Origin: Hydrolagus affinis
Lineage: Eukaryota
Assembly (NCBI GenBank): GCA_012026655.1
Contig: JAAILG010001257.1
Span: 1-64,000, forward strand
DNA: 64,000 bases
Reading direction: 5' to 3'
A program made the translations under genes and the position numbers. The notes beneath the pieces were generated by a model, which had not been told where the DNA came from, did not search any database, and was given only the letters and a program-made list of their open reading frames with translations. Shown in pieces: positions 1 to 64,000 of this stretch; within the stretch, counting starts at the first letter, position 1; the number at the start of each line of letters is the position of its first letter.

Positions 1-340
1 AACTCGGCTGCTCTTGAGGAGAGATTAAAGAGACGGTACTTACGCCTCGGCGTCCCGCAGGCCCGGTACCTCCCTCCTCCGCCTGTTGCTGTCCCGCCAC
101 CGCGCCGCCTCCTCCTCCTCACGTGACCCTCCCACGCGCATAAACAACGGTCGCCGTCATCCGCCCAGTGCGAAGGCACGCACGACCTGCTACGTAATCC
201 ACGCACGACCTGCTGTGAGGCCCCACGCACGACGTGCTATGAGGTCTCACGCACGACGTGCTGTGAGGTCTCACGCACAACGTCGTACGTGACATGAGTG
301 GCCTCACGCGCGACGTAGTGTGTCGTCCCCGCGAGGAACC
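1..340 (-). promoter_or_regulatory. CpG island: probable promoter and non-coding first exon (about 44-120) of the next minus-strand gene
   Basis: CpG density far above the rest of the window, GGAGGAGGAGGCGGCGCGG leader-like tract, donor GGC|gtaagt at 43, E-box TCACGTGA at 119-126. Confidence 0.7.
177..318. repeat. Tandem array of a ~24-bp unit (CACGCACGACGTGCTGTGAGGTCT), 4 clear and 2 degenerate copies
   Basis: Units start at 177, 200, 224, 248, 272 and 305. Confidence 0.85.
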
Positions 341-564
341 CTGGGGGATGCAGTTCTGTCCCATCAGCAACAGCTGTGAGTAGCAAAGCAAGGTGGGGGC
401 ACACAGATAGCAAATGAAGGAGGTCATTCATCCCATCCAGTTTATTCCACTAGTTTACTGGGTCAGATTATTACCGGATCCTTTCAACCCGTCTCGATCA
501 CCTTTCCACCTCAGGCTGCACATTTTACATTTGTAAAGCATGTCAACATTGTATTAGTACAGTA

Positions 565-948
565 ATAACAAATAATAATCCTTGCATTTGATATAGCCCT
601 TTTCACGTCTTCCAGACACCTCAAAGCGCTTCACAGAATATACTGTAAAGTGAATTGACTGTATGTTTGTGGGCGCAACACGGCAGCCAATTGTGCACAG
701 CAGTGTCCCACAAACAGACAATCGGGGAATGAAATGACCAACAACAACAAAATTACATTTGTATAGTGCCTTGCACGTCAGGAGGACATCCCAAGGTGCT
801 GAATTTATCATTGTTCATAATTGTTTTTTTTGAAGGATTACTACAGTATCAGGGGGGATCTTGCCCAAGGTTTTGCCCTGCTTGGAATCCAACCCAGATC
901 TCTCACTTCCAAGGCGAATGCTCTAACCTCTGAGCTCCAGGGCTGCAC
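565..948 (-). mobile_element. Young tRNA-headed SINE, interrupted at about 741-801 by an L2-type tail fragment
   Basis: The head (873-948) and the body/(ATT)n tail (565-740) match the other copies. The insert matches the GGGATGTCCTCCTGACGTG...(TTG)n tail family. Confidence 0.85.
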
Positions 949-964
949 AAATTACGTGTACACT

Positions 965-1240
965 CAGAGTGGGGGCTGGGGAGGGAGGTGGCCGGAAGCA
1001 CGGATGAAGAGGAAGGCCTTCAGGCTGGAGTTGAAAAAGGGGAGAGATGGGGTAAGGCGGAGAGATTGAGGGAGAGTGTTCCCAAGTTTTGGGGTGGAGT
1101 GGCTGAAAGCTCAACCTTCAATGGTGGGGAGGAGTGTGCAAGGGACAAGCAGAAGGCTACTTTCACATGGGGAGGATATCCCAAGGCACTGGACAGCCAA
1201 GGATTTGGCCCCGAGCTGAGGGTCGGGATCAGGGAGAAAT
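965..1240 (-). mobile_element. L2-type LINE 3' end fragments
   Basis: Reverse complement resembles the AFSH..PKL.N.L..LR...F...LK C-terminal ORF2 segment at 32820-32950, followed by a second tail fragment. Confidence 0.7.
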
Positions 1241-3029
1241 TCTCCCGACCTAAAAGTGTTGTACCAAATGTAAGGATTATTATTATTATCATTATTTTCC
1301 CCACACTCTTTATTTCCCAAGAGCTGGAAACTGGGACATTCTTATCACAGGAAACAATGAAACAAATGGGGCGAGAAGAGGAAACAGAAGTTTCACAAAT
1401 GATGCAAGCAGCGATACAGCCAGATGAGCCTCAGCAGCTTTCAAACATCATTCAAAAAGATTTAAAGGAAAAATGTTTAAATCATATCTATTCTCCTTAT
1501 GAAAGAAGGTGGCTTTGAGAAATTGCTGAGCCTGGCAGTGTGAACTACCAACGCTAACCATTTACTCAAGGTTCAGCAATCATACTATTTCAACTTTATA
1601 ATGTATGCTAATTCAGCTTCCTTGCACTGTTGGGTTCATCAAGCCAATGTTGCCAGCAGTGTGACCTGCAGGCAAGTTTTTCTAACGGTTTTGAAGCAAG
1701 TGAAATTGTCTCGAAGCAAGTTTTTGATGATTGTACTAAATTTTAACTCAGAAAAAGAGGTAGATTAGAACAGATTTTAAAATATAGCACACAACTATCA
1801 CAATGATGTTCTAGGGATCAAATTGGAATTATTAAAAAATGCAGCGTGTCAATGTAAAATTGTGTAATGACTAATCTGTTCAGTCAGTACTTAGATCATT
1901 CGGTGCTTCAACAGATCTTAAAAAAGCTCCATGGATTCATACTCTCGCCTACTCTTCATCAGTCAGAGATCATCAGTGCAAGCATTTGATTCGTAACTGA
2001 GTGAGTGCAACAGAATTGCTGCAAGGTTTTTAATTACACGTCTTTGATTTATTACAGTGAACATTCTGTGATCGCCTCCCATGTTCACCCACGCCTCCTA
2101 TGTCAAATCCTATTTTCTCTTCTGTTTCAGATCAGAAATGTCAACTTTACGCCTAATGATATCATCATTACTGGGGGGTTTTTCAAACATGTGGAACTAT
2201 GAATGAATGAGCGCACATTACTGTCGTAAGTAACATTAGTGTTATGCACGTTAGCCTCCCTTTAGAGCCATTCCTGAATGAGACCTGCTCTGCTGTGCAT
2301 TGCTGGTGATATTGTGACCTGGAATCCAGTCAGACAGCTCCAGGCTCCAGCATCATTTTTTCCACGGTTATTATCCCCATGGGAGAAAAGAAAGGAGAAC
2401 ATCTCCCACAGTGATTTGATACATTGACTCTCAAAAGAGCAGCTGAACAGGGGGAAGATCCAGAAAATTAGAACCCAAAAGACAAAGCTGGTATTGGCGT
2501 ATTGATTCAGAGATCATCAGGAGACCTGCTAGTTTCACGCAGGAACCAGCATTAGCCTCCACAACCAGTCTGTGCCATTCAAGATGTAAGAGAGCACTAA
2601 TTTGCTCACTGCTACACTCATCTCCCTACATCGGCCAGCAAGGTTAACTGTAGTTGCAACAGCTGATCTACACATAAGACACCCAGGCCTCATCCAACCT
2701 GTGGCTGCAGCAGATCAACTACAACGCTGTAAAAATCGACCACCCAAATGTGCAGTGAGAGCTCCCCTTCGTGAAAGTTAAGTTGGGCTATAACTACACA
2801 CTCAGCTCCTTAGGGGCCTGGAACTCCATCATAAAGTTAGAGGCAATTATGATGGAATTTGGAGAGTAAAAAATAAAGCAATGAGTCCTAAAATCCTTGT
2901 GAAATTCCACAGTTCTTTTTATTGTTGGGTTAAGAAATTGATGTTAACAAGGTAAAAAGCTTAATTGGCCCCAGTTAATAGGTAATGTTCAAAGGACTTT
3001 TAGCTTGCTTTGTACCTTAATAAAAAAAA

Positions 3030-3440
3030 TCTTGCTTTTGATATAACTCCTTATTATACTGTTAAACACCTTAGGCATTTCACGGGATTTACTGTAGAAT
3101 GTAGTGACTGTATTTTGTAGACAATGTGGCAGCGAATTAACAAATTGCGATGCTCTTCAAACAGACCTGAAATGAATGACCAATTTTATCTGGAGGATTG
3201 TTGGCCAGGACCCCAGGAGAAACTCCCTTCTCTTTTTTAAAAGTGCCATTGTATTGTTAATATTTACTTGAACAGGTAAACCTGGACCTCGGATTATCCA
3301 AAGGATTGCACCTCCCAACAATGCAGCATTCCTTCAGCATTGCAGTGTCAGTTTTTAGGACTACGAACTTAAAGTCCCAATGGGGTTTGAACCCACAATC
3401 CTCTGACCAGAGGTGAGAGTGCTACTTACTAGACCGGCCT
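3030..3440 (-). mobile_element. Old, near full-length Deu-domain SINE (AmnSINE1/SacSINE1-like)
   Basis: tRNA-like head TAGCACTCTCACCTCTG...GTGGGTTCAAACCCCA, Deu core segments GGGAGTTTCTCCTGGGGTCCTGGCCAACA and TGGTCATTCATTTC, L2-like tail; compared with a recalled consensus. Confidence 0.75.
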
Positions 3441-4539
3441 AACATGTAATTTCTATTGATCCAACATGGCAGATTGAACAGCAAGTAGGATGGAGTACAC
3501 TTTAAAAAGATGGTGCTTGACAGGACAAAGTACAATTCTGAATTGTGGTTGTATGAGCTTGTAAATTTGAAATAAGGACATGCAAAAAACTTAAAACCTG
3601 TTGAAAAAGCAATTGATTATTTTCAGTGCTCTAGGTATGATACGTAGATTATAGCTATTGAAATTGAAACAGTAAAATACTTTCACAATTTATCATTAAT
3701 CAATTGTACATTAATCATAATTCCAAAATTTGCCAGTTGATTAAGAAGCCATTCCTGAATGTTATATCTACACAAAAAAGCATGGCCTCTCACATACCGT
3801 CTCCACATGACTCCTAACCCCTTCTCAATGCTTAATGTGAGTGCCTCTGTGAAATATGCCACTCGAGACTGTCTTTGTTTCCCCTCCCCATCATTGTCCA
3901 TTAGAGCCCCTCCTCTCTGCTGCCTCTCGCTCTCACAATGAACAAGTATTACATTGGGATCCCTTGTGCTTTGAAATCTGATCGTTACCTGCAGTAATAC
4001 TTTGCAGAGCACAAGTGAGGAGCTATACCCATCGCCAAATAACATTCCCTGAATTTTTCTCTCGTTGAGAGAAGAGTGATGGGTTCTATTTCACAGAAAT
4101 ACATTACGTACTGGGGAGTGAGGGGAAAGTGTTTTCAAAATAACTCCAGATTACCGATTTTCCTCTTCAGTTTTCTCTCTACCTTTTTCTCCTGAACCTG
4201 TTCTGACTCCCTTTTACCATTCTTTCTTCAGTGACAGTTGCTGTCCAGTATTTTGGCCCGGTGACTATTGTATTTATTGTTCAGGCGTGACCCTTGACAG
4301 CAAGTCCTGGCTATTCAATCTGGTGCCTCTTTATTGCTTTCTCCAAACCTGTTCAAACTGCAAAGAAACTTATTGCTGAAGTATGCACTACAAATCGAGG
4401 TTGGAACGATATGCAGTCGTGGTTTGACGCAAGATTTGTTAATGTATTGACCTTAAGAACCAATACATTTTATAACACAAAATCATTACATTTATGTTTG
4501 CCTTGACTTGTAACTTCTCTAGGTTTCAGTGAGCAGACT

Positions 4540-7500
4540 TTACTTTGGAACAATTTTATTCATAGGGCATTACTGTTAAATGCATCAATTGTTGCCAAGA
4601 AGGAAGAAGTCTAGAAGGCTAGGATATTCCAGAGCCACACAAACCAGTTCTGTCTTGAGGACTAAGCACAGTGGAATTCAGTCAGTTCTGCTCCACCGCC
4701 ATCGGGTGTGAGTTTAAAATTCCTGCCATGTCTCGGAGAGCCCTGATTTTCAGACACAGTTTAAAACTTAAAGAATGAGTGTCACCAACTGTTTCATTTA
4801 CATTTCACATGTCACTGCTAAAAGAGACAAGCACAGATAGAGCACCAGAAATTGGAAAGCAAATTAGGCCAGTTAGAAAGGTTACACAAAATGAATCTTG
4901 TCCAAGAGATAGAGTGTGTTGGTAATTCAAAACTTTGAGAAAAACCTAAAGCTCTTGTTAAAAGTGGAGAAGTTGCTTTGGGGCACTTAATCTTAGGTTT
5001 AACAAGCATTGAAAAGGATGACAAAGCAGGCCACTTCCAACACATGACAAAATGGGAAAGTGTTTAATTTCCCAGTGCTAACATCCCTCACCAAGAAGAG
5101 CCCAAACTTGAACAAAAAGACACGCTGAAAACAAACTGAAAACAGACCCCCATTCAACTAATTTAATTTCTATTGAATAGATTGATGTGTTCGACAGCTC
5201 TGTTCCAGAAACACTGGTAAGACAGATTTGAGAACATCTCAATTGCTCTTACGTTCCAACATGCTCTTCCATTCATGGCGGCACTGATCCAAACATGACA
5301 CCCAGTGTATTGCTAACCAGCGCCACTGAACAGAGATGTGGTGCTTTTCAATGGAAACAGAGGGAAAAATGTGCTGACTTTTAGAACTCTCTTCTAAAGT
5401 GAGAGTTGGCTGCCTAAAGTTGTCGATAAGGAGATAAATCAGAGGTCACGGTTGAAGTCATCACAAAAGACATCTGTGCAATCAGCCAGGTAAGCCACAA
5501 TGGGCTGGCTGCTGCACATCAAGGTTGTGTAAAAAAAAATGTGCCTGAACTTGCCTGAAGTAATTGGCAGCATTTTAAAGTCTTCATCTTTGCCAAGTAG
5601 ACAGAAGAAAGTTACAGTGACTACTCCACTTTTTTTTAAAAATTGTGTAGCTTGTCACTTGCTGAATGATACCTTCTAAAATATGTGTCATTTATCTGTA
5701 ATCATTTTTTTTGTTAAACAAAAATCTCAATATTATCAAAATATGTTTCTCAATGGTAGCAAAACCTCTCATTCAGGTCAAAACAATTTCTACTGGCAAT
5801 GAAAATAGAAACCAGATGAGCAGTAAAGTTTCTAGACCCAGAAGGTTTTCAAATTAACCCTTACCTCTATAAAATATCCCATCTCAGGACTAAATGATTC
5901 TTCACATACACTGTCAAGTTTCACACAGTGAATCAGAAAAAAAATTATAATATTTTAGCAATAAATCTCCTCAAACACCAAGAAACCTTTCTTATTATAA
6001 TATAAATAAATACTTTTTAATAGTTTTGAAAGTTACATTTATACTGACTATTTCATCATTTTCTAGATTTCTATTTTCTTTTCTATTCTCTTTGTCCTTC
6101 AATATTAAGCTTTAAAGCTTTTTCAAACTTTTTGTCTAAGTTAATTTTTTAAATGATGCCTTATATTTATCTTACTTTGTTTATCCAATCTCTGTCGTTC
6201 ATTGCATAAGCTTGGAGCAGAATTGTATTTTTAAAAGAATTTTTTTTACCAGTCTAATCTTTTTACCAATAATGTGGGTCAGAATGGATGATCGATAACA
6301 GCCACTTCATAGATACAAACCTGTCAATTACGAAAGTGAAAAGCCGAATACTCAAATCAGTTCAAACCTAGACTGTATTGAGAAAGTTCAAATATTTTAG
6401 AAGAAACACTATACTGCTTACTTTCTTCCTTCACCCTGGCACTTTCAGCCCAATCTACAATGAATCAGGAATGAATGAAGTATTTAAAGTCAGTAAAATC
6501 CAAGAATACAGACATAATCATGGATTTGTTCATGTCTGAATCATAACTGCGAGGCATAATATTCATAATGGTTTACTGCACAGAACCTTACGTGAAACTT
6601 AGTGAAATGCAAGTGAGATTTTCTCAATTTTCGATGGGACATTAAATAAAGGAGACATTGTGATGCCTATTCCGCAGATGGATATGTCAGCCCTTTGTAT
6701 GTAATGCCTGAAGCATGCCAGTTACTCAAAATGCAGTCTTGGCACAAGGCAAGTTTATTATGATATGAAGCAAAAACTTGTCATACTATTTGTGCTCCAA
6801 GATGGTATTAAATTAAAATAAAAGAAACACATTCATGAAAGAAAAAAAAATACATGTGACTAATAAAACATGAATTCACAAAAGTTTCAGCAACAAACAC
6901 ATTATGACGCTCATAATATCTCTGTAGAACGCACATATAAATGTACAGAATGTCAACAGTAGCTGACAGATTACAAGGAAAGCAATTTCATATTGACAGT
7001 CATTCCATCAGTGGATTGCTCACTATGGTAACACATATTGAAATCAAAATGGGATTGATGTTGGATGAAGGCCTATGAAACCCAGGAGTAAATCACCTGT
7101 ACAACACAAGACTGCACTGCCTATGTCATGTCAAAACATAACCTGTATTTTTAACATTGTAATACATAGTATTACTGAGCCAACAATGTAGTCTGCATAT
7201 TTTATACCAAATAAAAATAACAAAAAATCCTAATATAAAAACAATGATTTGCCTATACTGTATTTTATTGACAAATGATCCAAAGTATAATTACTTCTTC
7301 CTGACTTACAATATTTATTAGGAAAACATAATTTACAGAATATTTTGAACAAATACATTAATTGATGTATTGCCACTTTAAAACTCAACGTTGCAGACAG
7401 GACACTGGGTAATATCCAGCGACCCAGACCTGCTAATATGGAAAGATACGGTGTCCACACCTACACAAGTGTTCAATAGTCATTAGTCCGCAATCACAAT

Positions 7501-7567
7501 GTGTAGATGGGTTCCCTCTAGGTTGAACAGCCTGGAGATCAGATAAACGTACCTAAGCAGCCAGAAT
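4540..7567 (-). other. Probable MAMLD1 3' UTR with proximal and distal poly(A) signals
   Basis: AT-rich with no recognisable SINE or L2. Minus-strand AATAAA at 7314-7319 and 7264-7269 (followed by a U-rich tract at 7208-7229) and at 4555-4560. The extent is inferred. Confidence 0.45.
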
Positions 7568-8622
7568 TTAAGAGTGCTGCCCCAGAAAGTCATCGAGCGT
7601 TAAGTCATTTATCCAGTCATCATTGCTACTGCTGGTCTTCATGATGGACTCTATGAAGTCAGAGTCATTCCGAGACCCACTCAAGGTACCGCTGTTGTTA
7701 TGCTGGAGAAAGTCAAAAGAAGAAACCTCTGAGGCCGAATTGACACAGTTGTAGGATCCAGATGACAGGCCAGTCGATGTGTAGCTGGCTGGAGCAAGTC
7801 CTGGAGCTGGATGTGTCTGGCCTAAACTGGTGATGCCTGGGGGCACTGGCTTCATACCGGCCAAGGCTGTTAAAGGTAGCCTCGGTTGGTTATTCCTCGG
7901 GGGTTGCCCACTCATGGGGACCAATGATTGTCCATTCTGGCCTGGGTTCAGTTGCTGAAGTGGCCTCATCTGCCCTCCTGGTGCTATCTGGTTTGGTGGC
8001 GCTATGCTTTGATGAGGAAATGGCTGTACAGGTAAATTGGGTCTCATGGTCTGTTTGGAGAAGATCGGACTGTTTGGGAACTGCTGCATGCCGGCGTCCA
8101 TTTTGTTCTGGTTTTGCATGACTGAAATCCTTTGCGGTGCCCACATTTGAGATGCCATGCTCGGGGTGGCTAAAGGATTTGTGATTCCCTGAACTGACAT
8201 ATTAGCACCTGTCTGGTTCATGGATTGCCGTATATGTTGGACAGGTACAGCAGGATTTGCCACCGAGCCACCAAATCCAGAAATTGTTGTCCTTTGGGGG
8301 ATCATGGGCTGGCTTGGGACTGCCTGGCTGCTTGATCTCATTCCCAACGCATTCTGGCTGGGTCGGAGTGGCATATTAATGCCAGACGATGTCACGTTAA
8401 TGCTTGGAGACTGTACATACATGCCTTGTTGACTGCCAGGATTGTTTGGATACATTCCCATCGTCCGGTCACCCTGACTGGCATTGACTGAAGGAATTCC
8501 AGGCCCTAGATTGCTCTGAGACGTGACTTGCAAAAGCGCTTGGTTGAGCCTCATACTACAGTGAGTGGATGCCGATGTTGCCAATGGCTGTCCAGGGTTC
8601 GCAGGCAAAGACTGGGCTACAG
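7568..8622 (-). CDS. MAMLD1: MAMLD1 terminal coding exon; P/Q/S/M-rich region ending in an acidic mastermind C-terminal motif
   Basis: Acceptor tctttattttgttcacag|CT completes the phase-1 codon (G+CT = Ala) and the frame stays open to TAA at 7570-7568. The end DSDFIESIMKTSSSNDDWINDLTLDDFLGQHS resembles recalled MAML2 DADFIDSLLKTEPGNDDWMKDINLDEILGNNS. Confidence 0.9.
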
Positions 8623-8886
8623 CTGTGAACAAAATAAAGATAACAATATTAATGTCACCCTTTCGTAAGGCATATGACATGACTTGTGTCATCAAGTATA
8701 GCAGTCGATGCCTCTGATAAGGTAGGAAGGTGCAAACGATCTGACTATTCTTCCATTGTGAACCTATGAGAGCATTAATCACTTGCTGGGAATTGAAATA
8801 CTCTACAAAGCTTTTCTGACAATACATTTACAACCATCGAATGATATCCTGAGGTTTTTTTTTAAAGCTGCATATATATACACACA

Positions 8887-8887
<1 letters not shown>

Positions 8888-8921
<34 letters not shown>
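8888..8921. repeat. (TA)n microsatellite
   Basis: Direct reading. Confidence 0.95.
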
Positions 8922-8924
<3 letters not shown>

Positions 8925-9708
8925 GCAACAGGGTGCCAAAAAAAATTACGTAACATGTTTTGGACCTATCAGCAATCGGAAATCACCTAGAATTATCACA
9001 CCTGCACAAATGTTGAGTTGATTTATTCCAAAAAGGCTTGGCAAGATCCTTCTGGCTCGTAGCCTCAACCTTTTGGATTCTCTTCACCAATTTACCTGTT
9101 GCACACAAACAACATCCTGCACCAGGATATAGCAACACAAGTCCTCCTCACTTCCTCCTCCTCCTCCTCCTCCTCCTTCCCTTCACCAGTATTTCACAAA
9201 GTGACAGAAACAAATACAGCTGCTTAAGCACTTATACTGGAAATTTTGTTGTGCAGATTTTTTGGAGCCTGTGAGGGGGTGGGAAACACGGGGTGGGGGA
9301 GGGGGGAAGCGGGTTGCGGGGGAGAGTGAAAGAGTGTGTTCTATTGGGAGGGGGAACAGTGAGATTTTTTAAAATAAGAAGTGGATACAACTTTCATTTG
9401 GCAGAAAATACAAATTAAAAACCTGTTAAAAAAAAACACGAGATGGAAATGCAATGAAAGCTTGCGGCAATGCTGCGCAGGCAAATCCACCTCTCGCCTG
9501 GCACAGCTAGCAAACATCCAGATGCTGGAGCCAGGCTCATGGGTAAGATTTTCAGGATCTCGGCTTCCAAGTGAAATAAACGGCATCTCTCCCCTCCATG
9601 CCAAAGACAACTTCCAGGCAGCATGCTTACTGCTTTCCTGATTAAAACATTGAGGCTCTTTTTTTTTTAAAACACAGTATATATTAGATTCTCAAATGAA
9701 GATCTTAC

Positions 9709-9817
9709 CCTGGTACTGACTTAACGGTTGAACTCTGAACGTGCACCTCGATTCCTTGTAATCGGGGGACACTCGTAGCATGTGACCATTCATTTGATCG
9801 TGCTGTCTTTGTTTTTC
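9709..9817 (-). CDS. MAMLD1: MAMLD1 internal exon (MAML exon 4 equivalent), 109 nt, EKQRQHDQMNGHMLRVSPDYKESR...QYQ
   Basis: Strong pyrimidine tract ctttttcag|GAA, donor CAGG|gtaaga, phase 0/1. Aligns by eye with recalled MAML2 EKIAPQDQINRHLSRPPPDYKDQR. Confidence 0.9.
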
Positions 9818-9936
9818 CTGAAAAAGAGACAAAAGGAGGAAACACGGATTTAATAATTTGCCAATGAGTATATCCTGAAGCACAAAAATCCAGATGAAGT
9901 AATACATTTTAATCCAACTATGTGTACAGCTCTTTT

Positions 9937-9938
9937 TC

Positions 9939-9969
<31 letters not shown>

Positions 9970-9994
9970 CCATATATATATATATATATATATA
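9937..9994. repeat. Compound (CT)n(AT)n microsatellite
   Basis: Direct reading. Confidence 0.95.
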
Positions 9995-11954
9995 CAAGTT
10001 TTTGAAACATGTGGTTTTCACTTCACTCCCAACAGATATCAAATGCACATTTAAATGGGTGTTCGGTGGGAGTTGCCTTAACAGCCTCTTCACTGAATTC
10101 ATCCGAGTCTTGTTTGTGTTTTGTTTCGGATTGCGCATTGAATAAAAGATGACTATTCACTAGGTAATAAATCCGAGCAATGTTAAATCTCCTACACTAA
10201 TGAACCAAATAGGTGGTAGCTCATTTGTGCAGTATGGGAGAGGCTGGAGGACATAACATGCAGCCTGCTCTCCAGGTCCTTCAATTAGAAAGCTCCGAGA
10301 CAGATTGACATTTTAGGTGTGTAAGGAATAAAACAACAATAGTTACAGAATTAGGTTTGGAAGGGAGGGAGAGAGAGAGAGCTCGAGAGTCTTTCAGTCC
10401 TTTCAATTCTCTCCGGCCAGGCACCAAGAGAAGATTCAAATAATCTAATGACATTAACAACTATTTTGTCATTTAATTTGTAGATAGTTGCAGCCTGTTC
10501 ATAAAGATCAATCCATTTTATTGGTCTAATGGATTTGGCTGGAGTTTTATGAAAGCTTTCTGTCAAATTGGCAACGCGGCGAAATCCCTAATTTTAAATA
10601 AAGAAGCACAAACAAAGGGCGGGCAGTGAAATGCTTTTTAATGAGCCTTGGATGAAGGGCAATCCCAAAACGGTCCAAAAACCTTTTAACATTTATTTAT
10701 TCCTCTCCCTTTCCATACTTGTCCCTCCCTCCTTTCTTAGGCTTACAAACATGTCCATGACTAATAATGTAATAATAATCAATAATGTTCTTTGATAACT
10801 TGACTGTGTGGGAAGGGTTCCGTCCCCGAACATATTTTCTTTTTGTCGCCAGATATGCGATCTAAGATCCTGTAAAGACACCCTCTACACAGGAAACCAA
10901 AGTTCAAATGTCAGTCAGGAATGGAATTTGAACTCTGGCTCCCAGTTGACAGCTCACTCTTTTCATGTTGTAAGCTGTGCATTTTTCAAGTGTTTAATTT
11001 GCACACAAAAAAATCAAAGACTTCACTGTTGAAAGACTTTTAAGGGTACTTTCAAAAGGTTCAAATGATATACCTTGCTTAGATTCAAGAATATGTGGAT
11101 TTTATAGGATAGGTTTCTTGAATGTAAATTAGATTCACTTTCCACCATCCTGGCAGTCGAATGCACTTGTCTTGTCCCAAACGATATACTGTATCCCACG
11201 GTATTATTTCCTATAATAAGTCTATCTAATTTGTTTTTGATGCTCACTGATGCTCTTTTAAATGCAAAAGCAATGTGGCGAACGCAATAATTGCAGCAAT
11301 TCGAAAACAAGCAGAGATACAGGTTTAACTTCCACCAGTTACCAAAAGGTACCATGCATTCAACAGTGTGCTAGTAGACAAGACCAGAAGGCTGCAGGTT
11401 CGAATCCAAGATCTCAGCCAGGGCAGCACATGCCCACGCTACAATTTGCTTTAACTCTGCTGCATTAGGGAGGGGAAAATCTGCCAAAATTGTCATCCTG
11501 AGATTTGAGCTTAAATGTGCGTGTGTGTATGTGGTGGAGCAGCGGTATAGCTAGGTAGTGCATGTTATCTGTGGGAATAACCCTCGTACTGTAAAACCCA
11601 ATGCTATAAAGACAGTGGGTTCATTACGAAAGCCAAATTACAGCATTGTACAGCAAGATGTGTTGGCATGTGGACACATTTTGCTTTAAACAATTGATTT
11701 TCTTACCTCCCTCAGAATTACCATTAACTGCTGCATAATGAATATCCAATATTTACATAGTGTTTGCGAATAACATCTCTTTAATAATTTAATTTCTATA
11801 CTTTTATTGCTCAAAATCAGTGTAATCTAAGTACAGTATATTACTCTGCCTTTGGTTCTGATGGAGTGGTAACACCAATTACAAACTAAGAAGGTAAACA
11901 CTAAGAGGCCATATTTTGAACTATAATGATAAAAAAATAATAAAATAATAACTG

Positions 11955-12058
11955 TTATAATAAGCCTTGCATTTGATATAGCACCTTATCATGTCTTCGA
12001 GACGACCCAATGCGCTTCAGTAAATGTACTGTAAAGTGTATTTTATGGGTGAAACAAT
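11955..12058 (-). mobile_element. 3' fragment of the young SINE, about 30 bp downstream of the exon donor
   Basis: AATAAGCCTTGCATTTGATATAGCACC...TACTGTAAAGTG tail motif. Confidence 0.75.
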
Positions 12059-12089
12059 AATGCACAGATTCACTCGCAGACTGTCTTAC

Positions 12090-12251
12090 CTGATCAGCCA
12101 TCAACTGTTGTTGGAGGAGATTCTGCTGCTTCTTCAGAAGTTGCTGCTTCAGAAAGGCATGCGATGGGTTTTTTATAAATCCGCTCCCAGAGTTTGAACT
12201 TGGGTTAGAGGATGGCTCTGGCAGCCTTGAAACCATACCAGGGTTATGCTC
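12090..12251 (-). CDS. MAMLD1: MAMLD1 internal exon (MAML exon 3 equivalent), 162 nt, EHNPGMVSRL...NLLQQQLMADQ
   Basis: Acceptor cccgctcttgtag|GAG, donor CAG|gtaaga, open frame in phase 0/0. SNPSSNSGSGF and LLQQQLMAD resemble recalled MAML2 exon 3 (SNPNTGSGY, LLQQQMLAD). Confidence 0.9.
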
Positions 12252-13866
12252 CTACAAGAGCGGGATGACAAAAAAACAACGCAACATGTAATTTTCCATA
12301 AACGCACATTCATTCTTGAATCAAATGATTTTCCTGTCATCCGGACCCTGCTGTTAAGTTTTCCATTGAGCTCCCATGACAAATAACATCTCAGGTATGG
12401 CAGTAAGTCGTACTGACCCGAAAGCATGTACGTACGCTTTCGCCCTCGGCCTTTGTTAATTCTAACTAGGATAGCAATTGAGGTGCTGCAATTAGCCTAA
12501 GTGGTGCTGGGCTCGGGCGGAAGAAAGAGCAGCCACTGATTGCCATCCAAGAGCATGCTTTCGGGCATTGAGGAGAGAGAGCAAGGTAAAATTTGATGGT
12601 CAAGTAGCCTGCCAACTCGCATAGCCTGAGCACCTTCATGGAAATTTTTTATTGAGGCCAAGGTACTGCGTCCAGCAAAGCTGTCAGCACCTTGAAGAGA
12701 GCAGGAGGAGGAGGGGGAGAAGGAGAGAGGTAAAGGGATGTCAGATTGAAGGAGAGAACTCTAATTGTGTTACTGCAACTCAAGCATCAACTCAGTACAC
12801 ACACACACATTCCCAGCATTTGTGACCAATGGTAACACTTGTCGGATGTGAATATATATATATATATTTATATATTATGTAAAAGTCTCGCTTGTCTGGA
12901 CAAATAAGGCATGGTGTGTCTCTCTGTTACATTGGGCATGGGCCAGTCAATCACACGTGAAAGTTAAGTAACTGCACTGGAACGTGAAACAAGGGGAAAA
13001 AAACACAAATGAAATCCAAGTTAGCTTAGATTGAGATCTTTGAGAGCTTCATTTATTTTACGGAGTTGAGTACATCACACAGTGAAGCTTAAGTAACTGA
13101 GCAAATAACATGGGGCTTACCACTATGAGGAACAAGGCACCACAATGAAATTCCAAAGAGCGACTCTTGTTTGGGGTTTCCAAAAATAACTTGCTATTTT
13201 TTGGTTGTTAAATTACACCAAAGTTAATCTGACATAAGTTTATCAAAGCTCTGGAGAGAGAGTGTGCTGTTTACAGTACACTGAGTGCATTGCCTGCTGC
13301 TGTTCTCTTGCAGCCATGCTTGCTCGGTTGTAAACTCTTAAAAAATAAATCAGCCATGTTACACACTACAGACATTAGCAGGAACCGTGAGGAAAGCTCA
13401 GCTCACTGTGTGTCCTGGCAAAAAATAATATAAAAACAGGAAGTGGCACTTGAGAGAACAGGAGGAATTGTTCCTGGATTCTGCGCTTTGTTTCAGTTCG
13501 AACGGAGCCTTCACGATACTGCCCAAGTCAAAATAGTCAAAGCATTTCATTTGCTCGCCCGAGACCAGATAGATTGAAGATTCAGCTCTTCATTTTGTAA
13601 TTGTTATGATGGCGAACGACTGGTTGCCGAAAACACTTGGATTTTATGCATAGTCAATCCACCCCAAAATATATATTGTGTGAAGAGCTTCGAGGCAGCT
13701 CAATGATGTGATAAGACATTATATCAAATACAAGAATTATTATTATTATACTCTAAACCTGCAACTTTAACAGCATGTAGGCAGGAGCAGGTTTTATTTT
13801 TACTGATCTGTACATCAGGTGCCCATGCCATGACATCATGTGAAGTGGCATGTGTGTGTGCGTGTT

Positions 13867-14115
13867 AATAATAATAATGATCCATGCATTTGATATAGCA
13901 CTTTTCATGTTTTCTAGATGTCTCAAAGTGCTTCACAGAATATACTGTCAAGTGAATTGACTGTATTGTATATTTGTGAACGAAATGGGATTATTATTAG
14001 GCATGTGGAGTAAGGAAACTTGCCCACGGTTTTTCGCCCTGACCTGCCTGGTTTCGAACACAGGTCTCAAGCTTGTAAGGTGAATGCTCTAACCACTGAG
14101 CTACAGGAGCTCCAC
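13867..14115 (-). mobile_element. Young tRNA-headed SINE with internal deletion
   Basis: Head with A/B boxes and tail present; central TTGGTCATT...GGCTGC block missing. Confidence 0.85.
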
Positions 14116-17100
14116 AATTGTACTGGATACCATAGCACGCAAGCTCTGGCTGGCCTGGGATACATTACGGACATGGGTGAGTCCCTGTTGCTTTTGGGTT
14201 CGGCCATTCAATCATATATAGCCACCAAAAAAAAATCCCAAGACCACATTGCACATCTGTTATTCACATGTGTTCAGCCATTGCTCACAGATTAAAACAT
14301 GGTTAAGCAACTACACTGGATAGTTAAATACAAATGTTGGGAGTTTATAGGATCTACCCTTACGCCAGGCATTGTGGAATAAGACTCCACATTACGCCAG
14401 ACACCTGAGGCAGGTCAGTCTGCATTATGTATTGGGTGCTGTTCGCTCATTGCTTTGACTGAAATTTAACAACAGGGAAAAAATTTTTTAAATGTTCAGT
14501 CAGCAACAAATCAATTTTCGCCATTTGTTCAAAGGAATAAATCTATCCCGAGGCAAATGGATTTTACGCAGCGAGCAAAAAAATAAAATAAATCGAGGCA
14601 GATGGTTTGCTAAATTCTTCTACTCCAGGATCAATGAACAGAATAAAAAATCTATATTCATCTGTTAGCAATTACAGAGCAGAGAACTGAGGCAGTATTT
14701 TGGTACTCCCCCTCCCCTTCCCTCAAAATAAACATTTTATGAAAAAAAAATCCAGGACTACTTTCTACAAAGTGAAGGAATATTCTGTGGTTTCTGTGCA
14801 TTTTGTAAAATGCGGCTTCAAAGTGTTCTGCCTGAGGCGTGTCCAGAGTTAATGTGTGTTTGGCTCCAGCTTGCATTTTAACCTTTCCCCAACTCTGTGT
14901 AAATTGCTATCCACACACCGATCATTTGCTCCTCATAGCCAGGGTAATTCTGCATGATTCAAAAATCGACTGTTTCTCCCCCAAAATACTTTTTGTTTTC
15001 AAAAACATAGCGTGTTTGTTTTTCACCCTCCGTCTTAGAAGTCGCAAGCACTTCCTGATGACAAATTCAATTACTTTGGAATGGTTCTTCTAAGATTTTG
15101 CTGTTATCCAGTAGCACGGTTGGAAAAAGACATCACTCCCAAGGTGTTGGAGACTACATTGGTCACATAAGTTGCAAGTCTAGTATCTATCTCTCTAAGC
15201 CCAAAGAATTCCACAATGTACTGCCTTCCTACAACAACAGCTTCATTTATATAGCGCCCTTCAGGCAGGCTAGGGTCTCAGAGTGCTTAATAGTGGTCCA
15301 ATTTAATGCAAGGCTGTGGAGGGAGGATGGGGAGGTCTTCAGGTGCAAGCTGAAGATGGGCAAGGAGGGGACATGGTGGAGCGATTGAAGCAAGAGTTCC
15401 AGAGTTGCAGCCTGGAAGGAAAGTACCACTATTTACAGCTTGCTGACTTTATTGAAAGAATAATAAAAAACCAAAAAACTCTAAGTAGTTTTTCATGTTC
15501 GATTGAGAGCTATTTTTGAATGCGCTAAGGAAAGCTGGCATTCCCAAAGACATTTAAACTAACACTGCAATAAAATACTGTGTATAAAAAAATTAAAATG
15601 CTGCCCACAGTTACCCCCCACACACATGCGCACGTACAACTAAGAATCTATCAAATTTATTGCCAAAAGATCGGGCAGTTCATTTCAAAACTTCCATTTC
15701 GCATTTGCGGAGCTAAATACCATAATTACACTGAAGGTATTTTCAACTCATTCAACCTCTACAGGCCCGGGTCCTGGCACCTTGTCAAATGGTGTCATTA
15801 CAGCAGCTGTGACAAGTGGAAATGGCTCCAGTGAAATGGTAAGAGAATACGTGGTGCAGTGAACGAGTTAAACGGCCTCACCACCAATAACAGCGGCCCC
15901 ACGCAGCTTGAATTATTAATCAGATAGATTTTTATATAGATTCGGTATCTGAACCATCATTAATCACCGTTCATTTGTTACTGTTGTGTTGCGAGATGGT
16001 GTGGCCGTATCCCCTTCAGCAAACAAGACTGCAGCTTAAAACCTACACAACACTTTGTGTGCTGTATATTTTTATTTCATCCATTTAAATACACACGCAC
16101 ACATACATACACACACATAAGCACACATACACACACACATGCATACAGACATAGGGCAGGTTCTTTATGGCTCCTAAAGATGTGGGTAAAATCTACGCGC
16201 AAATATTTCTCGTATGAAAGGAAATGGAGTTAGACTATCAAGCATCCTCCAGAGAGGTTACAGCCTTTTCCTTTGAAGCTGTCATGTTACATGTAATGAC
16301 CTCTGCTCATTGAAGTAAAAGTTATTTTTTAAAATATATTTTTGTTTTAAAAAATGTATTTGGAACAGTTTCAGTTCTTGTCCCTAGGGCACATTATTTT
16401 TTTTCTCTCGTGGATTTAGTATCTTAGACAAGTAAACTGGAATAATGAACCTTTGATGTCTGATCCCGGAGTTTGATTTACATCCAGCTCCACAGTAACT
16501 TAATCGGACATATTGCAGAAGGAATCGCTTTTATTTTAGTGTTAAATTTCTCAGGGGAAAAATATTGGAAAAGACAACACTGGTGGTGGGGGCAGTGGGG
16601 GGGAAGAGAAGAGAATCACAATTTGTGTTCCCTCTGCTGTCTTGAAGTTACCAGATTGCACCACTGGTGGGAGCTTTTGCCCTCTTTTAAAAGAAAAATA
16701 GCAAAATGTTCTTTAAAACAGTGCTGGACTGGGGGCAGTGTTTGGTTTGTGCAATGCATATTCTAGTCTAGTAGCTCGCCAAAGAGTCTTGATAGATGGA
16801 ATAGTTGTTGAATGAAATAATGTTCTTTTGTTGGAAACACCCCCAATTAACTTGCTCGCTACTGCAAGGCCAAGACAAGAACTCGACTTAAAAAGATTTG
16901 CCAATAAACCTGCTGGCCTTTCAACACAGAAAACAAATTGCACATAACCAGAGTCTTAACCACACAAAATAGTAGGATCATTTAAATATTGGCTGGAGTG
17001 CTTCGAGATATTGACAGCATTTAAAAAAAGCGCGATTTTGACTCTCCATTTATTTGAACGCTGATGTAAAATATGGTGGTGGTGGTGGAGGGTAAAGTGT

Positions 17101-17753
17101 GGAGTGAATTGAAATAATTAGCACATCAAATTTGTTATAAAACACCATAAATTTCACTTGTATGCATAATGGAGACTGATCACAGTACGGTTTACGTTGT
17201 AAATGATAATCCTTGCTGGTCCGCATTATACTTCGATAATCATTTGCTGATTCATTAATTGAATTTAGCTGTTGTCTGCAGCAGTGAATTAAATATATAT
17301 ATATAGAGAGAGAGAGAGAGAAAGAGAGACTAAATGGAAGTGTGAGATAGGAAAAGGATATTTTTTTTGCCGCTGTCTGATTCTTTCCTGCACCTCAACC
17401 AGTCCTGGCAATGCATTGTATTATTTACCACTGATGCACGTTTTCAAGTCCAATAAGCTTTATTGTTCATTGACAGTGATGTAATGCAGATTGCTGTAGC
17501 ACATGCTTTGTATTGATCGATAATGGCAGAAGGCAGGAGGCAGCAGCAGCCCCTGGACACTGCTGGGCAACTGTTGGAAAGCCTCTTTAGACAAAGAGCA
17601 GATTAGAACAAAGGGTGGAAATGGAAAGTAAGCGATTCAAAACAAAGAAATGTAAAAGAGAATTCAAATAATAAGTATTAAATGAGCAGGAACACAATAT
17701 AGGAGGGGGAAAAAAATACTGCGAGAGAAATGCTCCCTCTTAACGTTGTATTT

Positions 17754-17782
17754 ACACACACATACACACACACACACACACA
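17754..17782. repeat. (CA)n microsatellite
   Basis: Direct reading. Confidence 0.9.
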
Positions 17783-17797
17783 GGGAGAAAGCTAACA

Positions 17798-18102
17798 AGT
17801 CCTGTAGCTCAGTGGTTAGAGCAGTCGCCTTACAAGCGAGAGACCTGGGTTTGATTCCAGGCAGGACAAAACCTTGGGCAAGTGTCCTTTCTCCACACAC
17901 ATGCCTGATAATAATCCCTCGAGAAAAAAAGCAATAATAAATTGGTCATTTCATTGGGTACAGTGCTGTGCGCAATTGGCTGCCGAATTTCGCCCACAAA
18001 TATACAGTGAAATTCACTTTACAGTATATTCCGTGAAACACTTTAAGACGTCTAGAAAACGTGATAAGGCGCTTTATCAAATGCAAGGATTCTTATTGTT
18101 AT
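17798..18102 (+). mobile_element. Full-length young SINE (tRNA-Ala/Val-like head, Deu-like 3' part, (ATT)n tail)
   Basis: A box TAGCTCAGTGG, B box GGTTTGATTCC, GTGCGCAATTGGCTGCCG core, ATCAAATGCAAGGATT tail; at least 7 homologous copies in the window. Confidence 0.9.
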
Positions 18103-21100
18103 CATCTGAGGTTGGCTTCTGAAGCAGAGATTTATAGAAAAAACAACTTTCTTCAGAAGTTTTTAAAAAATATATAAAGTGAAATTACATTCTGAATGGA
18201 TATTGGTCAAGGATCAGGGGAGGTACACGGATAGACATTCTAAGACTCTCCCAGATGTGCTCATGATATCCCTTTAATGTCTACCTATTAATGCTTTAAA
18301 AAGAGTCAATATTGAGCTGTGAAAAAGCCCAGTGTAAAGGCAGGGGCAGTGGGGGGTAACTAAACAAGTAAAATGGGACGGCACAAAATCAATTTGCATG
18401 CCCAGCGTATAACGCTGACCTTAGGAGGGACCAGCTCCTGTGTGCATTCCATTCTGAAGTAGATTTACCAACATAACACCCTTCACATTGGTACAGACAT
18501 TCTGTCCATTGGTATCAACATGGTGTAAACAGCAAGTGTCTGCGAACGGCAGTGAAACGAGGTGTGGAAAAGGTAAGTCCTGAAACAATGTAAACGTTAA
18601 ACATTACAGACTGGCGCTCTCACAGTTACATCTACTGGAGTCAATGTGGGGCCAGAGCAAATGGGATAGTAGCCGTTACTGTGACCCGACTTAACCCTTT
18701 CCTCTCGAGCCAAAAGCAATAATGGTTTCAGATTCTGCCGACGAGCTCAACATAATTGTGGAGGAACACATTTTAAGGAAACAATGTGCCATTTTCAATG
18801 TCCATCATTGTTGTTCATTTATACGATGATTTCGCTGGGGTAAAAATATATATATATTTTTTAAATGATTCCTTTGCTTAGAATTTGAATGGGCAATCAT
18901 GGACATTTTTGACATATTAATAAGGTAGGTGGTTCCCAGCGAGGGTGGGAAAGCACTGATGATTGGGAGGAGGCAGCAGAGACTTGAGTAAGATTTTACG
19001 AGATAAAAACTCGTTCTATCAATAACCACAAAGAAAACCTACAGAGGTTACTTTACAAAGGTTATGCTCCTTTGCAAGAGTCGCTCCTGGGTTTTAATAT
19101 GTAGGACTGAAAATGATTGTATAGAGAGAGGGATAAGATATATGTAGAAAGGTAATCGGTCACCACACCAATATGGAGTTCTGGTTTGGTAATACTGCAC
19201 ATCTCCAAATGCAATTCCATAGCGGACTTGCTGTTTGTTTTCATATGCACCTCTTTTGAAGCGCCTACACACAAAGAATTATCAAGTCTCAAATTACTGT
19301 ACATGTCACAAGAGCCATCCTTCACAAAAAATGTTTCTTGATAGCAGTAACTGATCCGCCGGCATACTGTACGAACAAGCCCTTTTAAGTGCATTCTGCT
19401 CCTCTGTCCCTGTGGCGCTGATAAGTACACACTCAACAACAAAGCAAAGCCGCTCTTTGAAGGAAATCAATGACTCCTAAGCCACACCTGGCTGACAAGT
19501 TTATCGATAGGTTATAACAAAGCAGAGAGGAATATACTCCACACAGTCAGCTTGCTGCAATAGCCTGGAGAATGTAGCGGGGAGATGAGATCTTTGTACC
19601 ACAAAATATATTTGCTGACTGGCATAGGATTGACAGCTTCAACCATTAAGTAAATTACAATCCTTGATATGATTGCAGTGCATGCTTCTTCCAGATATGT
19701 CCTTTCTTTTGACAACATAGAGATTTTATACCACTTGTAACTAAATTATGACAATGATTGCTGGTGGTGGTGGTGGGGTGTTGGTGGGGGGGGGGGGGGC
19801 AAGTGTGGAAAGCCCCAGATTTCTGGATCACTAATCCAAGCAGCGCTTAAAATAGAATAAAGTTACAGAGTAGAGTGTCCGCGCCTTCACCTTTAACCTT
19901 GACGCAGCCCACTCACCACACCACCACTTTCTAATTTCATTCCATCTTTGAATGACAGCCGGTTCTTGTACACGCATTTGTTCTTTTAATTGTTTTGTTT
20001 GGGGGCTTGGTTGAGTGGCAAACAATTCCTTTAAGGACATTTTGAACTGCGGATCAGTCCAATCACTTATGTATCGAATGCTCTGCGATGAAAGTAGGAA
20101 CGTGGATGTTGAAATAAAAAGCAATGGTTCGTGAGGCTGCCTTTATACTGGCGTATCTGCCAAAAACTCTTGTATCTCCCTCACCACCCACCCTACCAGA
20201 AAGCACCCCATCACTGGAAGAGGTACAGAAACTCACGATCTAAGTATCTGCGTGCAACGCAACACACATGAAAATAAAGCAGGAGTTTATTTGGTCAAAT
20301 ATGTTGGGCAGCACACATACCCCCTTTAAAAGCTGAAAGTGAAAAAACGCCCGTAAGGACACAGCAGTGGCTTGGCTTCATTTGATATATGTCTGTTCTT
20401 CGATGGTCTATCAATCACTACTGTTTTAGGTGCATTTTAAAGAGCAAGGCAGAAATAGTCCCAGAGTTTCCAGTTAGCACTCGCAGATCATTCGGAGTCC
20501 ATCTGTGCCACGATAGTTCTGGTTGGGTTCAACAAATGTTTTCGCACTTTGGTGCCAAAAGAGCAACCTTAAACACCCGAGCAGGGGTGGAGGGTGCGGG
20601 GGGTGTGAGGGGGGGGGGGGAAAGCAAAGACACAAAGGACACCAGCCACTGTAATTAACCTTTCAGTTTTCCCTCCCGACATATCTTATTTAACTAAACC
20701 TCCTCACCCGGTCTTCAATTTTCTATATTCCTTTGACTTTATTGCTGTTCAGTGTTGTGATCAGAGGCCATCTGCAGCTTCACTTCATCAAGCTCCAGTT
20801 TGTCCTTGGAGCAAGGTCATTGCAGAGAAGAAAACAAAATGCTGCTTTGTCCATGACTGGCAAATCCCAACATGCCTCAGTTACAAACATATTTTTTCTA
20901 TTCTCCCCCCACCTCCACCCCTCCACCCACTACAACCTATACACCTATTTAGGTTATATCCTGCTTTGCCCATCAATGGATCTTTTCATTTAACTAGATT
21001 GGGTTAAAAAAAAAGATTACAACAATGCAATTGTATTTATCGCTGGACAAGCGAAAAATGTGAAAGCATTTTTTTTTGTATATTAAAAAAAAACTCAGGA

Positions 21101-21773
21101 ATCTTCTGTAGCTTCATGTGACTCGCAGAATATTAGCCATGGGTCAAAAAACAGGACCCACAATGGTTATTAGCATAGACTTTCAAGCACCTCAATATTC
21201 CATCATGCAGAAACTGCAAACTATGCACAATTTTCTTTTTTTTTAAAATACAGCTGCACTATGGATCATCCACATTCAGCAAGTAATGTTTTACTATGCA
21301 GTCTATTTATAAGAATACTAGGAACTGGAGAGAGAGAGAGAAAAAAAAGATTTATCGATCAAATTGTTCTACAAAATTCAGACAGCGTTCTATCCCGGAA
21401 GGATGGCCGTGTCAATGATATTTAACAAGAACTTAAATTTAACAATATCAGGGTTAATGATGAACACCTTTTGTTTCTCAGTGAAGGGAAAAGAATCAGA
21501 CTGAACGTTAATCGATTTCAGACAATCAGAGATACATAAAAGAGCATTTGTGAGCAACTCCTATTGAGTTAAAAACCCAGGAAACTTCGCAATGGGTCAG
21601 AAGACGCAAAAAGGTCAGTGGTGTCTGTATCTTTGATTTAATAGGTCTGAAGAACAAAAAACAGTCAAAAGGACAGAATACGGATATTTTATTTAAGAAC
21701 AGTGCAAGAATTGCACAACTATTTTTGACTGGAAATGGGCCAGTTTTTAAAAAAAATAAAAACGGAATAGATT

Positions 21774-22080
21774 GTGGAGTCCTGTACGTCAGTTGTTATA
21801 GCACTCTCCTTGCAAGTGAGAGACCTGGGTTCGATTCCAGGTAGGATAAAGCCTTGGGTAAGTTTCTTTATTCCACACTCCTGACAATAATCGCTCATGA
21901 TAAAATACAATAATAAATTGGTCATTTCAATCCACGACTGTTTGTGGAACACTGCTGTGCACAATTGGCTGCCGCGATTCGCCCACAAATGTAGTCAATT
22001 CACTTTACAGTATATTCTGTGAAGCACTTTGAGACATCTAGAAACTATATCAAATGCAAGGATTATTATTATTTATTATA
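21774..22080 (+). mobile_element. Full-length young tRNA-headed SINE
   Basis: Same head, core and tail as 17798-18102. Confidence 0.9.
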
Positions 22081-22734
22081 GATAAGAGTTTGCAGTGTTA
22101 TTATTCATCAATCACATTCCTTTCCAGGATCTGAATGCTTAAATAATTGGAGTTTGTTAATTGTCCCTGTTTACTTCTTTAAATGCTATAAAATATTTCT
22201 TAAGTTTGAGATTTTGTATTTAAAAGCCAATTACCAGTTACCGCCTCAGCATTCAGCCACACAAAGCAAGTGGTTTGATGACACCTTGTCTACCCTTCAA
22301 ATCAAAACATTTGCAGCCTCCACTAAAGCCACAGCATCCACACGACATTGTATTGATGGTTCAAGGGCTCGGGATTAAAAGCAAGGCTTTTTATATGAAA
22401 ATAAAAACAAATGTTAAAAATATTTCAAGCTACAAAGAAAATGTTTTTTTTAAACAGCACAAAGCTGTAACTACACGTTCCGTCATTTAGCAGTGGCACT
22501 GACCTCTGCTTTTCTGCCTCGAGTCACTGCCAATAACAGAGGCAGCAACTGGGGTGAGGAATGAACGTCAGCACTTTTAGGAGACAAAAAATGCATGAGT
22601 ACAGAGTTCAATCTCTGGGACATTTTTTATATGAAAAAAAGAGCTCTGAAAGCAATGCAATTGTCACAATATATGACATGAAATACAGGAAAAAGTTTTT
22701 TCCCTTCTCCCTCCCCATGAAAGGCACTAATTCA

Positions 22735-22754
22735 TGTGTGTGTGTGTGAGTATA

Positions 22755-22789
<35 letters not shown>

Positions 22790-22806
22790 TATATATACAC
22801 ACACAT
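22735..22806. repeat. Compound (TG)n/(TA)n/(CA)n microsatellite
   Basis: Direct reading. Confidence 0.9.
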
Positions 22807-23669
22807 ATAATCTGTGTGTGTATATGTGGTGGAGAGGGGGGAGCAGAAGAACAATACAGATGAATTATACCCTTGAATGATTTGAAGTTGCCTTCTCTCT
22901 CTCTCTCCCTCTGTGCAAAATTCCAACACGTACCAGTCGTGCCACTAAATAGCGGTTTGCAACACAGAAGTTAATTCCTTCTAATGAGAGAACAGGGAAC
23001 ATGTGCCACCAAATGTGCGCGTGTGGGGGAGTGGGGGGGTGGGGGAAAGATCTCATCCTCGCAGAGCATGGTAAAATAATACTGAATGAACTACCACAAG
23101 CAAAACCAAAGACATCGGTGGGAAAAGTGGTTTCAATTAGTTTTTCACGATTCGGCGTAGATAAATTAAACCAACGCAGCAGCACTGCAAATTTAAATAG
23201 GTTATTGTCAAGATGGATTTTCAAGTAGTGCATACTGAAGATTTGTTCCTGCGTGCAAGAAAAAATTAAATTAAATTTCAGCCTACAGAAATGTTGGTGG
23301 AAAGATTGCAGCAGACTTCAGTCAAACACTCTATTCAATCCCGGTGAAGAAACAGTAGACTTTCCACACAGCATTTTCTAGCCTGCAAACCGGCACTCAT
23401 TCTGTGTGTTACATCCAGCCTCCTGAAGATTCCCTTTAATTGGGAGAGCGAGAGATGGAAGAAAGAGCAAAGCACGTATTGGTCTCTATATTGTGATTTG
23501 CAGAACAATCCATGCCAAGCCCCTATGAAATCCCACTCAATTAGTGGTTTGGGGAGAGCAAGACAGAAGGCGGTTTGGGTTAACTTAGAGCAGAGCATCA
23601 AAACCTTCCTGTTTAAAGGGATCAGGACTCTCTTTGGGAAATTGTATGTGCAAAACCTACAAACTCAGA

Positions 23670-23900
23670 CTCATCTGTTTAACAAGGTCTGGCATCGCCC
23701 ACTTCTAAAGAAGGGTCGGGCCACTCTATGGTCTTCGTTGTTCCATCTCCCCACATTTACGTCAACCACTTTTCTCACCACTCGCTGTAAGTGTGCTTTG
23801 GTTAATCCTCCGACTTTTTCCGTGAACTCAAAGCTCCCCAAGGGTCCAGTTCTTACTCTCATTTTGTTCCTTCTCCGTATCAGCTTTGATTCCACTCCTC
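23670..23900 (+). mobile_element. Decayed CR1/L2-clade reverse transcriptase fragment
   Basis: Translation FNKVWHRPLLKK ... LPKGPVLTLILFLL resembles the RT motifs AFDKVWH..LL.KL and GVPQGSVLGP.LFLL at plausible spacing. Confidence 0.65.
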
Positions 23901-25411
23901 AATTCATTACTTTCTTTCAGATCACACCCCCTCATTGCATGCAGCCCTCACCCCCCCACCACCCCACCCCACCCCCCACACAGTAATGGCTGATCTGCTA
24001 AAAGTCTGATGGGGGCAATAAGTCTAATTGTTTACAATGTATAAGACCATTTATTCTCATCTCTCACAAGTCTAGAGAGACCTACCCCTGAATTTAGATG
24101 GCTCCGCTCTTAATCCTTCTGTATCGATTGACATTCTCAACTTCACATCTCCCCTGATCTTAAGATAAATTTGCACGTCTCCTCCTTGAAGCTTGCAAGA
24201 AGCTGGATTTCTTCATTTAAGTTAAACTGCAAAGTCGATCCCATGGAAATATTTTGAGAGTTGTGTGATTCCATTAGATAAGTTAGCAAAATACTAGAAC
24301 GAGAATGTTGCTTTGCTAGTTTAAAATATATTTGTGGAAGGTCATCGGAAGGCAACTCAGAGGCAATCCTGGATAGACACAAGAGAAAGCTAGTTGTCTG
24401 TTCGACCACCTTTCCATTACCTCTGATCTCCATCCTCTCTCTCTCTCTGTCTCTCAAACCATTATTTTGATACAGTATTACTATGGCCCACATTATTACA
24501 ATCATGTCACTCTTGTCTCTCTCAGACTTCATGCTCATTCTTCTCCCTACATCCATAATGACTTGTCATCACACTATCTCCCACTCGAACTCTATCTTTC
24601 CCAGTGGGCCTCTTTAACTCCTTTCCTCCAACAATCCAACAGCAAATACCAAACTGTGGAATAATCTAACCACATCTTCTCAATTTCTCATTTTCCCCTC
24701 CGCTCTTTTTTTCACTTGCTGTGCTGAACTATCGGGTCCTGGCCCTTCACCTAGTTCCTCAGTGTAAAAAAATTCCAACAATTCATCCTATAAAAATGAA
24801 AGGATTAACAACTATGCAAAGGCAGTCCAAAGAGCTGCTGAGCCAGGAATGTCCCCTGGATCAGATTGAAGAACTGGAATGCTAGTCATGGGCAAGAATT
24901 CAAGCTGCTCTCATGCCAGCCTGACAAGGACTGAACGATCACTGGGAATGAGGTCATAACAATTCCCTCTGGCTGTTGCATCCAATGACATCATTGTAAC
25001 CCACATAACACTATAAATCTACAATACGATTGGCAAGTTTTAGGTGGACTTTTGGGAGTGTTGGAATTCTCCGAGCTTCAGGCACAGCTGAAATCATTTG
25101 TAACGCAAGAGATATTCGATGGGTGCCCAGTTAAGAATGCTAAAAGTTTGTGTTTTTTTCCACCTCCCCTGTGCCTCAGATGGTACACATTACCTTGTGG
25201 TGCAACGCTGAGCCAGAACAATCTCAGATATAATACCTTGTTCTGTGCTGCGCTTGTGATCGTAACTAAGCCAGGACAGCGGTGGAGTTCCTCAATTGAA
25301 TTCAATGTCCTGGAGTCATAGTTCCCATTGCCAGCGAATGCTAGTTCAGCAATGGCTGCTGTGTATGTATGTGCCTGTGTGGGATTGTGGAAGCCTCTGC
25401 AGTTGAACGTA

Positions 25412-25570
25412 TAATAATAACCTTGCATTTGACATAGTGCGTTTCACGTCATCGAGACTTCTCAGAGCACTTCACAGAAGATATGCTGAGAAGTTGTTTT
25501 AACTGTATTTGTTTTGGATGGTGGGAGGGCAGAAGCGTGGCAGCTAGTTTGCACACAGCTATGTCCCTCA
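25412..25570 (-). mobile_element. SINE 3' fragment
   Basis: AATAATAACCTTGCATTTGACATAGTG tail and GGCAGCTAGTTTGCACACAGC core. Confidence 0.7.
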
Positions 25571-26596
25571 CACTGCCATGAAGCGAGTGACCCCTGGAAA
25601 TGGATGCTGGGTTCCCTGATGGGTTAAAGCCATTATGGAGTGTGAAACTCACCCATACAGACCAGGCTAGGAAGGTCCCAGGTTCGATCTATAGTCTGTG
25701 TGGGGCATTAGCTGCTCAGAAGAAACAGTAAACTGAACCAGTTTTGACATCCCTCACTCACTCCTTTAAGCAGTGGTGAGCAGTGAACAGCGGTGAAAAA
25801 TCCATGTGGGTGTATGTCAGGGGAGGACAGGATTCACACAGAGAGGGAATTGTTAGAAACCTCTCAGACAAAAAAAAAGAGAGAGAATTAGAAAACTTTC
25901 CGTTTTCAGCTCCTTGAGAGGGGCCAGGAAACGGCGAGCAGTTAAATTTACGACAGTCACATTTACCAGAACGTTCAAGATGTTTTTTTAAAAAAATAAA
26001 AAATGAAGATAGTGATTAGAAAGCAAATTGTTTTGCGAATCCCTCTTTCCCCTCCCTCCCCCACCGCCCCAAAACCGAGTCGAATTCAAAGGCAGTCGCT
26101 CCCCAACCAAGCATTAAAAAACAAAAACAGCATGTTGTCAAGCCGAGGATCTCGTTTCTCCATTATCTTTTGGGCAGAAACTATTAGTCACTCTTCCCCA
26201 TAGCAGCCACCCAAAATAAAGGACGGCCAAACAGAGCAGCAGCAGCGTCTTATAACACACATTTCATTTCAGGACAATCAAATAATGCGTATGGTTTAGA
26301 TTCTCGGGAGGCGCATTTTTTTTCCACCCCAATCTGAATGCTACTGCTGTTTCAGAGCCACGATCGCTCGCTCGCTGTACGTAGAGTTGGGAGCTGGAGT
26401 CTTAGCCAAGTTCAAGTGAAGGAACACTTGGAACTGTGGACAGTACGGTGCCTCAGCATTTCCCGTTACTAACAGCAGTCGAACTAGCGAGCAACAAACA
26501 GATGGAAAACATTTAAATGTTTCCCCCTTCACCAAGTTGTTTCACTCGAGAGCCAGCAACCTTGCAAACGCAAATCAAGACGTCATAAAAAAAACA

Positions 26597-26645
26597 AGAG
26601 AGAGAGAGAGAGAGAGAGAAAGGGGGAGGGAGGGAGGGAGGGAGA
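26597..26645. repeat. (GA)n/(GGGA)n polypurine tract
   Basis: Direct reading. Confidence 0.9.
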
Positions 26646-27852
26646 GCTTAAAAAAAAGTAGCATTGTTGTAGGAAGGGCTGGTCCGATCAGACAAGTGTA
26701 CCTGGCTGGAGATTGTGTACAGATTAAAAGATGTCCTTTCTCCTCTGCTGTGTTGCTGCTGTGTGCTGTGCTGTGTTCAAACACTCTCAGGCAATACCCT
26801 GTATGAGGGGGCGCTGTACAAATGCAAGTTGCTGTTGTGGTGTGCTTTGGTGGCTCGTTGCCCTCTAAATTAAGCTGCTAGATTGTTGTTTATGTCTCAA
26901 GTATACGTGTAAACAGTTCTTGGCGTCCAGTGAGAGATGAGCATCTCACTGGTGTAAAATCCAATAAAAAGGGCTTGAGGCTACTGAGCTGGGAGGTATT
27001 TTTTTGGGTAGTTTGTGTGCACACAGCGTGGACATTTGTGAAAGGAACTCAGTGTCGGATGGGAAGTTTGATTAACATTCAACTTGTTTTTAAAGATTGC
27101 TGAATTAACAAGCCAGTGAGTGTTCTTGAACACACACCACCAATAGCAAAAACTCTCTTCCTCCCCCCCACCCCTCCCTCAAGTTTCTGACACTATGGGG
27201 GTGGAGGTGAGGGTGAGAGTGGCATGGTAGAGGGAAACAAGAAAAATACCAACTAAAATTACCATTTCACAAAGTGCAGCGTTATTTCTGACGATCGCTG
27301 ATTAAATTCCAGTCATTTTACAGACACAATGGCTGTAAATTTGATCCTTCGGTGCTAAAATTATACATCTACATTCAGTTTAATACCTGGAAATTACGTT
27401 TAAAAAAAACTCACTCACTTAGTGGTTCAGATTGCCAATAAAACCTCGTCTGAATCATTTACTAAAATTGTTCTGTAAATCGCTCACACCTACTTATTCT
27501 CTGTGTCTGAGAAAATTCACATTATATACGTCAAGTGTAATTACCTTACTAATTACTAAACCATTAATATCCTACACATTTCAATAAAATTGTGTTTTTT
27601 TTTAATCTGTCTCTTCTCTGCATGCTCTGCCTAGTTGTTAATCATAACCACTTCATTTCATGTAGTACCTATAACCTGAAACCTTTCATCGGAAATTTCT
27701 CTCAAGTGTAGTGACTGTCTTTGTAGGCAAATGTGGCAAGATCCCACAAACAACTACTGTATAAAGCGAAGAATCAATTTATCCAGAAGATTGTTGGCCA
27801 GGACCCTGAGAGAACCAGTATTAACTTTTCTAGGAGTTAAGGAACTTAGAAT

Positions 27853-27878
27853 TTGTTGTTGTTGTTGTTGTTGTTGTT
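27853..27878. repeat. (TTG)n microsatellite
   Basis: Direct reading. Confidence 0.9.
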
Positions 27879-27906
27879 TCAGTGCCTTGGGACATCCTCC
27901 CGACAT

Positions 27907-28203
27907 GGAGTCCTGTAGCTCGGTGGTTAGAGCACTCGCCTTACAAACGAGAGAGCCGGCTACGATTCCAGGCAGGGCGAAACATTGAGCAAGTTTCCCT
28001 ACTCCACACGCCTGATAATAATCCCACCAGAAAAAACCCAATAATAAATTGGTCACTTCAACCCACGACCGTGCGCAAATTGGCTGCTGCGTTTTGCCCA
28101 CATATAAAAGACAACTCACGTCACAGTACATTCTGTGAAGCACTTTGAGACACCTAGAAGGCGTGAAAAGCGCAATATCAAATACAAGGATTGTTATTAT
28201 TAT
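27907..28203 (+). mobile_element. Full-length young tRNA-headed SINE inserted inside an L2 tail fragment (27881-27906 plus 28204-28238)
   Basis: The flanks join to GGGACATCCTCCCGACAT|GAAAGGAGCAACATAAATGTAATTTGTT, matching the uninterrupted tail family. Confidence 0.9.
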
Positions 28204-30898
28204 GAAAGGAGCAACATAAATGTAATTTGTTATTGTTGCGACATCAAGAAATGTTTAAGGTCCATCTGAACAAGCAGATATGACAGGATCTGGGTTTAAC
28301 AGTCTGACCAGATGGATGGCACCTCTGACAATGCAGCATTGTACTGGAGTGTCAGTATATATTTCCTTTTTTTTATATAAAAACACAAAAGGTTTTATTT
28401 TCATCAATGCTCTGGGAAATAATGTAACCTAATGGAAGAAAAATACACGAAATCGGCAGCAGATTAGATAATATAGTCTGTGGTGGAGCCAGGAAGCTTG
28501 GGAATCGTACAGTGTAGTGTATGTCTGAGCGGGTAGTTCAGCTCCTGATCCTCAGAAGGCTGCTGACATTGTTGAGATAACAAAACAAACATGGAAATGT
28601 ATTTTTAGTCTGCAATTTATTAGTCAACTGACATTTGTACTCACTGGGGGGGAAAAAAAAACGTAACCCTAACCCACTGAAGACTTAATGTACCATTTTG
28701 TCTGTTGGTTTAACATACTCGATCCAAATATTCAGTGAAGCACAACCTTATTTTTCATTTGCAGTTTTCTGGGTCTCATGAAATGTAATATTAAATTACC
28801 AGTTGATTGTGTAAAATGATTGCTATTTAAACTGAATGTTAGTGGCATTGCCATCCACCGCAGGTCTCTTTTCCTACACCATTACACCCAAACCCAGGCA
28901 CTGATTGATTTTTACAATAAAGAGGAGTTTTACCCTTTGACCTTTACCCTTTTGAATTTCTGGATCCCACCCCTGAAATCAGACACTGACTGACTGACGC
29001 TCGGGCTTAAGCCTCGCTTCTCAAAGCAAACGTAATAAGCAGGTGCCAGTAGTTCAGTCCGAGCACACAGAACGTAAACAGCAGAACACGGTCAGAAATA
29101 CACGCCATTCACAATATCTCGGATTGTCCTGTCTGGGGAAAATGTCAGCTGTAGGCAGACATCACTAACTTCGGAATAATTTAATGGCTGCACACCAATT
29201 AGCTCAGCTCACTGACCCGCTGTCCCTATCCATCACATTAATTCAGCCTGGTGCCTCTCTTCCTTTGGCTGTCTGGTGCCTGGGATACAGGAAGGACCTG
29301 TCTGACTGCCCACTCCATCTCTCTCCCAGCAGCAAGACACGAGCCCATCCCCGAGCCACAACCTCCACAGGAAGATTCCGACTGCATCACTCTACATTCG
29401 GGAACAAAGTCTGGGCTGGACTCAGTGGCAACACTGGGTCACACCCGCCCTTCCTCAGCGAGTCAAAATCAGACCTTTCCAGAGAGAGAGAGAGAGAGAT
29501 ACAACAACAATGTAGTCTTTCTACAATGCAGCCTTATCTGTGGGTGTGAAGGGAATCAGCCAGTGAACTGTGTTATCTTTAATTACGCATCTACTGGGCT
29601 GCATTCCAGTACAGCTAACTCAAAAGCTCCCATTTTACATGGAAAGATACTGCTGCTGATTGGAATTTAAAAGGTTAGCGTGTTAATGATGGGGATCCCC
29701 TTTATTCTAATATTATTATTACTGGCATCTACACCACACTGCTGATGTGAACTCGCCCTAGCCGGATTCGACGCATGTAAATGAAGGATCCCACAAAACC
29801 ACTACCGCCACTTGTAACCTTGCATGTAGGCGCACACATGTTTACACAATGCAACATCAAATCAAGCTGAACAGTGGGCAGATGCTTCCCGATTCCCATT
29901 TGCGTAACGCAGCCTTTCTATTGAGGCAAGGTGCTACCTGAAGCCTGGTCTCAAATGCAACCCCCCCCCACCCCCACAACCCCGGCTATGCTCTTCACAC
30001 AAGAATGACAATTATAATTCGATCATGGGCAGGCCAAAGGAAGCCATCTGAACAGCTAAAAGCTACTGGAAAAAAACCCCACAGGAGACACACACACACA
30101 CACACACACTGTTCCAGTCAACCTCAAAACAACATCTCCAAGTTCTGCATGGGTTGTTGAGGCAGGAGGAAGACACAAGGCTGAATTTTCTCTCTTTAAA
30201 AAAAATAATATAACATAATCCAACACTTCACCTCATTGCCAGAATGATCCTCTCTGTGTCAAACCCCATGTTAAAAATGCACGCCTTGTTCATTATTGTT
30301 TTAAATGCCACTGCTGTCAGATTCTAATCCTTTCATTAATTTGCAGTGCAGCTCTAATACTCTATGGAGCGAGTACTTGAACTACTAACACACTAAACAC
30401 ATGCACCAGTGACCACACCAGATATCTAAAGTTATCAACGTTTTCTATTTAAGGTCAGATCCATTAGATTCTTACTGGCTTCATAGCACGCTCCTTCCCC
30501 TCACAGATACACACACACACACACAAAACATGGACAGTGGCCTGACTCCCAATAAAAACAGTTGGTTATGTTGTAACTAGGACTTTTGGACTATTGTCTT
30601 GAAGGTATTATAGGACCTATTAATCCCAGGTGTAAGGATATTGTTTAAGGGTGTAAATACCAGAGAGGAGGAGCATAGCAGTGTACGCATTAGCTAAATT
30701 CCTGCATTACTCTATTTCCATCCAGGGAAATAAAAACTATTGTAAGGAGACTATTGTACGAACAACTGCAACATCATTAAACCTCTGCCATACCTTGCTT
30801 ACCAACCTAGCCAGACACAGTATCTCAAAAGTCATTATAGTGAGGTAAAGTGAAATTGTGGAAGAAAGGGTGAGAGAGTCACACAACTAGTGACGAAC

Positions 30899-31030
30899 AA
30901 TAATAATAATAATAATTCTTGTATTTGATATAACGCTTTTCACATCTTCTAAACATCTCACACGCGCTTCCCAGAATATACTGTAAAGTGAATTGATTGT
31001 ACATTTGTGGGAGAACACGGCAGCCAATTA
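30899..31030 (-). mobile_element. SINE 3' fragment
   Basis: (AAT)n, CAGAATATACTGTAAAGTGAATTGA and GGCAGCCAATT motifs. Confidence 0.8.
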
Positions 31031-32623
31031 ACAATGGGGCTTGTACAAGTGAGGATGATCAAACCTGCGAACCATGATTTAGCAAATTATGGGTAGACTA
31101 TAAAGCGCTCATTTGTGAATAAATCTGTGAAATGATGTGCCCTGTGGAGAAGACATGAAACTGTACCGAATGTGAGAGCTTCATTATATTTTACAGTATG
31201 TTTAGCGCCACCAGGAAAAAATGCAGTATGCACAACGACCACACACAGATTCTTCACTTTAAATTTGCCTAAAAGACGAGACCAATTGAAGAAAGATGAA
31301 ATCCTGACTGCCCAATAAAAGCAAACTCACTTTGTGAGTCCCTCCCCACCCCCTCCCCGGAGAGGAGCTTTGAGAAAAAAAGCACTTGCTTTCCAAAAAC
31401 TCCATCGTGAAACTGCCTCTTCCATTAAAGCATTTCAACAGTATAAAGTCATAATGTAGTATCGTGTAAAACTTTATAGGAAAATAGGTCCACTACAAAC
31501 ACGAGCCACAGCTAAACTCTCCGGGCACTGATTTTTCCCCTTTAGAGCTTGCAGCATCCAACCATTTTCCACCGTGTTCTGTTACGAAAAAATACTTTCT
31601 GAACATCTGTGAGATGAGTGTCTATTTATCCAGATTTCCCCTGGATTCAGAGAATATGATAATCGGCAAAACAGAAGGAATGAAAATCAAGTTAATGTCA
31701 TTTCAAGAGGACTGCCTTTTGTTTTGTTACAAAAAAACATTCTTTTAAAAAACAATTAAAAACATTTAACCTTGCTTTATTTTTTTTCCCCATTTTGAAA
31801 CAGCAACAGTATTCCTTCCTGTCCTCAAACAACACTTTCTGCAAAATGAAACCGCAGCGGTGTAACTCTAATTCAGTCTGCATTACTGTGATCTGCGCAT
31901 TTGCCAATTATGTAAAGTCTAGAATTATAAAACTCATCTTGGAAAGAAAACACAAAGGGGCTTCTGTGTGATTTTTACACAGCTGCATAGCCCGTCATTA
32001 TTGCTTTACACTGAGCACTGACTCCTATCCACAGGGGAACAGGATCGTTCACTATAAATGAGAAAGGAGGGGACTACGTAATTCCAGTTTTAAATAGGCT
32101 CTGTAGGGAATCACAGCAATGAATTGTAGTGCAGTTTACAGTATTTGACTAATTCTCTACCTGTGATCAGACTGAATGGTTTAACTATATAGGATTAGTC
32201 TGCTCACAACAGGAAATCTATGTTGTTATTGGACTTATTGGAGAGCATTTGAAGTCCAGAAGTTTCTGAAATTGGGGAGGATTGAGCTCTGAATGAACAG
32301 ATCCGAACAGTGCAGAAAAAAAAGCCAAGGCAAAAACTCCGAGCTGTTTGGCTGGCACTGAGGAGCGAGATTCGTGATCAGCATGAGTAACAACAACAAC
32401 AACAACAAAATTAGGCACAGATCTCAAACCAATTTGAACATATGGAGCAGTGTTTATTCTTCTGAGCGATATGTCAAAATAGGCTACATTTTAAACCGCA
32501 ATGAGCAACAGCCATTCCTAATGAGCAAACACTGGAAACTTGGCCCGAAATTATGCTTTCTGATGTTTATGTATATATATAATATATACACACATAAACA
32601 TTTTATATATACATTTCTGCACG

Positions 32624-33059
32624 ATTACCCCAGTCCTCACCAGACTTCACTGGTTCCATGTCACAGAGCGGATTGACTTCGAGATCCTCACTCTGGTGTT
32701 CAAATCCCCCCACTTGTCTGCAAACCCCTACCTCTCTAACCTCCTCTCTCCTCACAGCAGTACCCACTGCCTCCCGCTCCAGTGGGTCTGGCCTCCTCCT
32801 TGTCCTGCGAATCCTCCGCTCCACCATCGGCAACCGTGCCTTCAGCCACTACACCCCAAAACTCTGGAACTCCCTCCCTCAATCCCTCCGCCTCACCCCA
32901 TCCTTTTCCATTTTCAGGTCGCACTTGAAAACCTTTCTGTTCGACCTTGCCGACGGTCACCTTCCCCCTCCCTCTGGCTCAGGCCCGGGGCTCTGCTATT
33001 GTGAAGCGCTCTGAGACGCCGCCTTGCGTGGAGGGTGCTATATAAATTCAAGTTGTTGT
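32624..33059 (+). mobile_element. 5'-truncated L2-clade LINE (ORF2 C-terminus, 3' UTR and tail)
   Basis: ITPVLTRLHW..., then after a frameshift IGNRAFSHYTPKLWNSLPQSLRLTPSFSIFRSHLKTFLF, the classic L2 ORF2 end; tail TGTGAAGCGCTCTGAGACG...TATATAAATTCAAGTTGTTGT. Confidence 0.9.
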
Positions 33060-35689
33060 AATATATATTTGTTTTAATGATTTTTTGCAATTTTCTTGAC
33101 TGGTCATAGGAATAAGAACATTTCTCAGTATCATTCCACTGTCCACATTTTAAATGGGTGTTGGGTAATCAAATTGTTCAGCAAAACTGAAGAAGCCCTA
33201 CTTAAGAGACTTTCTCAGTCCGGTGACTGTAGCTAAACTGCTCTGTTTCAGGATTTCAGCAAGTTGGCATGAAGCCCGCTTATTGTCGCTTTACACAGTA
33301 CTTGTTTGTCTCTTCCAGCGAAAGGGACGTAGCAAATAAGAGGCGGAGTGGAGCACACTGCAAGACTATATAATGCAGACATACACCAGTGGTGCTATCA
33401 GTGCCCCTCACTGTTCCACTGTTTTAAAGACATTCCATTCACATTTCACATGTACTATGTGTTTGATTGTCAACCTTCCCCACTCTTGTCTTGTATCTTG
33501 TGGTTGCTGTTGCCGATTCCCATTTTACTGCCACTAATAGGCACAAAGGCCTTGTTGGTTGAGGGAATTGTAACCAATTCTGTACCATACTTTACCGGGA
33601 TGTTTTATGATTATTATTATTGTATACTGCTGCAGTGTAAAGGGGACTGACCGCACCACGCCACATCTGTTCCTCCTGAGCTGCGAGAAGCTTCAGTGCT
33701 AGAATTAAGGCGATGGCCTCCAAGTGCACTTTAACACTCTGCTGACTCCCAGCATCTATCTCAGAGAGAAACGTGAGCCGGCAACTGTGCGTGGACTGGA
33801 AAAAGGCGTCAGCGTAACTGATGCCGCTTTCATCGTGGATTCATATTTTGTACTTCAAAATAAATGAAAGACTTACTTGCTTCCCTCCTGGTACAATTCA
33901 AATTGTTTTTAAACACGGATCTACTGTCTCGCCTGCCAATGTAAAACCCCTTTCTGGTGGGGATTTTGAAGCTCTTTCATTTGAGGCACGGGAAACATAA
34001 AGTTAAATAAGATATATGGCAGACGTACGATTTTGAATAAAATATTGTTTGCTAGTAAACGTTTTTGTGGCTACAGTTTCCGTATCAATCAGAGGGCTGT
34101 TTAGCTACACTGGGGCTCCCTTGGGATTGCTTTCCCACCAGGGTCTATTAATGAATGTTCTGTGGGATTTTGCAGTTTAAATCTCTGACAACAACGGAAA
34201 CTTTGCCTTTACAGATCCACCCCATTAGATATTTCTAATGAGCAGCAAGTTTGTGCAGTCTCAACTGTAATAGAATCCGGTAACTGAAGACATGAATAAT
34301 CAGGAAAATGAAAACAACATATCAAAATAACAAAGTCTATTAAATACACAAGCGGAAGTTCAGCAGACCATTTTTGGTGCTTATGTAATTTAAATGGATG
34401 CTATGTTTTTTGCTGAACCAAAACATATTTTACTTAAGTAAATGTGTTTAAAAAAGGGGGAGTGTGGTTTGCAGCCTCTATACAACCTTCATTAATTAAC
34501 TGGATAGAGGAAACAAACCTCACATTGTAAAGGAATACAATGTAGGAAGTGATTCTTAAACTGGAAAGTCTGGCGAGAACTTATTATCATAACAATTCCA
34601 TTGACCTGCCTGCTTAAAACATAGAGGCTTTTTAAATGACTTCTAGTAAACTGACTAAAAGTACAACTCTATCCGTTTACTATAATGAAAAGTAGATCAG
34701 ATCAAATGTCTCAACGAGGTGAAGTCTAGCCATTAGAAGCTGGAGTGATTGATATTTAAACTCTGGTTCATCCCAAGGCTTCTGGGCACACAAAGGTCCT
34801 ACACAGCTAATGAAACTATGTGTCTGTTTCGCATCCTTTTCACAAGGAGGCTTTCATGAAACAGAGCGAGTTCCTGTTTACAATAACTACTGTTTCCCCA
34901 CCCACCTGCTCTGCTTAAAATTTCTCCAAAAACCCAATGTGCATGTTCTGACTTCTGCCTGTTCAGAAGTGTATGACACCGGGAAACTGAAAGCAGATTT
35001 TTTTTTCCTTTTTCAAAGAAAGTGTTTATTCCTGGTACTAATGAGTTTTACACACCCTTACGGTAAAACTACTGGTGTGCTAGGGGATGACTGATTGTAT
35101 TTTTTTAAAAAAAAGATGTTTTTTTTCACTCTCTCTCTGTCTGATGTCATGTAAAAAACATTGTTTTGTTCATTGACTTTGACCATTTCAAGCAAAGAAT
35201 CTTTCTTTCAGCTCAAAGTGCAACAACCTCCAACGTTTTCAAGAGTTTGCCAGCTTAGATCGTATTTCGCTTTGATGTGGTAAAAAAAACCTTAATCACA
35301 AACATCACCACATTAAGGATTCAACTCCACACTGGAATTCAAGTTTCTGGGACCTGGGCTGCCAAGATCTGAGCGTTTAGCGTCAGAATTATTTAAAAAT
35401 TGAGGGTTTCTTTCACTGATGTGTCACATTAAATGTGCAAAAACGACTTTCAGTCGAAGAATATAAACATATGTTGTTGTTTTAAGAGAAATGAAAGTTA
35501 ACTTTAAAACCGGCGGTTTCAATGCCCTAACTAATGTTTCACTGCTAACTTTCGTCAGTTTCCTTGGAATCTATCTCTTTACTGTTTCTGTTCCTCACTT
35601 TCCCTCCTACGCCCATGGGGGCGGAAAGAAAACCGAAATGTAACTTTCAAGAGCAAAACTGCTCAGAGCAGAGAGCAAGTCAGAGGAGT

Positions 35690-35830
35690 GGGGGTAAATC
35701 ACTACCCCACCTCCTTCCTCCTACACTCCCTGCCCTCCACTCTTCCTGATCCCAACCCCCAGCTCGCTTCCAAATCCCTGACTATCCAGCACCTTGGGAA
35801 GACCTCCTGTTGTGAAAGCTACACAAATTT
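35690..35830 (+). mobile_element. L2-type 3' end fragment
   Basis: CCTGATCCCAACCCCCAGCTCG...CACCTTGGGAAGACCTCCTG matches the tail family. Confidence 0.6.
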
Positions 35831-37669
35831 CTCCACACATAATACTCCACTTGTAAAACTTCCTTCTTTACACCCCCGCCCCACCCCGCCCCCAACCACA
35901 TGATGCCCCATCTGAGAATCTGCTCACTTACCCTCCCAGAAAATCCCATAGTAACTGCCCCCTTTATCTTCACTTTATACTTTGGGAGCCAGCCTGCCCC
36001 TTGCCTCAAACCATCATTCTATCTGAAAAATTTGCCCCTTTGCTCATCTTGGGAATTTGTACCATTCGATTCCAAGCTACCTGGCTGAAGGATTTGCCCC
36101 CTTTGAACAACTAAACCATGTCCCATCCGACAATCTCTCCCTTTATACCCTCAGTATCAGTCTCAACTACTACCAAAAGTCCAAAGAGCGGATGCATTGA
36201 GATGCTGGCGACTGCCTCGAAGTCAACGCACATCCCCTGCCTGCCCAGAAGGTTTTATTTTGATAAGCCATCAAACAGCAAAGCTTTAGCAATATTCAAC
36301 AATGTCAGAAGTGCAGAACCTTTTCTGCAGCTTAATTGGGATTTCTTTTTATTGCCGGGGAAAGGAGAGGAGAGAAAATCAGTTCATTCTTTCACCGGGA
36401 CAGCGCAGTTTCATGAACCCTAAAGCAACGCTTTCCCAATTATGCTTTGAACAAGAGTAATGTGAAGGTCCAGGCGATTATTTAATGAAAAGATTCTACA
36501 AAAGTTCTTCTGCGCGGCTGAATGGGCAGCGCCTTTAATACCGAGTAAGTGCAGTGCCTCGGGCAATGCTGCTATCGACATGAAAACCAACCAAATGACC
36601 ACTGAGCAAGTCATTTCTAACACCGGGGAGAGAAAACAAGAAGCCAACCCTCTAACTCATTGCTCCCAGACAGCACTGATTCATCATCCTTTATTCGTCT
36701 ATTCAAAGGCATTCAATTAGCTGCAGGGGCTGCTGCTGTGGTTCAGAAGCTGCATACACCCTCACACCCTCAAAAGCTCACAGTCTGCCTGCCATTGGAA
36801 TTGCCACAGCCCTTTGAAATCAAATCCTTTCTCTCTCTCTCTCTCTACTAGCATGTTTCAAGAGGTTTATTCCACAGTTTAAATGTCCAGCAACCATTAC
36901 AAAATCAGGATTTGGGGAGGGGGAGAGAAGAGGAGTTAGAAGAATTAATTTTTAATTCTGCTAATAACCCTAGACAAGGCTATACATTCCTTAAAGCCCA
37001 AGAAAGCTGAGTATTTTGAATGCACATTCGCTCTTTCAACAGAACAAATGCACTAAGACATTCGCTTCTGAACATCCCCAGTAACCTCACCGATGACAGA
37101 AAAATATATACGTTTTTAAATACAGGAAGATTGTAATTGTTTTGTGAGCATTAAGACAGTGAAGGAGCATAATTTGTTTGTGAAAGCGATCATCTTCCCG
37201 TTAGGAGAGCTTGCAGAACGAACAAAAAAAACTCGCACAGCCAAATGAGTTTCAGGGCCCAGGCAACAGCTGCTGGCAGTGTATTCACTGCCTGCTCCAG
37301 AGATCAGATTTCATGCTTTTTTGTTCCCTCTCCAGCTGGCCAGCTTCCACATTCCTCCACCCACAAAACTCTAACTCACTGTAAACTTTGGCCTCTCTGC
37401 TGCTCTGCTTGTGTCATTCCCAGAAACAGAAACCAAGCACAGGCATTAGGAATTGAGAGTAAAAAAAATGCCCTCGTTTCAAAACCTTTTTTCCTATATT
37501 ATCCTGTTTTTTTCTACAACAACCAGAAATAGGAAGACCTCATTCCGCTCGCTGCTAGTTGTTTGGCTCTTTAATTAATGACTGAAGGTACCAATTGACA
37601 ATCTCCACCTTAAAGATATCACATCGAAAACGTCCCCAAATGCCTCGCAGAGCTTTTGCTTTAAAGGTG

Positions 37670-37920
37670 TAGTAGTCGAGAATTTGTAGACAGGGTGGCA
37701 ACCAATTTGCACTCAACAATGTCCCACAAAGAGCTGTGAAGTGAATGACATTGTTTTCTCTCTCATCTCATCCAAAAGACAGCACCTTGGATAATGCAGT
37801 CCTCCACAGTGCTGCTTTGAAGTGTCAACATAGATTATGATCTGAAAGTCCAGAAGGTAGAGAGGCTTGAATGTCTGACTTGGAGGCGAACATACAACCA
37901 ACCGAGACAAGCTGACACTT
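37670..37920 (-). mobile_element. Old Deu-type SINE, internally deleted
   Basis: GGCAACCAATTTGCAC, TCTCATCTCATCCAAAAGACAGCACC, and a tRNA-like head remnant at 37860-37915. Confidence 0.6.
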
Positions 37921-38140
37921 ACATAATCTGTTCAAATCATTTGCCATTAGTGAGGAAATGTCAACATTGGTTAAAAAATAATACGTAGACACATATTCAG
38001 AATTTAGCAGAATATAATGCGGAATATAGTGATAGTCTGGGAGCCCCCAGATTTCTGTCCGAAGCTCGTCCAACAGAGCAGCTCCTAGCAAAGGGAGGTG
38101 GTTTGTGAAGCAGCAATGGCAGACATTGATATAAAAACTT

Positions 38141-38260
38141 ATAATAATAATAAATAATCCTTGCATTTTGATGTAGCGCTTTTTCACATCTTCTAGACGT
38201 CTCAAAGCGCTTCACTGAATGTGCTGTAAAGTGAATTGACTGGATATTTGTGGGCGAATA
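38141..38260 (-). mobile_element. Young SINE 3' fragment
   Basis: Tail motif closely matches the full-length copies. Confidence 0.85.
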
Positions 38261-38709
38261 TTAGAGTATATTTGTGTATGTTATAGTTACCGATTTGCTT
38301 GCCAAATGTTTGCCAACATGTGACGTGCAAGCCAGACAATTCAAGAGAGGGAAAGGGGGCAAGTTTGGAGAATTAAAGTCGGTAGCAAACAAATCAATCA
38401 CCAGTTTGGGCTGAGGTACATTTCTGGAAAGGTGCGATCTTCATGGAAAAGCTTTGCAATGAAGGCTGCTATTTGAAACGGTTCGAAAGAATTTTAATCG
38501 TCTCCAATGTTAGTAGACTCGTATTTCTCATGTGACATCCGATAATGATTGGTTACTGGAGCTGGGCCTGCCGGAAGTGCTAGCTGCCCATTCACCTTTA
38601 ATCGATTAGAAAAAATGCTAACGTAGAAAAAGGTCCCATTTTAAAATACAGTATTTTTTTTTTGGGGGGGGTGGGGTGTTGGTTTACAAGAGTCTTATAT
38701 CTTACTTAC

Positions 38710-40134
38710 TGGTCTAATTTGAGGCGTCAGTCCCGGGTGCTGCAGGGATCTCTGCCGCAGTTGCTGCATGCGTAACTTCTGCTCGTTCGCTTGTCGCATC
38801 TGGAAATGCAGCGACGTCGTCTGCTGGGTCGGGCCAGGTTGCGGAGATTGCTGCACTGCCGAGGCGGCTTGCTGCATGTAATGCACCACAGAGGGCTGAC
38901 CCTGACCCGCTGCCACTGTGGGCAGCTTCTGAATCGAAGGATCTGGGTCAAAATGCGACAGTGGCTTGGTGTTGCTGAACGAAAGCTGCTCTGAAGCCAG
39001 GGAGTTGTCATTGACCGCCCCCTGGCTCAAACCGGGTTGCGGCTGTACCATCATGTTGATGCGGGCGGGGGGAGCTTTGTTATACCGGTAACTCTGAATG
39101 GCACTGGCCGGATTGTTTGGAGCAGCAATGTTGGGTAGCATTGGAGTCGGGGGACTGAAAGGCTGCTGGTGCAGGGAAGGACTGGGAAGTTTGTCCGGTC
39201 GGTAGGGAGGAGAAGGTCCAGAGGAAGGAACGGGGTGCCAGTTAGGCGCCTGCCCCGGCTGCGGATGTGGCTGTTGGGAAACGGAGCGCTGCTGTTGGCT
39301 GGCGGCTATTTTCTTCAGTTGCTGTGCATGTGACAACTCGCGCCAGTTGGGGCCAGTCCTGTTGGCGTTGGTGCCGGACAGCAATGGCGGCTGGGTTTGG
39401 CTTGGAGCTTGGTTCTGGGACGCGGACGACATGGGCAACGGCATTGAATTCGCTGGAGCCGGTAACGGATATGACGTACCTGCGGACGGGGGCCTTCTCT
39501 GCGGAGACCCAACGGGTGCCTGACTGTAATTTGGAGAAAATTCCCTGCTAGGTAAGGGATTGTCCAAGTGTGAGGCTGCTTGAGGCGATGGCTTCTGGCT
39601 GCTGGCCTGACTCGTTTGCACGAGGCCCAGGTTAAGAGGGTCACTCCTGTTGCTCAGCATGTCAAGTTCATTTGGCATGTTTGTCAACTCCTCCAAAAGG
39701 TCTTCCAAATCCTGGTCCATGGTTTGTATGTTGTTACCCCCTTTCGAGTCGAACGAGAACATGTGTCCGTCCACCGCGTTGGGTTTCATCTCCGCGTTTG
39801 GCGCCACGGGAAATTGCGAACCGATGTCGCCGCCGTTCACTTGGCTGCTGCTGAGCAGGCCTGAATTGCGGACCGTGGTCACGCATCCCAAAGACGGCCC
39901 CATCGAGGCGGGAGTCTGCAAACCCTGGCTGCGGTGACCGATCGGCAGCGCCGAGTTTTGCACGTCGGAGCAGAGGACGCGAGCGGCGTCGCCGCGACCC
40001 ATTGGAAGACTGACATCGTCAAGACATATTCTTTTAACCTCGGGTGGGAAGGCGCCATCGGCAAGCTCGTTGATCTTGTCATTACCTGCCGACGAGCCGT
40101 TGCTTTCCAAAGTCCGCTTTATTGATCCTTGTAG
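38710..40134 (-). CDS. MAMLD1: MAMLD1 (mastermind-like domain-containing 1), large internal exon equivalent to MAML exon 2; 1425 nt, phase 0/0
   Basis: Acceptor ttattttatcttttgcag|CTA with a CCTAAC branch-like motif at 40163-40168; donor CCA|gtaagt at 38709. Peptides ELADGAFPPEVKRICLDDVSLPMG, DQDLEDLLEELT, GPSPPYRPDKLPSP and SFSNTKPLSHF..QKLP..QPSVVHYMQQ match recalled human MAMLD1 (DMADGGYPNKIKRPCLEDVTLAMG, DQELQELLEELT, GPSPPYRPEKLSSP, FGNTKPLSHF) better than MAML2. Confidence 0.9.
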
Positions 40135-40288
40135 CTGCAAAAGATAAAATAATACGTTTCAAGTTAGGTGAGACCAGTGGAAAAGTGTCACGCAGTTAAG
40201 GCTGATTAGGTCAGCGTCGAACGACAGCAAAAAAAAACATATTAGATTGCAATTTTTCCCTCAGTGAGTTACTTTGCACTGGTAGCTG

Positions 40289-40597
40289 AATAATAATAAC
40301 AATCCTTGCATTTGATATAACGCTTTTCTCATCTTCTAGACGTCTCAAAGCACTTCAGAGGATATACTGTAAAGTGAATTGACTGCATATTTGGGGGCGA
40401 AACACAGCAACCAATTGCACAGCACAGCAGTGTCCCATGGATAGAAATGACCAATTTATTATTGGGGGGTTTTCTTGAGGGATTATTATCCGATGTGTGC
40501 AATAAGGAAACTTGCCCAAGGTTTGACCCTGCCTCCTGGAATTGAACCCAGGTCTCTCGCTTGCAAGGCAAGTACTCTCACCACTGAGCTACACTCC
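40289..40597 (-). mobile_element. Full-length young tRNA-headed SINE about 155 bp upstream of the large exon's acceptor
   Basis: Head, core and tail all present. Confidence 0.9.
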
Positions 40598-41887
40598 AAC
40601 ACACTCGCCAGCAAAGAACGCACGTGATTTCTACTTGTCCTTAAGAGAGTTGAAAATTCTTCGAAATTAATGGTGCATGTTTATCTCACTCTGAAAGCAC
40701 ATCAAAGATTGAGTCGATGATGCAAAATACTTACTGAATAATTGAACTAAAATTAAAGCTAACCTTTTTTAAAAAAAAAATGCAATGTACCATTTGCTTA
40801 CAGTTGTGTTCTATTACATATTAACCACAACTTGAAAAATGGCGTGGATTAAAAAAAGATTGAGCCACAAACCGCAATAAAACATTTCATTTTCAACTTT
40901 ATCTCAAATATGAAATCTCACTGGCGCAACTAATCAGATTGGTATTTTCAATTCTAATCGACAAATTGGCTGTCAATCAAAAGAACATCTCGAAGCTGAA
41001 ACGTCCAATAAGGAAACAATAAGTCATCTTGACAAATGTTACGCTGTAAGCATTTCAGAGCTACATTTTGACCCACCGCAGTTTTGATAATGATCTTTCT
41101 ATCATATCCCATGTTCTATTGATTCCCCAGCCCCAAAATATTGATACCAATGAAGACTACAACAACTTGCATTTATCTAGCCACCTCCGCACCGGGCAGC
41201 ATCTCAGAGCATTTAATTGCACACACAATATATGGTTAAATGTATTATATATTAAGCTAATACATAAAAGTATATTTGGCTATATTATGTAAATATATAA
41301 TGTATATAATAGAGCCAAATATACTGTTCATATATTCTTAAGAGGTGATGAAAGTGAAAACAAATTTGCTCTGCGCTCTTTTTTAGATCCTCACAACAAC
41401 AAGAAATTACATTTGTTCAGCGCCTTTCACATCGGGAGGACGTCCCAAAGCATTGGACAGTCAGGGATTTGGAAATGAGCTGTAGGTTGGCCCAGAAGTA
41501 ATTCTCCAATGGAGACAGCTCACATGCAACTTGCCTCTAACAGTAATTTAGTTCTAAGAGCTCTGCAGGGGCAGTTCTTGCTTGACTCACTCCCCACTCT
41601 TACTAACTGCAATGGATCATGATTTAAAAGCCTCGAATTTACGCATTCATATGTTGTTTCTGAACCTAATTAGTGGCAATTAGCTGCTGTTTGTGTAGGA
41701 ATCTAGTCTCAGAGTTGTGCTCTCTCAAATTTGGGTGTTTTCCCAAATTTATATTGATTTTAAAAAAAGGCCTATTTTATCCAGTATCCATAAGGAGCAA
41801 CAGGAAGGTAAACCCAAATAAGGTTACATGCCTCCACTTCACCAAGCCAGTCAGGAAGCTAGGCGTCATATCAACAACAACAACTTT

Positions 41888-42154
41888 GTTTACAGTCAAT
41901 TCACTTTACAGTATATTCTGTGAAGCACCTTGAGACGTCTAGAAGATGTGAAAAGCGCTATATCAAATTCAAGGATTATTATTACTGTATATAGCGTCCT
42001 CCACACTGGACGGTGTCTCAAAGCACTTTAACTGTTCTCAACTATCCTCAACTGCCCTTTCTCCCCACATGCGTGCCCTGACCTGCTCTGCCTTGGGCGT
42101 TGGGATGTCCTCCTGATGTGAAAAGCACTATACAAGTGTAATTTTGTTGTTGTT
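41888..42154 (+). mobile_element. SINE 3' fragment (41888-41985) followed by an L2 tail fragment (about 42050-42154)
   Basis: CAGTCAATTCACTTTACAGTATATTCTGTGAAGC; GGGATGTCCTCCTGATGTGAAAAGCACTATAC...(TTG)n. Confidence 0.8.
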
Positions 42155-44561
42155 GCCTTTGCCCACTTCCACAATATTGCCCGACTTCGCCACTGCCTCA
42201 CCCCCTCAGGCCACCAAAACTCCTTTATTACAACCAGGCACTTTATAAACCTAAGTTTGCATTGTACTTCAGTTCCAGACAGAAGCTTGTCCAGTCCCAA
42301 CATGTTCTCAACAAGCTTCCAACACAGTAAATAAAAGGATTGGGTCACCAGCAAAAAAACAAGATGCATAAACAACATGATGTCAGGCTGGCTTGGTTTG
42401 GTTTCCAGACACGGAGTCAGTGATATGGTATGTGATGTGGCCTGATGTGGACCACAGGGGCTGCCACGGATATGAAACGTGGGTTGGTACAGACTTCACA
42501 GGGGGAAGCAGGAAGTAGTATACGACTAGCAACGAAGAAAACTGCGTCACCACAGTCCTACGTCCCACACCAGGAAACAGCAAGGTTGCCATTGCTCTTG
42601 GTTGTTAGCCTGATGGTATCTCGTGAAACTCCCATGAAAAGCAAGTCTGTAGATTCTGGCACTTAAAAGTCTTCTGGTGCCATGGGCTGCTGCTTTCAAA
42701 GTCTGTTTCCAGTTTCTTGTACAAGCTACGACAGCAATTGATCCACTGATTGCTCCCCAATTTATTTTAATATATATATATGATCATCTTTGCCCCTTTT
42801 AGTGCATGTTAAACAGGGCAAAATTGTGGTTCCGCATTTGCATACACTACTCAGACCAGGACCTTCCCTTTTGGGAAGTTCACAATATCTGGTGAAGTTA
42901 ATTTAAAATCACTTTTTAAGCACTCTTGACAGATTCAACTAAAATCACTTGTCATTTGACCTGCATTTGAGGTGTCAGCCAAATCATCACAGAACTCATT
43001 GTTTTAATCAGACTTTAGAAATGAATCACAATACCCCCCAATGCATATTCATGTCTTCCAATAGAATTAGCTTAACTTATTCTTTTTTTGAAAAAAATGG
43101 ATTATTTAATGCACATTTTCATTGGCCAGGCCTTTATTTGAGACTTTGTTCTATTAAACCACTGGGAACATTTTTACTTGCACATATATTTTTGATTTCA
43201 AGTATTTCCTTCGATGTTTTGCCAACTGTTGTTCTAATGTAGATGGTTAAGGGCTGACTAAATTGGCTGACTGCAGATTATCCAAGGCTTTACGCTTGCT
43301 TTGAAAAGAGTGTGGGGGAAAGAAAACAAGACATTACCTAATCAATAAGACAGGCAGAGAGTTTTTTTTTAACATTTAAAAAAAATCTTACAACCAGAAA
43401 TATAAAAATGCTATAAAAATGCTGTCACTTCGTAAACAATTTTTTTTAAATTAAGGCAGCAATTAAAAAAAATTGCACACATGCTTAAAACCAGTAGGTT
43501 TTTTTTAATATTGTATATGGGTCTCGAGTATTTCTGTTGGACTGCTTGGCACCTGCCTTGTGGCTTGCGGGCTGACGCACACTTCACCCCTGCTGGTCAC
43601 TCTTCCACATCTACCAATCTTTCTTTAGGCCTCTCCCTCTCATCATTCATGGTGCTACATCCCACTTGCTTTCCATTCCGGATTCACTTTACACAGCTCG
43701 CCCAGTGTGAATCCTGTAACTGCACACTGAGCTGCTAACGAGCTTCTCCCCACTCCCCCCACCCCACCCCCCCCTCCCACCCCTCCAAAGCGCTACACCA
43801 TCCAACTCCCCAAACAGATCAACTCTGAACTGAAGGCACCATTCAAATCCATAAAACAGAGCCCGATACAAGTATATTTGAACATAAGCATCAGGAGAGG
43901 CATTAGAAGCAATGATGATGGAAAGTGCCACGCACAAGGCAGTGATAAAACTGCCTCCAGATATTGAGTTAGCCTGGTATCTTAATCTTCAACCACCTCT
44001 ACCTCTACCTAACCTGTGGTCTTTACATAACCAGGATGATTAAGTAAATGGAACATGTGAAAATCTACTTTGCAATACACAGTGGATTTCAAAGCATCAT
44101 TAGCTACACTCTTTAGAGGTTGTTAAGCTTACCTGGAGATAAGTTTTCACACAATTTAAACTGTTGCCATAATTTTAGCCATGATCCGTGAATATATATT
44201 TTGTAAAAGCAACTTTGCTTAGAGCTTGAAAATGTGAACATTCACCGGAGGGGCTATAACTATAGGATTAGTGCTTTTTTTGGGGAGAAAAAAACACACC
44301 AAACCAGATGTTAATGGAAAGTTAGATATTCTATGCCTTCCTGTTTAAATCTCTCAGCTATAAAACATACGATAACACATCCAATACAAGCTTTTCCATT
44401 AAAAACAACAAATGGTTTCCAAAACATTGCATTGCCTAGAGGGATACACACTAACCAAATACAGTACCACTCATACCTCCACAAAGAGATACCTAAATAT
44501 ATCAATACATCATACTGTATGTTGCATTCACATACTTTGTCACAAACTGGATTTCAACCAA

Positions 44562-44845
44562 CCAACAACAACAAAATTACTCTTGTATAGCGCTTTTCAC
44601 GTCAGGAGGACATCCCAAGGCGCTGAACAGTCACGGTGTCAGACCCGAGCTGGGTACGGGGGAACGGGAGGAAGTAGGAGTTGCCAATGGGACCATTGAA
44701 GAAGAGGGTGTTGAGGAGGGACTTGAAGGAGGCCAGGGAGGGGGCAAGGTGGAGGGACTGTGAGATGGAGTTCCAGAGGTTGGAGGAAGAGTGGCTAAAG
44801 GCTCACCCGCCAGTGGTGGGGTGGGGCACGTGGAGCAGGCCAGAG
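44562..44845 (-). mobile_element. 5'-truncated L2-clade element with (TTG)n tail
   Basis: Reverse complement encodes AFSHSSSNLWNSISQSLHLAPSLASFKSLLNTLFF, followed by the tail. Confidence 0.85.
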
Positions 44846-44959
44846 TTCTATCCTTTCTTCTCTCCCTTCATATTAACCTGACATTTGACTTTTATTAAGT
44901 TCCCTCGGAGGTTTGATGAGTCACACAGAGGATCTCATTACTCTCCTTCCCCAGGTAAG

Positions 44960-45018
44960 TGTAGCTCTTGTTGACAAATCTAGATTAATCTCACCTAGAT
45001 TTGTCAACAAGAGCTACA
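44960..45018. repeat. Perfect inverted repeat, 24-bp arms and 11-nt spacer
   Basis: TGTAGCTCTTGTTGACAAATCTAG-attaatctcac-CTAGATTTGTCAACAAGAGCTACA; complementarity checked base by base. Confidence 0.95.
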
Positions 45019-46339
45019 AAGCCTGGAAATTCCACTTCCTTAACCAGAGAATGAACTGTGGCAGGAGGTTGGTCCAGGAAAGGAGAATTTTTGGTAAGAA
45101 AATTGAAAACTTAAAGCTTACAAATGTAATTTTGTTGTTGTTCTTTTAGTGGACGAAGATCAGAAGACCAAGGTCCATCATATGTTGTGTCCCAAACTAT
45201 ATATTGTAGCCTGAGACATTGTTTCCTAACAGAAATCAATCTAATTTGTTTTTGGAAGAAGATTTTAGAAATGCCAAGGTATTATTTGTGGTTTTTCTTA
45301 ACAGGGCTAAAATAAATCACTACATTACCTAATATTAAATTGGAATGATACTTTCTGATACTCTATTACAAAACCAGTGCATAAAAGACCTGTTTATAAA
45401 TATAACCACAGACATATTTTTTACATCCCGGTAAAATAAAAGTTGTTTAAAAATTCTGCTGACTTTTTTTTAATAAAGATCCTTGAGTGGGAGTAGTCAT
45501 TACTTTATTACTTGGTAATAAGAAATTGCACTACAAACACAGCGGTGTCCTTTGCGAGCACATCACATTTGCATTGTAGCATCAGTCCAGGCTGTTCCAC
45601 ACACCCCAGACCCACTAGAAATGACTGGCAAGGCAACTCTGGGGGCTTCAAACAGTGTGTGTTGTAAAAAGATTATCCCATCTACAGTTCTCGAACATCT
45701 GGCGTTCAACAGAAGAAGTATGAAGCAAACCATAATGCACTCCAAATCCCCAAACACTAAGCAGGCCATTAATCTATTAATAGTGCACACAGAAAACGTG
45801 CCACAGGAAAAAAAAAAGTCATCGGAGTCCATTTCAAAGCCAGTGAGTGGCACACTTTTCTGTCTTTGTGTGTTTGGATTTTTGTGTGTTTGATTTTTGT
45901 GTGTGTATCTGTGTCTTCCTCTATCAAGCCCCACAGTAATCAGTCTTCATTTAAAAACCTGCAGCACTGATGATGATGTAACAAGCATCTAAGAAGCACA
46001 GTCTGTGTGCATTGTGTTCAAACCCTCTTCCCTTGTCCCTAGTTAGCGTTGCCGTTCCTGCACAGCAGTGAATGAGCATCCTGCCATGCAATCCATTTAA
46101 AAATTCATTACTTTTTTTTTCCAAAAGTGTTCATCGGGTTATTTTTATGCAAATCGCTTCATAAACAAATTTACACAAGCAGAACGAAGAAGGGTGGGCT
46201 TTTCTTGCACTCAGTTTACATTAATCTGAAGGCCCTGTAATCCACCTGAAGGGATTTCCGTAATATTTTAATTTGAAATATTTTCATAACCTCCGGTTCA
46301 AACTGTTGAACTCGATAGAAAAAAATAGCAGAAGTGAAA

Positions 46340-46532
46340 CTAAAAATTGGCTGGTGGGCTTTCAGCCTCTCTGCCCCCATCCTCCGGAACTCCACACTAT
46401 GCCTCACCCACCCCCACCCCCCTGCTTCCATCAATGCTTGCCCGATTCCCAGTTCGATACTGATTGTCCGACACCTTGGGATGTTCTCCCAATGTGAAAG
46501 GCGCTATGCAAATGTAATTTTGTTGCTGTTGT
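46340..46532 (+). mobile_element. L2-type 3' end fragment
   Basis: WAFSLSAPILRNS-like segment and CACCTTGGGATGTTCTCC...(TTG)n tail. Confidence 0.75.
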
Positions 46533-47064
46533 TGGCTTCACAGATCTGGGTCAGTGTTCATGAAAGATATCTGCCCTTGTATCCTTCAGCCAAACTGCGA
46601 GTCAATGACTAACTAACTCGTTCTGAGCTGCATTGCGAGGTGGGATATTGCTTTATGGCATTGAGACATCTTACTTCACTGGGGCTTAACTTGTCCCGTC
46701 AAGTACACCTCCTGTCAGAGGACCAAGGTACACCAAGTACTGGAGGTATTAAACAATGCAGAACAAGGATTGGCTTGCACAATGCACAGGCATCTGGATG
46801 TGCGCCTATACAGACTTGAGGGATGAAAGTCTCCTCTATCAAATGGCTGCAAAGAGTCCGCACAGATGTGAGTTTAAATTGTTCTCCGTTTGTTGTGGAT
46901 TCAGATGCACAATGCTCTCCAGTCTCGTTAGGAACACAGAAAACTCAACTCTGCAGCTGGTGTGGAAAGTGTATGGCACAGTGTTCGCATGTTCTGGGAG
47001 GGGTTGAAATTCTCATAGGATACGGTTAAGGGATGCGATACTGCATTACAGTGCAGATGAAACA

Positions 47065-47164
47065 NNNNNNNNNNNNNNNNNNNNNNNNNNNNNNNNNNNN
47101 NNNNNNNNNNNNNNNNNNNNNNNNNNNNNNNNNNNNNNNNNNNNNNNNNNNNNNNNNNNNNNNN
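47065..47164. other. Assembly gap (100 N, probably a placeholder of unknown size)
   Basis: Run of exactly 100 N. Confidence 0.99.
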
Positions 47165-48912
47165 ATAGTATAGGTTTCCTACAGCACTTCCTATCTCCAA
47201 TGCCAATGTGCTGATCACCTGGTATCATAGACAGTATCACCTCACAGTGCAGATTGAAGTTGTAATTAATGTAACTGGAGCAATTATTGTGGAATAACTA
47301 AATACTCGATACAAATAGTTTGTGAGAATTTGTTCAGGTGATTTGTATATTGCTGGGACACTGAGATCACCAGCACACAAGGTTTCAGGCACTGAATTGG
47401 AATAAAATCGACAAGGTCTCCCTTGACCAGAATAGATATGTCCTCAACCAAAGCACCAGATGGCAGAGCGTTTCACTGCAATCCAAGTGCAGAAACTAAG
47501 CAAATATTGTCACCTTCCTATGGATTTTAACCAACCATATTTAAAACAAGCCAAACGCACATCAGCACAAAGAACATTAGCTTAATACACTGAGGTTTGT
47601 TTTGCCCACTAATCCCTTGCTCTCCTGAAGGCTGAAACTGAATACAGTTCCACAGGCACCTGCATCCCTCTGGTACCTCAACAAGGGAACATAAACAGTG
47701 AGCGTTGGCAAGCTAATTTGACTGTGGGGAGGATCAAAACGGAGCTCATTTTTGTGTATACACACAACATCTCACAACCTTGTCTGATTTTAGCCTCTCT
47801 AACCCAGGAGGGCTGAGACCAGTTGTTAGTAAATCTGTTAAATCATCACTGCACAGCAGTATGAACCTGGGACCTTTCAGCTCTCTGTGATTCCATTCTA
47901 CACTGGATGATACATTCACCCACTGGGAAAGCTAAAAAGTTACTTCTAGTTAAAATTCCCATTAATAGGAGAACATCTCTTGAACTATGTTTTTGGCTTC
48001 TTCCCAGCAACAAGATCATTTAGCATCAGTTATATAAAACCACAAGATTGGCATTTAACAACCGAGTCTAGAATTGTACATCCACTTCCCTCCCACCCCC
48101 ATCAAAACAATTGGAACTTTCTTTCAACACTGAACAGAATATTGATATCACGTGCAAAAGCCTTTGTTTGGTTTGAATCATCAGCTCACTCCTTGGCCAA
48201 AACTTGCCAATGTGCTGCATAGAAAGTGCAATCATGTACCAACACATTCATTTCAGAAAGATGAAAGTAGAATTAATACTGTAGTATAGAAGGATAATCT
48301 TCTCAGTGCAAACCCCATACGTTTGCGTGAGCCACATCGAAAGTACTCTGGAAATTTACCAGAGGTCTCAGAATGGCTCAGCAAAAAAAAACTGCTTTAC
48401 CTAACCAGCAGCATATCAAATAGACAGCGCGGCAGTGAGACAATTCAACTTGACCTCAGCTGCTCACATAAGCAGATTAAATGGCACCAATGAAATGGTA
48501 CCATCGCATTCCACGAGCTGCACAAAATGAGGTCAGTGCTTTCATCACATATATTGGCAAACAGAGTTGTGAGGGAAACATATCTGTGAGGTAACTAGAC
48601 GGTAATGGGCCGGGCGATGAAAACTGGCCTTTCACCAACAAGATCTGGGTCAAAATTCATTGGGGGTGGGGGTGGGGGGGGAGATGATTGTTCTACAACC
48701 TAACACCTGGGAGTGCTTGATATATGCGCTGGCCAGTCAAAATGTTCCATTTCCCAGAAACAACGTCCCTCACATTTATAAACACAAATCTCGCCCAGAA
48801 AATAAACAGTCAATTCACTTTACAGTATATTCTATATTTGAGTATATTTGAGATTCTCGAAGACATGATAAGGCACTATAACAAATACAAGGATTATATA
48901 TACAGTACACAT

Positions 48913-49223
48913 GTGGAGTCCTGTAGCTCAGTTGTTAGAGCACTCGCCTTGCAAGCAAGAAACCTAGGTTCGATTCCAGGCAGGGCGAAACCTTGGGCAA
49001 GCTTCCTTACTCCACACGCCTAACAATAATCTCTCAAAAAAAAACAATAATAATTTGGTCATTCAATCCACGACTGTATGCAATTGGCTGCTGCGTTTCG
49101 TCCACAAATATTCAGTCAATTCACTTTACAGTATATTCTGTGAAACGTTTTGAGACATCTAGAAGATGTGTTAAGGTGCTACATCAAATGCAAGGATTCT
49201 TCTTTTTATTATTATTATTTATT
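48913..49223 (+). mobile_element. Full-length young SINE, directly preceded by an older 3' fragment (about 48775-48898)
   Basis: GTGGAGTCCTGTAGCTCAGTTGTTAGAGCACTCGCCTTGCAAG head; tail present. Confidence 0.9.
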
Positions 49224-51916
49224 TGCCAGTCTGGAAATTTCCCAACTAGTGGAAAATACTCATCCACGAACCGAACAAGCGAGACTTACTCGCATTGCAG
49301 AGGTTAGCCCGAGTTACAGTGAGCAGGGTAAAAAGTGGGATTGTATTCCGTACATTTAAAGATCCGAGCACGAAGCAGAGTGATTTAATTCTCCCGTAGG
49401 GCCCACCCAAGTAGATACTATTAATGACATTGCCACTTCATGGCCTGCCTTGCACAAATCTTTCTCCGAGGCATGCAACGGCAGTTTTAAAGGTATATTA
49501 GGAAATGAGAAAATTGTAGTGATTCCGGCTGGAGAGACTGTAGGATAGGATGCAAGAAAACAAACAATCTGTCTCTCATGGCTTTCCTCGGAATGTGCTT
49601 TAACAGACTGAACAACCCCGACTCCGCTTGTTAAACAGAGATCATTCTGAGACCAGCAATACCTCCAGCTTTCCCTTTCTAGTGATACTGCTCCATGTTA
49701 ATTCTAAGGGAAATTTATTTTACCTACATGTGGATGTTAATGAGGGTAACCTCATTAATTTTGGTGGATTTATTTGAAAATATATCAAATCTGGTTTTTT
49801 TAAACGCCTCTAGTATAAAAATATCAGGAGTTTAAGCATTTAGCACAGTAATGCCCCAAACTCTGTAACCAAGGCAACATATTATAGGTCAAAACACTTG
49901 TATTCAATTTATATTCTATTTAACAAGTATCTTTGAAACACAATCCTTTTCATTTAGAAGCCTGGGGCATCTTGGTATTAAAATAATTGTGTGTTTTTTC
50001 ACCAAAAAAAAACTACCAATAGTGGCTTTGCTCCATGCAAGCAATTACCAGTCACTCATGGTTCAGTTTCAGTTTAACCACAGCAAGATATTCCTCATTT
50101 CATAACATCTACTTTCCTCCCCCCACCCCCTCCACCCCCCCCCACCGGGTTGCGCAACATGTGGGCAAACACCTTGATAATCAAATCGAATTGACGTTTG
50201 GTTTTTTTTTCACAAGGTTGGATCTACAAATAGAGGGAGAAATGCAACTGTGGTCAGATTTTTGAGTCGTGACTGTTTCTGCTTCCATTTCCTGCCAGTC
50301 TAATTCATCTCCTTCCTGCCTTTTATTAATATTCTTGCTAGGGTTAAGGCAAAGTCTGCACCGCTTTCTCCCTCTGAAAGGTGTACGTGTAGTCGCACTC
50401 CACTGCGGTAGTCAGGCCTCTCGCCTCTCTCTCTCTGCCTCGATAGAAATATGCTGATATTATATCACCACAATTCTAATTGCTCGGCCTTTTTCAAATC
50501 ATAGACAATCCGAGGCTCGGTCGACTAATAAAACCTCTCGGAAAGATTTAAAATAAACTTGTGCCGGGCCTTGAGAAATCTGAATATTTTAGAGCGTAAT
50601 CCGATATTTTACGATCAACAAAGCCTCAAACGGGAATTTCAAGAAGCCATTAGGTCCTTCCTATATAGAATGGGGGGGTGGGTGGTAACAGATTAGCTTG
50701 AGTTTTTACACTACTGTGCTACAAGCAGATTAGTCGGCTCGCCACTGCTCGGTTGTACAAGGCTGGTGTGGGAGTAGGAGCTGTGGAGGGTGGAGTTCCT
50801 GACGTAAGGACTAGAGACAAGGCGTCTCAGAGCTATGCAGTGCTGACACAACCAGTCATTGTGCAATTAGCTGCGGAGGAGGGAGCCTCACTCAGGTGAG
50901 GAGCCGGAGAAGGTTTCACAGGTGACCAAAAAAAGCAGTAACTTCAAGAATATGTTTAGAGCACAGAACTGTAAAGATTAATACTTTTTTTTAAAAAAAC
51001 TCTGTAAAACGTAACTACAATAACCAAACCAGGGCAGGAGAGGTGATTTTATAATTGTTTTCAGCCATCTGAGTTAGGAATAGGCGGTGGGGTGGAGGGG
51101 TGGAGGGGTGGGGAGGAAGAGGCAGAAGAAAAATTTAGTGGAGTTTCCAGTATTTATTGTCCAACCACCCACGCCAAACAGTGGGTAACTGTGGATATTG
51201 GGTGCTGACAGGATATGGCGTGGCTTTGGTGCTCTTTATGGTCAAATACGCTGCCGTCACTCCCAGCCAAAGGTCACATATGAATAACCCCTGAATGCGG
51301 AGGCAATGGAGGGCGGTCTGTACACGTGGAAAACTTACTGGGTATCAGTAGTCAGATATTCCACAGAGGAACAGGCAGAGGGAAAAGAAGAAAGTACTCT
51401 CACAATCAATTGTAGGAGGTTGGAGATATATCATCACTCTCCTGAGGTATATCCTGCAAGTAGTAATCATTTTAAGTGGAGGACTCAATCGTCTTGTATA
51501 GTAAACGTGCAGCAGTTTGTAGAGCTTATTACTGGTGCGGCGTATTACCAGACTGGGAATAGTATCACTGGGAGCTTGGGTCGGGTTTACAGCTCCTGTG
51601 GTTCACAGGATTTGGGAGGGGAGGGAGGGGGGGAAATGGGAACAATAGCGATCGAGAAAAGAGGAAAGAAGAGAGAGACACAGCAGAGAAACACATCGTT
51701 AAAGGCACCTGAGGTACGCAGGAAGAAGAGAGGAGAAGCCAGGAAACAGATACACTGGGAGTGTGGTTGGGAGCTAGGAACTAGCAGCACGCAGGTGGGG
51801 CACTCAATGTCAATGCCAAATAATGATATGACTCACAGGACTCATAAAACCACTGTTAAACTCCTTGTGGGTGTGTGTGTGATGCATATTTGAATTTCCA
51901 GGTGACGGATATAAAT

Positions 51917-52210
51917 ATAATAATCCTAGCATTTGATATAGCGCCGTTCACGTCTTCTAGACATCTAAAAGCGCTTCACAGAATACACTGTAAAGTGAAT
52001 TGACTGAATACTTGTGGATGAAACGCGGCAGCCAATTGCACACACCAGTGTCCCACAAACAGTCGTGGATTGAAATGACCAATTTTTTTTTGAGGGATTA
52101 TTATTAGGCGTGCGGAGTAAGGAATTTGCCCAAAGTTTCGCCCTGACCTGCCTGGATTCAAACCCAGGTCTCTTGCTCGTAAGGCCAGTGCTCTATCCAC
52201 TGAGCTACAG
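51917..52210 (-). mobile_element. Full-length young tRNA-headed SINE
   Basis: Head, core and tail present. Confidence 0.9.
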
Positions 52211-53544
52211 CACAAGAGCTCTTAAAGAATAAAATCTTATTCTTTAAGCATAGAATATCTCAGTTTAAGGCCCACATACGTTATGTACTGTACTACCTTT
52301 ATCCTGCCTCTAACTCCACCCCCACACACAAGTGATGAACTTTGCATTAGAGTAACAGGATATAGCTCTACCGATGTTCTTAATCTGGGACAGTTATGAT
52401 TTATCTAGCTCATAGTTATATAGTTTACTTACACGCCAGCTAAAGACATCTCAAGGAAAAATAACTGACTACAGTTCCAGGAGGTAACTGAACAGCAAAT
52501 CTAGGAGCTAATAACACGGTAGTACTGAATCAGCAAACCTCCTATCTTCAGCCACGCTCACTCCTGCACCAAACTGTGTAGGGGATTTGGCTGTGCTCAA
52601 GCATAGAGGTTTATACAGTAAACGGCTTTACTGCAGCCTCTGTATGTGGCTCCTCATCGGGATAAACCACAGTACTTGTCAGTCTCAGGTTGGCTACACG
52701 AATTCAAAGACAATCTCTGTGTTCCTGAGCAGAGTTAGTAGAAGGGCCATCAGATAAGCGAATTACTGCAATTCCACTCAAAGTAGCTTCTGAAAGAAAT
52801 AGTTTGCTCCCGTCACTTGGATACTGACTGTCAGACGGAAAAGACCACTGGAATCACTCGCCTCCATCTTACACCCGAAAATTTCTAAAGATCTAATTAT
52901 GTCATTACAGTAATTATTGCTCTTCCAGACTTTAAGCAAGAGGTCAAAGCAACAACTTATTTTGGAAAAGTAAGTTTTAAAATGGTACTGCTCAGTATCT
53001 ATTGAGGGCGGTAAATGAGCGAGGACCAAAAACTAATCCAAACTTTTTCAGAAATGAATGCTAAATAATGAATATAATTTACTCTGTTTAGGATCTTAAA
53101 TCAAATGATTAATCGTTCTGCAGCCAAACACTGATTGTCATCTGTTACCGTCCCAAAGTTATACAGCGGGATAATGTCTCTTGACATTTTGATTTATTGA
53201 GGAAGTAGCTATGAACCCAATACATTATTTCAATATGACAGAATGAATTATTATGTAAAGCAAACTGATGTTATTCAATCCACACTGTACTCAATTACAA
53301 AGTAGGCACACAAGCAGACGTTTTGGAAATCTGTTCCGTCTGACTGTAAATCGAGTAGACCAGGTGAGAATTGGATGGAGGATATTTTGAAACAAAATTG
53401 CATTCCTATCAGGAGACTATAGTTCAGTGCCTCAAAGACAACTTCTTAAGAGGGGGCAGAGGCTCAGTGGATAGCGATGGATCTACATACTAGGTAACTA
53501 GGAACCCGGTTGTTTGGCGGATCGCTTTCCAGGGGGGTAATAAT

Positions 53545-53725
53545 GCCAAAAATAAGTCAAATAAAATAATAATTTGGTCACTCAATCCATGAGTTTCTGA
53601 GACACTGCTGTGCTGGGACGTTTCGCCCACAAAATAAAGTCAATTCATTTTACAGTATATTCTGAGAAGCGCTTTGTTGTCTCAATGAGGTGACAAGGCG
53701 CTATATCAAACGCAAGGATTGTTAT
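53545..53725 (+). mobile_element. Young SINE body and tail fragment
   Basis: AATTTGGTCACTCAATCCA...TTACAGTATATTCTG...ATCAAACGCAAGGATT. Confidence 0.75.
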
Positions 53726-54549
53726 GATTTGCAATGGGTAAATCCGAACCAAAAGGAGCTAGTTGTGTGTTTAAAAAAAAGCAAATGGATCAACTCTTCT
53801 TTGAAGGTGTTCACCAATGTAATCTGTGTATGTGGGGAAACTGTTTATTTACCATCAGAGCAACTAATATCCCGATCCTTATTCAGATCTGTAAACTTCC
53901 TAACTCCCACGTTATTGTAGTACACACAGATAAGATGCTCTTCTGAGAACTGACTGGTCACACTCAGGGGCTCTCGACGGCCACAAAACATTCTCGCTGG
54001 ATATGACTCAACTTCCAAGAATGGTTTTGTGGCAGCCAAACATATTACTGAGCAATAGATAAAAGCTGTAAAGCTGAGAGAAATCCCACTCGCTCCAGTT
54101 GCCTTCGATCCATTCAGCAGACGTTCCCCCTAAACTGTCAGCTCTCACAAGATCCTGGTTGCCAGAGTTTAAAATGACAGTGCAGCTCACGTCGACGGTC
54201 ACTTGTATTCAATACCGATCTGCCCGGTAGTCTAGTGATCAATTATTGCCACTCACAACGGTTTGTCAAAGGAATTAAATCAAACCGTAACCTGAATTAG
54301 CCAGCTACCTGGGAGTGTCGGCAGCTGGCGTTTCACCCCAAACAGTCGCATTATTCGGAAGCCAGAAAAAGATCTGGTTAAATCGCACCACGATTTGCAA
54401 TGGTGCTGGATAGCAATGTGGAGCGCTCCGAGATATATGAATGCAAGAATCAGCCGAATAAAAAAAAATATGGCCGATATTTTATTTTTACTACAGCGTA
54501 AATGGTTCCCATAAGATTCCCTCTGAAGATCGAGCAGATTTAAACACTG

Positions 54550-54790
54550 ACACAGACCAGAGGATCACAGGTTGGATTCCTGGTCTGCGCTGCACTGACT
54601 AATCTGAGCTGAGGTGCTATAATTGTTTATAACCCCTGGGCTGGAGGTGGGGGAGTGGAGAGGGGGGAATAAATTATCCAGAGTTCCTGCTTCTGATCGC
54701 TATCTGGCGATCTCTGCAGGAAGTACATGTGTGGACTTCAGGTAAAGACAGCATGCATTAGCCTAGGCTGTTATCAGATGTAGTAGGAAA
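54550..54790 (+). mobile_element. Copy of a second, ancient SINE-like family
   Basis: CAGACCAG..CAGGTTGGATTCCTGGTCTG B-box-like head and TGTGTGGAC.TCAGGT.A.GACAG motif shared with diverged segments at about 11380-11560, 12470-12700, 25655-25835 and 51060-51320. Confidence 0.5.
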
Positions 54791-55084
54791 ACAATCCTTT
54801 GTAAGATACCACTAACAGTTGGGTTGGCTACAGTTTGGGTTTCAATTTAAACTATCTGCTGAGCTGGACATGTCAATGATTGTTTCATTTGCAAACAAAT
54901 GTTTAGTTCTGTCAGCCCTCATTCCGGCCTTCAGACACATACGGATTTTGCTGTTCTGACCAATCTGCTGATGAAGCCTTCTTGATTTTTTAACAGCAAA
55001 ACCACTTTGTGTCACTTCTGCCTGGAGTGTAATGTTTCCAAAGGAATGCCATTTACAGTTTGGGTTTATTTTACAAAAAATTAC

Positions 55085-55255
55085 AAAATTATTCTTGCAT
55101 TTGATATCGCGCTTTATCATGTCTTTGAGACATCTCAAAGCGCCTCACAGAATATAATGTAAAGTGAACTGGCTATATTTTTGTGGACGAAACGCGGCAG
55201 CCAATTGCGCACAGCAGTGCCCCACAAAGTCATCGAAGAATGAGTGACCAGTTTA
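55085..55255 (-). mobile_element. Young SINE 3' half
   Basis: Tail and GCGGCAGCCAATTGCGCACAGCAG core. Confidence 0.85.
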
Positions 55256-55775
55256 TTAACTAAAAGAGCAATATGTTACTCAGTGAACAAGTCCCTTCCC
55301 AAAGAGACACATTTGATAACAGTACTAATTCAAAGATTTTCTTTTTTGGGTTGTTGGCGGTGGAGGGGGGGTTTGGGAGGGACATAGGAGAAAGTGGGGG
55401 AGAAAGAGAGGCTGTGTAAGTCAGTTATTTCATGTGAGAGCCATCTTCCACGCACACAAGATTATATCAAAGAGAGTTAGAAATGGGAAGCCACTTGCAC
55501 ATTATTCTCCATATTTGGTAAAGCTCTGGGCTGCTAACACAAAAGTTGCTCCTCGTTTACGCAACATTTTTTTGTCGAAAAAAAAAGAATGATATACAAG
55601 AGTCCCAGTGTGGAACTCGCAGATGTTGGGAAAGAAGGAAACGAACATCAGTTTCGAGGGCAAAGACCCCCTTTTCCTGTTGGGAATATTTTTATTCTCT
55701 CCCCTCTCCTTCAGAAATTCCTGAAACCGTGAATAATGGCGCAGAAATAGAGCCACAATTTTTGTTTGTGTATAA

Positions 55776-55798
55776 ATATATATATATATATATATATA
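55776..55798. repeat. (TA)n microsatellite
   Basis: Direct reading. Confidence 0.9.
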
Positions 55799-56749
55799 CA
55801 GTGTATATATGTGCGTATGGGAAAAAAGAACACCGAAACGCTGAAAAAGTTCACTGGGTTGTGTGGGTCGTTAAAAAACTCATTTGCATGCCAGCATTCA
55901 GACTGTCTCCAACTTCCATCCACCCAGGCATTGTCCCATTACAAATAAAACTCACCTCCCCTGCCCTAAGGGCTTTGACATGTGAATGAGGTGGCAGTAT
56001 TGCCTCAATCAATGCCTGGGTCAGGGCTATGCTCCTTTCCTCTCTCCCCCACCACCACACACAACCCCAAAACACCCGTCTCTCCCTACACCACTGCTCT
56101 GGTTGCAGACTTTGGACCAGCGCCCAGAGTCTCAAATGGATACATAGCTATACATGCAAAGGTAAAGAAATAGTGCAGGCAGGATAAATATACCCCTCTA
56201 TAGTGAGAGAGAGAGACTTAGATATGTACACACACACACACACTGGGACCCAGAGTAAAACCATAAACTACTCAGGAAAGATTCTGCCTGCCATGGTTTG
56301 GGTCACATGTATGTATGGAACCTTCAGCTCTGTTTGCGAAACAGGATTTCAAAATACATCGCTCCTGACCAGCAGGCAACCGAGTGACAAAACACACGGT
56401 TTTCTTTTTAATTCACTTAGTAAACAGCGGCTTTCCCGATGGACTCGTGATGAGTGATGGCGCCGGACATTGAGTACTACTGAGCTCCAGGCCATCAACG
56501 TGAGGGTTTACATCTCGGTTCAATAGGAACTGAAGGAGCCAATCTCAGCCAAGACGTCTCATCACGTTGAACAGACCCTGGCTCTGGGCTAGGGAGGTGA
56601 AAGTGATGGGTGGGAAGATATATATTTTCTAAATCAATCAGCCACCACCAATATCTAGGACCCCTGCTAGAGACTGAGCAATTTGGCACAATGTTTAGAA
56701 GATTGTGCCAAATTGTGATGGTTGAATATTCTGCCAATGCTCACTGTCT

Positions 56750-56970
56750 TAATAATAATAATAATCCTTGCATTTGATATACCTCTTTTTCACGTTTTCT
56801 AGATGTCTCAAAGCACTTCGCAGAATATACGGTAATTTGAATTGACTGCATATTTGTGGACGAAATGCAGCAGCCAATTGCGCACAGCAGCGTCTCACAA
56901 ACAGTTGTGGATTGAAATGACCAATTATTTGATTGTTTCCTTTGAGGGATTATTATCAGGTGTGCGGATT
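56750..56970 (-). mobile_element. Young SINE lacking the tRNA head
   Basis: Tail, core and GAGGGATTATTATCAGG segment present; head absent. Confidence 0.85.
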
Positions 56971-57029
56971 ATTATTTTGGTTCTCATGTGAAAGAGAGGC
57001 GACTTAATGCTCCAGAAATATATGTGCTG

Positions 57030-57220
57030 TGTGTCAACCTGGCTTAGTTGGTAGCATTCTTGCCTTCCGAGTCGGAAAGACGTGGACTCAAGCCGGAGGT
57101 GTTGTCGGAGGTGTTGTCCTTCATGTGAGCCATTAAAACCAAGGTCCCGTCTGGTAGACTTTAAAGATCTCAAATCACTACTCGAGAAGGGAGTTTCTCA
57201 CACTGCTCTGGCCAGCAATT
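57030..57220 (+). mobile_element. Old Deu-type SINE, 5' part
   Basis: TGGCTTAGTTGGTAGCATTCTTGCCTTCCGAGTC head, TTAAAACCAAGGTCCCGTCTG and GGGAGTTTCTC..TCTGGCCAGCA. Confidence 0.65.
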
Positions 57221-60200
57221 GACAAAATTGGTTTTCACTTCATCGCTGTTATTCTTATTATGTAAAAACATAAATCAACTGTCTGAGGAGATGAGAAAAT
57301 TGGCAAAACAGAAACTGTAAATATGATGGCTCAACTTCGCCCTTGCTCTGCTGAGTGCACTCAGTACAATTACTGGAAAAGTTTAAATAATAATAAAAAA
57401 TAATCCTTGTGCTACATGGTGGAGTAGTCTAGATGAGGAGAGACCCAACTCCCACCTAGGATTAGGGAACAATGCACACCTAATCACCTAATCACGAATC
57501 TGGAGAAAGGGAAGATCAATTTTCCCAGCTTATATAGAACACTTAAAGTAATTGCAGAACAGAAGTGACCGAGCAAAGTGTGTGCAGAGTTCTACTGTGC
57601 TTCAGAGGTCAGGGCAGACCCAAAAGTGCCCAACGACTGACCTCTGGCACACAGCAGATTTATGCTAATTTATACATTCTAGGTATAAAAGAAGCCTAGT
57701 CTCCAAGAGCTGGTTTTATAATCGCACCAATTCAGCTGAACAATTGCATAACATGACTGAACTGGGGACTAAATACCTACTCATTGCAACCCCTCCCGTC
57801 ACATTCACTCTCTCGCTTGCGTGTGACCACGATTTGACTCTGTGGTTACTGCTCGTTAATGCTCTCTTTAGTTAGAACTGATTTCAAGCATTGTTTGTGC
57901 ATATGCAAAACACAAATTAAAAGTGATCTGAGCTGGCTTTGCTGAGAGCGAAAAGCAATAGAGCAGAACTGCTCCGCTCACATCCCTTGGCTTCGGGGTG
58001 GGCATGACTTTCTGCCAAAGCCCTCGCAGGGAAACCTATATGAAACAGTTGGTGTTGAGTAAACCTGGTTATATGGCATTGGACCTCTAGAATATCAAAG
58101 TGGCTGGCACATCCCAAGCTGTTCTGTATAATTTCTTCTACCATGCTCAAGGCAGATGTCCGTCGAATAGCTGATGAGGAAATTCCAACCGAGGCTTGGG
58201 ATGACAGCTGCTGGAAGGCGTTACCTGAAGTCCGGGTTAAAGAGGGTTTGATTGGGTGGGGAGGGGGGGTTGTGGGGGAGTGGAGGGATGGGCAGCAGGA
58301 TGGGGGAAAGGCTCTCATTTTACATTGAATTGTGGTGCTTACCAAGAAGCTCACAGGGAGTTCTTGGTATCTCCTCTCCCAACGACAGAGTGATAGTTTA
58401 AACCTTGATCCTCTGTAGCATTCTCAGTAGTCCAGTTCCTAAATCAGGTGGCCCTCATAGCTCTAAACGTCAGTACTGCTGATGGCAGCTCAGCCAGACT
58501 GGTTCATTCACAGGACTTGGAAGTGAAGACCAGCTGGGGGCACTGAATTCTTCCCACTCAGTTCTCATTAACCCTGAAAACCCTAAATGGTAAGGGTGGT
58601 CCTAACCAGACTTAGATGACCCAAAAAACATCATCCCAACCTGAATCTCGGTACACTTCACAAACCACAGAAGAGATCAAACATAGAATATACAGACGTC
58701 ATTCATTGTAGTTAGAACTTTACTTGGGAAGTTGTTTTTGTATTTTTTGCCATTTTAGAAATATCAATGGCAGATTGACTGTTTTCCCCATATAACATTC
58801 GCTTTGATTTCTAATCAATTCTATTTTGCAAAGCACTTTGAGATATTGATTTTATGTGAAAGGTGTCATATATCTAGAAGTTTTTATTATTAATATAATC
58901 AATTATATGAATATGGTTAATAGTCCTACACCTATAGTAATCCTTGAATTTGATACAGTGTCTTATTAGGTTGAAATGTCCCAAAGCACTTCACCATAAT
59001 TATGTCGTGACTGTCACAGACTTCTGACTCAGAAACCAGAGTGCTATCAACTGACACCCAAACCACACCCTTAGCCAGATATGAAGGCTCCAATCAGGAA
59101 CAAAAGTAATCCACCTACTTTGAAAAAAAACCACACACAGTTCAGATCAACAAAAGTAAACAAGGAAGCAACTCAAGTTAAAATTCTATTTGGAATTAAT
59201 GGAGATTCTAATTTTGGACAAGCCACAAGGATAAGCCACAATTTCCAATGTATTAGCATGATTCGCTGTTTGATGGAAAGCTGTAGGTCACCAACATATC
59301 ACTGCTCGTTCCTACAATGTCTCCCAACAACCTCGCCGTATCTAAGCTAGTGCACCAAAGTTGCGCTGGAACTTTCCAGAGAATTTTTGGCTCCCAAGCA
59401 AAGCATAATATTTTACGATGCAGAATTTTCTGGAAAGTCTCGGAGCCCAGCTGTAGAGTTTAATGGCACATCTTATGGCACACCGACTAAACCACAATGA
59501 TTCAGTTCTTCCCAGGTCGTTCACTGCAAGAAGGAGACGCAAATGTAACTCCCGCCCCCGGTGATTTCAAAAAAAAATCTAAGCACCAATGCTGCCAGCT
59601 GAATTCCTGCGATCGGACAATTTGGCAGAAAACTAGTTGTGAGTTTAAGGAGTTGAAACTTGTAAACATTTTAAACACCGTAGCTAATCCGTTATCTAAT
59701 ATGTGCGTCGCTTGTGATGTTGGTGGCAGCCCACACACTCTCACCTGGGACCTTTGACTCAAGATGATTATTTGAAAACTTAGATGGCCAATATTTCCAA
59801 CAAGAAAGTTTCCGGGTCTTTGCGAATTGCGGAACCAGTGACTACTCAGAATCAATAAGAAATGGAACAGTGAGATGAGTTGCTTTTACTTTTAACTACT
59901 GTACTATACTTAGGGAACCAATGTCAGTTAGTATTCCTCCCCACCCTCCCCTCCCCCACCATTTGTAAAATCCCTGCTCTGATTATAGAGGTCTGACAGC
60001 TATGGAGACATACATTGAAAGTGAGGTCAAACCAAGATGTCACTGGGTGGTTTCGTTGTGCTAATTCCAAGCCCACAGTCAAACTACTGGTTACTCTTAC
60101 CCTCAACTCTTAATACATTCTGATAACGAAAGCTTCTGATGTCTCTGAAACTGCTGTACGTTAAATGTTAATACTGTACACTTGTTGGATTTTACCGCAT

Positions 60201-62448
60201 GCTACAGGAGCTAGAATCACAATGAATCACACAACAATACTGAGAACCAGCTGGCGAGTTCAAGAGGTTATGTTGTTGCCCACATTCATATCACAAGGCT
60301 CAAATCATTAATTGTGCTTATTCATTATTATGTCACACGGATAATATTTTCTTGAATCTCCCCCCTTTCCACCACCACCCCCCACCACCAGCACCACCCA
60401 AAAAAAACTGATCTGAATCAGACAAAATATAAGTTACATTTTAAGCTATCGTTCAAAGCCGATGGTTCTCTCAAATTCCAGATTCCAGAGTCCTGTACGA
60501 ATGTGGTTCAATGACTAACAGAGAACAGGCTTTTCCAGGAACTAGTGTGCTTGAAAACTCCCTGTTATGGCAACAACATCAGCTCTGCAAGACCAATTCA
60601 ACAGGCACGTTATTGCTGACGGAAATGTAGCAATAGAAACCAAACCAAGAGTGTTCCTCAGTCACAGACTGTGGGTCTGCTGCATACAGAACAGCCTCAG
60701 TGTGGAACAGTGTGATATCACAAGACCACAAATGAGATTCACAGGAAGGCTGTTCAATTCACTTGATCTCATCCTTCCTGAACGCACACCCTCCCACCGT
60801 CCAGCCATATCAATAATAGTAGGGGGGAAGAAAATGTACAGAGAAGGGGCAGATTTATGAATAAAACGACAATCAATGATGTTCTCTTTCTCATTCCCCC
60901 ACCTTTAATATTCATTCAATCTTGGGACCTCCAGTGGCTGGCGAGGTAATGTCAAGCAGTATTTATTTACAGTACGTATCTACGTTTCCAGCACAGCTGG
61001 AAAGAAAGGGCTCCTTTGAAATTGGGTGCAGTTTACCGTCTTCTAATGCGCAACGGAAAAGCGAGAGAGAAAAAAGTGGTTGGAATCTCCATTCGCGTTT
61101 CGTGCAACTCATTGGAAAGGAAAACGAAACGAGAACAGAGATTAAAATATTCTCGACAGTCAAACCACGGCGTTTTGCAACCACGCAGGTTAATGTGGTC
61201 GTAGGGAGATTCCATTCACGGCTACTTTCAAATGGGTTTTGAATTCATCCCACGGAGGCTGAGAATGGGATCCTGTCTCCTTAATGAATAAGGTTACGAA
61301 TTGTTACAAGCGAATACTGACTCGGATTTTTTCTGCAAGTGATATTCCCCGCTGTTCAACAATTACTTGCCATTTTCCACTTCAGCTTCAAAGATTACAA
61401 CTTCAAAACATTTTATCGCAGAATCGCAGCCCATAAAAATTCTTACTAATTGTCTTTTATGACAAAGGGATTACAGTTAGCTGAATAACACAACCCGCAG
61501 AGGCAGAACCACCAGCTTCTGGAGACAGGAAGGAACAGGTTACACATGGCTCCATAGTCTCTTCCTCTCAATTCTCCTAACTTTTCTTGTTATTCTTGTC
61601 ACTTACGCTTGCCGCGCAGTCACACATTACTGTAAAGATATACTGATCCAAATGTTTCCACGTCCAAACTGGGCCGGGCGAGGTGGGGGATGGTGGGTGG
61701 GTGGGTGGGGGTGTGTGGGAAAGACGACATAAATTCCACCTAGTCTTAGCCAATGTCTTAAAAATTAAGATCAGAATTGTGAAAAAATTGCTGCTGTTAA
61801 TTCTCTATTTGGAAGAGTGGTGCTAAATTAACACTGGCCCCCGTAATTGAGACAGAATTTAAGAATGTTCCACAATTCTGCGTAATCTTACATTTGAAGA
61901 CAAAATTGTCCATCTAGCTGAAGCTTTTGCAGTTCAGCAGTAAGGTAAATGTTTGGTGTTTCTGACTGTAATATTCATGAGATGCTATTAGGTACTTCGA
62001 AATAAAATTGCAGAATGTGGGAAGCAAATATGTTTTGTACGAGAGACAGCTACTATATTTTAAATACAAAATTTATAATACAACAAATGGCTTGTTTTTA
62101 ATCATGGGGAATAATGGACCCATGGCAAAAGACCTAGAAATCCGATTGAATTGAAAGTGTTTGAAGTAATTGCCAGCAACAAATAATTAGTCACGAGCAT
62201 ACGGTCCTGTCGCCGATAATCTCGTTATTAATCAACGTCCGATCCACAGGCTTCCCCCGTCACTCAATTGTCTGCTGTTTGTCAGGGCGCTGTAAACAAA
62301 GATCATATTTAAATGTTTGTAGTCATGCATATGACAAAGCCTATGTAAAGACGCCACAGATTACCATTACTTAACCGGCAATTTTTTTGGGGGGTATCTA
62401 GTGGCTTCCTGCTCACCTAGCCTCCTCCACAAAATATTAACAAGGAGA

Positions 62449-62710
62449 ACAACAACAACAAATCATACTTGTATAGTGCCTTTCATGTCAGGAGGAAATC
62501 CCAAGACACTGGTCAGTGAGGCATCCGCAACCGAGCTGGTGGTTGGGATCAGAAGGGGTGGAGAGCGGGGAGGGTACAGGTAGATGATCAAATGCACGGT
62601 CAAAGAGATGGGTCTCCAGATGGGTCTTGAAGGAATCCCTTGATGAGGTGGAGGGACTGTGGGATGGGATGGCGTTCCAGAGGGTGAGGGCAGAGAGACA
62701 GAAAGCACTC
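62449..62710 (-). mobile_element. L2-type 3' end with (TTG)n tail
   Basis: (CAA)n, CTTTCATGTCAGGAGGAAATCCCAAG and downstream ORF2-end similarity. Confidence 0.75.
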
Positions 62711-63280
62711 AGCTCACACTTTACTGAGCTCTGCCTTTTTTTTAATTAATTGTACTTACTCTGCTACAGATCTACGGCTGCACACTTTGTGTGGTGTATG
62801 ATAATCTTCCCCAGACACAAACTGCAATACTTATCCATGTTTTTTTTTGGAGGGGTTGTTGTTTGGAGTGACTGAGTGACTAGACTTTGGTCTCTCTCTT
62901 CTGGACAGTTTAGGTTACGGCCTATTTTTGCCCTTGTTTGTTGCTGTATATATAGTCTGGCGTGTCCAAAAGCAGCAACAGATCAGCACAATTAGAAGCA
63001 CACATAGATTACTGTGTGCCATGCGGATGGTATGATATCATCCTCGCCTGACCCTGGCGTAATTATAGGGGAGTTACAGGCGATGCCGTCAAAATAAGCT
63101 TCAGAGAATCTTCCGAAGGAATCAGCCCAACTGGGTGAAGCTTTCCATTTCAAACATTGTTACTGCAAGGGGCACAGTCTCCTTTATAACCAGCTGACTG
63201 ACCTTCCACCCACTGTAACCTTGAACCCCACTAGACTTTTCACAATAGGTGAAATTTCGTTCGCCATCAATTCATTTAAA

Positions 63281-63525
63281 AATAATAATAATAATCCATG
63301 CATTTGATGCGGCGCTTCTAACAAACGTCGAGACGTCTTCAATCACTTCACACTTCAATTGCCGCAAAGTGACTGCAAACTTGCAGGTAAACACAGCAGA
63401 CAATTTGCACGCAATAAGGTTCACTGACAGCCATGAAGCGAATGACCAGTTTGAGCAGAAGGATTGTTGGCCAGGACACCCGAGAGAAACTCCTTTCTCT
63501 TATTAAACGGCGCCGTGGGATCGTT
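63281..63525 (-). mobile_element. Old Deu-type SINE, 3' part
   Basis: (AAT)n tail, AATTTGCACGCA, GGATTGTTGGCCAGGACACC.GAGAGAAACTCC. Confidence 0.7.
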
Positions 63526-64000
63526 CTGTCATTTTATGCCGTTCCAAACATTCTGCCCACTTTGAGCAGAGTCTAGAGGGAGTGAGAACAAGCTGAACAA
63601 AGGAGATGAATCACTCAATTTCCTCTGGCAATAACCTATGTTTTGCCAAATGGACCCCTTACAGCGTTTTAGAAAGGGAACCGGCCTATGATGTAAGTAA
63701 TCTGAGAGGTAAAGATAATAAGAAGAAGAATTCGAATGGATTTAGCACCCCATCATGTCTTCTACTCGTCTCAAAGTGCTTCACAGAACATACAATAAAG
63801 TGAATCGAGTGTATATTTTGTGGGCAAAATCCCATCAAAGATGCAAGCTAAAGGTTAGACCTTGATCTTTAGTGCAGTCACAGCAACAGAGCCAGCTATT
63901 TTTTTTACAACTTTCTCAATGTGTTGAGTTGTGGGGAGCTGGGGGTGAAGAAAGGAAAGGAGGCCATCTGACTCTTGGCTGCCTCCCGTGTATTCATATT

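Follow-up and report, generated by a model that had tools for sequence, protein, structure and literature searches.

The MAMLD1 gene in the window

The window, i.e., the whole stretch of 64,000 nucleotides that was analysed (G000:C1257:1-64000, on a contig that ends at 70844), contains four exons of a MAMLD1 gene on the minus strand. Exon 2 (38710..40134, 1425 nt, 475 codons, phase 0-0), the Q-rich exon 3 (12090..12251, 162 nt, 54 codons, phase 0-0), exon 4 (9709..9817, 109 nt, phase 0-1) and the coding part of exon 5 up to the stop (7568..8622, 1055 nt including TAA) follow each other in phases 0,0,0,1 with GT-AG sites in the window sequence. AG acceptors with pyrimidine-rich tracts were found at all four exons and GTAAG donors at the first three, and the joined exons 2–5 (2751 nt) encode 916 aa followed by a single stop. 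Each of the four exons has a counterpart in protein P0001 of Callorhinchus milii, at 75–91% identity (89% for exon 2). The splice sites, the joined frame and this match confirm the four-exon, 916 aa model proposed in a preliminary description of the window. Positions 40135..64000 (minus strand) represent a part of intron 1 and include neither a basic-domain exon nor a leader exon. A Pfam search with the 16 other long frames in the window gave no match (0/16).

RNA reads of a close relative were taken from three runs of one sample, and 27–30% of each run was read. Within the window, these reads were compared with exon 2 and its edges, and exons 3–5 are described from the sequence. The coverage of exon 2 is almost wholly in one direction, and no depth was recorded in the bins on either side (38500-38691 and 40164-40227). 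Alternative 5' joints of exon 2 were masked by a highly transcribed repeat that swamped the loose-end table.

The motifs named in the preliminary description were located at 40134 (LQGSIKR), 39510 (GSPQRRPP), 39345 (WRELSHAQQ) and 7624 (NDDWINDL). The sequence EVKRICLDDV (40012..40041, minus strand) aligns with the nuclear localisation signal (NLS) of human MAMLD1 (aa 79-89 in the available part of PMC6718408) and may act as an NLS in the window protein. The corresponding pattern R.CL[DE]DV was diagnostic of MAMLD1, being present in 14/14 MAMLD1 and 0/7 MAML2 proteins. An acidic mastermind-like motif, DQDLEDLLEELT, is located at 39682..39717 (minus strand); in the alignment, its first Leu stands against human L103 (old numbering) and is probably the equivalent residue, with an offset in numbering. 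A single GPSPPYRPDKLPSP unit (39178..39219, minus strand; alignment A1 columns 446-565) occupies a site where bony-vertebrate MAMLD1 has an expanded repeat and MAML2 has one diverged unit. At the C-terminus, SDFIESIMK and then NDDWINDLTLDDFLG (7580..7663, minus strand) are acidic motifs that correspond by homology to the acidic domain at the C-terminus of masterminds. Both the internal and the C-terminal acidic domains of the canonical mastermind type are present in the window protein.

Leader exons and the search for a basic domain

Outside the window, exon 1a, with an ATG and 18 codons (MLLVSQRVETPRMEPHLS), was found at G000:C8247:27131-27184 (plus strand); its GT donor is in phase 0, and a stop in the same frame lies 29 codons upstream. 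In run X4, five reads extend to the final base of exon 1a and then pass to the start of exon 2, so that contigs C8247 and C1257 contribute to a single transcript in which no basic domain separates the two exons. Exon 1a was covered by 25 reads (9+7+9) from one sample of the relative, its junction with exon 2 was above the listing threshold in one of the three runs, and no read of run X1 was found on exon 1a. It had been suggested from the window sequence that the gene may still encode a canonical Notch coactivator if a basic-domain exon lies upstream; instead, an 18-codon leader is spliced straight to exon 2, and the isoform seen lacks a basic-domain exon.

The same 18-residue leader opens orthologue models of the chimaera, sharks, rays, gar, bowfin, amphibians, reptiles, birds, echidna and a marsupial, and starts 72/155 MAMLD1-type proteins of at least 700 aa. 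Among 59 leader proteins, a set biased by its selection on the pattern of the first five residues, 13 of the first 14 positions were 93–100% identical. The placental proteins examined (P0178, P0189) begin with another N-terminus, which differs from the leader of the window gene. A second candidate leader, exon 1b (18 codons, GTAAGT donor), is located at G000:C6420:28162-28109 (minus strand). Four models from sharks or rays carry leader 1b, as does the gharial (14/18 identical), and these models suggest that exon 1b belongs to the window gene. The exon of leader 1a is absent from C1257, and a scan of this contig with the leaders of 11 other models did not reveal a convincing match. No exact end overlaps joining C8247, C6420 and C1257 were found, and the assembly does not span the whole of intron 1. 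We regard exons 1a and 1b, two deeply conserved 18-codon first exons, together with a probable early loss of the helix, as a modest lead. The literature searched, in which few subscription journals are represented, yielded no paper on the origin of MAMLD1, on MAMLD1 in fishes, on the leader exons or on an early loss of the helix; the query 'MAMLD1 + ohnolog' returned 0 papers from the same range of journals.

These exons allow a tentative and on balance doubtful proposal, namely that the Notch-binding exon of one gnathostome mastermind duplicate was swapped for two alternative 18-codon leaders. These leaders would have stayed near-fixed (1a from chimaeras to marsupials, 1b from sharks to the gharial) because they serve as targeting or docking modules, so far unrecognised, by which MAMLD1's own partner is defined, and would have been replaced in placentals. 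If this were true, studies of the human protein would have missed the ancestral function of MAMLD1.

The basic domain was searched for in several ways. An HMM profile built from 16 MAML1-3 helices matched 39/54 MAML1-3-type proteins (the 16 by construction) vs 0/155 MAMLD1-type proteins of at least 700 aa; the latter are not 155 independent tests, since many are bird models incomplete at the 5' end or come as isoforms of a single gene. Pfam MamL-1 (PF09596) was found in 3/3 shark MAML2 proteins and 0/24 MAMLD1-type proteins. The profile did not match contigs C1257, C8247 and C6420 (best E 0.075, controls 1e-30); on C1257, the search extended upstream of 64000 to the contig end at 70844. A tblastn search for a basic-domain exon on the same three contigs also gave nothing, and no basic domain was found among 43 cartilaginous-fish models of at least 700 aa. 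The genome-wide MamL-1 search yielded 2 matches for 3 canonical genes and missed MAML2's own exon, which makes it a weak negative. A third genome match at C2299 (E 1.2) contains three stops and was rejected. A look-alike of the helix start (8/13 positions, E 0.52) at C8247:26528-26566, some 600 nt 5' of exon 1a, was rejected as a chance match in a repeat; it was covered by 20/59 blastn matches, one of them being its self-match.

It could be supposed that the basic helix has shrunk to the leader, and that this remnant still makes weak contact with CSL or the ankyrin domain of Notch and tunes Notch output. The best ungapped placement of the leader on the basic-domain profile sets SQR[VI]E on RQRIE, the same placement is given by MAFFT, an equally high score is reached by about 5% of random 18-mers from MAMLD1, and the leader is very conserved (in the biased set above). 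However, the leader does not outscore shuffled versions of itself (p 0.28-0.31), it is 18 residues long whereas the domain spans 58 positions, its position 11 and often also its position 15 are proline, and neither the HMM nor Pfam gives a match; we consider such a remnant improbable.

A rarely used upstream basic-domain exon might also have been kept, which would give a canonical CSL–NICD coactivator isoform. The reads on exon 1a are truncated where a repeat 5' of the ATG was skipped (L005:1359-1434), so an in-frame exon spliced at the edge of this repeat is formally possible. The assembly of intron 1 and of the sequence upstream of C8247 is incomplete, the genome search did not detect exon 1 of MAML2 either, and several alternative N-termini are present in shark models. 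Nevertheless, exon 1a is spliced directly to exon 2, the three contigs and the 43 cartilaginous-fish models have no match, the CAG at the repeat edge is preceded by a G-rich rather than a pyrimidine-rich stretch, and single same-strand reads occur further upstream of this edge. All this makes a kept basic-domain exon very unlikely. The idea of a living canonical fourth mastermind is unsupported.

Identity of the gene and its relation to MAML2

A search with exon 2 matched 186 longer proteins, of which the best 120 were listed. The best 11 listed matches come from cartilaginous fishes, are 840-938 aa long (63-89% identity) and have no Pfam domain. In NCBI, these 11 proteins are labelled 'mastermind-like protein 2'. 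Among the listed matches, the MAMLD1 proteins of bony vertebrates, birds included, rank after the cartilaginous-fish set, and true shark MAML2 (about 1040-1050 aa, with PF09596) scores lower, with 38-39% identity. The spliced window protein was 91% identical to that of Callorhinchus in the alignment, which suggests that the host is a chimaera. UniRef and an older RefSeq record name the Callorhinchus protein MAMLD1.

Phylogenetic trees were constructed without exon 1 from hand-picked sequences, first with 31 rows (four near-redundant MAMLD1 rows and P0232 dropped) and then with 22 rows (nine more dropped; 759/1429 columns), and had the same topology. The labels of 8 rows were assigned from sequence features, not from database names. 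In these trees, rooted on MAML1/3 with jawless and invertebrate outgroups absent, the window protein stands beside that of Callorhinchus inside MAMLD1 (100/100 in the 22-row tree), and MAMLD1 is sister to MAML2. Forcing the cartilaginous-fish clade onto MAML2 was rejected with the 22 rows (p-AU 1e-63).

The same genome carries a separate MAML2 (C1832, C58851, C11588; 70-81% identity to shark MAML2) with exon phases 0,0,0,1, as read by eye, as well as MAML1 (C129) and MAML3 (C17638, C25242, C2214). True MAML2 was also found in the same shark species as its MAMLD1 orthologue. MAML2–MTMR2 and MAMLD1–MTM1 form a paralogon; of the 59 myotubularin matches, none lies on C1257, C8247 or C11588, and these contigs are too short to show neighbours.

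As judged from the tree, the AU test and the separate MAML1, MAML2 and MAML3 genes, the window gene is the orthologue of MAMLD1 and a sister paralogue of MAML2, and the assignment to MAMLD1 in the preliminary description is borne out. The view that it represents MAML2 itself or a duplicate of MAML2 specific to the lineage could draw on the NCBI name, on an identity of 42% to shark MAML2 that is near the 42-47% to non-placental bony-vertebrate MAMLD1, and on the identical exon phases, but it is scarcely credible against the AU test, the true MAML2 in the same genome and the same shark species, the MAMLD1-diagnostic motifs, the leader exon common to tetrapod MAMLD1, and the UniRef and RefSeq names; on sequence grounds, the tree and the paralogue inventory have already refuted it. 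The database names of the shark orthologues are misleading and a correction is due. The locus is an ordinary cartilaginous-fish MAMLD1, already modelled in a related chimaera.

Ancestry, putative function and comparison with known systems

The gene had been described as close to the ancestral fourth mastermind ohnologue, with a specially retained exon 2–5 plan and acidic C-terminus and with MAML2-like motifs in exon 2. The slow rate and the unexpanded repeat agree with this description, but the plan and the tail are not special and a basic exon was not found in the contigs and proteins examined. The acidic tail pattern is present in 146/155 MAMLD1-type proteins, including the 984-aa bonobo isoform, and the long isoform with this tail is the conserved vertebrate form of MAMLD1. 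The MAML2-like motifs are present as quoted, but two of them are common in bony-vertebrate MAMLD1 (LQGS.KR in 11/14, GSPQ.RP in 10/14); the W..LS.AQQL form was found in only 4/14. In the 22-row tree, the summed path from the MAML2/MAMLD1 split was 0.63 for the window gene, 0.98 for chicken, 1.65 for bonobo and 0.40 for shark MAML2, and the window gene was the slowest-evolving MAMLD1. The traits that appear to be truly ancestral-like are the W..LS.AQQL motif, the single SPPY.P.KL unit and the short branch. It is likely that the Notch-binding helix was lost before crown jawed vertebrates; most likely, it would have been replaced by the short leader a single time, after the MAML2/MAMLD1 duplication and before the split of cartilaginous and bony fishes.

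In canonical masterminds, the N-terminal basic region binds NICD–CSL and the acidic domains activate transcription (PMC7787167, available in part). We are highly confident that the best overall explanation of the locus is a MAMLD1 gene with an exon 1a–exon 2 transcript and no basic helix, probably encoding a nuclear co-activator that, like human MAMLD1, is independent of the CSL–NICD groove. Since it has no basic helix, the window protein would be expected to stay out of the CSL–NICD–MAML complex. The KR motif near the start of exon 2 would provide nuclear localisation, by analogy with human and mouse work. The largely disordered Q/P/S-rich body, together with the internal and C-terminal acidic motifs, would activate transcription once other DNA-binding factors tether the protein; by this analogy, it most likely serves as a disordered nuclear co-activator that depends on such tethering. 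An ESM Atlas search with residues 1-70 gave no usable feature match (model pLDDT 0.40). In the part of PMC6718408 available, mutation of human MAMLD1 L103 abolishes Hes3 transactivation, and the MAMLD1 part of a YAP1 fusion co-precipitates NFIA and NFIB. Hes3 was unchanged by mouse MAMLD1 knockdown in the available text of PMC3084764, so that the targets of MAMLD1 and even its mammalian mechanism are unsettled.

The results offer a small evolutionary clarification for MAMLD1, a gene with links to disorders of sex development and ependymoma fusions. The homology of MAMLD1 and MAML2 has long been known (PMC4004825, available in part). The window gene and MAML2 share exon phases 0,0,0,1, W..LSHAQQLK, NTKPLSHF, PPNQ.AP and the tail motif. 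MAML2 has an exon 1 of roughly 105 aa with PF09596 MamL-1, which binds CSL–NICD, and the window gene has 18 codons instead.

The long form of bony-vertebrate MAMLD1 (about 950-1030 aa) is the orthologue of the window gene. For the human protein, the accessible part of PMC4646284 gives 998 aa for isoform 1 and another C-terminus for isoforms 2/3, and indicates that human work takes a 774-aa isoform as canonical. Like bony-vertebrate MAMLD1, the window protein has the NLS-like KR.CL.DV, the DQ.L..LL.ELT motif and the acidic tail and no basic domain, and its leader exon is common to MAMLD1 of birds, amphibians, gar, monotremes and marsupials. Unlike bony-vertebrate MAMLD1, it has one SPPY.P.KL unit (theirs being expanded), slower evolution and a fuller likeness of exons 3 and 4 to MAML2. 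The closest counterparts are Callorhinchus milii XP_042196554.1 (91% identity) and the shark and ray orthologues, which share the leader and the tail with the window protein and differ from it by ordinary species divergence only.

First exons and the region upstream of exon 1a

A second candidate MAMLD1 first exon of 18 codons, ending in phase 0 with a GTAAGT donor, was found on the minus strand of another contig of the Hydrolagus affinis assembly (C6420:28162-28109). Its peptide, METMLVFRSFLFQFHFKV, matches the MAMLD1 N-termini of sharks and of the gharial; it is hydrophobic and has no relation to the leader encoded by exon 1a. Upstream of exon 1a (L005:1000-1500, on contig C8247), GT/GTGA microsatellites are present together with ten ATGs in 500 nt, one of which opens an out-of-frame ORF of 70 codons, and parts of this region are covered by sparse same-strand RNA reads from a close relative.

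Repeats, gap and 3' end of the MAMLD1 gene

The first poly(A)-signal hexamers on the minus strand are located at 7319 and 7269, approximately 250-300 nt past the MAMLD1 stop codon. Intron 1 contains a gap of 100 N bases (47065-47164). A SINE-like repeat, roughly 300 nt long, gave 18 BLASTN matches within the window, including those at 48881-49200, 17798-18093, 27906-28192 and 40301-40593, and the depth of poly(A) RNA reads exceeded 10,000-fold at the 40290-40400 portion of this repeat. An open frame at 32598-33011 (plus strand) resembles the 3'-terminal part of a LINE of the CR1/L2 type and gave no Pfam match.

MAML2 and orthologous models

Exons 2-5 of MAML2 are present in the same genome (contigs C1832, C58851 and C11588). 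Neither Pfam nor protein searches recovered the exon 1 that encodes its basic domain, which probably reflects an assembly or search gap. Hedgehog MAMLD1 models (P0185, P0280, P0282 and P0283; lengths up to 1305 aa) are without the acidic tail and have an unrelated, repeat-like C-terminus. Note that the NCBI name "mastermind-like protein 2" is attributed to shark and ray MAMLD1 and MAML2 alike (P0001-P0011, P0123-P0150).
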